DNA from: a virus
Taxonomy: Duplodnaviria; Caudoviricetes
IMG/VR virus record: IMGVR_UViG_3300026549_000036
Reading direction: 5' to 3' (one strand)
Length of the DNA: 64,000 bases
Shown here: piece by piece, positions 1 to 64,000 of the stretch
Numbering within the stretch: position 1 is the stretch's first letter
Layout of the letters: the number at the start of each line of letters is the position of its first letter
Notes under the pieces: generated by a model
Databases searched by the model: none
Told to the model about the DNA's origin: nothing
The model's input: the letters and a program-made list of their open reading frames with translations, nothing else
Program-made: the position numbers and the translations under genes

Positions 1-324
1 GGTCATAAGGTCGCATCTGAACTAACCAATGTTCTCACGAAGACCCCGATTTTCATTGAAAAGAACACATTTGGTTTCACTGGTTGGAAGGAAATCCTTG
101 GAACGGCTGATGACATTGATGTGATTTACATTATGGGAACTGTGAACCCGATTTGTCCGGTCGCAAATGCTATCGGTCTCCGAGCACTTTATCCGAACAA
201 GCGAATTATTGTGGACTATGCTGGTTGTGGTTTTATGGCAGACGATAAGGGTGACGAAACCTTCTGCCGAGCAGCTACGAAGTATGTTCTCAATATGCAG
301 CAGATTGACGTCATCAATGACTAA
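1..324 (+). CDS. Isochorismatase/nicotinamidase (PncA-like) cysteine hydrolase, 5' truncated by window edge
   Basis: Frame open from base 1: ...IEKNTFGF...YIMGTVNPICPVANAIGLRALYPNKRIIVDYAGCG, matching the KxTFG and G-x-x-T-D-I-C-V-x-x-N-A motifs of the family; directly upstream of nadE. Confidence 0.7.
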   Translation, partial: GHKVASELTNVLTKTPIFIEKNTFGFTGWKEILGTADDIDVIYIMGTVNPICPVANAIGLRALYPNKRIIVDYAGCGFMADDKGDETFCRAATKYVLNMQQIDVIND

Positions 325-357
325 CCACTAACAACAAACTAATAAGGAAAAACAACT

Positions 358-1140
358 ATGGAAAATACTGAACTCAATGAAAAGCTTCATACACAGGCCG
401 TTGAATGGATCCGCGACTATATGAAATCTACTGGTGGACGAAAGGCCGTCATTGGTATTTCGGGTGGTAAGGATTCCACTGTGGCAGCTGCTCTATGTGT
501 TGAAGCTCTCGGAAAAGAAAACGTCATTGGTGTAATGATGCCAAATGGTGTTCAGTCCGACATTAAGGACTCTGAAAAGATTATTGACTTCCTGGGAATT
601 AAGGGTTTGGTTGTAAACATTCAGTACGCATACTTGAACCTGGTGAACCAGATTAACGAAAAGAACATTTCTAGCCAGGCGCAGATCAATATGCCACCGC
701 GTTTGAGAATGACTGTTCTCTATGGTGTTGCCCAGAACATTGGTGGACGTGTTGTGAACACTTGTAATCTTTCGGAAGATACTGTTGGTTATGCTACCCT
801 TTATGGTGACAGTGCCGGCGACTTCAGCCCTCTCGCTCGTCTGACAACTGAAGAAATTGTTGGCATTGGTGATGCCCTTGGCCTTCCGCATGACCTTGTT
901 CACAAAACCCCGAGTGATGGTCTGTGTGGTTTGACCGATGAAGATAATCTCGGTTTCACTTATCACGAAATTAACGAACTTGTTCGTAATGGTGTGAAGG
1001 GTCCGCACTATGACGAAATTATCAAGAAGTACAAGGCAAACAAGTTCAAGACTGATATTATTCGTATTCCAGCTTTTGAACCGACAAACCCGATTCTTCC
1101 TAACTACATTCACGAACTTGATAACGCAGGAGCAATCTAA
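358..1140 (+). CDS. nadE: NH3-dependent NAD+ synthetase
   Basis: VIGISGGKDSTV PP-loop, N..PRLRMTVLY, GYATLYGDSAGDFSPL, KTPSDGL, DEDNLGFTY. Confidence 0.95.
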   Translation: MENTELNEKLHTQAVEWIRDYMKSTGGRKAVIGISGGKDSTVAAALCVEALGKENVIGVMMPNGVQSDIKDSEKIIDFLGIKGLVVNIQYAYLNLVNQINEKNISSQAQINMPPRLRMTVLYGVAQNIGGRVVNTCNLSEDTVGYATLYGDSAGDFSPLARLTTEEIVGIGDALGLPHDLVHKTPSDGLCGLTDEDNLGFTYHEINELVRNGVKGPHYDEIIKKYKANKFKTDIIRIPAFEPTNPILPNYIHELDNAGAI

Positions 1141-1424
1141 TGCAAATTAAAGACTTTATTGACATTTCAACAAAAGCAGGTTGTAAGATTGGAAGTAAAA
1201 CAGACTTCCGTAATAACAGCACAATTTACACAGTTGAATACAACGGTAGGACTTATGCTACGGCTAAATGGTTTGAGTCAGACAAGAAAATGTCTGTGAC
1301 ATTTAGGGATGAGTATCTCAAGTGGTATCAGACCATCTTTATTTCACAGTATGGTTGGATTGAAAAGAAATCTGACTATGCTGAAAAATTGGCAAGGGTC
1401 ATCAAACAAAATAACAAGGAGTAA
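1140..1424 (+). CDS. hypothetical protein
   Basis: TAATG-coupled to nadE. Confidence 0.6.
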   Translation: MQIKDFIDISTKAGCKIGSKTDFRNNSTIYTVEYNGRTYATAKWFESDKKMSVTFRDEYLKWYQTIFISQYGWIEKKSDYAEKLARVIKQNNKE

Positions 1425-1428
1425 TAAA

Positions 1429-1731
1429 ATGAAGAAGTCAAATACTGTTCCCGCTACTAATGAACGATTTGCAGTTGTATGGAATTGGGAATCTGATATT
1501 AAGATTCTTTTCGTAGAAAATACACTTGACGAAGCTATCGCAAAGTTCAAGAAGAAGTTGAAGCCATTCCTTAAAGACAATGAAGGAATTGAAGGTAAAT
1601 TTGATATGGAAACCTACATTAAGGAACACCAAGACCAATGTTCCGAAAGTCGCCAGGGTGGAAAAATTCCTTATATGTTTGATTATAACGATGGCGAAAT
1701 GATTACCATCATTCAAAAGATTAAGGTCTAA
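1429..1731 (+). CDS. hypothetical protein
   Basis: AAGGAG RBS before ATG 1429 (track start 1309 probably too long). Confidence 0.6.
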   Translation: MKKSNTVPATNERFAVVWNWESDIKILFVENTLDEAIAKFKKKLKPFLKDNEGIEGKFDMETYIKEHQDQCSESRQGGKIPYMFDYNDGEMITIIQKIKV

Positions 1732-1745
1732 AGGAGAAATAAACT

Positions 1746-2133
1746 ATGGGGCTTTCTTCACTCAGTTGGCTTGTATTGGCGGGTAGTGTGTCACAGCATT
1801 GGTATCGCATTTATCCTTATGGCAGTTATCGCATTTATCATTGGCGGTTTGTTTGTGATAAACTTCTTTGATACTGGTGATAAAGAAAAACAGCAATTCA
1901 GTCATCGTGCTGGTATTATTGCGTGGGTGTTCACTCTCGTTTTCGCCACGATTGGTGCTTTAATGCCGAGTGAGAAGGCCGTTTATATGGTTGCTGGTAT
2001 TGAATTGGTGAACCAGTTCAGTAAGACAGAAACTGCTAAGGAACTCGGTGATAGCGGGATGTCTATCGTTAAAGACATTACTCAGATTATCCACAATTAC
2101 ACTATTGACGATGACCGTGACAGGAGAAGATAA
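1746..2133 (+). pseudogene. Membrane protein (paralog of 27445..27858) with apparent +1 frameshift near 1785
   Basis: AGGAGA RBS + ATG 1746; removing one base gives MGLSSLSWLVLAGVCHSIG..., which aligns with FVYLGGVSQ of the paralog; both share P-x-K-x-x-x-Y-M-x-A and [IV]KD. Confidence 0.55.
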
Positions 2134-2135
2134 TT

Positions 2136-2597
2136 ATGGATAAGAAAACTGCTATTAAGCAAATTACCAAAATGGCAAAAAGCGACCCACAGAAATATGA
2201 CCTGTCAAAGCTCAATGATGCCATTGAAATGATTAACAACGCAAAGGACGTAGATGCTCTTTTGATTTTGGGTAAACCACAGGATGCTATTCTCCGTCCT
2301 AATTTGTATAATTTCGCCCAAGACGAAGTTGACAAAATGAGAGAAGCCATTGAAAATGCAGGATTTGCAGTCAAAGAAGTTCAACGAATGAAACAGGACG
2401 AAAACGGCCGAGACGATTATGCATTTGTTCTAAAAGACGAAGATAAGAAGGTTGTTTGGATTTGTAAAATGCGTCCAATGTGGAATGATGGTGATTATAA
2501 CCTTCTCGCAGTTGGTTTGAATTTCCCTGCATTGTCATTCCAGACTATGGATGAACTTATTGAAAAGACAGTTAGTATGCTTAAAAGGAATGATTAA
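2136..2597 (+). CDS. hypothetical protein
   Basis: 153-aa ORF with RBS. Confidence 0.6.
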   Translation: MDKKTAIKQITKMAKSDPQKYDLSKLNDAIEMINNAKDVDALLILGKPQDAILRPNLYNFAQDEVDKMREAIENAGFAVKEVQRMKQDENGRDDYAFVLKDEDKKVVWICKMRPMWNDGDYNLLAVGLNFPALSFQTMDELIEKTVSMLKRND

Positions 2598-2598
2598 A

Positions 2599-2832
2599 AT
2601 GAAGAAGTTAATGATTAGTTTGGCAATTCTCGCATCCGTCGCATTTGCTGCTGACAAGACTGTGTTTGACATTTGTAATGACAAAACTTGTTACACACAA
2701 ATTCTTGAAAATGTAAAGAGCTGGGAATGGAAAACAGATAATGCTGGCAATAAATTTGTTCGCATTTATTTCTATGACAAAAAGGTTCTTGACATTACTG
2801 GACGAGAACTAACAGTTAAAAAGAGAAAGTAA
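2599..2832 (+). CDS. small secreted protein
   Basis: MKKLMISLAILASVAFA signal peptide. Confidence 0.6.
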   Translation: MKKLMISLAILASVAFAADKTVFDICNDKTCYTQILENVKSWEWKTDNAGNKFVRIYFYDKKVLDITGRELTVKKRK

Positions 2833-2850
2833 TGATTGATAGAGAAATAA

Positions 2851-3357
2851 TTGGAGGACGGTACTGATATGGCTTATCCACGTAAGAAAATGACTATGGA
2901 CGATGCTATTAAGATAGCAAAGAAGAACGGTTACAAAATTCAGGGCAAAGCAAAACAGAAGCTCCCATCATTGTTGGGACCTGTATATGAACTCTTTGAA
3001 GGCAGAGAGTCAATGTTCAGGCGTATCATTAAGGACCTGAATTTCAAAGTAACAAAGCGCGGTGATTTCACTAGCGGTAATTTCTGTGACGAAGTTCACG
3101 ATAACAAAGAAATTACTATGATTATGATGAAGACTGAACCGTGTTTCTTCGGTCTGTTCAAGAATACAGAAGTATATATGCCAGCGGGATTTGAAGTCCG
3201 TCAAGGCGAATCTGAATACTACATTCACCACACAAAGAAGGACAACATTAAAATTACAACCTTCTCTCAGGGCGAAAAGCAGTTGAAGAAGTTGCTTAAG
3301 GACTATAAGAGATGCTTGGACGAACTGAAGATTAAGGAACTACAAGCGGATTTCTAA
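2851..3357 (+). CDS. DF-tail family protein
   Basis: ends KIKELQADF*; probable start 2869 after GGAGG. Confidence 0.7.
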   Translation: MEDGTDMAYPRKKMTMDDAIKIAKKNGYKIQGKAKQKLPSLLGPVYELFEGRESMFRRIIKDLNFKVTKRGDFTSGNFCDEVHDNKEITMIMMKTEPCFFGLFKNTEVYMPAGFEVRQGESEYYIHHTKKDNIKITTFSQGEKQLKKLLKDYKRCLDELKIKELQADF

Positions 3358-3358
3358 A

Positions 3359-4213
3359 ATGGATTTAGTTGATATACTCGGCAATACTTTTGATTATTTG
3401 TTAGAACTTCCTAACAGAGTTAAGAAGTGTGTTCACGAACAAGTTACACACGAAGGAAGGAATAATCTAATTGAATACAAACGAAAGAAAGCCATTATAG
3501 ACAAACTAAAAGAAAAGTACTGTTTGACTGGTATGGATAGTGAGTCATGGTGCAACATTGAGCTTGAATTCCAAGATAAAAAATGGAGTGTAATTTATTG
3601 CGAAAATGCATCTTCCAATATGGATGACCATCATTTCAGTTATATTCTTGATTTTCATTGGAAATGGCCTGAACCAACTGACCCAAATTCACGCTGGGCA
3701 TATTTGCCAAAAGATTGTCCAGACGATTATTATTTAACTTGGGATAACCCAGTACCAATTAGAGAAGATGCTACATTTGAAGAAGTAGAAGCAATTTTAC
3801 TTCGTTTAATGGAACGATTTAAAGAACTCAAATCTGAATACAAAGAAAAGAAAGCAGCAGATGATTTTGACCCAACTGCCGCCTTGTTTGAAAGTCTTAA
3901 ATCACATTATCATTTAATAGAACCTGAAAAATCTATAAATGCTACCAGATATGCTTACTCACCTGACATTAGATATTTCGTGATTTCGTATTGTAAAGCA
4001 CGAAACAAAATTTATGTTCCGTCTGGTCTGGAACAACAGGAAATAGTTTTGGGTGGTCTGGAAACATTTACATTACCCGATTGTTGGGAAATGAAGTGTA
4101 ATGAAGAAACTATATCTGCTACCACATTTGACGAATACAAAAAGTATCTTGATGGTATATTGAAACAGTACAAGAACCTAGAACAAAGTAAATGGGAAAA
4201 ATATGAACTATGA
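3359..4213 (+). CDS. Two-module protein with internal DF motif
   Basis: internal YKEKKAADDF followed by a second module. Confidence 0.6.
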   Translation: MDLVDILGNTFDYLLELPNRVKKCVHEQVTHEGRNNLIEYKRKKAIIDKLKEKYCLTGMDSESWCNIELEFQDKKWSVIYCENASSNMDDHHFSYILDFHWKWPEPTDPNSRWAYLPKDCPDDYYLTWDNPVPIREDATFEEVEAILLRLMERFKELKSEYKEKKAADDFDPTAALFESLKSHYHLIEPEKSINATRYAYSPDIRYFVISYCKARNKIYVPSGLEQQEIVLGGLETFTLPDCWEMKCNEETISATTFDEYKKYLDGILKQYKNLEQSKWEKYEL

Positions 4214-4749
4214 CCGATGAAGAAGTATTTGCCGAAAAAGAACTTAGAGAATGGGTATTAGACGATGTAATGAAGTGGCCTGAATGGCACGGTCTACAAA
4301 GTTTTTCAAACTATGAACCTGGATTTTTATTTAATACAAAATCAGGAGATTATAGTGTAACTAAATCTGTTGCATTAAGTGAGCATTTGCCTTCTACATA
4401 TATTTTTACTTGTAGTAGATTGTCATTTAATGAAGCAGACCCTTACTATGCTGATATTATACCGTTCCATTGGAGATTGAACAATGTTAAACAAATCTAT
4501 CAACTTGAATCTACAGTTGGTGAATCCAATAATTTTAAGAAGTTAATTACTGATAAAGATATTGTTCCTGTTTGCAAAGTTAAAATGAAAGAAATCGCAA
4601 AAGATTTTGACAAATACTATAAGTTCATACTCAGTCATGAAGATAAATTTGTAGAATGGAATAATATGCTTCTTGAAGCTAGAAAATTCTATGCTAAAAT
4701 CCAAAAGAACTTTAATGCGGAGTTAAGAGCGAATGGATATTTTAAGTGA
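4210..4749 (+). CDS. hypothetical protein
   Basis: ATGA-coupled ORF. Confidence 0.6.
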   Translation: MTDEEVFAEKELREWVLDDVMKWPEWHGLQSFSNYEPGFLFNTKSGDYSVTKSVALSEHLPSTYIFTCSRLSFNEADPYYADIIPFHWRLNNVKQIYQLESTVGESNNFKKLITDKDIVPVCKVKMKEIAKDFDKYYKFILSHEDKFVEWNNMLLEARKFYAKIQKNFNAELRANGYFK

Positions 4750-5173
4750 TATAATAGATTTTTTATTTAACCGCAAGAAAAAACAAAATGAAGAAATCCG
4801 AACTGCGATGGAAAAAATTACTCCATACAAGTTTTTTCAAGAATTAGCTGATTATGCTCAGTCATTAGGTTTCGCAGTCGCAGAAGGTATTAGAGATAGT
4901 GGTTTTTCTTTAGAAGAACCAAACTATGCTGCACATGGTATACAGTTTAGAATGTATGGAATGATTGTAGCAGTTGGTTTAAATACTATATTGACTGATC
5001 GTTATACTGCAGGAATCTATTTTACAAGTGGTAAAGAAAGTGGTGGATTTTCAGGACAATTCACAATTACTACTTTAAAAAAGTGTAAAGAAGATTTAGA
5101 TAAATTAGTAGTCAGACTAAAAGAAAATCATCAACAAATTAAATTAGATAGCATTAACGAAGATTTTGTATGA
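4733..5173 (+). CDS. DF-tail family protein
   Basis: ends KLDSINEDFV*. Confidence 0.7.
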   Translation: MDILSDIIDFLFNRKKKQNEEIRTAMEKITPYKFFQELADYAQSLGFAVAEGIRDSGFSLEEPNYAAHGIQFRMYGMIVAVGLNTILTDRYTAGIYFTSGKESGGFSGQFTITTLKKCKEDLDKLVVRLKENHQQIKLDSINEDFV

Positions 5174-5532
5174 CATTAGACGATTTTTTCCAACAGTTAC
5201 ACGATTTTGGTACTTCAATGAATTTGAATGCAGATGAATTGTATAGTGAACATTCACTTCAGTCCAAAATAAATCAAAATAAAGACTTCAAACCAGATTA
5301 TGTAAAGAACGGAATTGAACTTGATAACAAAGATTGCTATATAGTTTTTATTGCAGTCTATCAACGAGAAGAAAACCAAGTCCGATATATGAACTGTGAA
5401 CAACAATTAAGACTTTGTCAAGTAGACGAAGTAGGATTGGAACTGTGTAAACAGAGTATTATGGATGGTATCAGAATACGAAAAGAAGACCAGAACCAAT
5501 GCCGATTAGATAAAATTAACGATGATTTTTAA
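5170..5532 (+). CDS. DF-tail family protein
   Basis: ends RLDKINDDF*. Confidence 0.7.
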   Translation: MTLDDFFQQLHDFGTSMNLNADELYSEHSLQSKINQNKDFKPDYVKNGIELDNKDCYIVFIAVYQREENQVRYMNCEQQLRLCQVDEVGLELCKQSIMDGIRIRKEDQNQCRLDKINDDF

Positions 5533-5610
5533 GTTCAACTTAAAACAAAATTAGTAATTTACATATAGCCAAATGAGCTTTAAATTACTATATTAAAATT
5601 AAACAAAACA

Positions 5611-6975
5611 ATGGAGATTAAAAAACTTATGGACATTAAAAACTATATTGACTTTCTTTCACAGAATAAGACAGAACGTGAATGTGTAGCATTTGCGGAA
5701 CGTGAACTTCGTAATCACGGTTTCAAGTCTAATAAAGAATTTGCTGATTTGCAGAGCGGCGACAAGGTCTATTACAAGAATAAGGACAAGAATATCGCTG
5801 CTTTTATCATTGGTAAGCAAGGTATTCGTGAAAAGGGTTTGAATTTACTCGGTGCTCATATTGACTCCCCACGATTGGATGTAAAGACACAGCCGCTTTA
5901 CGAAGATACTGGTATGGGTTATTTTGACCTTCAGTATTATGGTGGCATTAAGAAGTACCAGTGGACTGCTCGTCCTCTCGCAATTCACGGTGTAGTTTGT
6001 AAGCTTGACGGAACAAAAATTCCAGTAAAGCTTGGCGATACTGGTAGTGGTTACACATTCTGTATCACTGACCTTCTTCCACATTTGGATAAGACCCAAG
6101 CTGACCGAAAGGCTAGTGAAACTATCAAGGGCGAAAAGTTGGATTTGCTTTTGGGAACTGTAAAGATTGAAAAGGGTGAAGACGAAGAAGACGAAAAGGA
6201 CCCGGTCAAGGCAAACATTCTCAAAATTCTTAAGGACCAATACAACATTGACGAAGACGATTTTCTTTCTGCTGAATTTGAAGTAGTTCCAGCGGGTGAT
6301 GCTACTTTCGTTGGTCTTGACAAATCTATGGTTGGTGGATATGGTCAGGATGACAGAGTTTGTGCTTGGACTTCTCTTATGGCTCTCATTGATGTAGCCG
6401 ACGAAAATGAAGTTCCTGAACGCACCAGTGGTTGTGTTCTTGTGGATAAGGAAGAAGTTGGTTCAATTTGTGCTACTGGTTCCGAATCCCGTTGGTTGGA
6501 AGATGTACTCGCAGATGTTACTGCACAACCTGACCACGTAGAATTTGGTCGCATTTTGGCAAACACTAATATGCTCAGCTCCGATGTGTCTGCCGCTTAT
6601 GACCCGCTCTATGGTGAAGTTTCTAACAAGGAAATGACCTGTAAGCTTGGTGGTGGTTTTATGCTTTCCAAGTATAATGGTGGTCGCGGTAAGGGTGGTG
6701 GCGCAGATGCTAACCCGGAATTTATCGCTGCCGTTCGTAAGACATTGAACGATGCTGGCACAAAGTATCAGTTTGATACTATGGGTAAGGTAGACGTTGG
6801 TGGTGGTGGCACGATTGCTTCTATCGTCTGCCGTTTGAACATCAATGTTATGGACGCTGGTGTTCCAGTGCTCAATATGCACAGTCCAATGGAAATCACC
6901 CACGTAGATGACATTACCAATACTTACGAAGGTTATAAGGCTTTCTTGAAGTCCGACCTTACGATTTTTGACTAA
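5611..6975 (+). CDS. M18 family aminopeptidase
   Basis: GAHIDSPRLDVK, QYYGGIKKYQW, GYGQDDRVC, DKEEVGS, SSDVSAAYDP, GGGGTI, MHSPME; probable start 5629 after GGAG. Confidence 0.93.
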   Translation: MEIKKLMDIKNYIDFLSQNKTERECVAFAERELRNHGFKSNKEFADLQSGDKVYYKNKDKNIAAFIIGKQGIREKGLNLLGAHIDSPRLDVKTQPLYEDTGMGYFDLQYYGGIKKYQWTARPLAIHGVVCKLDGTKIPVKLGDTGSGYTFCITDLLPHLDKTQADRKASETIKGEKLDLLLGTVKIEKGEDEEDEKDPVKANILKILKDQYNIDEDDFLSAEFEVVPAGDATFVGLDKSMVGGYGQDDRVCAWTSLMALIDVADENEVPERTSGCVLVDKEEVGSICATGSESRWLEDVLADVTAQPDHVEFGRILANTNMLSSDVSAAYDPLYGEVSNKEMTCKLGGGFMLSKYNGGRGKGGGADANPEFIAAVRKTLNDAGTKYQFDTMGKVDVGGGGTIASIVCRLNINVMDAGVPVLNMHSPMEITHVDDITNTYEGYKAFLKSDLTIFD

Positions 6976-7078
6976 CTGAAAACTCGGCATATACATACCT
7001 TATATGAAATGGTTATTTTCTTAAGTTTAAAATTTTGAAAATAATTATTTCATTTGATTTAATTTGTTATATTTGGAA

Positions 7079-7086
7079 TATAAATA
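7079..7086 (+). promoter_or_regulatory. T4-type late promoter-like TATAAATA
   Basis: exact octamer, intergenic, upstream of ORF 7124; chance hits are likely in AT-rich DNA. Confidence 0.35.
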
Positions 7087-7123
7087 AAACAAAATTGTTA
7101 AACCAATATATTGAGGTGAAAAT

Positions 7124-7339
7124 ATGCAAGATTACGAAGTTATTGAAGGTGAAGACATCCTTTCAAATAGTTTGAGAGCCATTAAGCAGTACATTCCACG
7201 CAAGTTGGATGAAGCTATTAAGCACGCTCCCACAGGAGATAAGTCTACCCCACAATATCAGTTGAACGCCGCATTTAATGAAGGTTATAAGAAGGCCCTT
7301 GAGGACCTCGCAACATTCATTAAAGCTATGGGTGTCTAA
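7124..7339 (+). CDS. hypothetical protein
   Basis: GAGGTG RBS. Confidence 0.6.
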   Translation: MQDYEVIEGEDILSNSLRAIKQYIPRKLDEAIKHAPTGDKSTPQYQLNAAFNEGYKKALEDLATFIKAMGV

Positions 7340-7345
7340 TAACAT

Positions 7346-7445
7346 TTGTTTGACTTAGCCCACTGTCAAACGAGGCATAATACACGAACGTGGTTATGTT
7401 TAAATTTTAGTGGGCATTGTGATACTGAATTCAGATCACAGAGGT
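7346..7445 (+). promoter_or_regulatory. Putative structured (pseudoknotted) 5' leader of hsp20
   Basis: stem 7346-54/7365-73; its loop GCCCACT pairs with AGTGGGC 7409-15; stem 7373-81/7393-7401; stem 7418-28/7431-40 abutting RBS GAGGT. Confidence 0.5.
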
Positions 7446-7451
7446 TAAAAA

Positions 7452-7922
7452 ATGATTAACACAAATAACATTTTTGGAAATCCACTTGAAGCTATGACGC
7501 AGCTTGAACAGGCTATGAATGGAATGTTCGGCGGTACGAAAGAAGCTCCAGTCATCAACACAAAGATTGATTTTCCGATTGACATTTATACTGAAGCAGA
7601 CGGCACATTAGTATTTGAAGTCGCTGTGGTTGGTATGGGTGCTGACGAAGTCAAGGTTACTGTAAAGAAGGAAAATGGTAGAAATACTCTTGCCATTAAG
7701 GCTCAACCAAAAGAATTGAGTGACGAAGACAAGAAGGCCATTGAAACTCGCAATTACGAAGGTGGAATTAAGAAGATTAAGAAGGCTACAAAGCTTGAAT
7801 TTTCTCGCTTGATTCCAATGAACTTTGATGTTGAAAAGACAACAAAGACAGTTGAAAATGGTCTTTTGACTATTCGTATTCCTGTTAAGGAAGAAGAAAA
7901 GCCAGTTGAAATTGAAATTTAG
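7452..7922 (+). CDS. Small heat shock protein (Hsp20/alpha-crystallin)
   Basis: FPIDIY..., F-x-R-x-I-P, ENGLLTIRIP. Confidence 0.88.
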   Translation: MINTNNIFGNPLEAMTQLEQAMNGMFGGTKEAPVINTKIDFPIDIYTEADGTLVFEVAVVGMGADEVKVTVKKENGRNTLAIKAQPKELSDEDKKAIETRNYEGGIKKIKKATKLEFSRLIPMNFDVEKTTKTVENGLLTIRIPVKEEEKPVEIEI

Positions 7923-7946
7923 TAATTAAGATTGGAACAAATTAAC

Positions 7947-9605
<1,659 letters not shown>

Positions 9606-9631
9606 ACTAAGTTTTACATTAAACAAAATAT

Positions 9632-9670
9632 AAAATCCTGTGGTCTAAATCCGCAGGATTTTTCTATATT
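9632..9670 (+). terminator. Terminator hairpin overlapping a TATATT promoter box
   Basis: AAAATCCTGTGG...CCGCAGGATTTT (one G.U pair) + T-run + CTATATT; TGTAAA-N6-TTTACA at 9601-9618. Confidence 0.6.
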
Positions 9671-9693
9671 TAAATGGAACTAAAGGAGCTTTT

Positions 9694-10053
9694 ATGAAAC
9701 TAACTGTTGAAAATGCGGTTGAGATTGCGAAAAAATATAACTTCGCTTATGACGAAGATTTAGGGGAAATTGTTATTCCTAGTAATATATGGATTGATGA
9801 TGACGATTTGGGTTTTATGCGACTTGAAACTGGTATTGATGGTCTTGAATTTAATTGTGCTTATGAATTTGGAATTACAGCACTGAAAAGTGGCAAATTT
9901 GGGTTTCATACTTCTACATTTAGGAACATTACAACAACAGAAGAATTTGAAGAAAACATTAAAAACTTTTTGTATTTAATTGAATTAGCAAAACCACTTG
10001 AAAAGAAATATGCTGAACAAGTTAAACTGAATAAGATTAGTGGAGATTTCTAA
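9694..10053 (+). CDS. DF-tail family protein
   Basis: ends KLNKISGDF*. Confidence 0.7.
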   Translation: MKLTVENAVEIAKKYNFAYDEDLGEIVIPSNIWIDDDDLGFMRLETGIDGLEFNCAYEFGITALKSGKFGFHTSTFRNITTTEEFEENIKNFLYLIELAKPLEKKYAEQVKLNKISGDF

Positions 10054-10346
10054 TGGTTGAAAATCCTGTAGCAGAACAAAGATTACGAACAATGTGTATG
10101 AACTGGTGTTTCTTACAGGACCACACATTTTTATCTAAGTTGGATTTGAACGGCTATAAGAAAATGCGATTTGATTTATACAAGAAACTAATTAGTCATC
10201 CACAGTATGAAACATTAGTTAAACCGGCTTTTGAAGAATTTAAAAAATCTGATGGTTGTGAAAAAGCATTCAACAAATGCCAAACATTTGTGTTTAAACT
10301 AATGGATTTGATTAGCAGAGAAGATAAAATTGTTGAGGATTTTTAA
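10053..10346 (+). CDS. DF-tail family protein
   Basis: ends REDKIVEDF*. Confidence 0.7.
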   Translation: MVENPVAEQRLRTMCMNWCFLQDHTFLSKLDLNGYKKMRFDLYKKLISHPQYETLVKPAFEEFKKSDGCEKAFNKCQTFVFKLMDLISREDKIVEDF

Positions 10347-10720
10347 TGCTTACTCCTTGCGAAGCTATTGATGTTGTTCGTAAACTATCTGGGTTTATGT
10401 ATTTTGACTTAGACGGGTTTCTTCCGACTGATCCTACTTTGTTTGCTATTACTTTACATGACCCAGATTTTTATGCAAGTGCTACTGTAATTGAGTATCA
10501 GTTTGATAAAACAACAAATGATTTAACTAAATGCCACAGCAGAAAAATTTTTAATTTATTCTTTGTTTTAAAGGATAAAATCTATTCTAGTTTTAATCCC
10601 GAAGACATTACGATAAATAATAAAGATGATTTAGAAAAGTTTTTATTAGATATTAAATATAAATTAAAACTTGCTAAAGAAGAATTGAGACTGTCTAGAC
10701 TTAAAAAGGATTTTGAATGA
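10346..10720 (+). CDS. DF-tail family protein
   Basis: ends RLSRLKKDFE*. Confidence 0.7.
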   Translation: MLTPCEAIDVVRKLSGFMYFDLDGFLPTDPTLFAITLHDPDFYASATVIEYQFDKTTNDLTKCHSRKIFNLFFVLKDKIYSSFNPEDITINNKDDLEKFLLDIKYKLKLAKEELRLSRLKKDFE

Positions 10721-11148
10721 TTACAGTTAATGAATTTAAACAATTAGCGGCTGATACAGGTTTAATGTTTTGGGAAAACGAAGCATTATTTTATAAGAGA
10801 GAAACAACCTATTATCTAAGTTATCCAATGCCAATGTTTAGAGAGAATTGTGAAGATGATGAAGATTACAAAATGAAAAGTGCTGTAATCAGTTTAGCAC
10901 CATACAAAGACCCACCTGAAATTTATATTTATGGTAATATACTTTACGATTTTGACCATCTTGATAAACTGGTTGAAGGTAAAGAAATTTACTGTTACAA
11001 TATGATTTCTGCTTTGGAATACGATGACGGACTACAATGGAACAATAAAACTTATGAAGAAATTAGGGACGAAGTTCTAAAAGTAAAGAAAATGATTTTT
11101 GATAAACAACAGGAAATAAATCTTGAAAAAATAAAAGGAGATTTCTAA
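10717..11148 (+). CDS. DF-tail family protein
   Basis: ends NLEKIKGDF*. Confidence 0.7.
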   Translation: MITVNEFKQLAADTGLMFWENEALFYKRETTYYLSYPMPMFRENCEDDEDYKMKSAVISLAPYKDPPEIYIYGNILYDFDHLDKLVEGKEIYCYNMISALEYDDGLQWNNKTYEEIRDEVLKVKKMIFDKQQEINLEKIKGDF

Positions 11149-11308
11149 AATGTTAAAATCCCATTTTTGCCATACCAGAGAAGAAGTTGCCCGTTACATT
11201 AACGAACAGAAAATTAAACGAGAACAAATCCAAAGTATTATTTGGATGGACAGTCAAAAAGGTTTCGCTGTGTTTTATTGGGAAAATACCCAATTATTGA
11301 ACGAATAA

Positions 11309-11374
11309 TGTAAAGAAAATTTTACAATTTTTTCCACAGTTCCCATTGACAAACAATGGGAATTTTTCTATATT
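11309..11374 (+). promoter_or_regulatory. Promoter module (palindrome + sigma70-type promoter)
   Basis: TGTAAA-GAAAAT-TTTACA 11309-26, TTGACA 11346, 17-bp spacer, TATATT 11369. Confidence 0.85.
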
Positions 11375-11408
11375 TACTTATGTAAACGATAAAACAAGAG
11401 GTAACAAT

Positions 11409-11930
11409 ATGAATCCTTACTATGTAACTCGCTGCTGGAACAATGAACTCAAGAAATGTGTGTATAAGGTTTTGGAACGTCGTTGGTTCCAGCTCGCTCG
11501 TTATCTCATTAGCATTGGTTCTTTATCTGACCAAGCCGCTGAAGAATATGAGAACAATGGCTACAAGTTGGAACGTCTGCCTCGTGAAGAACGAATTGTA
11601 AAATCCAAGCGTGAAGCTATGATGAACAACGCATTTGGTTTGGGTTACGCAGATGGTTTTATGTCAAAGACCTGGGCTATGTTCCTACACGATGGATTTA
11701 TCCAGCCCCGCGACGGATGGGAACGTTCCTTCTGTTATCGTTGGGATGGTGGTAAAACATATTATGAAAGAGCACTGGGCAAGCATGGCTACGTACTGAA
11801 AGCCTATGGCGTTCGTAAGTATGTGAATGCTCTCAAAAATCTTTCGGAATACAGAAAGCAGGCCGAAATTCGCTGTGCCAAGAAGAATGGCATTGAATTT
11901 AAGGAATCCACTATCTTTTCTGAATGTTAA
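11409..11930 (+). CDS. hypothetical protein (probably early)
   Basis: AAGAGGT RBS downstream of promoter. Confidence 0.65.
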   Translation: MNPYYVTRCWNNELKKCVYKVLERRWFQLARYLISIGSLSDQAAEEYENNGYKLERLPREERIVKSKREAMMNNAFGLGYADGFMSKTWAMFLHDGFIQPRDGWERSFCYRWDGGKTYYERALGKHGYVLKAYGVRKYVNALKNLSEYRKQAEIRCAKKNGIEFKESTIFSEC

Positions 11931-12282
11931 TAAATTTTTACAAGGAGAAAGAATGAAAAACTTTACAAATAAGCAGTTGAAAGACATTGAAAAAACAGTT
12001 CGTGAACATTTACTTTCTATTGTCGGTAAAGCTTATGAATTTGGTTGGGGTGATTATCTTTCAGGTGAAGATGGTGAATTGGAAGGAATTTTGCCAAAGA
12101 AAATTGAAACCAAGATTGAATCTATTGACGTCCCTCGCCATCGTGACGGTGAATGGGGTGAAGATATGAATGTAAATTTGGTAACTGGACAAACTATCAC
12201 AATTAAACTGAGTGATTTGGAACGTGGTATGTGTAAGGCTCATTATGCTTACAGATACATAGAAAATGTTTTTTCGCATCAA

Positions 12283-12348
12283 TGTAACTAAATTTTTACA
12301 CAATTTTACAATTTTTTCATTGACGAACTGAAGAAATATAACTATATT
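12283..12348 (+). promoter_or_regulatory. Promoter module
   Basis: TGTAAC-N6-TTTACA 12283-12300, TTGACG 12320, N17, TATATT 12343. Confidence 0.8.
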
Positions 12349-12382
12349 TTCTTTAGAAACAAACAACAAAAGAGGTTTAATA

Positions 12383-13213
12383 ATGGTTGATAATTTTGCT
12401 CTCATTGAACAATATATGGCAAAGCAGGCTCTCACTTGGAAAGAAGGAGATTGTTACTATGTTCAGTTGCTCCGTCGCCAGGCGGATGACCCGATGATTG
12501 GTGGTGTGAAAGACAAGAAGTATCACGGCAATATGCACAGCCGCTCTATCAAGGACTATCTCATCAAGTCAGTTGACCATCTTGAAGATGTTAAGCAGCA
12601 GATTATTGAATTTTGTAAGCTTGAAAATGTGCGTGCGTACATTCGCCTGAACAAGCGAAACTATAAGAACATCGCACTTCAAATGATGAAACACATCGCT
12701 GAACAAGCTGCTAGTGGTGAAACTTACTCTAGCCCGTTCCACCTCGTTTCGTCTGCTTGTGGTGAATGTTGCCAAGCTGGTGAAGATAAGACTTGGATTG
12801 TGGACCTGGATAAGGAATACCTTCCGTATGAAAAGGAAATCATTGATATGATTTGTCAGTGTATGCCAATTTCCGCAAAACTCCAGGAAATCTATGACTC
12901 CACCAATGCTGAAATTCATAGCACTGGAAACCCGTGTGGTGTGTCAATGGATGAAATCAAGCAGAAGTATGTGGCTGAAAACTTCTTCATTGTGCCGACC
13001 AAGAGCGGAAAGCACATCGTGTGTAAACCGTTCAACAGGGATACATTTAGCCATGTGCCGAATGCTGATGCTATCGCAAAGGCAAAGAAAGAAGGCAAAG
13101 AACCGAAAATGGGTCTCTGGGAACAGTTCTGTAAGTCTCGCGGCATTGAACTGAAGTGTATGGACATCCATAAGGACAACCCGACTATCCTGTATGTCCC
13201 TGACATGCAGTAG
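12383..13213 (+). CDS. Conserved phage protein, possible AEP/prim-pol-like fold
   Basis: WIVDLD (hhhDhD) and TKSGKH (sxH-like) motifs; DIHKDNPTILY C-terminus. Confidence 0.4.
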   Translation: MVDNFALIEQYMAKQALTWKEGDCYYVQLLRRQADDPMIGGVKDKKYHGNMHSRSIKDYLIKSVDHLEDVKQQIIEFCKLENVRAYIRLNKRNYKNIALQMMKHIAEQAASGETYSSPFHLVSSACGECCQAGEDKTWIVDLDKEYLPYEKEIIDMICQCMPISAKLQEIYDSTNAEIHSTGNPCGVSMDEIKQKYVAENFFIVPTKSGKHIVCKPFNRDTFSHVPNADAIAKAKKEGKEPKMGLWEQFCKSRGIELKCMDIHKDNPTILYVPDMQ

Positions 13214-13222
13214 GAGGACCTG

Positions 13223-13483
13223 ATGTCTATCTATGACCGCGATTATATGAAAAACAGAAAGCCGAGCGAGCCGCGTCACAGTGAGCCTCGCAGGCCTTTC
13301 TTTGAATCAGATGACGATGACGATACTGACTATTATCTTGTTCAAATGCCGAAAGGTCTCGGACACGATTTATGGAAGATTGGAGTTATCGCATTTGTTC
13401 TTTTTGTGTTGCTTTGTTGTCCGTGTTTGGCAGTTTTGTTTGTTCCTATTTTTCTCGCAATTTTACTTTGGAAAACTCTTTAA
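13223..13483 (+). CDS. small membrane protein
   Basis: MSIYDRDYM start, C-terminal hydrophobic helix. Confidence 0.6.
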   Translation: MSIYDRDYMKNRKPSEPRHSEPRRPFFESDDDDDTDYYLVQMPKGLGHDLWKIGVIAFVLFVLLCCPCLAVLFVPIFLAILLWKTL

Positions 13484-13836
13484 TGACTGAAGAACAATTA
13501 AAAACATTTTTGCTTGCCGAACTAAAACCATTTGTTGATAAAGTATTCTGGGACTCAGATGGTATTTGGGCATCTGGAAAAAACAGTACATATCTCGCAT
13601 ATTACAAGCGTGATGTTTCTATTGCTAAACCAGGTCTGTATATCGCAAAATTCGTTAGTGACGATGGAGCAGTTGTTGATGAGAAAGGAGCATTGTATTG
13701 GGGTTCCTGGCCTGAAGAATTGAAAGTCATTCTAGATAACGATGACGAAATTCGCAGGAGAGTTTACAACATTATCAAACGGATGAAAGAAATTGAGAAC
13801 AACAAAAGAATGAAGAATATACAGAAGGATTTTTAA
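13483..13836 (+). CDS. DF-tail family protein
   Basis: TAATG start; ends RMKNIQKDF*. Confidence 0.7.
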   Translation: MTEEQLKTFLLAELKPFVDKVFWDSDGIWASGKNSTYLAYYKRDVSIAKPGLYIAKFVSDDGAVVDEKGALYWGSWPEELKVILDNDDEIRRRVYNIIKRMKEIENNKRMKNIQKDF

Positions 13837-14219
13837 TGTGTAAGAAAACCAGTAATGTTCCAGATAAAGTAATTAGTTTGGGCAAAACCCTAATAGAGTT
13901 TGCTAAACAGTGCGATTATATCTATTCCGAAATTAGCAACATTTATACTTATGGACTGGACATTGTGTCTAGACAGTTTATACTTGGTGATAAATATGCT
14001 TCTATTTTTAGTTTAGAACAAGTCGGAAAACACAACTGGAAAATAAGTTATTGGAATTCATATAAAGACGAAGATCTATCTTATCATTATTTCAAAGATA
14101 ATGAAATGGACTATAATAAAGAAGTTTCTCGCTGGACAAAATATATTCAAAATTTTAGCAAAAAGATGAAGAAAAAATCTATATTTGAGAGAGAACAGAA
14201 AATAAAGGAAGACTTCTAA
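13836..14219 (+). CDS. DF-tail family protein
   Basis: ends REQKIKEDF*. Confidence 0.7.
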   Translation: MCKKTSNVPDKVISLGKTLIEFAKQCDYIYSEISNIYTYGLDIVSRQFILGDKYASIFSLEQVGKHNWKISYWNSYKDEDLSYHYFKDNEMDYNKEVSRWTKYIQNFSKKMKKKSIFEREQKIKEDF

Positions 14220-14679
14220 TGAAACCACTTTACATTTACAGAAAGAATAAAGAAATGAATTGTGTGACAGCTATGATTGGAGCTGAAGTCCGAAATGCTA
14301 TTCAAAACTGGCGTAAAGCAAACAAACTCCCACTGGATTTTCACGTTCCGACCTTGTGTGTTTACTATACAAAAGAAATTATGAAAACGGCTTTGATTGA
14401 AGGTGTAACTGACGCAAATCCAAAGAACCCGCATTTGTTTGAATTGTGCTTGGTTGATAATGTGGAATTTGTCAGTCCCAGAGATGAACTTGGTTTTTCA
14501 AAAACACAAGAAGAACGATGGAAGGATTTTTTGGACTTTGATAAACACGATTTAATCTTTTGGAGTCCACTTGGCGGGTCCATTGGTGTGTGCGATTGTC
14601 TAAAGGGAAATTCTCGCATTGTTCAGTTCCCAGTAGACAATGCTGTAAGATTTGAACGATTTAACCACTACGTGTAATT

Positions 14680-15048
14680 ATGACAAAAGAAGAACTGAGA
14701 GATTATTGTTATTCCATTGGGTTGATTGACACCAAGTTCCCTATGTGGGCTGAATCTAACTACACTAAGGGATATAGATTCCCAAATGAATTTGTGAACT
14801 CAATGGATTTTATTGCTGCGTGGGATGAAGATAAACAGTGTGTTGTTGTAGCCAAATGTTGTGTAATTAACGAAGCATTCGTATATGAAGGACCGATTCG
14901 TATGGATGGCGCTGTAGCACTTTATAATGACGAAGAAATTAAATCTCACATAAACTATTTAATCACATCGGTTCAAGAAAACATTAAGTTTCTTAAATGG
15001 CGACAGATGAAAAAGAAAATTAAGAAAATGGAAGGAGATTTTGAATGA
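14680..15048 (+). CDS. DF-tail family protein
   Basis: ends KIKKMEGDFE*. Confidence 0.7.
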   Translation: MTKEELRDYCYSIGLIDTKFPMWAESNYTKGYRFPNEFVNSMDFIAAWDEDKQCVVVAKCCVINEAFVYEGPIRMDGAVALYNDEEIKSHINYLITSVQENIKFLKWRQMKKKIKKMEGDFE

Positions 15049-15836
15049 GTTTAGACCAATTTATGCTCTGGCGTTTTAGAATGCTTGAAGGTGTTCTGGA
15101 CGGAATAAAATCTTGGAATCTGAATGAGTGTGTATTCAATGATGGCAGTAAGATTACTTACGATGTCAAGAATGAATTAATCACGATTGAAACGCCGAAG
15201 AAAAGCGACATTATGTTGTTCGCAAATGTAACTAAAGAAAAGCTTGCCGAATTTGGATTTAAAGAAAGAGGTCCTGAAACCAGACATGCTGCCTCTTACG
15301 ATAAGGGAAATTATACTTTCCAATACAAGTAACTAATAAGGAGAAAAACTATGACATACGCAGTTATTTTTACCCGTAACGATGGTTGGACTGGTGTAAC
15401 CACGATTGAAGCTATGAAGCCAACCTATGACGAAGCTATGGTTGAAGCAGAAAAGCAAGTAAAAGACATTATGAAAACCCAACACATTAAGGGCTCAGTT
15501 CAAGATAACATTAAGAATGGAAACATTGAATTTGAAGATTCCGATTTCTTTGATAATAGAATTAAGGCAAACTTTGTTTTCCCAAAAAGCAAGCTTGAAG
15601 TTCTCATTCAGGAGCTTCCGTAATGAAACACTATTACGATAAGGATAATAAAGAACTCAACCGATATGTAATCACAGTTCCTATTGAAGGTGAATTGTGG
15701 TACTTTAAGAGATATGCGAAAACAGAAAAGGAAGCAAAAGCAGATTTCCTTCCATTTCTTTATATGGCATACAAATTATTTGTTAAACCTGAAGATGTAA
15801 CTGTAACTGAAGACCCAAGTTTCCCGATGGCATACA

Positions 15837-16676
15837 ATGGATAAAATCAGACCAATTTATATTATAACCGGCTTAATGGGTAGTGGAAAATCTACTGTGG
15901 CTAATTTCTTCAAATTAAGACATTTTGAAGTTCTTAATATGGATGAAATTTCTAAGGACATTATGCTCACTGACTCTGATATGAAAGTAGCACTTATTTC
16001 CGCATTTGGTAAATATGCGATTAACGAAGATGCTTCCTATAACATAGATTATATCAAAGGTGTTTATTTTGATCCGCTATTTGATACTCAGCGAGAACAG
16101 TTTGAACACGATTTGGATATAAAAATCAGAGACATTTTCAACAAACCAAATAAGTATTTTGATGTAGAAAAAGAAGGTGTGCCACTGATTATGGAAATTC
16201 CTTCTTTTAATCTGAATAGATTTGAAAGACTTTATCACTGCTTTTTCACTGAAATTAAGTATGTGATAAATGTAAGTGCCAATTATAAGGACAGAATGGA
16301 TAGAGTACATAAGCGTGGATTGACTGATGAAGAAATTTCTAATCGCAACAGACTTCAAACTGATTACAGTTATCCACAAAATCAACCTGATATAGTTGGT
16401 GATAAATTCTGTAATATAGATAATGTAGGCTCGGTAGAAGAACTCTATGACAATGTAACTAAACTGATGGAACAACCAGATTTCTTTGACGAAAAGACCA
16501 AAGACAAAATCTTTGACGATTATATGAGTACTAAACCGAGTTATATAAGAGCGAATATGAAATGTTATGTTTATTACAATTCTACAGGTTGTGGCAGTTG
16601 CCAATGCCCTTGTAAGAGTTCGGATAAACATTTTGAAGAAACTGTTAAATCCAGATTGAAGGTAAAAGATGATTAA
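15837..16676 (+). CDS. coaE: Dephospho-CoA kinase-like P-loop kinase with Cys-rich C-terminal extension
   Basis: IITGLMGSGKSTVANFF, D-x-I-x-K, R-x-x-R-x-x-K-R-G-L-T-x-E-E-I-x-x-R-x-x-x-Q. Confidence 0.65.
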   Translation: MDKIRPIYIITGLMGSGKSTVANFFKLRHFEVLNMDEISKDIMLTDSDMKVALISAFGKYAINEDASYNIDYIKGVYFDPLFDTQREQFEHDLDIKIRDIFNKPNKYFDVEKEGVPLIMEIPSFNLNRFERLYHCFFTEIKYVINVSANYKDRMDRVHKRGLTDEEISNRNRLQTDYSYPQNQPDIVGDKFCNIDNVGSVEELYDNVTKLMEQPDFFDEKTKDKIFDDYMSTKPSYIRANMKCYVYYNSTGCGSCQCPCKSSDKHFEETVKSRLKVKDD

Positions 16677-16878
16677 TTTCTTGTGTAATTTGTTTATGTT
16701 GTTTTTCACAGTTCTAATGACAATACTAATGTTGCCAGTTTGCTTGGTGATTATGTTCATTGACTTAATCTGTGGTATTTTTATAAGTTCTGATGATGAC
16801 GAATAATTAAAAACTTACAAAAAATCTATTGTTTTTCTCACGAAATTTACTATATTAAATAGAAAAGAAAGGAACTAT

Positions 16879-17262
16879 ATGGAAGATATACTCGGCAGAG
16901 AAAATGTAAATTTCTCCATTGTTAAGCCTGAAGAACAGGACGAACGTGCGAAGAAATTTAAAGAACAGAGAATGACAAGAGGTTTTGACGATTCCGAAAC
17001 CTGGAATTTGGATATAACGATTGCAAAATTTCTTGTCCCTCGTTTGAAGGCATTTAAGGAATGTGAAAATGGTTTTCCATCCCGTCTAACAGAAAAGAAG
17101 TGGGATAAAATCCTTGACGAAATGATTGAAGGATTTGAACTACACTGCACTAAAGACGAATGGGAATTTGAACAGGACCTTAATGCCAGAAACGAAAAGT
17201 TCGCAAAGGTCAATAAGGCATTAAAACATTTTTCTAAATACTTTCACGATTTATGGTGGTAA
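16879..17262 (+). CDS. conserved phage hypothetical protein
   Basis: ETWNLD...PRLKAFK...W..ILDEMIEGF...LWW. Confidence 0.6.
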   Translation: MEDILGRENVNFSIVKPEEQDERAKKFKEQRMTRGFDDSETWNLDITIAKFLVPRLKAFKECENGFPSRLTEKKWDKILDEMIEGFELHCTKDEWEFEQDLNARNEKFAKVNKALKHFSKYFHDLWW

Positions 17263-18580
17263 TTTAACATATAAACTAATAAGGAGATAAATATGACTCA
17301 AGATGATTTGGAACTAATGCTCGGTAAGGACGAAAAGGTCGCAGAACAGATTAAGGACTATCTGCGTAAACATCTTTCGGACCTCTCAAAAGACACCGGG
17401 ATGACCAAGAGCGAACTTGATGATTACATTGAAAGATTGATGGTGGCATAATATGAATGTGGATAAAGTAGCAAAAATTATCGGTGAGTATTTAACCTGT
17501 GTATTGAGCTTAGCTTTATTCACATTTTTGTTCAGCATTCCTTTGGAATGGTGGAGTTTTCTAATTTACTCCGTCCTTTTATTTGGATTTGTTAAACTTT
17601 CTGTATGGGCAAGTGAACGATGAGATACACGATTAAATTTGATTTTCCGACTGGTCCAGCATATCCGAGAGTGGGTGGTGGCTTTGATAATGAAATTTCA
17701 AAAGACACTCGCACTTGGGATGACGCAGTTATTGCGGCTAGATTTGCTGAAGATATGTGTGGAAAATATGGATATACAGTATTACCGGTAGAAGATAATG
17801 ATAGTTCTAGAAGTTAAATTTGTTTCTAATGAAAATGATTTTGTTAGTATGAGCGCAGATGTTCTTGGTAAAACGAGAGATATGCAAGCTCTTGCTGAAG
17901 AAAAAGAATTTGAAGATACGATTATCCCAGTTGCTATGAACCAAATTAACGAACTGTATAACAATGTTAGTCTGGTGAACAATGAAAACCTATGTATAGA
18001 TATGATGAATGTTTTGGTTGCCAGAGCCAAAAAATTTAATTATATTTTAAAGAGATTAGGACAAAACGATAAATACCCTGGTGTTTATCAGTTAGAATTT
18101 GGGAAAGCAAATGATAGCAGATTTATGGGAAACAATAAAGAAATCGGCAAAAAAGTATAAGGAGAATGATGCTTATTTAGCTTACGATGTGAACGCAAAT
18201 GAAGTTTCTGTATGGAAAGAAGGATATGAAGAAATTTGTTATTACAGAGTAAATCTAAATCAGCTCATTGACCTTGGATTTGATTACGATGTCTTGGCGA
18301 ACCTAGTGTTTTTGAACTTTATGAATAGTAAGGACTTATATGAAAAAGCAGACCATTGAGTTTATGGCGAAAATGAAGAACTTTGAAATCAAGCGTAAGC
18401 TTGAAGAATCTGAAGAAGATACTCTGAAAAGATACCATAAAACCAAGTTGAATATGTGTTATGATTACTTGAAGTTGTTAATTAGTATGAACAACGGCAG
18501 CGACAATTTGAAGGAAGATTACACAGAAATTAAGAAACTCACAACTGAATTTGAACAAGATTTTTTGAGATGGAAAAAAG

Positions 18581-19012
18581 ATGCGAAAACTCATTGACAT
18601 TTTTAAAGGCCTACTTAATTATTTAAATCCATTCAATGCGAAATTTCTACAGTCCGATTGGTTGAAAGAAAAAGAACTGTTTGACAGAAATTATCATCAT
18701 TATGTGTTGACTGAACATTGTAGAACACGAATGAAAGAAAGACGAATAATTTACAGAGATTTGAACCTTGCTTTTAAGTATGGTAAACTCATTGGAAATC
18801 AAATCCTGTTAGACATTAGCCATATTCCAGATGAATGCTTTCAGGGACTAACGAACCAACAGGTTAAACATATTTTGGGTCATTTGCCGCTTGTCATTAC
18901 TATTAAGCCCGGCACAAAGATTATTACAACTGTGTATAAGGGTAATAATACTTTGCGTGATAAAGATGACATTAAAATGTTAAACGAAATTTACAAATCT
19001 ATGGAGAAATAG
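18581..19012 (+). CDS. DUF4258-like (BrnT/RelE-fold) protein
   Basis: TEHCRTRMKERRI ... G ... IITTVY. Confidence 0.55.
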   Translation: MRKLIDIFKGLLNYLNPFNAKFLQSDWLKEKELFDRNYHHYVLTEHCRTRMKERRIIYRDLNLAFKYGKLIGNQILLDISHIPDECFQGLTNQQVKHILGHLPLVITIKPGTKIITTVYKGNNTLRDKDDIKMLNEIYKSMEK

Positions 19013-19013
19013 G

Positions 19014-19160
19014 ATGTCAGTAATTGCCAGGACTTTGCTCATAAGCGTGTTTTTACTTATGTTGATTGGTTGTAATGATAGCACCTCAACTGCCCCAGAT
19101 TGTTCAAGTACTGGCGATTCCTTGGTTGTATGTGGTGATAGCCAATATAAGGTGTACTAA
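19014..19160 (+). CDS. small lipoprotein (not in ORF track)
   Basis: MSVIARTLLISVFLLMLIG-CNDSTST, lipobox LIGC. Confidence 0.55.
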   Translation: MSVIARTLLISVFLLMLIGCNDSTSTAPDCSSTGDSLVVCGDSQYKVY

Positions 19161-19161
19161 T

Positions 19162-19632
19162 ATGAAAAAGATACAGATTCTCCCGAAATATAAGTTTGAT
19201 TATTTTATGCAGCAGAATGGCTGGAATGATTTGAACATTCCGTCTGATACAGCATTCATTTCTATTTGTTGTAAGAAGAACATAAAAGAAAATTATTTGA
19301 GAGATTTCAAGCATAGAGAAGACTTTCATTGGTTTAAACGAAACCACCCTAATGTTCTCAATGTGGATTTTGACGATGTGATTCAACCCGAAATTGAAAC
19401 CAGGTGGGGTATGGCTTATGGGATTGACGATTACACAGCTAAAGAAATTATACAGTTTGCCTTAGACAATATGGAAAGGGACACACTAATGATTCATTGT
19501 ATGGCAGGTAAAAGCAGAAGTGTAGCTGTCGGCAAAGCATTGAGTGAATTATTGGATTGTAAATTCACTTGTTTTTATGGCACAGACAATATGAATGAAT
19601 TTGTTTACAAGAAAATAAAGGACAATATATGA
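19162..19632 (+). CDS. Protein tyrosine/dual-specificity phosphatase-like protein
   Basis: HCMAGKSRS (CX5R) and FDD loop. Confidence 0.85.
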   Translation: MKKIQILPKYKFDYFMQQNGWNDLNIPSDTAFISICCKKNIKENYLRDFKHREDFHWFKRNHPNVLNVDFDDVIQPEIETRWGMAYGIDDYTAKEIIQFALDNMERDTLMIHCMAGKSRSVAVGKALSELLDCKFTCFYGTDNMNEFVYKKIKDNI

Positions 19633-19830
19633 TTTGTATGGAAGAACTAACTGCGACAATTAAAAGACTTCAACTATTGAAAGATAATACAGATAGTCCT
19701 GAAGAAATTGTGTCAACTGATTTAATGATTACTAACCTTACCAATTTGGCTAGACAGTTCGGTATGTTACTAGATTCTCCTGACTTTAAACAAATGGTAG
19801 AAGAATACAAGATAAATTCAAAAATAAAGG

Positions 19831-20142
19831 ATGATTAAGATTATAGACAACATAACAGTTATTCTTTGGAGATGGACACACCGAATTAAAAGGACAAATT
19901 TGATTCACGGCCATCAGTTAACAACTAAAATTTACGCACCTCAATGGTGGTTTATTTGGTGGCATTATTACTGGTATGACATTGGTTATCAAGCAGTTGC
20001 TCCTGAAACATTTGACACAATGGCGGCAGCTTATGATTTCGTAACTCCCTATTGGATGCCTGAAAAAGAATGTAAACTAGAATTTTACAAAAAGCAGGAC
20101 GAACTTAACAAAAAGTTAGACGATGCTAATACAGATTTCTAA
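19831..20142 (+). CDS. DF-tail family protein
   Basis: ends KLDDANTDF*. Confidence 0.65.
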   Translation: MIKIIDNITVILWRWTHRIKRTNLIHGHQLTTKIYAPQWWFIWWHYYWYDIGYQAVAPETFDTMAAAYDFVTPYWMPEKECKLEFYKKQDELNKKLDDANTDF

Positions 20143-20144
20143 TT

Positions 20145-20210
20145 TGTAAATTTAATTTTACAAACTTCTCTAAAAATCTCATTGACAAACAATGAGATTT
20201 TTTCTATATT
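20145..20210 (+). promoter_or_regulatory. Promoter module
   Basis: TGTAAA-TTTAAT-TTTACA 20145-62, TTGACA 20182, N17, TATATT 20205. Confidence 0.85.
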
Positions 20211-21145
20211 ATTAGCAAACAAGAGGTTTCACTATGGATTTAAATACATTTCTTCCCATCGCAAAGAAGTTTGGCTTGATTATAAACAAATGCCATAACG
20301 GAAGTGTGGAATTTTATCTGGACAAACACAAATACAATACTCCATATAACGGCTGGGTTTGTACTTATTTCAAGAAGTCAAATGAAATGGGTAGCCCCAG
20401 AATGAAAGTCCGTAAATTGGGATATGATGAAAATGCATTTGATTTGTGCTGGGGTTCAGATATAAATTTGAGAAATGATTTGATTTTTGATAATCCCAAA
20501 TATGTAGAAAAGGCTCTGACAGAAATGTTTAAGAGATTGGAAAAATTCAAAAGGAGATAACAAAATGGATTGGCTTAAGGCTCAACAAATTAGAACAGGT
20601 ATTCCACAAAACGCAACAGTCGCAGATTTGATTGCGATTTTACAGAAACTCCCGCAAAATTGGCCTGTAGTAAACGCAGACGAAGGACCATTGTGTGAGA
20701 TTGTGGTCGCAACTGACGGACGGGATAAACAGGTACAAGTTTACTAAGGACAGAAAATGACATATACTTTATATTTGGCTCTACTAATTCCAATTTTCTG
20801 CGGGGCGCTTGCGTGTTTCGTTGGTGCGATTTTATCGGCCACATTTGGAGATGATAAAGCACAAGAAAATTCCTTTGTGTATGGTTATGCTGGGATTGGA
20901 CTTGTCGTAACTGGGTTTATGATTGTTATTCTTTCACCTGACCGACCGACAATAATTGAGAACAGTTACTACAAAATTCTCAATTCTCGCCCGGAATGTG
21001 TGAAGGATGTAGTGAATAACGATTTTACAAATGTTTCATTGGATTGTGCTGAAAAATACATTAACTACAGGACAGATTCATTGAAAGCAGCAAAAGATTA
21101 TTTTGAAATCAAAGAACAGATTTTGAATAAATTGAAGGAGACAAA

Positions 21146-21400
21146 GTGAAGAAAATAATTTTAGCAACGGCAGTTGCTCTCATTAGTTGTGGTGGTGAAA
21201 CTACATCACCGCCAAAGTGCGAACCAGTGGATTTGACATTTGAAGATATTTCATGTGTTCCAGGTCCGAACTGTAAATACGGAACATACGCAACTGATTG
21301 GTTGAATGGGGCTTGCATAAAAGCAAAACTTGGTAGCGGTCGTGATTGCGACAGTTATCGTCTAAATTACATATTAACTATTAACGAATGCGAGGAATAA
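21146..21400 (+). CDS. Cys-rich lipoprotein
   Basis: MKKIILATAVALIS-C lipobox. Confidence 0.6.
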   Translation: MKKIILATAVALISCGGETTSPPKCEPVDLTFEDISCVPGPNCKYGTYATDWLNGACIKAKLGSGRDCDSYRLNYILTINECEE

Positions 21401-21586
21401 AAATGCAAAATGCTATTAAGAAGTATTTCTGTTTAACTCTCCCCATTTGCCTTCTTGGGTGTTTCTTAATGATTTTACTTGAGAAGATGTGGGAAACCAA
21501 CTTCGGTCTTATCCCATTCTTTATTTGGGGTTTTCTAAGTTCTTACATTTCCGAAGGTGTAAACAACAAGCTTAATTTGTTCCCAA

Positions 21587-21922
21587 ATGAATGAAACGAT
21601 TTTTACAGAAATTTGCACTAAACACGGGTTCAAAGTTGAAAAAGAAATTGCCCCGTGGAATGCTGGTGGTGATTGGTATGTTGCTTATATTCCAAGCGAC
21701 AAATTCAATGTAGCCGTTGCAGCTTATGACCCGGAAGATGCGAATGTTGCCACAATTTGTGTAACATTGAAAAAGGTAAATCTTCCAGTCAAACTTAAAG
21801 TTGCTAATACAAATGATGTAAAAACTGTGGAAGAATTGGAACAAGCTTGTAAGGAATTAAATGTAGAATACAAGAAAATGTTAGAACAAATTAAACTAGA
21901 ACAAATTAACAAAGATTTCTAA
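21587..21922 (+). CDS. DF-tail family protein (paralog of 22758 and 58746)
   Basis: ICT.HGF.V.KE..PW...G.WY.AYIP; ends KLEQINKDF*. Confidence 0.7.
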   Translation: MNETIFTEICTKHGFKVEKEIAPWNAGGDWYVAYIPSDKFNVAVAAYDPEDANVATICVTLKKVNLPVKLKVANTNDVKTVEELEQACKELNVEYKKMLEQIKLEQINKDF

Positions 21923-22757
21923 GGAGAACAAAATGCTTACATCATCTACGATTGACTATATGCCAAAAATCCTGAAATCATTTAGAAAGTACATTGAGAA
22001 ATACGATTGTACTTATATGGTTGTGAAGAATGACGTATTTCCTGGTGGGATTGGTTATTCTGTAACTTTCTTTCACGCAGGTAGTGGTATGCCATATCTG
22101 ATGGTTGCTCAGCACGATAAAAGTAAGTACGCAACTATCTATGTGAACAAGTACGCAGATAACTGGTTTAGAGACGATTGTAAGTATCGTGATGATTGCG
22201 ACATTTCAAACAACATAACTGAATTTATTAAGGCCATTCGTGAATGTGCCATTACAGGAGAACAGAAATGATTGACAATTACGATTATCCACTTCACGAT
22301 GAAGAACACGAAATTTTGCCGAGTGGAATGAAACTGAAGCAGTCATGTCCTGTATGCGAAAAAGGAGCTTCACTAATAAATCAGTTCGGTTATCGTGTTT
22401 ACATATTGAATAAGAAGCTCTGTTTGGAAGGACCAAATGGAATTTGTTGTTCTGATACATTAACAACTTGTCCAAAATGCGGGAGAAGACTATGAAAGAA
22501 TACTTGTGGGAAGTAGTAAAGAATACTGGAATGTTTATTGTTGGTATTTCAGTAATCATTCTGTATGTTGTTGGATTGGTTCTTTCAGTTTGTATTGCGT
22601 TACTACCACTGTTTGTAGCAATTTATCTAAACGATTGTATGGGATTTGATAAGTGGACAGTTTTTATTCCTAGTTTGATTATAACTATCCCGTGGGCAGT
22701 TGCGTGGTTTACATTACTTTCAAAAATTGATGATAAATTTAGACTGGGTATATTCTA

Positions 22758-23108
22758 ATGGCAAAACAGGACATTTCAAAAGAGCAATTCATTCAAATCT
22801 GTACTGAGTATGGATTTGAAGTAAAGGAACTATCAGAACCTTGGAGAACAAACGGAACTTGGTATTTAGCATTTATTCCACATTATGACGCAGCCATTGC
22901 TGGTTATGTGCCAGAAGACAATGAAACAAATGTTTGTGTTCAGTTAGATTGTTTGTATGATGGTCCTGTTTATTTTCAAACTAGAAAAACTTGCCAACCT
23001 ACTGATGTACAAAGATTTAAATACTTTTTGGGAGAAGTAAATAGGATAGTTAAAAATCATATTGTAAATATGAGAATTAGCAAAATGCAAGAGGAGGATT
23101 TTGGATGA
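22758..23108 (+). CDS. DF-tail family protein
   Basis: ends RISKMQEEDFG*. Confidence 0.7.
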   Translation: MAKQDISKEQFIQICTEYGFEVKELSEPWRTNGTWYLAFIPHYDAAIAGYVPEDNETNVCVQLDCLYDGPVYFQTRKTCQPTDVQRFKYFLGEVNRIVKNHIVNMRISKMQEEDFG

Positions 23109-23512
23109 GATGGTTAGAAGATAAAATCTATACAAATGATATGCTGGAAACGATTGACAAAGAAAATTTTCCTTTGACATACAGAATGTGTAGCAAGAAC
23201 AAGTTTGATACTGGTTCTATTATTGTTCGTAAACTGATTGACCAGGAAATTGACCATCCCATCTGGATTGCGATTTATGAAGAAAGAAAGCCACAACAGT
23301 TCCATATCTACTCATTAGAAGTTTATAAAAGTTATCAGTTACAAGATTATGGAAGAAGGGCATTGACAAAGTTCAAAGAAAATGCTAATTTAATAACACT
23401 ATGTAGTCTACCGGAAACAAAGGTATTCTACGAAAAACTCGGTTTCAAAGAAGCAGACGATAGTGGACTTCGTTTGATTTGGAGAAAAAACTTTGGGAGA
23501 AAAAACAAATGA
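23105..23512 (+). CDS. GNAT family acetyltransferase
   Basis: LEV..YQLQDYGR (acetyl-CoA motif A-like) and FYEKLGF. Confidence 0.75.
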   Translation: MRWLEDKIYTNDMLETIDKENFPLTYRMCSKNKFDTGSIIVRKLIDQEIDHPIWIAIYEERKPQQFHIYSLEVYKSYQLQDYGRRALTKFKENANLITLCSLPETKVFYEKLGFKEADDSGLRLIWRKNFGRKNK

Positions 23513-24064
23513 AAACAACAATTCAAAAGGCAACTTATACTGGAAAGAAAACTGGCGTTCTGTTGGAAGTAGAATCTGCCAATTTTTACAATGACGGCAT
23601 TAACAACCCGAACATTACAGTTGAGGGTACGGCACCGTGTCGGAACAAACGCAGAATTACTCTCACACTAAATGCACCACTTCAACAGTCACAAAGAAGA
23701 AGTGATTTGTCAAATTTTTTATCTTTTAATTGTGGTTCTTTTGGTATGAGTTTCGCAACATTTCTTAATGAAGATAAATTCAAGAAGTATGGTGTTTACA
23801 TTGACGGAAGTTTCTACAAAGTAGCAACATTGGATGATTTGCTTGTTGTCAAGAAGGCTATGGGTATCTAATGGAAATCGTAATTATAACTGTAGCTGTA
23901 TTTGCTTTAATTGGTTACATTGTTGGTAAAATCATAGACCACTGTTGTAAGCACGAATTGGAAATCATCAATACAGTTCGTGTAGATACTGGTGGTGAAT
24001 GCGACTATGACCGCGTTTATCTTCAATGCAAGAAATGTGGAAAAGTTAAATTAACGAATATGAA

Positions 24065-24536
24065 ATGATACGTTGGGTTATTACAAAGCACAAATATAAT
24101 GATTATCTGTATATGTTTGACCTTAGAGATTTTTGTGTCAAGCAGATGCGAGATATGGAAACAAATATAGCTTATATTGATGAAACATTGACACCATCAA
24201 AGGTGTTTTTCAAAGATGTAAAAGATAAAGTAAAAGAAAAAGGAATTAAGTTCAAATACCTACATTGTCGTTATTTTTCAACAGAAAACGGCAGTCATTT
24301 CGTTTATGGGTCTTATAGAGGAAATTCAATTTTTACGCGGCAGAACAAACAACATTGTTGTACTGAATAATTTTAATTGTTGTCCTGAACGAACACAGTT
24401 AGAAATAGCAAATTGTTATTTTCCAATGTGGGCGAGTTGTTTGTGTACTACAGTTATTGTTACAGTAGACGAATCAAAACCAAACGGAAAAATTATTGAC
24501 GATTTAATAAAACAATATGGCTGTTCGCACGCCTAA
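24065..24536 (+). pseudogene. Probable single gene split by +1 frameshift near 24302
   Basis: two ORFs overlap by 65 nt; joined they read ...TENGSHF-FMGLIEEIQFLRGRTNNIVVLNNF... Confidence 0.45.
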
Positions 24537-25998
24537 TACAATAGAAAGTTTAAGGATTGCTTGTGCTGAAAAAGGTTGGTGGGATGTTCAACCTGAAGAC
24601 CATAGAAGGAATTGCTAATGGAAACTGTAGACTTACATAGAGGTAGTATAGATTTTATTTTTGAAAATTGTGAGTGTATCATAGTTGATATGTGGGCTAT
24701 TAAGTACTTTCACTTTGATGTGAAAGAAGAAAGATGGATTTGGGATAAAGACCATAAGAACTTTCTTAAAACAAATCAAGTAGACGATTTCAATTTAGTA
24801 CTTGATGTATCTGGCCCAAAACATTTTTCACAAACGATTAGATTGTCTGACCCAGATAAAACCATAGAAGAAATGGGCAAATACTGTATTGACAGATTGA
24901 CTAATTCCGATGACATAAGTGGATTTACGATAAATGGAAAAGATTATACTGTTCCTTGGAGCAGACACGAAAAACCAACTGATTTAGGTATTCCGCTTAT
25001 TTTAAATACATACCAAAAAAATACTGCTTCAGTTAATAAATGTGGTGAAAAAACTTTACAAATTAAGATAAAGGAAGAATCAGATGGATCTGGAGAAAAT
25101 CAAGAAAAGCATTGATGCTTCATTGAGTGAATACGATTTAAAAGAACTGCGTGATTATGCTGGTTCTCGTTTGGAAGAAGTCCGCAAACAGAAAGAACTC
25201 AGTAACAAAGCCGAAGTAGAAATGAAATACAAGGGTAAGTATATCCTTTGTTATGGAAGTGCTTTGAAAATGATGGGTAGTGTTAAAAACCAAAATGACA
25301 TTAAAATTGTTTATGTAGAAGATACTGATTTCCAAGGTCACGGGTTTTTCCGCTGTAAAGCAAAAATTATACAGATTAAATACAATGACGAATACAATTT
25401 AGTTAGTCACATCGGTGCTGATGACTATGGTGAAGTCTATGTTTCATTTGAACACGATGACCAGTATTCATTTTATGAAAATGACATTGACAAAATTTTG
25501 ACAAAAAATGAAGTCATTGAAATGTTAGACGAAGCTAAAGCAACTCAAATAGATATGATGGATGAATGGAAAAAATGCTTACAATAGTACCAACAAATTA
25601 TAAAGTACCATTTGACAAGTTAGTTTCGTTTAAGAAAGACAAAACTAAAATGCTTACCAAATTGAAGGAATTGGTTGTAAAACAGAAAACTTTTGAAGAA
25701 GAAAGTATGTTATACAACTACAAGGGAAAGGACAAAAAATTGATCTGGTCCTGTATGGAATTCTTTTATGAGAATTTATGGAATAAGGAATTTCGTGACT
25801 TTATTTACAATGACGATAAAGACAGTTGGGAAAACTACCATATACAACTGAAATGTAAAAATAAATTTACAGAAGTTACGATTGTTTACGGAATTGGGGC
25901 ATTTTGTGTAATTGCTCCATTAGACAAACCTACTGACAAATCCAAAATTCTTGACTTGGATAAAGTTGTCATTGGAAAAACTGAAATTTTCTATGATT

Positions 25999-26064
25999 TG
26001 TAAACAAAGTTTTACATAAAAATATAATAAAACCATTGACAAGCTCAATGGTTTTTTCTATATT
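25999..26064 (+). promoter_or_regulatory. Promoter module
   Basis: TGTAAA-CAAAGT-TTTACA 25999-26016, TTGACA 26036, N17, TATATT 26059. Confidence 0.85.
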
Positions 26065-26469
26065 ATAATCATACAAAAGAGGTACAACTATGAACGAAAA
26101 TCTTGAAAAACTCCTGAAAATGGCAAAGGTCACAACCACCCAGAACATTGAAGTTCGTGAAAACTTCATTATGTTTAAGAATGGTGATAGTGGTTTTTAT
26201 CCGCTTGCCAAAATCTATGACAAGTATATTGAAGTTCTTTGGTTGGAACTGAACGATATTGAAATGGACCTGTATGTTCGCCGCGATAATCGTGGTGAAT
26301 ACGATTGGCTGGCCCGCGTTCCGTTTGAAAATCTCAATGAAACTGAATTTGAAGTTTACGCAAAGGATTTGCGTGATACGATTTTGCCGAATTACAAAAT
26401 GGCTAAGGCCGTATCGGCCGCACGAAACGAATTTTGGAAAACTTATCACGCAGTTATGGAGGGTAAGTA

Positions 26470-26940
26470 ATGATTTTGTTTCTTGACATTGAAAATACTA
26501 TCATTGACAATTTGACAGATTGTAATTGGTTGGAAGAAAATTGTAAGAAAATTAAGGATTTCATTTTCACTAAGGGTATTGACACAGTTCACATTTATAC
26601 TTGGGGTTGGAAAACAAACAAAGAAATTAACCAGGAAATTCTTAACAACATTTACAAGAAACTAGACATCGCTGAAGAACAGATTGGTTCCTGTATTACG
26701 AAAGAAAAGTCAGTTGATTATTGTATCAACGGCGGATTTATCCCGGCAAATGAAAAAGAACGAGCTTTGATTCCTGGAATGATGAAAAGCGATTATAGCC
26801 TGGACAAAACTTTTGTGTTTCTGTTTATGACCAGACCTGACCGACAAGAAGGTGCTGTGTATTATCTCATTGACGATACAACAGAAACAAATTTCAATGG
26901 AAACGAAAACGCATTTACCATTAACCCAACTGACCTATAA
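26470..26940 (+). CDS. HAD-like phosphatase domain protein
   Basis: ILFLDIENT (motif I-like), IYT (II), K, LIDD (IV). Confidence 0.55.
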   Translation: MILFLDIENTIIDNLTDCNWLEENCKKIKDFIFTKGIDTVHIYTWGWKTNKEINQEILNNIYKKLDIAEEQIGSCITKEKSVDYCINGGFIPANEKERALIPGMMKSDYSLDKTFVFLFMTRPDRQEGAVYYLIDDTTETNFNGNENAFTINPTDL

Positions 26941-26951
26941 GGAGTAAAACT

Positions 26952-27195
26952 ATGGGAGAAACAACTGAAACAGAAATTAAAGAAGAAAAGACTGACAAAC
27001 CCAGTTATATTGATGTATTTGCAATTTTCATTTCTATTTTTTGGAACTGTTTGGTGTTTGAGTTATGGAATTGTCAAGCTTGTAAATATGGAAGCATTTT
27101 CTGCGGTGTTCAACATTTTATTGGGTGCTGTCAATGGAACTTGCGTAATTGTAAACATAACTTCATTCATTAAAAGGAGATTCAAAATTGGATAA
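26952..27195 (+). pseudogene. Two-TM membrane protein with +1 frameshift in T6 run (27037-42)
   Basis: with T5: MGETTE...FAIFISIFGTVWCLSYGIVKLVNMEAFSAVFNILLGAVNG... Confidence 0.55.
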
Positions 27196-27444
27196 ACTTA
27201 TTAAACACATCAAACAGGCACAGATTTGCTCTATGAGTCTATCTGTGATTGGTAGGTCAGAGTGCAGGCGCTTAGTTTGTTCGCTTTGATAGCATCCATC
27301 GGTTGTGCTTGTGGTGCTATTCTAATTCGTAAAGACAGTAAGCAACTGTTTTGGATAAACACATTTCTCGCAGTAGCAAATGGTGGACTTGCTATTATGG
27401 GATTTACAGGTATGTTCACCAATTTAACATAAAGGAAACAAACT

Positions 27445-27858
27445 ATGTTTAAGACACTATTGTTCGTATATCTCGGCGGTGTATCACAAGCTGCCACAGT
27501 AATCTGTGCGGTATTCTCATCCATCTTTATTTTGGCTGCGATTGGTTTTTATATCGGTTCGTTCTGTTACGAAAGTTATAGTGACGAAACTGAAAAGAAA
27601 ATGCGAGCCATGTTCGCAAAGGCGGGAAAGTGGTTCTGTATCATTGGTGTTGCTATGGCATTTACTGGTGTTGTTCTTCCAGACAAGCAAGTATGTTATA
27701 TGGCGGCTGCCGTTTCTTCAGCAGAATACATTACACAAGAAACTGAAATTGGTAAGGCAATTAACGAAACATCTGTTGGTTTGATTAAGGATGTCGGTAA
27801 GATTGTTCACGATATGGCAAACCCAAAGAAGACAAAGGTGGTAACTGTAGATGAGTAA
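27445..27858 (+). CDS. membrane protein (paralog of 1746..2133)
   Basis: two TM helices, PDKQVCYMAAAV. Confidence 0.65.
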   Translation: MFKTLLFVYLGGVSQAATVICAVFSSIFILAAIGFYIGSFCYESYSDETEKKMRAMFAKAGKWFCIIGVAMAFTGVVLPDKQVCYMAAAVSSAEYITQETEIGKAINETSVGLIKDVGKIVHDMANPKKTKVVTVDE

Positions 27859-29381
27859 GGGACAGAAAACATACGATGATTTTTGCGCTGATGACCGCAA
27901 AATTGCACTAGACAAACAAATTCTAGCAACTCCGATTGGAAATGTTTTGTTCCACACAAGAGATGAACTTTTCAAAGGAGACTGGAAGAATTGCCCAAAG
28001 CGATTGCAGTCTTACATTGAGAGTTATGACTCAAGTGATGTTTTCTACATTGGAGTAACTACACTGGTAGAAGATTATCTGCTTGACGAATGTCAGATTA
28101 CAGAAAATCAGTACGAAAAGATTATGAATTGGCTCCAGAGCCTTAAGATTCTAGTCTATTTTCCTGAACGATAAGTTCAAAACATAAACAAAATGTATAG
28201 CAAAACTATTGCTATACATTTAAACTTTTATTACATTTAAATAAGAGAAACTATGGCACTAACAACTTGGGGTAAGAAAATGGCCGCAAAAGAACATAAA
28301 GTAATTGATGCTGAAATCATTGGTCAGCCGAAAAAGAAAATTCCACTGAAGAAAGACAGTCTTACATTGAACATTTTACTAATCGCAGTTCTTGTATTTT
28401 TGATTGGTGGTGTTGGATATGCGATTGGTAGATATACTGCACCTGAACCAACTGTAAAGGTAAAGAAAGTAATGACTGATTCAATGGGTAATGAATGGTT
28501 CACTATCAAGCACAAAGTTTACGATATGGACACGCCTGAAGAATGGAAAGACACGAAATTCTATGCTGGGTTCATTCAGTTTAGAAATATGAAATCTAGC
28601 CTTAATGGTTTCTTGAATGTAACTCATTACACGATTGGTTGTACAGGTGATATATTTACTTCCCCAGGAGCGGCTTGGTGTACAAACGATTGGGTGATTA
28701 AATTAACCGAAACTATCCCAGATTCAATTTTAACAAAGTATTATAAGAAATAATGGAAGACTTGGTTTACATACAACATATAAAAAATTCTGTATTTGCT
28801 ACAGGATGTGCACCTACATTAAAGGTTCACTTGTATGCAATTCGTTTGATTGTAAAAATCTTATTGAAGTTCGCATTACTAGAAAAGAAAGTGTTTATCT
28901 TTTTTGCGATAGATTTGCTTTTATGTTTTATTCCTAATAAATGGAAGAACTTAGAAAACAAAATAACCTGGTGGCGAGATAAGTATTTGAATTATATTAT
29001 AAACAAAGACTGGACAAAAATTGATTCGTGGTATTTCTTGGATGAAGATAAATGGGATGACTATTTAAAGCAACATCCTGACAGAAAAGAATACTTTGAA
29101 AAACGCAAAAAAAAATTGACATAAAAATGCTTGAAATTTATTTAGACCAGGAGCGAGTTGATTATAACTTCATGGAGAAGTATACTAGAAAATATATGTG
29201 AGGTTCATTATGTTGTTAAAAACTGAAGACAAAAAAGAATTGGAACTTTCATTTAGACCTGTTGCAGATCCGACAGAAATAATAAATGAGAAAACAGACA
29301 AAAAAGACATAATAATTACTATATTTCTATATGTAGTGATGGCAGGAATTATAATCTATAACTTGATTTAAGGAGAACACT

Positions 29382-30176
29382 ATGAGTGATACATTCGGTG
29401 ATAGAATGAAAATGTATGAAGGCATTGAAGCACAACGTGCATTTATGCCAGGACTTCCTATTTGCGTGAGAATTGATGGTAGAGCTTTCCACACATTTAC
29501 ACATGGTATGCAGCGTCCTTATGACAAAGCAATGGCTGATGCTATGATTGAAACTATGAAGTATCTAGTTGAACAGACTTATGCTTGTATTGGTTACACT
29601 CAGTCCGATGAAATTTCTTTGATTATCAGAGACGATGTGGAACCGCTTTTCGGTGGTCGCATTTCCAAATTGACTTCAATTCTCGCATCTATGGCAACTG
29701 CCAAGTTCAATGAAGTTATCCACAAGACTTATCCTGAAAAGCCTTTGGCTCAATTTGATTGCCGATGCTGGCAGGTACCAAACAGAACTGAAGCAGTAAA
29801 TGAAATTCTCTGGCGTGAATACGATGCGACAAAGAACTCAATTTCTATGGCAGCTAGAGCTTACTATTCTGATAAGCAGTTGTTGAATAAGAACGGAAGT
29901 CAAAAGCAGGATATGCTTATGGATAAGTGTGTGAACTGGAATGATTACCCAGCATTCTTCAAGCGTGGAACTTATGCTCAACGCAAGGTCATTGAAAGAC
30001 CAATGACAGATGAAGAATGGGCAAAAATTCCTGACAAACACAAAGCAAATCTCGGCAGAGAAACCCCAGTGAAACGCACAGTTATTCAAACATTGGATAT
30101 GCCTGTTTTCACCAAGGTGACAAACCGAGTGGATGTGATTTTTAATGGTGCTGAACCACAGGTGGAAAATGAGTAA
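29382..30176 (+). CDS. thg1: tRNA(His) guanylyltransferase Thg1-like protein
   Basis: RMKMYE, RIDGRAFHTFT, YTQSDEISL, FGGRISKLTS, FDCR, WR..DATKNSI, W...P..FKRGT. Confidence 0.92.
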   Translation: MSDTFGDRMKMYEGIEAQRAFMPGLPICVRIDGRAFHTFTHGMQRPYDKAMADAMIETMKYLVEQTYACIGYTQSDEISLIIRDDVEPLFGGRISKLTSILASMATAKFNEVIHKTYPEKPLAQFDCRCWQVPNRTEAVNEILWREYDATKNSISMAARAYYSDKQLLNKNGSQKQDMLMDKCVNWNDYPAFFKRGTYAQRKVIERPMTDEEWAKIPDKHKANLGRETPVKRTVIQTLDMPVFTKVTNRVDVIFNGAEPQVENE

Positions 30177-30417
30177 TAATGAATTTGATGATTTCATAAA
30201 CCAAATATATCAGAAACCAAGTGGGTATTATAGCCCAGGGTCTTCTAACCCATATTCTGCCCGTAATAAGGCCATTGAAGATTTAATAAAATCTATTACT
30301 GAACAAGCAGAAAAATACTGTGAAGAAATAGACAAAAAACGAAAACACGAACCAAAATTCACAGATGAAGAATTTAATAAGACTTGTGAAGAATTAGGCC
30401 TAGTGGAGGACAAGTAA
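30169..30417 (+). CDS. small acidic protein (EEF-x-K-x-CEE-x-GL family)
   Basis: KFTDEEFNKTCEELGL, paralog of 30719..30937. Confidence 0.6.
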   Translation: MSNNEFDDFINQIYQKPSGYYSPGSSNPYSARNKAIEDLIKSITEQAEKYCEEIDKKRKHEPKFTDEEFNKTCEELGLVEDK

Positions 30418-30719
30418 TGTTTGATATAGATAGCTGGCTCAGCACACTTAATGAAGATTACCATCGGCCGAAATGCACTCTTCGCAAATTTAAACTTGGT
30501 AATGTAGATGTTAGAGTATGGAATTACGATAACGAAGAATTACAGATTGACGAAGTGAAATTTCTAATTGCTACTGATGGAGAATTGGATGTTCATATTA
30601 CTGGGCAAAAAACTCTTCATACATTGCAAGAACTGAAAGACACAGTTAATTTGTATAGAAAATCGTACAAAGTAATGATTGAAACTGCCAAACAACTTAA
30701 ATTATTTGGAGATTTCTAA
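30417..30719 (+). CDS. DF-tail family protein
   Basis: ends KQLKLFGDF*; paralog of 30962 and of 32597-32830. Confidence 0.7.
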   Translation: MFDIDSWLSTLNEDYHRPKCTLRKFKLGNVDVRVWNYDNEELQIDEVKFLIATDGELDVHITGQKTLHTLQELKDTVNLYRKSYKVMIETAKQLKLFGDF

Positions 30720-30937
30720 TGAATTTAGATGAAGTGAGAAGAATGATGGAAGAAAATGGTTTTAACCTTTGGGGTGTAACCACAGGTTCAACACAAAATA
30801 ATGATTCCGAAGAATTAGAAAAAGATAAGTTCACTGAAGAAGAATTTGACAAGGCTTGCGAAGATTTAGGCCTTGAAGATAGTGGGGAGGAATCGGACGA
30901 TGTGGACGATTTCTTTCAACGGCTCAATCAGGTTTGA
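30719..30937 (+). CDS. small acidic protein (EEF-x-K-x-CEE-x-GL family)
   Basis: KFTEEEFDKACEDLGL. Confidence 0.6.
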   Translation: MNLDEVRRMMEENGFNLWGVTTGSTQNNDSEELEKDKFTEEEFDKACEDLGLEDSGEESDDVDDFFQRLNQV

Positions 30938-30961
30938 GAATAATAACTGGTAGGTAGAATT

Positions 30962-31285
30962 ATGGCAATACCTTCACAAAGTGAAATGTTTAAGAGAGTA
31001 TGTGGTTATACTCTGGGTCATGATTATAGTAGAAGAACATCTTCATTAAAATGGCTTAAAATTGGTGATGCTATACTCCAAATTGAGAATTTGGATAATA
31101 AACAAATTCGTGTACAGAAAGTTTCTTTTGAAATTGGTCCTGATGGAAAAGTTTCAGTACATGCTGGTGGATATGAAATTATAAACACTATTGATGAACT
31201 AAAGGATATGGTTAAACGATACAGATTAGCTTATCAAAAAATGAAAGTCATTGAAAAAGAATTAAAGTTCCAAGGAGATTTTTAA
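30962..31285 (+). CDS. DF-tail family protein
   Basis: ends KELKFQGDF*. Confidence 0.7.
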   Translation: MAIPSQSEMFKRVCGYTLGHDYSRRTSSLKWLKIGDAILQIENLDNKQIRVQKVSFEIGPDGKVSVHAGGYEIINTIDELKDMVKRYRLAYQKMKVIEKELKFQGDF

Positions 31286-31788
31286 TGAAACCGATTAAGT
31301 ATTTGTTTATATCGCAACCAATGAGCGGTAGAACGAATGAAGAAATTTTGGATGTTAGACAAAAAGCAACACAGTTCATTTCGGATAAGTATCCTGACAA
31401 TGAGATACTTGTTTTGCCAAGTTATAAGGAACAACCTGACAATACATACGATGCAACCAGCGCAGTTGATTTGTTGGGAAATGCCATTAGTCTTATGGCA
31501 AGAGCGAATGTAATTTACTTCGTTCCTGGTTGGCAAAAATCTAGGGGTTGTCAGATTGAAAATGAAGTAGCCCGTAGATGGTTAGAAGAAACAGGCGTTG
31601 AACTCATTGAAGATGGAATGGAAAAGGTTAATATAGAATTAACTGATGAACAGTTGGTAACATTGAAAGATGCTGCTGATAAAGCTGGTATGTCTTTACA
31701 CAAGTATATTGGATTGAAACTTCAACAGGCAATGACTGACGGAACATTTGAAAAAATAGCTGAAGAAATTAAAGAACAATGCAGTTAA
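31285..31788 (+). CDS. DUF4406 / nucleoside deoxyribosyltransferase-like domain fused to a ribbon-helix-helix-like C-terminus
   Basis: FISQPMSG..., A..IYF..GW..SRGC.IE; C-terminal VNIELTDEQL..LK.AA.K.GMSL..YI. Confidence 0.65.
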   Translation: MKPIKYLFISQPMSGRTNEEILDVRQKATQFISDKYPDNEILVLPSYKEQPDNTYDATSAVDLLGNAISLMARANVIYFVPGWQKSRGCQIENEVARRWLEETGVELIEDGMEKVNIELTDEQLVTLKDAADKAGMSLHKYIGLKLQQAMTDGTFEKIAEEIKEQCS

Positions 31789-32126
31789 CTTTTATCCAAA
31801 ATAGGGATTTCATTTGTCATTGGCCTGGTTGTAGATTGAAAACAAAGGACAGAAACCAAATTGAATTTCACCATATCGTCCCGAGAGAATTACACCCGAG
31901 ATTGAATCAGGGAGTTACTTTGAGTTACTGTCCTTCACACCACAGAATGATTTTTCACCCTGAAAGCACTAAAGGTCCTCATAGCATAAATAGTCCAAAC
32001 AAATTACAAATTTTGAACATTTATCCAGTGGCGCCGAGTGGTTATGCTGTTGAATACAAACGATTTAACGATGAAATCTTCTTTGAATTTTTTGAAGGAG
32101 ATTATAGAAATGGAGAAGTAGAATGA
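31779..32126 (+). CDS. HNH endonuclease-like protein
   Basis: C..PGC...EFHHIVP...N......CPSHH. Confidence 0.7.
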   Translation: MQLTFIQNRDFICHWPGCRLKTKDRNQIEFHHIVPRELHPRLNQGVTLSYCPSHHRMIFHPESTKGPHSINSPNKLQILNIYPVAPSGYAVEYKRFNDEIFFEFFEGDYRNGEVE

Positions 32127-32830
32127 GCGGTAGTAATGATTATATAGTATGTAGTCGGTTGGAGTGACGATACAAGTACAATTTCCAGTAATGATTTAGG
32201 TACTTGGTCTTTTCCACAATATACTTTTCGTGGTTCAAATTCCACACAAGCAAGCAATACTGTAGATACAGGTACTGAAGAAAAACCACCTGTTTGTACA
32301 AATGAAGAATGGGAAAAATTCTGTGAAGAGGAGGGATTGGAAGATGGCAACGGTTACAACGGGTACACAACAGATGTCTACACAAACGCAATCACCGCAA
32401 CAACAACACTCTCAGCATAGTAATGCTACAGTAAGCAGTATTTCCATTTCAAATGGTATAGTTTCAAATGGTACTGGAGTTACAATTTCCAATTTAGGGA
32501 ATTACAATTACTATTATACTACTGCTAATCCAAGTATTACTAATGCTGTGTGGAGTGTTTATACAAACTATATGAAACCAAAATCATTTAAACTTCGGTA
32601 ATACAACAGTTTGTGTTTACAACTGTGACAACAAGTACTTTATGGTTGATAATGTTCATTTTACTTTTGAAACGCAAGGCACAAATGTTACATTGAGAGT
32701 GAGCACTTGCGGAACTACGAATTTGTCCAGTTTAGACGAAGTAAGAAACTACATAAAGTCAATGAAGATGTATTACTTAAAATGTAAGGAATTTGAAAAA
32801 CAACTTGAATTAACTTCGGATTTCGCATAA
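32123..32830 (+). pseudogene. Fused acidic-module + S/T/N linker + DF-tail protein interrupted by three apparent +1 insertions (~32150, ~32418, ~32596)
   Basis: contains CTNEEWEKFCEEEGL and, after removing C32596, KSFKLGNTTVCVYNCDN matching KFKLGNVDVRVWNYDN of 30417; ends ELTSDFA*. Confidence 0.55.
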
Positions 32831-33103
32831 ATAAAATATGGGAATTATAATACTTTGTACGATAATGATTTTGTTTTGTTCAGCAGTTCTTTATACACTG
32901 TTGAAAGATAGAACTTTTGACCAGTCTAATGTGATTGGTATGGTTTTGTGCAGTTTAACAATTTTATTGTCAACTGCGACAATTATTATGAAAATAATGT
33001 AAGTTTAACTTGAAACAAAATTTAATAAAGTTTAAAATGGACGGGTTTACAACTTGCCCATTTTTTGTTATATTATAGATAGAACTTAAATGGAGAACAC
33101 TTA

Positions 33104-33814
33104 ATGAAGATTAACTCAAACTATCAAGATTATTATGATTCTGCGTTAGGGTCATTTTTGGGCTCCGAAGTTGTAATCAACAGAAAAGAAAAAGAAGTAG
33201 AAATTGGTAAAACTGAATTTCCAATTTTGTGCTATAATCGTATTCCAGATTGGCAAGCAGAAAAACAGACTGTAGAATTTAATGGAAGAAAGACCACTAA
33301 AGGTTATCCAATTACTTTGATTGGTTTTTGTGGTCAGTGGTTTTTCCATTGGCAAAAAGGACATTTGACTGATGATTTCCGAACTGTCATTGAACACAAG
33401 TATGTAACCTATGACGAACTCTTGAAGGACCATCAGGAACATACAATTTGTTATCAGTGGATGAAGTCTGTTAAAATGGAAGAACTGAATGACCCAAATA
33501 AAATCAAAGAATGGAATACTGACATTTTTGAAAAGTACGGTCCTGTGATTGTTATTCCTGAATATACGGGAATTCAAAAATGGATTAGAAGTACTGAATA
33601 CGAAACATACAAAGCACAGTTGTTCCCTAATTTGAAAAATTACGGATTTCAGCAGATGAAAGACCCATTTACTGCATTATGGGAACTGGAACATTGGTAT
33701 GACACTCACGCCAGACCAGACGAAGCTATTGTTCCTGTTGGTGACGATTTAACCAGATTGAAAGCATACGGATTTGATGCGAAAACTTCATTTAGAAAAT
33801 CAAAGGAGAAATAA
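33104..33814 (+). CDS. conserved phage hypothetical protein
   Basis: MKI.S.YQDYYD, IGFCG, PNLK...F....DP, GFD.KTSFR. Confidence 0.6.
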   Translation: MKINSNYQDYYDSALGSFLGSEVVINRKEKEVEIGKTEFPILCYNRIPDWQAEKQTVEFNGRKTTKGYPITLIGFCGQWFFHWQKGHLTDDFRTVIEHKYVTYDELLKDHQEHTICYQWMKSVKMEELNDPNKIKEWNTDIFEKYGPVIVIPEYTGIQKWIRSTEYETYKAQLFPNLKNYGFQQMKDPFTALWELEHWYDTHARPDEAIVPVGDDLTRLKAYGFDAKTSFRKSKEK

Positions 33815-34848
33815 TGGTATATTTCATTATTGGTGCTTTTATTGTGTTTATGGTTTGTTTGTGTATCTTTCTACAAAAACAAGCAAATGCAGAACAGAAA
33901 GATAGAGAAAGGCCCTGGAGAGTTGTAAAGAATGCTTTGGGTCAGTATCTCTTACAACATTATTGTAAAAGAGAATTTGTTTACATATCAGATAGAGATA
34001 TGACACGATATGAATGGAAGTGGGAAACTATAAAAACATACGATGACAAAGATGAAGCTATTGCTATGTTGAATTACAAACTGGCAGAATTTGAAAACGA
34101 AGAAAAAGAAAAGAAACAAAAAGAAAATGATAAATTAGCTGCACAGAAAGAAAAAGAACTAGCTGAAAAAATCGTTGAGATTATTAAATGAGCATTAAAG
34201 ATACTATACAAAGGAAATTACACATGGGACTTTTTAGATACTTAGGCAAGTTTGAAGAATTGTTCAAACAGGAAATTAACTGCGATAACATTTATACGAA
34301 CTGCGTATATTTAAAAGAACATTTCCCAGATAAATGGCAAGGTATCTTGGAAAGTATGGGAGTTAAAAAAGATACACCTATATTTTCTGTAAACCATACA
34401 GTCAATGGAAAACGATATGACGTTGTTACATTTTGTACTCCAAAAGGTTCAAGTTCTTATGTAGATTATTTCTATAAGAAAGATTCTATTTGGACTAGAA
34501 ATTTATGCCGAGCCGATTACAAAAATGATAAAGAATTTTGTAAAGAATTAGATGTCGCTTATCAAGAATTACAGAATTTGTTTGCCTTCCTAAAGTTGTT
34601 TGAAAAACAAATGGAAGAAATGAACAGACTGATTAAAATTCAAAGTGACGAAAATAAGGAGATTAAACCATCGTGACTTATTCCCATACAGTTAAATTTA
34701 TGTGTGCTAATCAAACTTACGAATTTACATTAGAAGACGAAAATAACGAAACTGAATACAAGAAAATTGTGGCTCGGGTAAAAGCCAAAGTGTTTGACCA
34801 GGCTAACATTGAAGTTCTTTCAGTTGTAACTAAAAGTTTACAATAGAA

Positions 34849-34914
34849 TGTAATAATAATTTTACACGATTTTGGCTAAAAATCATTGACAACACTTGTG
34901 TATTTTGCTATATT
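34849..34914 (+). promoter_or_regulatory. Promoter module (second palindrome at 34825-42)
   Basis: TGTAAT-N6-TTTACA 34849-66, TTGACA 34886, N17, TATATT 34909. Confidence 0.8.
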
Positions 34915-44585: not shown

Positions 44586-44971
44586 TGGTTTACATTTGGG
44601 CAGCTAATAAATCTAAAACGATTATCAAACAACTTAATGGTTCTACATTTAGACTGGATGAACTTGTTCAAGTACAAATTGATGCGTTTACTCAAAATTT
44701 AACTTTCACTTTTGTCACAGACGAGAATGACAAATACACATTTGATTTGGATGTAAAAGTAGACCACGATGAAAGATGCTCTTTGCGTTATTTTGGAATA
44801 ACAAGTCCACAAAAACATTTCGCTACTGGAATTAACGGTATGAAAGGTAAAAATACAATGGAAGATTTGAACAAATTTATAAATTCTCAGTTAAATCCAA
44901 TTAGAGATGTGTTTGATAAAAAGTTTAAAGAAGAATGTAAGTTAAAAGGCATTGAAAAGGATTTTGACTAA
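44585..44971 (+). CDS. DF-tail family protein
   Basis: ends KLKGIEKDFD*. Confidence 0.7.
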   Translation: MVYIWAANKSKTIIKQLNGSTFRLDELVQVQIDAFTQNLTFTFVTDENDKYTFDLDVKVDHDERCSLRYFGITSPQKHFATGINGMKGKNTMEDLNKFINSQLNPIRDVFDKKFKEECKLKGIEKDFD

Positions 44972-45309
44972 TGACCAGAGATGAATACGAAGAAGTCTGT
45001 AAAAAATTTCCAGATTATCTTAATTTGACTGGTAGTGGTACTTGTTATATTAAAGGTGCTGCCACATTTGGTTTATACGAAGTAACAGATATTATTTACG
45101 AAGGTTGTGTTTTAGATGATAAAGTTATTGGTAAAGTTTGGTATAAGTGTTATAGTCCAGATAAAAAGACAATACAAACTAGGTCAAAAATTTGTTATAA
45201 TGCCAATACTAAAGAAGAATTTGAAAAGAAAATACAAGAATTTATAGAAAATTACAAAAAAGTTCAAGTTAAATTGAAACAAATAAATCTAAACAAGGAT
45301 TTTGAATAA
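44971..45309 (+). CDS. DF-tail family protein
   Basis: ends KQINLNKDFE*. Confidence 0.7.
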   Translation: MTRDEYEEVCKKFPDYLNLTGSGTCYIKGAATFGLYEVTDIIYEGCVLDDKVIGKVWYKCYSPDKKTIQTRSKICYNANTKEEFEKKIQEFIENYKKVQVKLKQINLNKDFE

Positions 45310-45683
45310 TGGGAATACCAATGCGGCGTGTGAAAAATAAACCAGCATTTACTTGTTATCCATATACAGAATTGAACTGGGTTTATGATTATTCATTGAA
45401 TAGTCTTGAACGAAAAATGTACTTTCATTTTATGAAGAGGTTAATGCCAATTTGTGAAGAACATGTCAGTGAATGGACTGATATGTTTGATTGTTTTGAC
45501 CCGTTCGGATCTGATTTAGAGATTGTTGTTTGGCGAGTAGTTATTCTATTGGGATATAAACCTTGGAACCAGTATTATTATGCTAAAATGGATGACGATA
45601 CTTTGTTCGCAATTTTAAACAAACGAATCAAAGAATTTAAAGCACAGCAGAAAGTAAAAAATATGGAGGCAGATTTTGAGTGA
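45309..45683 (+). CDS. DF-tail family protein
   Basis: ends KVKNMEADFE*. Confidence 0.7.
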   Translation: MGIPMRRVKNKPAFTCYPYTELNWVYDYSLNSLERKMYFHFMKRLMPICEEHVSEWTDMFDCFDPFGSDLEIVVWRVVILLGYKPWNQYYYAKMDDDTLFAILNKRIKEFKAQQKVKNMEADFE

Positions 45684-46014
45684 GCCTTGGATAAGTTCAA
45701 AGGAATTAAGAGATGTTGTGTATAAATTTTATAATACCGTCATATTAGACAGCGAAAGGAATAAAAGATTAGCCAAATGTATAGATGAAACTGAAATTAG
45801 AGAAATGCAGAACAGATATAAAGCATTATGGTGGAATGAAGCTGTAACACTTGTCATTATGGAGAAGATTTTAGGTGTAACTAATTTTTCCGAAACTGTA
45901 TTTAGTCAATTTATAAACCTAACTACTAACAAACTACTTGAGATTATTGACTACGGGATAAAAGAGTATCAAGTTAGGAACAAATTAAACAAACTTGAAT
46001 CAGATTTCAATTAA
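45676..46014 (+). CDS. DF-tail family protein
   Basis: ends KLNKLESDFN*. Confidence 0.7.
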   Translation: MSEPWISSKELRDVVYKFYNTVILDSERNKRLAKCIDETEIREMQNRYKALWWNEAVTLVIMEKILGVTNFSETVFSQFINLTTNKLLEIIDYGIKEYQVRNKLNKLESDFN

Positions 46015-46036
46015 ACAAAATTGTTATCCAAAACTA

Positions 46037-46064
46037 TTGACAATAAAAATTTAAATTCTATATT
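46037..46064 (+). promoter_or_regulatory. sigma70-type promoter
   Basis: TTGACA-N16-TATATT; AAGAGGT RBS downstream. Confidence 0.7.
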
Positions 46065-46092
46065 TAACTAAAAACTAAAAGAGGTATTATCT

Positions 46093-46617
46093 ATGAAAAT
46101 TGAATTGAATTTGACTTCTGCCTTCACTCTCCGTAAGAGAATTAAAGAATTGGGTAGAGTAAACGAACAAATCCTTGCGTTTAGCAAGTATGTTGTTGAA
46201 CCAGAACAAGTTGACGAAGAACTTGAGAAGTTTGAAAATAAGAGTGTCTATGACACATTTATGTTGAGTTCAAAGTGTGGTGATGAATCATACAGACTTC
46301 AAAATTTGATTGACGAACACAATAACAAGGGTAAGGTTGTATTGAATCAACTCAATGCGATTAACAAGAAGATTGAAATTGCGACCCGTTGTGCCAATGC
46401 TCTCAAAGTGAATCGTACACAGAAGTCTCGTAACCCTGTAACCGGTAACTGGGAAGTAACTAAGTTACAGAAGATTACTGATACAGATTTTGAAACTATT
46501 TTGGACGCTTTGACAAAGGAAAAGGTTCGTGCTGAAGACGAATTGTCAAAGATTAATTCCAAAGAAACATTCACATTTGAATTGGATGACGAAATCTATA
46601 AGAAGATTTACGGCTAA
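46093..46617 (+). CDS. Coiled-coil protein resembling the DIP1984/septicolysin-like family
   Basis: L..A..LRKRI.EL N-terminus, central L...I...N, C-terminal LD.L..E....ED.L...N....F pattern (recalled similarity, not searched). Confidence 0.45.
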   Translation: MKIELNLTSAFTLRKRIKELGRVNEQILAFSKYVVEPEQVDEELEKFENKSVYDTFMLSSKCGDESYRLQNLIDEHNNKGKVVLNQLNAINKKIEIATRCANALKVNRTQKSRNPVTGNWEVTKLQKITDTDFETILDALTKEKVRAEDELSKINSKETFTFELDDEIYKKIYG

Positions 46618-46624
46618 TTTTTAG

Positions 46625-46890
46625 ACCGAGTTACTGAAACGATTTGTTATTGGCTTTTATCTGGGAATTTGCCTTTCGCAAAATTGCACGATGAAGTCGG
46701 ATGGTGATTTACACATTTCAAACGCTGAGTAACCATCTGTTTGATATGCTGAAGTCTTGAGCCGATGATAACCCATTTAAAGCTACAAAATTTTAAGATT
46801 GTAAAACTAACAGTTCTTAATTTTTAGTTTGTTTCAATTATTTCAGTGACATTTATTAAAAAAGAACGAAACAAAAAGTTCTCGGGTAAT
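46625..46890 (+). ncRNA. Putative structured non-coding RNA
   Basis: ORF-free ~330-nt gap with nested stems 46630-39/46841-50, 46647-56/46759-68, 46666-72/46678-85, 46698-705/46732-39, 46804-10/46824-30, several containing G.U pairs. Confidence 0.5.
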
Positions 46891-47408
46891 TCCAAAACAG
46901 TTCTTTTGAAAAAAGTCTTTTTTGAATTTATTTAAATAAAAAGGAAAATCATATATGATAGTAAAAGCAAATGTTCTAACTAAAGATGGTAAGCGTGGTA
47001 CCGAATGGTTCCTGGTACGCTTTGACCATACCCCAGTAAAAGATGTAACCAAGCGTCATCGCAGAACCGGTCTCTGCTCAATTTTCTATTTGACAGATGA
47101 CGATTACGATGGCGGAGAAAACTTCGCTTCTCGCATTTGTGGCGAAAAGAATAAGTACTTCGTTACTGATGCCAAGATAGTTTGTTCGGAAAAGGATAAC
47201 TATGTAAAGGCTTATGCCCGAAATGTTACTATGAAGAAGGCTATCCAGCAGATTATGACAATGCAGTCTAATGGCGAATTGTCCTGGGATTTCACATTTG
47301 ATAATGAAACCTTCAAATCTTTCATTACCACATTGAATAAACAGCATCCGCACGGTAATGCCGCTGCTATGAAGTTGCTCCAAAATAGCAGTTATCGTCA
47401 TAACAAAA

Positions 47409-47475
47409 AGTAAATAAAATTTTACAAAGAAGGAGACAATCGGGTATTGACAAAATGCCCGATTTTTTCTATATT
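47409..47475 (+). promoter_or_regulatory. Promoter module
   Basis: AGTAAA-N6-TTTACA 47409-26, TTGACA 47447, N17, TATATT 47470. Confidence 0.8.
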
Positions 47476-47501
47476 ATAAACATAACCACAAGGAGTTTAC
47501 A

Positions 47502-47759
47502 ATGGAATGGCTTTAAAACGCAAATACATTTTCTAAATTCACTGTTTATTGTGGATTTGGTTACTGGTGCATTAAGAGTGTTCGCGGTACCGGAAAATGG
47601 TTAAAGACCTATGGTGGCAGTCCGAACATGTGCCAGTGGACTCGTAACAAAGCAGAAGCTCTCATTTTCTGCTCCGATGACAAGGTGGTTGATTTCATTA
47701 AGCAGTTTGAACATTGTGAAGTTGATACCTGGGATTGGGATGGCAAAAATGTTGTTTGA
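47502..47759 (+). pseudogene. Gene with in-frame TAA at codon 5
   Basis: AGGAG RBS, MEWL*NANTFSKFTVYCGFGYW...GKNVV; the frame stays open after the stop. Confidence 0.6.
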
Positions 47760-48008
47760 GATAAAATTTTATTACGATGACGGCACAGTTTCACACGATT
47801 TAATAGAATGTGAAAATCCGACCAAATGGGAAGGAAATAATGTTTTAACGAATATGGCGAAAAGAGCAAAGTTTGAAACTAATGCGTTTAAGCATAAAAT
47901 TGTAAAGATTGAAAAGAAATGTGTGCTGGCTTGTAAAACAAAGAATTTCAAACAACATAGCTGGTGTTCCGGTGATGGTTATGTTTGGCCTGCAGAATGG
48001 TGGAAAAT

Positions 48009-48407
48009 GTGAAACGAAGTACTTTTGAACAATATGTAACAGAATACTGTGAGGATTTGGCACTGAAAGAAAATTCTCACCAATACAAGCGTTGTAAACA
48101 TGCTTGTGTTCTGACATATAATGATGCCATCATTTCAAGTGGTGTAAATTCAAAACTGTTCAACGATTTTACGAAACAGTACAATGATTTGAAGACATTA
48201 CACGCAGAACCTGTTGCGATTATGAGAGCGATGAAACACCACAGCAAGATTATTCATAAATGCGAACTGTGGGTTTGTCGCAACAATGAGATTTCAAAAG
48301 AAAGTCGCCCGTGCCCGATGTGTATGAGAATTATTAAGGGATTTGGAATTAAACGAATTCATTACACAACTGGTGCTGGCGAATGGAAAGAAGAAACTTT
48401 AGAATAA
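48009..48407 (+). CDS. Cytidine/dCMP-type zinc deaminase
   Basis: HAE and PCPMC motifs, H-x-C-V-L, SGVN. Confidence 0.8.
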   Translation: MKRSTFEQYVTEYCEDLALKENSHQYKRCKHACVLTYNDAIISSGVNSKLFNDFTKQYNDLKTLHAEPVAIMRAMKHHSKIIHKCELWVCRNNEISKESRPCPMCMRIIKGFGIKRIHYTTGAGEWKEETLE

Positions 48408-48418
48408 GGAGATAAACT

Positions 48419-48805
48419 ATGGCTGCTATGACACCCGAACTAAAAGCACGATATAAAGAACTTGGTATTCGCAATAGCACTTGGAGAGGCCCGAATGGTA
48501 AAGAATATGTTGTTTGTAGAGGTGGTGAATTTTATATGCACACGATCTGCGAAACATACGTTCCACGCCGATTTGTGATGGGAAAACCACAATGTAAGGC
48601 ACAAGGACTTGACCCAGAAGAAATGGTAAAATACATTGAGTATAAGGCACTCAGATATCACAGTTCTTATGGTGGTGGCGGTTATGAAAAAACAATTTCA
48701 TACAGTACAGTAGAAGAATTTAACAAACTGTGGGCTATGTTCCAGATGGGATATAAAGACGCTGAAATGCGAAACAAACTAAATAACATTAAGGAAGATT
48801 TCTAA
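48419..48805 (+). CDS. DF-tail family protein
   Basis: ends KLNNIKEDF*. Confidence 0.7.
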   Translation: MAAMTPELKARYKELGIRNSTWRGPNGKEYVVCRGGEFYMHTICETYVPRRFVMGKPQCKAQGLDPEEMVKYIEYKALRYHSSYGGGGYEKTISYSTVEEFNKLWAMFQMGYKDAEMRNKLNNIKEDF

Positions 48806-49081
48806 ATGACTTATTGGGAACTGGATAAATTAGTTGAAGAATTTGGTCTGAAAAAAGACCAAATACTGAACCGACTATATTATTCAAAACGCACAATAGG
48901 TAATTATTATTATAATTTTGCTAGTGATAACCCAGTTGTAAAAATTGAATTTTGTCAGTCTTCTATCAACACAAAGTATGTAAAAACTGCAAGAAAAGAA
49001 ATTATGCGACAAATTGAAAGAGTTAAAAAAGAAAAACTTGAAAACAAAATAAAACAAATTAAAGAGGATTTCTATGGCTAA
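48806..49081 (+). CDS. DF-tail family protein
   Basis: ends KIKQIKEDFYG*. Confidence 0.7.
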   Translation: MTYWELDKLVEEFGLKKDQILNRLYYSKRTIGNYYYNFASDNPVVKIEFCQSSINTKYVKTARKEIMRQIERVKKEKLENKIKQIKEDFYG

Positions 49082-49587
49082 ACTGACCGAGAAAGAATTA
49101 AAAGAAAAGTGGATTGAAAATGCCTGTGACTATCTGGCAAACAAAACCAGGAATGAACAGATATTCAAGTTCAATTCCGATACAGAAACGAATGGCTACT
49201 GTGGACGTTCATTTCACGAAAAGGTCGGAGAACCTTGGGTTCGTGGTGTTTACAAGTGGTGTGCAGTAAACATTAACAATAACTTTGTTGTGTTCTATTG
49301 TGGTGAGCGAGAAGCACAAACTTATTTGAAAAGTAAGTTCAACAATGACCCACCTGCTGCTTGTATTACTCTTGACGAATGTAAGTGTGCTGACATTAGC
49401 AAAGAAGATAAAGCCTTGCTTGACAAGATTTATGACGAAATGTGTATGCGTATTCACGGTATGAATGAACAAATTAACAGAATGTACATTCAGTGCGAAA
49501 AAGAATTTGAAATTCAGCGTGAAAGTGAAACTATGTTTGAATTTTTGGAATCAACCGAAGAAGAAAAGAAGGAAGACCCCGGAGAAA

Positions 49588-50178
49588 ATGTTAAATCTGA
49601 CGAATGAAAATGTGATGGTTGTAAGTGATACTCACTTTAGACACAAGAAATTGTGTTTTGGTGAAGCAGAACACTTTGACAGAACTCGTAATTACAAGTT
49701 TACATCTGATATGGATGCCGACATTATTGCTCAGTGGAATAAGAACATTGGGGATAATGACGTTGTAATCTTTTTGGGTGATTTCTTGATGAATACTCCG
49801 GTAAAACAGACCGAAGAAGTATTCTACCAGTACTACAATGCTTTGAACAAGGGCAAGAAAATGTACTGGATTTGCGGGAATCATGACCATCTTTTGAGAA
49901 AGAAGATTGGTTGGGATAAGCTAAATATGAGTTATCATTTGGAATTTATGAAGGATAATCGTTTGTATGTAATACAGCACGAAGACTTCATTGAAAACCA
50001 AAGACACATGCCAGTTTGTGAATATGACAGTAATGTTGTGTTCGTTCACGGACATACTCACGAATCAAATAAGCTTTCTCGTTTCCAATACAAGGGAATG
50101 AACCTTGTACAGAACTGTGTATGCTGGGATGCTTGGTATCGTCCCGTAAATGTAAATGAACTGGAGGGTTGTGTATGA
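49588..50178 (+). CDS. Calcineurin-like metallophosphoesterase
   Basis: SDTHF, LGDF, GNHD, H, HGHTH. Confidence 0.9.
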   Translation: MLNLTNENVMVVSDTHFRHKKLCFGEAEHFDRTRNYKFTSDMDADIIAQWNKNIGDNDVVIFLGDFLMNTPVKQTEEVFYQYYNALNKGKKMYWICGNHDHLLRKKIGWDKLNMSYHLEFMKDNRLYVIQHEDFIENQRHMPVCEYDSNVVFVHGHTHESNKLSRFQYKGMNLVQNCVCWDAWYRPVNVNELEGCV

Positions 50179-50832
50179 TAAACACTGGTTGGATTCCTGG
50201 TTATCTTCAGCGTTGTGGTGAAATGCTTCGTGAGCATTATGCTAATAAACGCAACAGACAGACTTTGTCCGAATCGGAGTATTTCAATAGAGTAATGAAG
50301 TATGTTGATATGCATCCGAAGAGGGACGAAATTCTGTCTGATTTGAAAGCAGATGCTCATATTCTTGCTGAATGTTATGAAGAAGGTCACCCACCTGAAT
50401 ACTGCTATGCTCAGTTGCTAAAATTGTATTTTTAAGGAGGACTAAATGAAAAAAATTATTTTATGTGTATTGTTGTTTACGAGTTTTATCTTCGCATTGA
50501 ATTGTAAACCACTAACAGACGAACAGAAAGAAACAATGGCACGTGAACATTTTACAGAAGTTCCTGCCATTATAAATTCTGGTATTATGTGCGAAAATGG
50601 ATTTTACTATAATGCTACATCAGTATTGTTTGTAGATGTTTGCAAAGCAGTTAATCTTAAAACAAGAACTGAAACAACCATAGTTAATGTTTTAGATAAA
50701 CGAAATAAAACAGAATATACTTATGATGAGTTTTGGATTGCTATAAAAGAAAGTAATGAAACTACTTCTCAAACTTGCGCAGATTTGTATAAGCAGTTTA
50801 AGAAAGAAATGAAGTAATTTCATAAATACAAT

Positions 50833-51480
50833 ATGGCAATAGACCCACAATTATATCTTGACATAGCAGCTAACAATGTGGACCCGATGGTGTTTGAGTT
50901 TGATGACTTAGGCGACGGTCCGGGTCCAATGTTCGGTGGTATGGGTGTAAAGATTACTGGGACTTATGGCGGTGCACCAGTTGATGTATGCCGTGGTCCT
51001 TGTATTAGATACACACCAATGAAAACTGCTGAAGAAATTGAAGCCGAACAACAAGCAGAATACGAAGCAGAACAAGCTAGAATTAAATTAGAATACGAAA
51101 CTTGGACTAATAAATTCAAAGCAAATCATTATACAACAGAACTTTCTTTTATCTTTGGTAATTTGAACAAGCAACAGTTGAAATGGATAAAACATATTCT
51201 TGATACTGACGAAGATGCGACATACATTTATGCTGGAAACAAAGATAGAAGTGAATTTTTAAGTATAAACGATGTCTGCGCCCACGTTACAAAATCCAAG
51301 ATTAAAAATGGAAAACTTGTTTGTGAGATTGAATTTGATTATACAGATCCGGGTTTAAAACTTTTTCGTAATTGGCAGAATGGATTTGCCCCAAAGTTGA
51401 ATTTAAATACTATATTTGTGTATGATGAAAAGGACCCAAATTTACAGAACTTAAAATTTCTTTGCTTGGAGTTTGTATGA
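50833..51480 (+). CDS. hypothetical protein, possible degenerate prohead-protease (T4 gp21-like) fold
   Basis: INDVCAHVTK..IKNGKLVCEIEF..TDPG..L; preceded by CATAAATA. Confidence 0.3.
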   Translation: MAIDPQLYLDIAANNVDPMVFEFDDLGDGPGPMFGGMGVKITGTYGGAPVDVCRGPCIRYTPMKTAEEIEAEQQAEYEAEQARIKLEYETWTNKFKANHYTTELSFIFGNLNKQQLKWIKHILDTDEDATYIYAGNKDRSEFLSINDVCAHVTKSKIKNGKLVCEIEFDYTDPGLKLFRNWQNGFAPKLNLNTIFVYDEKDPNLQNLKFLCLEFV

Positions 51481-51911
51481 TAATCAAACGGAACGATTTT
51501 ACAACTTATTTAGAAAATCATATTACGAAAGAACAAAATCAGGTACTACAAAGTGTACCTGGTTTTCGTGTAAAGTATATAAATATGCTTTCAGTTCTTA
51601 CTGAAATTATGGAACGTGATTATCATTGGGCAAATAATCAAACATATAAGTCCAATTATTACGATTTAATTCCTGATACATTCAAATCGTATTATGCAGA
51701 AACATACGCAACAAGATATAAATTGTATTTCCACACTCAGTTTATGAAATTTCCATCTGAATGGATATATAAGTATACCAGTTTAATAAATGAAGGTTTC
51801 TTTGACTTTATAAAAACAAACGATTATGCAGATTTCTATAATATAGAATATCTGATAAAAATGATTGAAAACATTTTAAAAATTGCTAAATTTAGAATAG
51901 ATGACTTCTAA
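51477..51911 (+). CDS. DF-tail family protein
   Basis: ends AKFRIDDF*. Confidence 0.6.
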   Translation: MIIKRNDFTTYLENHITKEQNQVLQSVPGFRVKYINMLSVLTEIMERDYHWANNQTYKSNYYDLIPDTFKSYYAETYATRYKLYFHTQFMKFPSEWIYKYTSLINEGFFDFIKTNDYADFYNIEYLIKMIENILKIAKFRIDDF

Positions 51912-52284
51912 ACAACAAAACATAATTAAATTGCAAAACCTAGCAGTTGAACTAGGTTTGTTTTATTCCTATTTAAATTCTTATGAAACTGATGCAACCG
52001 GTGGTGAATTAGTTTTTACTTATAATTTAGAGGAATATAAACAATATCCAGTTAATAACAAATGTAGATTTATTATTAAACAGTGGTTCTTTTTGTGTGC
52101 TTATGTAAACAATTATGGAGAGTTTATTGTTCATACAAAAATACCTTATCCGGGATTTAATGAAAAAGTACATTTTAAATCATTTGAAGAAGTTAGACAA
52201 TATATAATTGACTATATGAGATACTCCAAAGAACATTTTGTAGATATGAAACTTGAGAAAATACAGTGGGATTTCAATGAATGA
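51901..52284 (+). CDS. DF-tail family protein
   Basis: ends KLEKIQWDFNE*. Confidence 0.7.
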   Translation: MTSKQQNIIKLQNLAVELGLFYSYLNSYETDATGGELVFTYNLEEYKQYPVNNKCRFIIKQWFFLCAYVNNYGEFIVHTKIPYPGFNEKVHFKSFEEVRQYIIDYMRYSKEHFVDMKLEKIQWDFNE

Positions 52285-52579
52285 AAACGAAGTTAAATCA
52301 TTTTTAACCAAATATAATCTTAAAATACTTGGAGTAGATAAAGAAAACATTTGGCCTTGTGTAATTGGAAAAAACGATATAAAATTAGGTTTTGTAAATA
52401 AAAAGTGGACAATTTATAGACAAGTATTTTATATTTCACTTGTAGATAGGTTTGACTGCGCAATAATGTTTGATGATTATAAAAAATGTTGTAACTTCTA
52501 CGAAACCGAAACTGATAAACATTTTAAAGAATTAAGAGAATTCCGAAAAATTAAACAAATACAGGAAGATTTTGAATGA
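52277..52579 (+). CDS. DF-tail family protein
   Basis: ends KIKQIQEDFE*. Confidence 0.7.
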   Translation: MNENEVKSFLTKYNLKILGVDKENIWPCVIGKNDIKLGFVNKKWTIYRQVFYISLVDRFDCAIMFDDYKKCCNFYETETDKHFKELREFRKIKQIQEDFE

Positions 52580-53364
52580 TACATTTAGTTTGTTTGACAA
52601 AACCATATAACGAACTTGATTTTAAAATTTGGTACAAATGGCATAAGTTACTTGGAATTGACAAAATCCATATTTTCCACAATGACAGTGATTTACGAAT
52701 TAACAGACTGATAAATCCGCCGGACGAATATCAGTATATCAGTGGGTGGCCGAATCAATGGCAGCTCTATAATGACATTTTGAATAAAAATACACTCGGT
52801 TTCAAAAATGAAGATATAGTTATTTTCCTTGACGATGACGAATTTTTGTGGATTGACCAGAAAGAACCGCTAGATGCTCTGTTAATGAAACAGTTTAGAA
52901 TGTTAGATTGTGTTATGGTTCCGCAAATTCTAATGAGTACAAAGGATGTGACTGAGCAACGTAGCACTAATCTAATTGAACACAGTTATTACAGAAGAAA
53001 CGATTTAGCGAACCAGGGCAAATGTATACTTTTGTATAATGACAGAAACGAATACGATTTTACAAAAGAAGAACAGAATGAACGCGGCCATATTCCGTTT
53101 ATAAATGGAATGAGATTTAGTGATGTTGTAGGAAGTGACTGCTCCAAAACCACCTATGGCTTGGTCGCTTATGACGCTCCTGTGCGTTTATATCACTATC
53201 ATATCAAATCATTAGACGATTGGAAACACAAACTTGCACGTGGAAGTGCTGCGAATACTGCCCAAATCTATGACGAAGATATAACTAAAAACAAATGGTA
53301 TGGAGATTATTCAGTTATAGACCTAACAATGTTGAATGCTGCGAAGAAAATCGGTCTTTTGTAA
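52576..53364 (+). CDS. Glycosyltransferase (GT92/GT2-like, GT-A fold)
   Basis: W..WH..LG.D.I.I..ND, FLDDDEF (DxD), LYHY..KS...W..K..RG. Confidence 0.75.
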   Translation: MIHLVCLTKPYNELDFKIWYKWHKLLGIDKIHIFHNDSDLRINRLINPPDEYQYISGWPNQWQLYNDILNKNTLGFKNEDIVIFLDDDEFLWIDQKEPLDALLMKQFRMLDCVMVPQILMSTKDVTEQRSTNLIEHSYYRRNDLANQGKCILLYNDRNEYDFTKEEQNERGHIPFINGMRFSDVVGSDCSKTTYGLVAYDAPVRLYHYHIKSLDDWKHKLARGSAANTAQIYDEDITKNKWYGDYSVIDLTMLNAAKKIGLL

Positions 53365-53425
53365 AGAAAGTTTTACATAAAACTTATTGAAAACCATTGA
53401 CAACTGTCAATGGTTTTTCTATATT
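53360..53425 (+). promoter_or_regulatory. Promoter module
   Basis: TGTAAA-GAAAGT-TTTACA 53360-77, TTGACA 53397, N17, TATATT 53420. Confidence 0.85.
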
Positions 53426-54022
53426 TACTTATGTAAACAACAAAACAAGAGGTAACAAAAATGGACATTTCCAAAATCAAAGAAATTTGCGACAAGCTCC
53501 CGCCGGTTGAACCGCTCCCGCTCAAATATGGCGAACCAAAATCCCAGTTCATTCGTGAACTCGCAAAGAAGCACAACATTCCGCTTGTTGATGCGGCAGA
53601 TTTTGGTAACATTGAACCTGTTGTGATTGACGAAAACGCAAAGAAGGTTGATTTTGACACTACTGCGTTCTTCTCTAACCAAAATCTTGTTCTGTTTTTT
53701 GATGAAATGTACATTAACGGAATTACTGGTGAAACCTTTTTCAATGGGGAGAATAACTAATGTCTTGTAGAACAGTTATGGCAAGCTTTGCAAAAGGAAA
53801 TAATCTTGAAGAACGAATTGCCGAAAATATGGCTCGTCTCGGTGGCTCTCACGAATTTTGGGAAAGAAGATTAACCCACGGTTGGGATGCTCTTGAAACT
53901 AAACTTAAAGAACTGCATGCCAATGGTTTGAATGACGAACAAATTATTTCAAATATAGTTGAATCTTGGGGTGGCAAGGAACTGGCAAAGGATTTTAATA
54001 AACTAATGAAAGGAGAAAACTA

Positions 54023-54448
54023 ATGAATAAAATTGAAGGTATTCTTTTCGCTATTATCGCAGTTCTGTTTATCGCAGGCGGAACTTGGCTCGTTCACTAT
54101 AACCATACTGTGGTAGAACAGGAAAAGCAGTTGATTGCTGAATACGAAGCACAGAAGGAACTAATTAAGGAAATTGAGCGACCCGACCAATGTGATGACA
54201 TTACGGCACGAATGGCATGGTCAGACATCCACATTAACAAGCAGTATAAGAACTGTTGGTGGGATACGTTTGATTACAGAGGTTCTGTTGAAACCCGAAC
54301 CAGCTTTATGTGGATTGTTTGCCCCAATGAAGTTGATATGCCTGACTCACTCAAATCATACAAGTTAAACAGAGTGTTTAAGAAGAAGGACTATATTTAC
54401 GAATTTGAATGTAAGTGGATTGACTACGCAAAGGTTAAGGAACACTAA
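54023..54448 (+). CDS. membrane-anchored Cys-containing protein
   Basis: N-terminal TM; PDQC...ARMAW.D....YKNC. Confidence 0.6.
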   Translation: MNKIEGILFAIIAVLFIAGGTWLVHYNHTVVEQEKQLIAEYEAQKELIKEIERPDQCDDITARMAWSDIHINKQYKNCWWDTFDYRGSVETRTSFMWIVCPNEVDMPDSLKSYKLNRVFKKKDYIYEFECKWIDYAKVKEH

Positions 54449-54623
54449 TGCAAAAGCAGATTTTAAAGAAAGCAAAGAACGAACTAAAAACGGCCTGGAG
54501 ACACGCTATGGAAGATGCGGTTTTCTATAAGGCATCTGAATACTCTGGTTGGTCTGCTTATGGAGATACTTATTCCCCGAAATGTAGATTTCAGTCTCCT
54601 GACACTATCGGTGATTACAGAAA

Positions 54624-54980
54624 ATGAGAATTTACACTGACTATAACCCGAACACTCGGAATGCGGAACTGTTGTTTGGTTTGGAATATGACGAAAAGGT
54701 AGATAAGTTCTATATTGCGTATGTTTACATACCTAAGCCATCTGGAAATTATCCGCCAACTGCTGAAGATGAAGAAAAAATCTTTATGAGTTATTTGGAT
54801 TTTGATTTTTATAAGTGGCGCCTCACCAAGGACCCAAACGCAATTTATAAAATGGTTTTTCCGAACTGGGAAGGCAATTTTAAAGCGAACAAACATCGTA
54901 TTTGTTTGGATTTCTGCGGCTATGTTTCTAAAATGGTTGGTGCGTGGATGAGAGAAAGAAACATGACTGATGATTTCTAG
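54624..54980 (+). CDS. DF-tail family protein
   Basis: ends RERNMTDDF*. Confidence 0.65.
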   Translation: MRIYTDYNPNTRNAELLFGLEYDEKVDKFYIAYVYIPKPSGNYPPTAEDEEKIFMSYLDFDFYKWRLTKDPNAIYKMVFPNWEGNFKANKHRICLDFCGYVSKMVGAWMRERNMTDDF

Positions 54981-54984
54981 TCTT

Positions 54985-55050
54985 TGTAAAATAAATTTTA
55001 CATAAAAATGTTGTATTTTCATTGACAAACTGTATAATTATTTCTATATT
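54985..55050 (+). promoter_or_regulatory. Promoter module
   Basis: TGTAAA-ATAAAT-TTTACA 54985-55002, TTGACA 55022, N17, TATATT 55045. Confidence 0.85.
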
Positions 55051-55256
55051 ATATGGTGTAAAAGAGAGGTACAATATGACATACTGGTTTGTAAATGTTG
55101 ATGGTAAGTGGTCTAAACCATTCACTTACTATCCTGTCGCAAAATACAATTCAACAAAGAAAGCCGTAAAGATATACGAAGTTAATTTGGACGAACTGCC
55201 GAAGAAAACTCTCGTATGGAAGGCAAATGTTTAACCACCAATAAGGAGATACAACA

Positions 55257-55703
55257 ATGAAAGACTTTTGGAAAGAAGTAGCATTTTCTACATTCATTGT
55301 GCTAATGGCTCTACTTATGGGTGTTTGCCTGGCTATTACTCTCGTTCAGCATGGTTACATTCCGGTAAATACTCCGTCGGGTTCTTCGTCTGACATTACG
55401 GAAGTATCTAGTTCTTCAGTAACGGAAGTTTCTAGTTCTTCTGTTGAAAAGAAGATTGTAATGCCGGAACGTTGCTCTAATGAAAGTGCTTAAATGGCTT
55501 GGTTAGATGTTGTGAACTCTCCTGTATTTAAGGGTTGTAAGGGTAGCACCGTTGAACACGAAATTTATCACGCAACTGACATTCAGATTTTCTGTGAAAC
55601 TCCACGAAAGATTACAGAAAACATTAAGCAGTTCAAACGATATAATGTTGTTATAAAGAATAACCAAATGTATATCACTTATACTTGTAATTGGGAGGAC
55701 TAA
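55257..55703 (+). pseudogene. Membrane-anchored protein (paralog of 54023) with in-frame TAA at 55491-93
   Basis: PERCSNESA*MAWLD...FKGC vs paralog PDQCDDITARMAWSD...YKNC; Ser-rich linker. Confidence 0.65.
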
Positions 55704-56233
55704 ATAATGGAACACATTATTATCTTTTTCGGTCTTATTACATTTATAACAATGATTCTCGGTGCCATCAATGCGCTGGTATGGAAAAACGAAAATGCCG
55801 ATTCTATCCTGGATGCTATCGTTCATATTTGTGCTGGCATTACTGGTGGATTTGCTCTTTGTCTTTTGGGCGGGCAAAATCACATTCTAAATGAACACGA
55901 ATACAGAGAATACAAAGAACTGAAAAAGCAGTATATGGCTTCGCCTAATTTGTTCAATGCAAACAACCAAACATGCTGGAACATTAACGGTGCCAAGCAT
56001 TGTGGGGATTTCACTTACGAAGATAACAAAACCAAAATTGAAGTCAAGAATGGCTCAACTAACATCACTGTAAAGTAAGGAGAAAACTATGACTGATTTA
56101 AAAAATAGGCGTAAAGAAATTAAAGAAGTTAAACAGAAAATGGACCGATTTGTCCTGAATTTGGATAGCACAATTCGGCTAATGCAGAAAGCAAAGGTAA
56201 AATTACTTTTACAAAAATTTAAGATTGGAGAAA

Positions 56234-56299
56234 AGTAAACAAAAATTTACCAGATTTTTACGAATACTCATTGACAAAATGGGTATTTTTTTCTATATT
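56234..56299 (+). promoter_or_regulatory. Promoter module (second palindrome at 56196-213)
   Basis: AGTAAA-N6-TTTACC 56234-51, TTGACA 56271, N17, TATATT 56294. Confidence 0.8.
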
Positions 56300-56807
56300 A
56301 TACTTAGAAACAAAAGAGAGGTAACCAATGAACAGAAAAATCACAGCAGAAAATCTTAAAAATTTGAATGACGGCGAAACGATTGAAACCCCGCGTGGAA
56401 CTTTTAAGATTGAACGATTCCGCTACCAGATTAACCTTTACAAAAATGGTGAATTGGCTAGCTGCGATTATTTGAGCGAATACATGACTAATGATGGTCA
56501 TGTAGCAGCTTGGGAACGTCTGTATAATCACCGAGCAAAGTGGCTCAACTGGGAACTTGGTTACTAATAAACTAAAAGAGAGGTACAACTATGGCAAACA
56601 AGAAAAAGAAAAATTCCGCAAAAGAAAACGAACGTATGCGTAAAGAACGCATCGCTGGCTCTGACAATGGTCGCACTATGCGTACCCGCGTAGTGAAGGA
56701 CAAGAAGAAGTACACCCGTAAAACCAAGCACAAGGAATTCACTCAGGAAGATGCTGATGAATGTGTGCGAAAGATTTTTAAAACTTTGAAAATGTAAGGA
56801 GTGAACT

Positions 56808-57080
56808 ATGGAACCGATTTTTGATGTCAATACTTATATTGCTATTGATCAGTGGGGAACTTTAATTACTGGAGTTTCTGTTATTTTGATTTTTGCTTTT
56901 TTCCTTGTGCGTTTCGTTCCAGTTCTAATTTATTACAAAATCAAGGATTGGATTGATGACTATAAGCGACACAAGAAGTGGAAGGAAAACATTGAAAATT
57001 CTCCGAATGTGTTTGAAGAATTTACAAAGAAGCCCAAAACAGAAAAAGAACGACTGAAGGATATGAAGGAGGATTTTTAA
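56808..57080 (+). CDS. DF-tail family protein with N-terminal TM helix
   Basis: ends RLKDMKEDF*. Confidence 0.7.
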   Translation: MEPIFDVNTYIAIDQWGTLITGVSVILIFAFFLVRFVPVLIYYKIKDWIDDYKRHKKWKENIENSPNVFEEFTKKPKTEKERLKDMKEDF

Positions 57081-57346
57081 ATGCCAAGATACGATTTTGC
57101 CCACCCTCAATTTAATCAGGGATTTGTAACATACCCAGTCAAAGAAGAACCACTTTTTGAAAAGTTCTGTAAATTGGCTCACCGCTATCGTGTGAATGTA
57201 ATCAAGTCGCAGATGGTCATCACTACAAAGGACTATACGGCAAAGGTCTTTAATCGTTTTTCTTACATTGAAATCCGTAAGGATTGTAAGTCAATTATTC
57301 TCAAAAACGAAGAACAAATTAAGCAGTATTTGGAAGGATTGCGTGA

Positions 57347-57724
57347 ATGAATGATTTAGTGGATTTATCAACACTATTTTTCAAACTGGTAGAAGATTAT
57401 CATTTGGAACTTCATTATTCCAAAGAAGCTAATTTGTATTCAACCCGTATTCCTGGAGACCAAAATCAGTTTGTAACACTCGCAGGTAGTTTGTTGAGTT
57501 TCGGTTATCTATTTGGAACTGAACCATATCTTATGGTAGCACAAACAATTTCAAGGAAAAATTTCTACACGAATAATTTGGTATATAAAATAAATTCCGA
57601 TGGTTTGGAAAAGGCTCTCCGAATGTATATTGAAGTTGTTATGCGAAGGTATGAAAAGCTGATGAAGAAATTGAAATCAGAATACGAACAAAGTAGATTA
57701 GATAAAATTCAAGAGGATTTTTAA
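57347..57724 (+). CDS. DF-tail family protein
   Basis: ends RLDKIQEDF*. Confidence 0.7.
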   Translation: MNDLVDLSTLFFKLVEDYHLELHYSKEANLYSTRIPGDQNQFVTLAGSLLSFGYLFGTEPYLMVAQTISRKNFYTNNLVYKINSDGLEKALRMYIEVVMRRYEKLMKKLKSEYEQSRLDKIQEDF

Positions 57725-58056
57725 TGGCTTGGGAATTGAAAAATAAAAAATTATCCAAAAGATTACACGAATTAGGACTGGTAGATGATGAAATGGGCTA
57801 CTGGTTCTATCCTCCATACAGCAATGCTTTTTGGGTAATTTCTTCTTATGGCGACTGTATTTCTTTGGTTGGTGGATTTACTTATGACAATGGCAGAATT
57901 ATTGATGTTGGCTTATCTGCCAAATATAATGTAGATGACGAAGATTTGATTATTAAACAAGTTAAAAAGATAATTTACGATTTTCAAAACTGTATGCTAC
58001 TATATAAGCAAGAAAAGGAACAGAAACGATTAGAAAAATTGAAGAAGGATTTTTAA
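57724..58056 (+). CDS. DF-tail family protein (paralog of 58056)
   Basis: ends RLEKLKKDF*. Confidence 0.7.
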   Translation: MAWELKNKKLSKRLHELGLVDDEMGYWFYPPYSNAFWVISSYGDCISLVGGFTYDNGRIIDVGLSAKYNVDDEDLIIKQVKKIIYDFQNCMLLYKQEKEQKRLEKLKKDF

Positions 58057-58400
58057 TGTATTCGCCAAAAATTACAAGCGACAGTTTGAGAAAGAAATTT
58101 CTAGACTTAGGTCTTCGTGAAGATGACGGTGGTTATTGGTATTATGACCCATTCAATAATAACGATTGGATGATTGCTTCGTATGAAGACGAAATAAGAA
58201 TTTCAACAAAAGTTACAGTTGATAAAAATGGCGAAGGTTATTTTGAAGTACTTGGTAATACATTAAATTGTGTAGATGATGAAGAAAAGATTTTAGAACA
58301 AGTTAATAAACTATTGAACCAAGTTAAGAGAATGGATCTGACGAAAAAGAAAAAGAAAATGAGAATGCGAATGAATAAACTTAAAAAGGATTTCCAATGA
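58056..58400 (+). CDS. DF-tail family protein
   Basis: ends RMNKLKKDFQ*. Confidence 0.7.
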   Translation: MYSPKITSDSLRKKFLDLGLREDDGGYWYYDPFNNNDWMIASYEDEIRISTKVTVDKNGEGYFEVLGNTLNCVDDEEKILEQVNKLLNQVKRMDLTKKKKKMRMRMNKLKKDFQ

Positions 58401-58753
58401 ATTCGGAAATGAAACGAATTATAGAATATGCCAGCACATTGGGGATTGTAAAACTTCCTTCGCCTAGTTTTTCTTATGGTGAGAAAGGTACTTATTATGG
58501 TTTGCCTGAATTGGTTGAAACTGCGTGGATAATTAGAGTTTATGATAATGAAAAAGAAATGAACATCGTTAAAGGTGCCTATATCAACGGTGACAATGAA
58601 GTTATGACTGGACAAGCAGTTGATTACACAACATTAAATTATAAGTTTCATTTAAAAAGGCTTGTTAATAAAATCCGAAAATTGGAATTGGATGTTAAAA
58701 AACTAAAAGAAGACGCACGAATTGAAAAAATGGAGAAAGACTTCAATGACTAA
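58397..58753 (+). CDS. DF-tail family protein
   Basis: ends RIEKMEKDFND*. Confidence 0.7.
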   Translation: MNSEMKRIIEYASTLGIVKLPSPSFSYGEKGTYYGLPELVETAWIIRVYDNEKEMNIVKGAYINGDNEVMTGQAVDYTTLNYKFHLKRLVNKIRKLELDVKKLKEDARIEKMEKDFND

Positions 58754-59147
58754 AAAAGAATTTCTACACATTTGTAAGAAATATAATCTTGTTACGAGGC
58801 AAGAGAAAGCTTGGGAAGGTAGCATTTATATTTCTGCTTATATCCCAGGAATGGTTTATGAACCTGAAGATACAGATAATGACAGTTTAGCAGTCTTTGA
58901 ATCAGAATCGTGGGATGACGATTTCGGAAAGGTAAAAATGTATGGTGGTTTAGATACTGAGTATAATGCGGTAAAACACATTACAACATACAGCTATGAA
59001 AATCACCGCACTGTAGATACTAGGGATCCGACTCAATTTGAACAAATTGTAGCTGGTATAATGCAGCGTTATAACACTATGAAATTGTTGGATAAGAAAG
59101 AAAACGAAAGAAATAAACTTATTAAATTACAAACGGACTTTGAATGA
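58746..59147 (+). CDS. DF-tail family protein
   Basis: ends KLIKLQTDFE*. Confidence 0.7.
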   Translation: MTKKEFLHICKKYNLVTRQEKAWEGSIYISAYIPGMVYEPEDTDNDSLAVFESESWDDDFGKVKMYGGLDTEYNAVKHITTYSYENHRTVDTRDPTQFEQIVAGIMQRYNTMKLLDKKENERNKLIKLQTDFE

Positions 59148-59443
59148 CATACAGAGAGTATATTAGACTGACCGAAAATTTTGGTCTTGAAAGAAAACAC
59201 GCCTGTTGCTATTATATGGGTCACTGGGTTTGTATCTTTTGGTTTGATAATTCAAGTGCTATAATGGATTCTGAAGAATTGCTAAATCATACTGGCATTG
59301 TCAAAATGGTAGATGACAGTGAGATTGTAAATGAAAGCACAGATAAAGAACAAATTAAAGATTTCATAATTAAACGAATGGAAGAAATTAAAGCTATTAA
59401 GGTTAATAAAAAACTAAAAACTATGGAGAAGGATTTTGAGTAA
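59144..59443 (+). CDS. DF-tail family protein
   Basis: ends KLKTMEKDFE*. Confidence 0.7.
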   Translation: MTYREYIRLTENFGLERKHACCYYMGHWVCIFWFDNSSAIMDSEELLNHTGIVKMVDDSEIVNESTDKEQIKDFIIKRMEEIKAIKVNKKLKTMEKDFE

Positions 59444-59798
59444 ATTAAAAGAACAATTTTTAGAAGTACTGAAAAACGAACCTCGTGTTACAATTCAAGA
59501 AGAAAGTGACAAAATAACAGTAGCTTTCATTAAAGGATTTGAAGAAGACGGAGGTTGGTGTTGTTATGATGAAGAAGATAACGAAATCCGAATTAACGGA
59601 GAAATCGGTATAAAAACAAATTATAAAGATGTTTGGATAAACAGCGATTACTCTTTTGATGGGTGTATAATTATTAAATCTATTAAAACCTTTAAGAAGT
59701 ATCTAAAATTTGCTTTGGGTGTTGCTGCGATTTATGAACAAGCTATCAAACAAATTAAGAACCTTCAACGATTGGATAAAATGGAAGATGACTTTTAA
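59436..59798 (+). CDS. DF-tail family protein
   Basis: ends RLDKMEDDF*. Confidence 0.7.
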   Translation: MSKLKEQFLEVLKNEPRVTIQEESDKITVAFIKGFEEDGGWCCYDEEDNEIRINGEIGIKTNYKDVWINSDYSFDGCIIIKSIKTFKKYLKFALGVAAIYEQAIKQIKNLQRLDKMEDDF

Positions 59799-60060
59799 TG
59801 AATTTTACAGTTTATATAAAGAAAGGGAAACTAAATACACTAAAATAATGGTTGAATCCATTTATAAGTTAGGACCGAGTACTTGGTGTTCAGACATTAA
59901 GACAAAGAAACTTGTTAGGATAAATTGGTCTGATAGTCAGATTAAATTTACCGAAATTTCTCTAGCCGAAGAAATGGAAAGGCGTAACCAGTATAAACTG
60001 TTAAATAAAATGTTCAAAGCACAAGAGAAACTGGAGCAAATGAACGATGATTTTCAATAA
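59788..60060 (+). CDS. DF-tail family protein
   Basis: ends KLEQMNDDFQ*. Confidence 0.7.
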   Translation: MTFNEFYSLYKERETKYTKIMVESIYKLGPSTWCSDIKTKKLVRINWSDSQIKFTEISLAEEMERRNQYKLLNKMFKAQEKLEQMNDDFQ

Positions 60061-60355
60061 CTTATCTGATATTCAAAGAACAGCAAAAGATTATGGTTTT
60101 GAACTTGAGAAGGGTTATGCGTCCGACATTATTTCCTATTATGTGAAATACGAACGTTATTCAGTCGCACACGTATGGATGCATAATAGACTGCAACAGT
60201 TCAAAATTCATTATGACGAACCAGTTAAAAGCTTTGAATACATTGAATGGTGTGATAAAGACAGATTTGAAGAATTTTTAAGGGTTGTCATACAACAGAA
60301 AAAGAAAGAAAAACTACAAAAGAAACTAGCCGAAATTAAAAAGGATTTTAGATGA
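60047..60355 (+). CDS. DF-tail family protein
   Basis: ends KLAEIKKDFR*. Confidence 0.7.
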   Translation: MIFNNLSDIQRTAKDYGFELEKGYASDIISYYVKYERYSVAHVWMHNRLQQFKIHYDEPVKSFEYIEWCDKDRFEEFLRVVIQQKKKEKLQKKLAEIKKDFR

Positions 60356-60849
60356 ACGAAAATCATTTTGCCAAATTAGCAAAGAAGTCGCCTTATTACT
60401 TCTATATTATGGAAACCCATTCAGGTGGTGGTTGGGTAAGGAATGAAAATGGAACTCCTTGGTTAGATGAATTCGGGAAAACTCATTTTATTCCTTCTAA
60501 AAAGCATTATATTGTTAGAGCTTATGTTGATGTGAATAAAAGACATTATAAAAAACTAGAAAATCACGGTGGTGGTTCAATTTATTTTACTTTTAATTTG
60601 GAAGAAGACTCAAAAATTAAAATGAACATTTATAGTTACTGTGATGAAGTTCATAAAATTACAAATGGTTTTTTGGGCTTGGAAAAATACATTTCTTATG
60701 GCGAATATAAAAAGATTTGTAAGAACGGACTTAGTGTTTCAAAGAAACAGTTAGATGAATGGTGTGCTGAACATATTAAAATTAACAAAGAAAAAGCAGA
60801 AGCATACAAACTAAAGAAAATGAATGAGGACTTTGATGGAGAAGATTAA
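60352..60849 (+). CDS. DF-tail family protein
   Basis: ends KLKKMNEDFDGED*. Confidence 0.7.
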   Translation: MNENHFAKLAKKSPYYFYIMETHSGGGWVRNENGTPWLDEFGKTHFIPSKKHYIVRAYVDVNKRHYKKLENHGGGSIYFTFNLEEDSKIKMNIYSYCDEVHKITNGFLGLEKYISYGEYKKICKNGLSVSKKQLDEWCAEHIKINKEKAEAYKLKKMNEDFDGED

Positions 60850-61165
60850 TTTACAGAAAATCTGCGATGAATGTGGGCTAATTTATCAGAAAGATAGTTC
60901 TAATATAGAAACTGGTTATTATAATGGGAAAGTAATTTTTCAGTTTGACCCAGGCCAGGTTGTGAGTACTTATAAGAACAATATAATATGTTTATCATCT
61001 GCTGCTATGAGTAAATATGGTTTAGATTTCGTTTATCCAAAACAAATTTACAATGATGATTACAATTATAATTTTTTGAAAAAGTCAATTACAGAAGCTA
61101 TTATTAAATACAAAGAGTTAATACTAGAAGATAAAAAACAGAAATTACACCAAGATTTTGAGTAA
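60836..61165 (+). CDS. DF-tail family protein
   Basis: ends KKQKLHQDFE*. Confidence 0.7.
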   Translation: MEKINLQKICDECGLIYQKDSSNIETGYYNGKVIFQFDPGQVVSTYKNNIICLSSAAMSKYGLDFVYPKQIYNDDYNYNFLKKSITEAIIKYKELILEDKKQKLHQDFE

Positions 61166-61166
61166 T

Positions 61167-61232
61167 TGTAAAGAAAATTTTACATAAAAATGCAGTTTGT
61201 CTATTGACAGACTGCTATTATTTTTCTATATT
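61167..61232 (+). promoter_or_regulatory. Promoter module
   Basis: TGTAAA-GAAAAT-TTTACA 61167-84, TTGACA 61204, N17, TATATT 61227. Confidence 0.85.
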
Positions 61233-61787
61233 ATATAGTGTAAAAGAGAGGTAACAGAATGAACGATTGTGTAAAAACTTCTATTAACGATTTGATTGTT
61301 GAATCCAAACTGAAGCCTTGTGGCTGGCTTGACGATTTCACCTATGTTTTCGGAAAGGACAATTATACTGCTCCTGAAGAAATGAAGGATGGTGTGCGAA
61401 TTAAGCCGGTTGATTGGCACGTTTACGAAGTGAATGACATTATCGGTGGTCGCATTTTTGAAACTGAATTTTTGATGTTTGAAGAAATTTTGGAAAGATA
61501 CGGGAGAGAAAATTAATGGCTGTTACTCAGGAACAATATAAGAAAATTCTTAATGGCGAAATTGAAAGCTGGACGCTTATGTGTAACAGTCGCAGTGATT
61601 GTCCGCATCTGAATGTTCACTACACAGAAGATTTTGTGAACCAGGACGAAGCAGAACAGTCGTTTTATAATTTGCGAAACAAATACATAACATCGGCAAC
61701 CAGAGTAATTGAAACTGAAGATGTTCCGTTTGCTCTCGTTACGAATGAAGTAATTTTAACATTGGTTTATAATGGCAGGTTATTAAT

Positions 61788-62939
61788 ATGATTTTACCTT
61801 CTTTACAAGAATTTTTAAATGCTGAAAAATTGGGCAGAGTATCTGCTCACAGACAGAATGGTTTGGTTGGTTTCAAATACACGAATGAAACCATCTACGC
61901 TCAGGACTGGGACATTGTAACCTTAAATGCCCGTGGTATTGCGTTCAACGAAAAGACCGGTGAAGTTTATGCTCGTCCGTTTAAGAAATTCTTTAACTAC
62001 CAGGAATTTTTCACTGACGAAGGCGAACATTCTGCTTTATACGAATTGTTACCAGCTGAATGGAAACCGAACATTACTGGTCATGCTCGTTATATGGAAA
62101 AAGTTGATGGTTCTCTCGGCATTGTTTTCTATAACTGGCTTACAGAAAAGTGGCAAGTGAAAACAGGTGGTTCGTTTGATTCCGAACAAGCTATCTGGGC
62201 ACAGAAATGGTTTGACGAAAACATCTCTACGTTATTTTTGATACAGAACAGAACTTATTTGTTTGAAATTATCTCTGATGAGGACATTCATCCCATTCAT
62301 TATGATTTTGAAGGAATGGTTTTGTTATCTGTAATCTCAAATGTAACTGGTGAAGAATACACACTTTCTGTAATCAAAGAAACTGCGGAATTGTTGAAAT
62401 GCCGAATGGCTCAAATTTACGATTTCTCAGATTTCAATGAGGCGGTTGCGTGGGCAAAGAAATTGCCAAAGACCCAGGAAGGTTTGGTTATTACATTTGA
62501 CAATGGTTTCAAGTGTAAGGCTAAATCTGATGATTGGTGTCAGTTGGCGAAAATGTTTGAAGGAATGACAAAATGGAACATTTGGGTCTGCTACGATGTT
62601 GAAAGGGACTTCTTTCACGCACACGTGGATAAGCATAATGCTTACAAACCCATAGATGACGAAGTTCTGTTTATTCCTGAAGAACTCGGGGACATCCGTA
62701 AATATGCGGAAACTGTGCGTTCCGAAGTAGAACGATTGACGGAATACTCTATCGTATTGGCTAAAAAGGCCCAGCAAATGACGTGTGAGCGACGTTTGCA
62801 ATACGAATGGGTGAACACTAATCATCCTACTTTAATGCCAGCAATAATGAAGTCCTTGGACTACTTGAATGGTAAAACACAGTATGTGCGAATCCGTCAG
62901 GTATGCCATAAACTCATTAAACCGCAGTCGGAGGAATAA
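61788..62939 (+). CDS. T4 Rnl1-like RNA ligase
   Basis: ARG, RPFKKFFNY, EKVDGSL (motif I KxDG), T.GSF.S, TYLFEII, EGLVI, K.K. Confidence 0.9.
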   Translation: MILPSLQEFLNAEKLGRVSAHRQNGLVGFKYTNETIYAQDWDIVTLNARGIAFNEKTGEVYARPFKKFFNYQEFFTDEGEHSALYELLPAEWKPNITGHARYMEKVDGSLGIVFYNWLTEKWQVKTGGSFDSEQAIWAQKWFDENISTLFLIQNRTYLFEIISDEDIHPIHYDFEGMVLLSVISNVTGEEYTLSVIKETAELLKCRMAQIYDFSDFNEAVAWAKKLPKTQEGLVITFDNGFKCKAKSDDWCQLAKMFEGMTKWNIWVCYDVERDFFHAHVDKHNAYKPIDDEVLFIPEELGDIRKYAETVRSEVERLTEYSIVLAKKAQQMTCERRLQYEWVNTNHPTLMPAIMKSLDYLNGKTQYVRIRQVCHKLIKPQSEE

Positions 62940-63019
62940 GATAAGTTTGGGTGAACACAAAATTTGTGATTTACCCATACTAATTTTGTTTAAATTTTCT
63001 ATATTGTTTATTTAACCAA

Positions 63020-63050
63020 TATAAATAGCAGTCAATAACATTTATAAATA
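63020..63050 (+). promoter_or_regulatory. Two TATAAATA late-promoter-like boxes
   Basis: 63020-27 and 63043-50, intergenic, upstream of ORF 63077. Confidence 0.4.
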
Positions 63051-63076
63051 CATAGAACTGCTAGAATGGAGAAAAA

Positions 63077-63409
63077 ATGATAATAAAATTTAAACAGACT
63101 TATATGGAAAACAAAACTGGTTCCAACTGCTTTGTGTCAGAACAAATCCAGGGAACTGTATCTTCAGTTGTTTATCAAGAAAAAGTCTATGAAGTAGCTG
63201 ATGTAACAAATGAAGATATTATCTTTGATTTGTCCGGCAGACAGTATTTCCTAACTAAAATTTCTAATGTAAAACTCATTATGAAAGATAGTGATGGAAA
63301 ATTGAAAGAATTTGAAATTGGAAAAAACGAAATTTCCCACCGATGGGAAATGAACGGCTCAACTTATGAAAACCTAAAGGAATTATATTATGACCTTTCA
63401 CTTGACTAA
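63077..63409 (+). CDS. hypothetical protein
   Basis: GGAG RBS, 110-aa ORF. Confidence 0.55.
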   Translation: MIIKFKQTYMENKTGSNCFVSEQIQGTVSSVVYQEKVYEVADVTNEDIIFDLSGRQYFLTKISNVKLIMKDSDGKLKEFEIGKNEISHRWEMNGSTYENLKELYYDLSLD

Positions 63410-63436
63410 TGGCGGTTTAAAATAAATGTTTAATGT

Positions 63437-63468
63437 ATAGGGGACACTGTTCGTGTTTCCTATTTTTT
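63437..63468 (+). terminator. Intrinsic terminator-like hairpin
   Basis: ATAGGGGACAC-TGTTC-GTGTTTCCTAT + TTTTT. Confidence 0.6.
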
Positions 63469-63485
63469 AAGGAGAAAGCACAGTT

Positions 63486-63914
63486 ATGACAAAATTGATT
63501 ATCGTTCGCGGTGCGATGGGTTCGGGCAAATCTACCTTCGCAAACAAACTCACTAACAAGCTCATCAGATTTGGTTATAAACCAACTGATATCTGTCATT
63601 TTGAGGCAGACCAGTTCTTTATGGACGAAAACGGAAATTACAATTTCGTTCCAACCAAGTTGTGGCTTGCACACAAACAGTGCTTGGAAAAAACAAAGAA
63701 ATGTTTGTTGCGTGATAAGATTGTGATTGTGGCTAATACTTTCGCAACCAAAAAGGAAATGAAACCTTATATGGATTTTGCGGAAGAAAATGACATCCCA
63801 GTTGAAGTATATCGTTGTACTGGTGAATACCAGAATGTTCACGGTGTTCCTGATGATGTTGTAGCCGCAAAACGCAAACAGATGGAGGACGTGCTCAATG
63901 AGGAATTTGTTTAA
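63486..63914 (+). CDS. AAA_33 / polynucleotide kinase-like P-loop protein
   Basis: IIVRGAMGSGKSTFA, EADQFF, AH..C, VIVANTF, NVHGVP. Confidence 0.85.
   Translation: MTKLIIVRGAMGSGKSTFANKLTNKLIRFGYKPTDICHFEADQFFMDENGNYNFVPTKLWLAHKQCLEKTKKCLLRDKIVIVANTFATKKEMKPYMDFAEENDIPVEVYRCTGEYQNVHGVPDDVVAAKRKQMEDVLNEEFV

Positions 63915-64000: not shown

Follow-up and report, generated by a model that had tools for sequence, protein, structure and literature searches.

The 64,000-nucleotide stretch of phage DNA analyzed here (the window) carries a large set of genes for small proteins that share one C-terminal helix ending in Asp-Phe (DF). In a mechanical set of plus-strand ORFs of 45 aa or more (n = 154), 45 end in DF followed by 0 to 4 residues, where the internal DF dipeptide frequency of 0.0042 predicts about 3; this independent set returned exactly the count and coordinates of the original prediction. 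DF genes account for 25.5% of the window, and in a relative, G001 (210 kb), 133 of 410 ORFs are DF-tailed and take up ~26% of the DNA. Together, the window and G001 contain 178 C-terminal DF compared with 12.8 expected (13-fold), which puts DF far ahead of every other C-terminal dipeptide in enrichment; the runners-up, ED and KD, belong to the DF motif itself. The proteins are small, with a median length of 120 aa, and evolve fast. The recognizable enzymes do lack the tail, and the kinase at 63486 ends in EEFV, both as originally described. We give roughly an even chance to the reading that these proteins are an early set with diversified bodies, whose shared tail docks on one common candidate partner.

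The DF tail and its distribution

The shared tail is a 16-residue amphipathic helix, K-x6-[KR]-L-x-K-[ILM]-x-x-D-F, usually 0 to 4 residues from the C terminus. The terminal motif first described is thus real but too short, as conservation reaches back to K(-14), counting D as position 0. In the logo, K(-14) is present in 86%, K/R(-7) in 89%, K(-4) in 43%, and I/L/M(-3) in 83% of sequences, and position -6 is L/I/M. A PSSM built on positions -14 to -1 only, with leave-one-out scoring and a pass mark of >5 bits, accepted 87% of terminal-DF proteins; the rates for internal DF sites and for other C termini were 1.2% and 2.3%. Within the window, 40 of the 45 DF ORFs pass and so have the upstream K(-14), [KR](-7), L(-6), K(-4), and [ILM](-3), while 10053, 30417, and 54624 (ORFs are named by their starts) are borderline. 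There are two clear failures: 22758, because a one-residue insertion (MQEEDFG) shifts its register, and 51462, which lacks the upstream motif (-23.7 bits) and whose terminal DF may be due to chance. All three predicted arrays, of 4, 9, and 11 genes, are real (Table 1). The ORF at 34188, which lacks DF, is possibly a degenerate member, judging from its upstream motif.

Table 1 DF-tail loci and associated signals in the window
Feature	Position	Strand	Details
DF ORF, core alpha/beta body	2851..3357	+	tail LQADF; body-HMM match; G001 ortholog retains DF; true start probably an internal ATG giving MTMDDAIKIAKKNGY
Two adjacent DF ORFs	4733-5173, 5170-5532	+	tails INEDFV, INDDF; weak paralogs of each other; metagenomic orthologs of 5170 retain DF; 78-nt gap 3' of 5532, so no coupled downstream gene
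Array, 4 DF ORFs (9694, 10053, 10346, 10717)	9694..11148	+	directly 3' of GroEL; tails ISGDF, VEDF, KKDFE, KGDF; junctions TAATG/ATGA
Two DF ORFs	13372-13836, 13836-14219	+	tails IQKDF, IKEDF; N-terminal hydrophobic segment in the first
DF ORF, core body	14680..15048	+	tail MEGDFE; body-HMM match; full-length phmmer link to 58397
DF ORF, Trp/Tyr-rich hydrophobic body	19831..20142	+	tail ANTDF; last gene of unit; terminator/promoter 3' at 20182
Possible family member without DF, core body	20234..20560	+	end KRLEKFKRR; body-only HMM match
Two paralogous DF ORFs, non-DF genes between	21587-21922, 22758-23108	+	full-length phmmer, E 1.5e-15
Two paralogous DF ORFs	30417-30719, 30962-31285	+	tails LFGDF, FQGDF; phmmer E 1.6e-19; bodies apparently beta-rich (by eye); separated by non-DF ORF 30719-30937
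Short DF ORF, 62 aa	32642..32830	+	tail TSDFA; phmmer E 2e-5 to 30962
Degenerate-member candidate	34188..34676	+	K-x6-R-L-I-K-I-Q-S, D-E replacing D-F, plus extension; PSSM 21 bits without DF; G001 ortholog likewise has upstream motif without DF
DF ORF, core body	38734..39072	+	tail MEKDF; last gene of unit; promoter follows at 39075; ortholog is representative P0136
Sigma70-type promoter TTGACA-N17-TATATT	39075..39103	+	starts unit with 39870 and the 42784-46014 array
DF ORF, 156 aa	39870..40340	+	tail LEKDFT; G004 ortholog retains VEKDFT
Array, 9 DF ORFs, mixed bodies	42784..46014	+	paralog clusters (phmmer); AF2 model of 42784; all-alpha 42784, 43861, 45676, probably 43140; apparently beta-rich pair (by eye) 43481, 44585; core alpha/beta 44202, 44971; ninth member 45309; ~60 metagenomic orthologs retain DF
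Sigma70-type promoter	46037..46064	+	directly 3' of the 9-gene array
Two DF ORFs	48419-48805, 48806-49081	+	tails IKEDF, IKEDFYG; both body-HMM matches
Three DF-ended ORFs (51462, 51901, 52253)	51462..52579	+	tails RIDDF, QWDFNE, QEDFE
DF ORF, borderline motif	54624..54980	+	tail MTDDF; PSSM 4.6 bits; last gene of unit; promoter 3' at 55022
Sigma70-type promoter	56271..56299	+	starts unit with 56808 and the 11-gene array
DF ORF, single membrane-anchor-like hydrophobic segment, then tail	56808..57080	+	from sequence
Array, 11 DF ORFs, mostly core alpha/beta	57347..61165	+	starts 57347, 57724, 58056, 58397, 58722, 59144, 59436, 59710, 60047, 60352, 60824; AF2 model of 59436; orthologs retain DF
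Terminator hairpin, TTGACA in loop, T-run, CTATATT	61204..61232	+	terminates the 11-gene array, begins the next unit; RNA fold -16.1 kcal/mol, z -6.4

The terminal DF is retained in 102 of 103 metagenomic orthologs and, as far as conservation between the window and G001 is concerned, in 40 of 40 reciprocal-best pairs. Since the ortholog dN/dS also has a median of 0.26, with none >1, the DF ORFs are real genes. Between close orthologs, the full tail shows no higher conservation than the body (86% versus 84% identity, p = 0.15), and only the motif positions stand out within it. Three members of the 9-gene array (43481, 43861, and 44971) have no G001 ortholog, which indicates gene turnover.

The source phage is uncultured and distantly related to T4, with a genome of ~400 kb, and the metagenomes of its relatives appear, from their sample labels only, to come from ruminant gut. 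Genomes whose clamp has at least 63% identity (L017/L018, L020, and G004) contain the DF family, whereas in the sister clade (clamp ~55%) DF is at background (G002, 1/132; G003, 3/117; L015, 0). By this sequence survey, only one uncultured clade has the family. It has no match in Pfam, PHROG, PDB, or the literature, in agreement with the earlier statement that no such family had been described.

The promoter sequence TTGACA-N17-TATATT has 11 exact matches in the window, all on the plus strand, compared with 0.34 expected, and the T4 late motif TATAAATA shows no enrichment. We infer that the window is part of the early region read by a host sigma70-type RNA polymerase, with the DF genes lying in early units.

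Selection on the protein rather than on the DNA

The DF motif is selected at the protein level, as had been predicted, and independently of the overlapping ribosome-binding site. Codon usage, uncoupled genes, and the codon comparison between paralog tails agree on this point. D and F are each encoded by both of their codons, with TTT about as frequent as TTC, and the motif is equally strong in 30 genes whose next gene is >40 nt away. In these uncoupled genes, K(-14) stands at 90% and K/R(-7) at 93%, and L(-6), I/L/M(-3), D, and F are unchanged.

It is almost certainly wrong that the motif arises as a side effect of translational coupling, with the last codons doubling as SD and stop/start overlap. 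While 74% of coupled genes contain an SD-like 4-mer between codons -2 and +1 and their -1 codon is biased to GAG/AAG/GGA, placing GAGGAT, AAGGAT, or GGAGAT 6 nt before the ATG, this bias is limited to -1. In the 30 uncoupled genes, GAG/AAG at this codon becomes GAA/AAA and the SD-like content is 23%, yet the motif is unaltered. Moreover, K(-14) lies 42 nt upstream, well outside any SD, and the mixed D and F codons and the DF kept between orthologs speak against coupling as well. As the main cause, coupling is refuted; ribosome-binding-site overlap shapes only the residue preceding D (the E/K/G preference at -1). Likewise, it is highly improbable that the conserved 3' end serves as a DNA-level recombination handle for cassette shuffling or array expansion. 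The tandem arrays do have uniform gene junctions, and gene content varies among close relatives (5 of the 45 window members have no G001 ortholog). However, where paralog tails have identical amino acids, the codons agree as well at 58% of positions, with 53% expected from codon usage, and for Leu(-6) the values are 25% and 25%. Similarity of the tail DNA thus does not exceed what the protein sequence demands: this comparison found no DNA homogenization among paralog tails, and the runs of identical DNA are too short to support homologous recombination.

Body folds and orientation of the tail

The tail is predicted on at least two different folds. The AF2 model of 59436 (pLDDT 80) shows an alpha/beta sandwich made up of an N-terminal helix, 7 strands, and a 37-residue C-terminal helix, while 42784 (pLDDT 85.5) is modeled as an all-alpha bundle. 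There also appear to be beta-rich and membrane-anchored forms; in 56808, the membrane-anchor-like segment, present as described earlier, is a ~26-residue hydrophobic stretch followed by K-P-K-T-E-K-E-R-L-K-D-M-K-E-D-F, which retains K(-14) despite the adjacent Pro. A body-only HMM, made from independent representatives in the databases, places ~38% of DF proteins in a single alpha/beta family; at E <= 0.01 it links 53 DF and 6 non-DF proteins. An N-terminal helix ending in G[LF] is common to many members. The family is therefore best described as a single large expanded family accompanied by several further body classes. The bodies were not united by a tail-less jackhmmer search, and further members with the shared body, beyond the ~40%, may be too diverged for detection. 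Several body classes thus stand from the original claim of many unrelated N-terminal domains, which is overstated rather than wrong, since ~40% of members share one detectable body; for the same reason, the pattern is partly that of a paralog family keeping its best-conserved segment.

The hydrophobic moment points to 266 degrees over helix positions -26 to -9 and to 114 degrees over -7 to +1; the phase difference is 135 to 225 degrees in 88 of 178 sequences and 0 to 90 degrees in 12. Structural matches to the body stop near residue 100 of 120, ~20 residues before the C terminus. Based on this phase shift and these matches, the sequence analysis suggests that the hydrophobic stripe of the tail lies opposite the body-packing face of the helix and forms an exposed docking surface. 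The conserved face has K, K/R, and D on one stripe and L, I/M, and F on the neighboring stripe, and because it is predicted to point away from the body, it is proposed to be an intermolecular docking surface. In the original model of a variable domain with a constant docking tail, the placement of the tail on two or more predicted folds with its hydrophobic face outward is upheld, and the docking itself we infer.

It is unlikely that the proteins are a single very diverged paralog family in which the tail is an intramolecular C-terminal helix cap conserved for folding. Such packing is found in frataxin-type alpha/beta sandwiches, in which terminal helices pack on the sheet; the common G[LF] helix plus tail and the HMM grouping also fit it. 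However, the all-alpha model of the 42784 group and the anchor-plus-tail arrangement of 56808 are incompatible with the same packing, the conserved K(-14), K/R(-7), and D0 are charged, solvent-type residues, the tail stripe is ~150 degrees off the phase of the body-packing stripe, and the body matches finish short of the tail. A lesser but real possibility is a self-association zipper, in which DF proteins homo- or hetero-oligomerize through the shared helix with no separate hub, as the exposed L/I/F stripe could equally mediate self-association. Here, L(-6), I/L/M(-3), and F(+1) would be a/d-like and K(-14), K/R(-7), and D0 g-like, giving a heptad pattern on one face; the stripe is predicted to be exposed, and many members are co-expressed from common transcription units. 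Nevertheless, about two conserved heptads are few for a stable coiled coil, the charges at the g-like positions (+ + -) are not self-complementary in a parallel pair, and promiscuous pairing among >150 paralogs would be hard to control.

Proposed docking partner and comparison with T4

In the docking reading, one phage clade would have expanded small early proteins to ~30% of its genes, with bodies diversifying into an alpha/beta sandwich with the G[LF] helix, an all-alpha bundle, and apparently beta-rich and membrane-anchored forms. The tail helix would link these varied early modules, binders or effectors, to a single shared partner, which could be phage- or host-encoded. Plausible classes are a protease or chaperone controlling protein lifetime, or a replication or transcription platform.

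The sliding clamp, one of the hubs first suggested, is weakened as a candidate by a separate tail. The motif [LFWP]-x-[DE]-F-F-x (e.g., GLDDFFV and GLNDFFE) stands at the C terminus of several proteins of the close relative G001, namely the DNA polymerase, two DNA methylases, a metallophosphatase, and the products of three small ORFs; for the polymerase and methylases it can also be written [LF]-[DEN]-[DE]-F-F-x. The methylase of the more distant L017 retains it as LTDFFE. This FF-type tail, which resembles a PIP box and is a natural candidate clamp ligand, is by its sequence probably the true clamp-binding motif; its difference from DF in the polymerase and methylases argues against the clamp as hub. 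None of the FF-tailed proteins has K(-14) or K/R(-7), and ~30% of genes competing for three clamp sites would be hard to square with replication. It is therefore quite improbable that the DF tail tethers proteins to the clamp on DNA in the manner of T4 gp43, gp33, and gp55, even though the phage encodes a gp45-like clamp (PHROG 223, E 1e-11) and the tail finishes with an acidic residue and Phe at or near the C terminus. In T4-family phages, short hydrophobic-acidic C-terminal epitopes bind gp45, including that of gp33, a similarly small protein of 112 residues (PMC2988020). However, the T4 epitope sits on a flexible linker (PMC2988020), whereas in the AF2 models the DF tail is the end of a continuous helix of 27 to 37 residues.

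Sequence of the C-terminal tail and the selection acting on it

Among the 154 plus-strand ORFs of the window, 45 end in Asp-Phe followed by zero to four residues (DF), whereas about 3 would be expected from the frequency of internal DF. The original prediction had put their number at about 45, and an independent ORF set returned exactly this count. In G001, a 210-kb metagenomic relative, 133 of 410 ORFs are DF-ended, and DF genes cover 25.5% of the window and 26.5% of G001. The enrichment of DF at C-termini is 13-fold, far ahead of every other dipeptide, and the second-ranked pairs, ED and KD, are themselves part of the DF motif.

A logo of 178 tails aligned on DF (Asp at position 0, Phe at +1) has Lys at -14 (86%), Lys or Arg at -7 (89%), Leu, Ile, or Met at -6, Lys at -4 (43%), and Ile, Leu, or Met at -3 (83%), followed by Asp and Phe. 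Glu is common at -1 and -10, the Asp at 0 is invariant, and the hydrophobic stripe consists of three residues only. The C-terminal helix motif that had been proposed is present, and it stretches further upstream, to Lys -14, than was seen at first. When the tails were scored leave-one-out with a position-specific matrix built without DF itself, 87% of terminal-DF proteins passed 5 bits, whereas internal DF sites did so in 1.2% of cases and other C-termini in 2.3%; 40 of the 45 DF ORFs in the window passed. A 28-column tail profile had no meaningful match among PDB sequences (best E 0.86). Three further ORFs of the window are possible members without a DF end (Table), two of which are matched by a hidden Markov model (HMM) of the protein body alone. 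The ORF starting at 34188 has the full upstream tail motif, with D-E replacing D-F and a 7-residue extension, and its G001 ortholog is alike.

In the 146 coupled genes, the codon preceding Asp is mostly GAG, AAG, or GGA, and together with GAT it forms a Shine-Dalgarno sequence six bases ahead of the next ATG. A Shine-Dalgarno-like 4-mer occurs in 74% of coupled genes versus 23% of uncoupled genes, defined as those with more than 40 nt to the next gene (n = 30). In these 30 genes, the -1 codon shifts to GAA or AAA and the -1 residue is more varied; K-14, K/R-7, L-6, I/L/M-3, D, and F are equally frequent. Gene coupling thus shapes the motif in part, at the single position -1, and the idea that the whole motif is a by-product of ribosome binding or translational coupling is essentially excluded. 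Similarly, a role of the tail-coding 3' end as a DNA-level recombination handle is essentially excluded, since paralog tails share the codon at 58% of same-amino-acid positions versus 53% expected, which indicates neither DNA-level constraint nor gene conversion. Both Asp codons, GAT and GAC, are used, and TTT and TTC are used about equally for Phe. Selection on the tail therefore acts at the protein level, as originally argued from the retention of the motif in genes with no coupled neighbor and from its varied codons.

The DF end is also conserved among orthologs, being kept in 40 of 40 reciprocal-best pairs between the window and G001 and in 102 of the 103 metagenomic proteins, all close orthologs, that were retrieved by a profile search. 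The median dN/dS of DF genes is 0.26, above the 0.16 of the remaining genes (p = 0.005), with no value above 1, indicating that DF genes are under purifying selection and evolve faster. Five window members have no G001 ortholog, so the arrays turn over.

Protein bodies, early units, and distribution of the family

Tail-less phmmer and jackhmmer searches gave only small clusters and did not unite the bodies by sequence, and many members start with a helix ending in G[LF]. A family profile searched against 1.84 billion cluster representatives had 35 matches at E<=0.001 and no annotated relative. Of these, 32 are small, 93-129 aa long, and DF-tailed (DF plus zero to six residues), most with the N-terminal G[LF] helix; in two others DF is followed by a longer extension, and one match, to a long coiled coil, is false. 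An HMM of the body alone, trained on these independent database representatives, matched 53 DF proteins and 6 without DF at E<=0.01, and on iteration it reached about 38% of the DF proteins. For the group of 59436, a member of the 11-gene array, AlphaFold2 predicted an N-terminal helix, a sheet of seven strands, and a C-terminal helix of 37 residues (pLDDT 80), and for the group of 42784 an all-alpha bundle closing with a 27-residue helix (pLDDT 85.5). The ORF 56808 has little beyond a hydrophobic membrane-anchor-like segment and the DF tail. The HMM coverage, the two predicted folds, and 56808 together indicate one large alpha/beta core family and several other body classes, with the tail common to all. 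The modular reading of a variable body and a constant tail thus survives, while the assignment of the bodies to many unrelated subfamilies was too strong.

None of 88 members matched Pfam at E<=0.001, and at E<=0.1 the hits of 10 members were nothing beyond noise below curated cut-offs. Likewise, none of the 88 matched PHROGs, in agreement with single-protein scans. Foldseek of both models against PDB and a search of BFVD gave nothing at E<=0.001, and the ESM Atlas, when searched by structure, returned only the family's own cluster and, when searched by features, only unnamed viral clusters. No functional hint came from Pfam, PHROG, PDB sequences, PDB folds, BFVD, or the ESM Atlas. With VIA-align, the core body model aligned with Med17C (Z 6.7), the TriTu immunity protein (Z 6.2; 82/87 residues, rmsd 2.6), the C-terminal domain of T4 MotA (Z 4.5-5.1; Foldseek E 0.29), and frataxins (Z 4.7-4.9), all at Z <=6.7, where the tool itself speaks of a common arrangement. 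Any likeness of the core body to alpha+beta sandwiches of the frataxin/CyaY, MotA C-terminal domain, or immunity protein type lies within that range in both searches and extends to no sequence similarity. The original prediction knew of no described family of this kind, which agrees with the domain databases and with a literature search, directed partly at such expansions, that found no description. The Jug-phage paper (PMC12880540), on RpoC-encoding phages, makes no mention of paralogs, gene families, C-terminal features, or tandem features.

Exact TTGACA-N17-TATATT promoters number 11 in the window, every one on the plus strand, versus 0.34 expected. At four composite terminator-promoter sites (Table), a strong hairpin (z -6 to -7) holds the -35 element TTGACA in its stem or loop, and CTATATT serves as the -10 element after a spacer made by the T-run, so that one element of about 45 nt ends one early unit and starts the next. 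DF arrays tend to close units, with ends at 20142, 39072, 46014, 54980, and 61165 each followed by a promoter-type site, and the T4 late motif TATAAATA is not enriched in the window. By analogy with T4, DF genes would be early genes, transcribed by unmodified host RNA polymerase.

All substantial ORFs of the window are on the plus strand, and its GC content is about 35%. The recognizable genes encode NAD synthase, M18 aminopeptidase, GroEL, a CoaE-like kinase, Thg1, an SPFH protein, an intein-split radical-SAM protein, a metallophosphatase, a GT2 glycosyltransferase, a T4-type RNA ligase, and an AAA_33 kinase, the kind of auxiliary functions that very large phages typically have. DF arrays lie on both sides of the protein-quality-control cluster, a separate ORF lies between the halves of the radical-SAM gene, whose intein parts were assigned by Pfam, and two unusually long ORF-free stretches occur in this tightly packed region (Table). 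Rfam had no match in the window.

Coordinates of features in the window and in related metagenomic contigs
Sequence	Coordinates	Strand	Feature	Remark
Window	5611-6975		M18 aminopeptidase	quality-control cluster 5611-9605
Window	7452-7922		Hsp20	same cluster; ends IEI
Window	7992-9605		GroEL	same cluster
Window	20170-20215		composite terminator-promoter site	
Window	20234-20560		possible member without DF end	
Window	26020-26070		composite terminator-promoter site	
Window	30719-30937		possible member without DF end	
Window	32127-32301		ORF-free stretch	175 nt
Window	34188-34676		possible member without DF end	
Window	40315-42794		intein-split radical-SAM gene	
Window	40315-40785		ORF with intein N-part	
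Window	40883-41935		separate ORF between halves	
Window	41886-42794		ORF with intein C-part	
Window	46618-46954		ORF-free stretch	337 nt
Window	53385-53430		composite terminator-promoter site	
Window	57347-61165		DF array	11 genes
Window	61190-61235		composite terminator-promoter site	
Window	63486-63914		AAA_33 kinase	ends LNEEFV
L004	1551-2078	-	FF-motif ORF	
L004	9013-9294	-	FF-motif ORF	
L004	9434-9784	-	FF-motif ORF	
L005	16052-16747	-	FF-motif ORF	
L005	16734-19490	-	FF-motif ORF	
L017	9998-10720		clamp-like gene	tandem
L017	10765-11544		clamp-like gene	tandem

The window DNA matched no GenBank phage and nothing in INPHARED, and neither a DF protein nor the clamp had a match among the cultured relatives in INPHARED. 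Close relatives were met in metagenomes only, as a 409-kb ENA scaffold and the IMG/VR contig G001, which was analyzed whole. G001 encodes gp32, a DnaB-like helicase, an NAD ligase, a gp43-like PolB with 27-31% identity to T4-like and cyanomyophage polymerases, and a gp45-like clamp; gp32, PolB, and the clamp place the phage on a remote branch of the T4 supergroup, and sample labels suggest a ruminant gut source. Distribution was compared by clamp identity to G001, and the DF family is carried by contigs whose clamp is at least 63% identical. L017 and L018 have DF ends in 14-21 of about 37 ORFs and G004 in 23 of 152, and L020 and L021 also have the family. In a sister clade (clamp about 55% identical, GC 42%), DF ends are at background (1/132 in G002, 3/117 in G003, and 0 in L015) and the core body is essentially absent. 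An alternative tail, EAxVLK, on a few sister-clade ORFs was dropped, as no C-terminal dipeptide there is enriched more than 2.7-fold. By this distribution, the DF family is an innovation of a single clade. Overall, the DF feature is genuine and very large; it is under selection as protein, restricted to one clade, and previously undescribed.

Predicted orientation of the tail and its possible partners

Hydrophobic positions of the C-terminal helix fall at -26, -22, -19, -15, and -12 upstream and at -6, -3, and +1 in the motif. The hydrophobic moment points to 266 degrees for residues -26 to -9 and to 114 degrees for -7 to +1, and the phase difference is 135-225 degrees in half of the sequences and below 90 degrees in 7%. 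Structural matches to the core body go no further than about residue 100 of 120. Provided that the helix runs on unbroken, as modeled, the conserved stripe, with K-14, K/R-7, and D0 beside L-6, I/L/M-3, and F+1, would face away from the body. This predicted orientation is the main, inferential argument for an intermolecular surface. In our view, the most likely reading, with about an even chance of being correct, is that a diversified set of early proteins shares one constant helix for docking. Self-association through the tail would also employ an intermolecular surface, and we consider it doubtful; a purely structural role of the tail within one diverged family, which would call for no such surface, is improbable.

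The clamp was the best lead for a partner, as T4 proteins bind gp45 via C-terminal epitopes (PMC2988020), and DF lies zero to four residues from the extreme C terminus in all counted members. However, the core [ILM]-x-x-D-F places its invariant Asp where the first aromatic residue of h-x-x-a-a would sit, and, whereas the T4 epitope is on a divergent, unstructured linker (PMC2988020), the DF motif is modeled as the end of a continuous helix of 27-37 residues with no flexible linker. Moreover, PolB of G001 (919 aa, PF00136) scores -6 bits on the DF-tail matrix and ends in GLDDFFV. This is one case of a second C-terminal motif, [LFWP]-x-[DE]-F-F-x, found in G001 in PolB, two DNA methylases, a metallophosphatase, and three small ORFs, where the FF-type ends are GLDDFFV, GLNDFFE, FDEFFS, FEDFFV, WNEFFI, LTEFFE, and EDVQFF. 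In the more distant L017, the methylase retains this motif as LTDFFE, and the AAA_33 kinase of the window has a one-Phe variant. The PIP box of FEN1 reads LDDFF, and the PIP-box-like FF motif is, from its sequence, probably the clamp-binding motif of the clade; clamp-tethered DNA methylases would be interesting in themselves. With the FF motif as the natural clamp-ligand candidate, from which the DF helix differs in length, charge, aromatic content, and predicted conformation, it is unlikely that the DF tail binds the clamp. A co-fold of three copies of the G001 clamp with 59436 (score 0.01, mark 0.32) is neither support nor counter-evidence.

The clamp genes themselves vary in arrangement. 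The 313-kb relative L017 has two tandem clamp-like genes (240 and 259 aa, both products ending ...DLTL[YF]...), while the single clamp gene of G001 has an FF-tailed ORF of 117 aa after it, and clamp homologs come in two lengths, 240 and 256 aa, the difference being an N-terminal extension.

The docking reading can be extended, more tentatively, to a universal address tag: we think it possible, at somewhat below an even chance, that the DF helix directs a diversified set of early modules, binders or effectors numbering more than 150 per genome, to one hub. Every module would then plug into this single hub via the same 16-residue helix. The hub might, for instance, be a protease or chaperone setting when the modules are destroyed, or else a replisome or RNA polymerase platform. 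The best 25 of 50 matched Pfam families in G001 include no obvious hub such as Clp or Lon; sHSP, GroEL, and M18 and M16 peptidases are present in this survey.

Relation to known systems

Even on a cautious reading, a clade-specific family that takes up a quarter of a 400-kb genome and combines turnover with purifying selection is unusual for a phage. The DF genes of these abundant, uncultured large gut phages are at present all orphans. The family also promises many new folds of small proteins and, possibly, inhibitors of host functions. Were the tail to prove a docking tag, a single experimental handle, one peptide and one partner, would serve about one-third of the genes, and the finding would bear on what the many small early genes in large phages are for.

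C-terminal amphipathic helices target MinD and FtsA to the membrane, and they resemble the DF tail in being terminal and in combining Lys with Leu, Ile, and Phe. The invariant Asp at 0, the near-neutral net charge, Glu at -1 and -10, and the three-residue stripe argue against a lipid-binding helix of this type. SSB-Ct and the tails of T7 gp2.5 and gp4 are acidic C-terminal Phe tails and share with DF a terminal acidic residue and Phe. The DF tail, however, is a Lys-rich predicted helix and not a disordered acidic segment. SSB-type tails need the free Phe carboxylate, whereas only 55% of DF members end exactly at Phe and 45% have one to four residues after it, so a free carboxylate is not required. 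A further comparison is with the clamp motif of T4 gp43, gp33, and gp55 and with the PIP-box ligands of PCNA. The T4 motif likewise sits at the extreme C terminus of otherwise unrelated proteins of one phage and combines an acidic residue with Phe; gp33, at about 110 aa, is likewise small, and the DF phage is distantly related to T4. However, the DF tail is a 16-residue Lys-rich helix with a single aromatic residue, while the T4 motif is a hydrophobic-acidic peptide on a flexible linker, and DF carriers number more than 130 per half genome compared with a handful in T4.

We know of no comparable expansion to about 30% of the genes in a phage. Multigene families of large DNA viruses, such as MGF110, MGF360, and MGF505 of ASFV and the paralog expansions of giant viruses, are similar in their tandem arrays, fast-evolving paralogs, gain and loss between close strains, and large share of the genome. 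They are defined by whole-domain homology, whereas the DF family is unified by a terminal helix on at least two different predicted folds. Conceptually, the poxvirus ankyrin/PRANC (F-box-like) and BTB-Kelch proteins are alike, being many paralogs of a large virus in which a variable binding module is joined to a constant docking part at the C terminus that recruits one host machine. By Pfam, DF members have no ankyrin, F-box/PRANC, or BTB domain. The host of the DF phage is bacterial and without an SCF ligase, and the constant part is 16 residues in the DF family compared with a domain of 40-50 residues in poxviruses. If the docking reading is true, phages, like large eukaryotic viruses, would build adaptor-style libraries of variable binders with a constant docking element, and, on the address-tag reading, the DF family would be a bacterial-virus counterpart of the poxvirus ANK/F-box adaptor libraries, serving an undescribed mode of host takeover or counter-defense.
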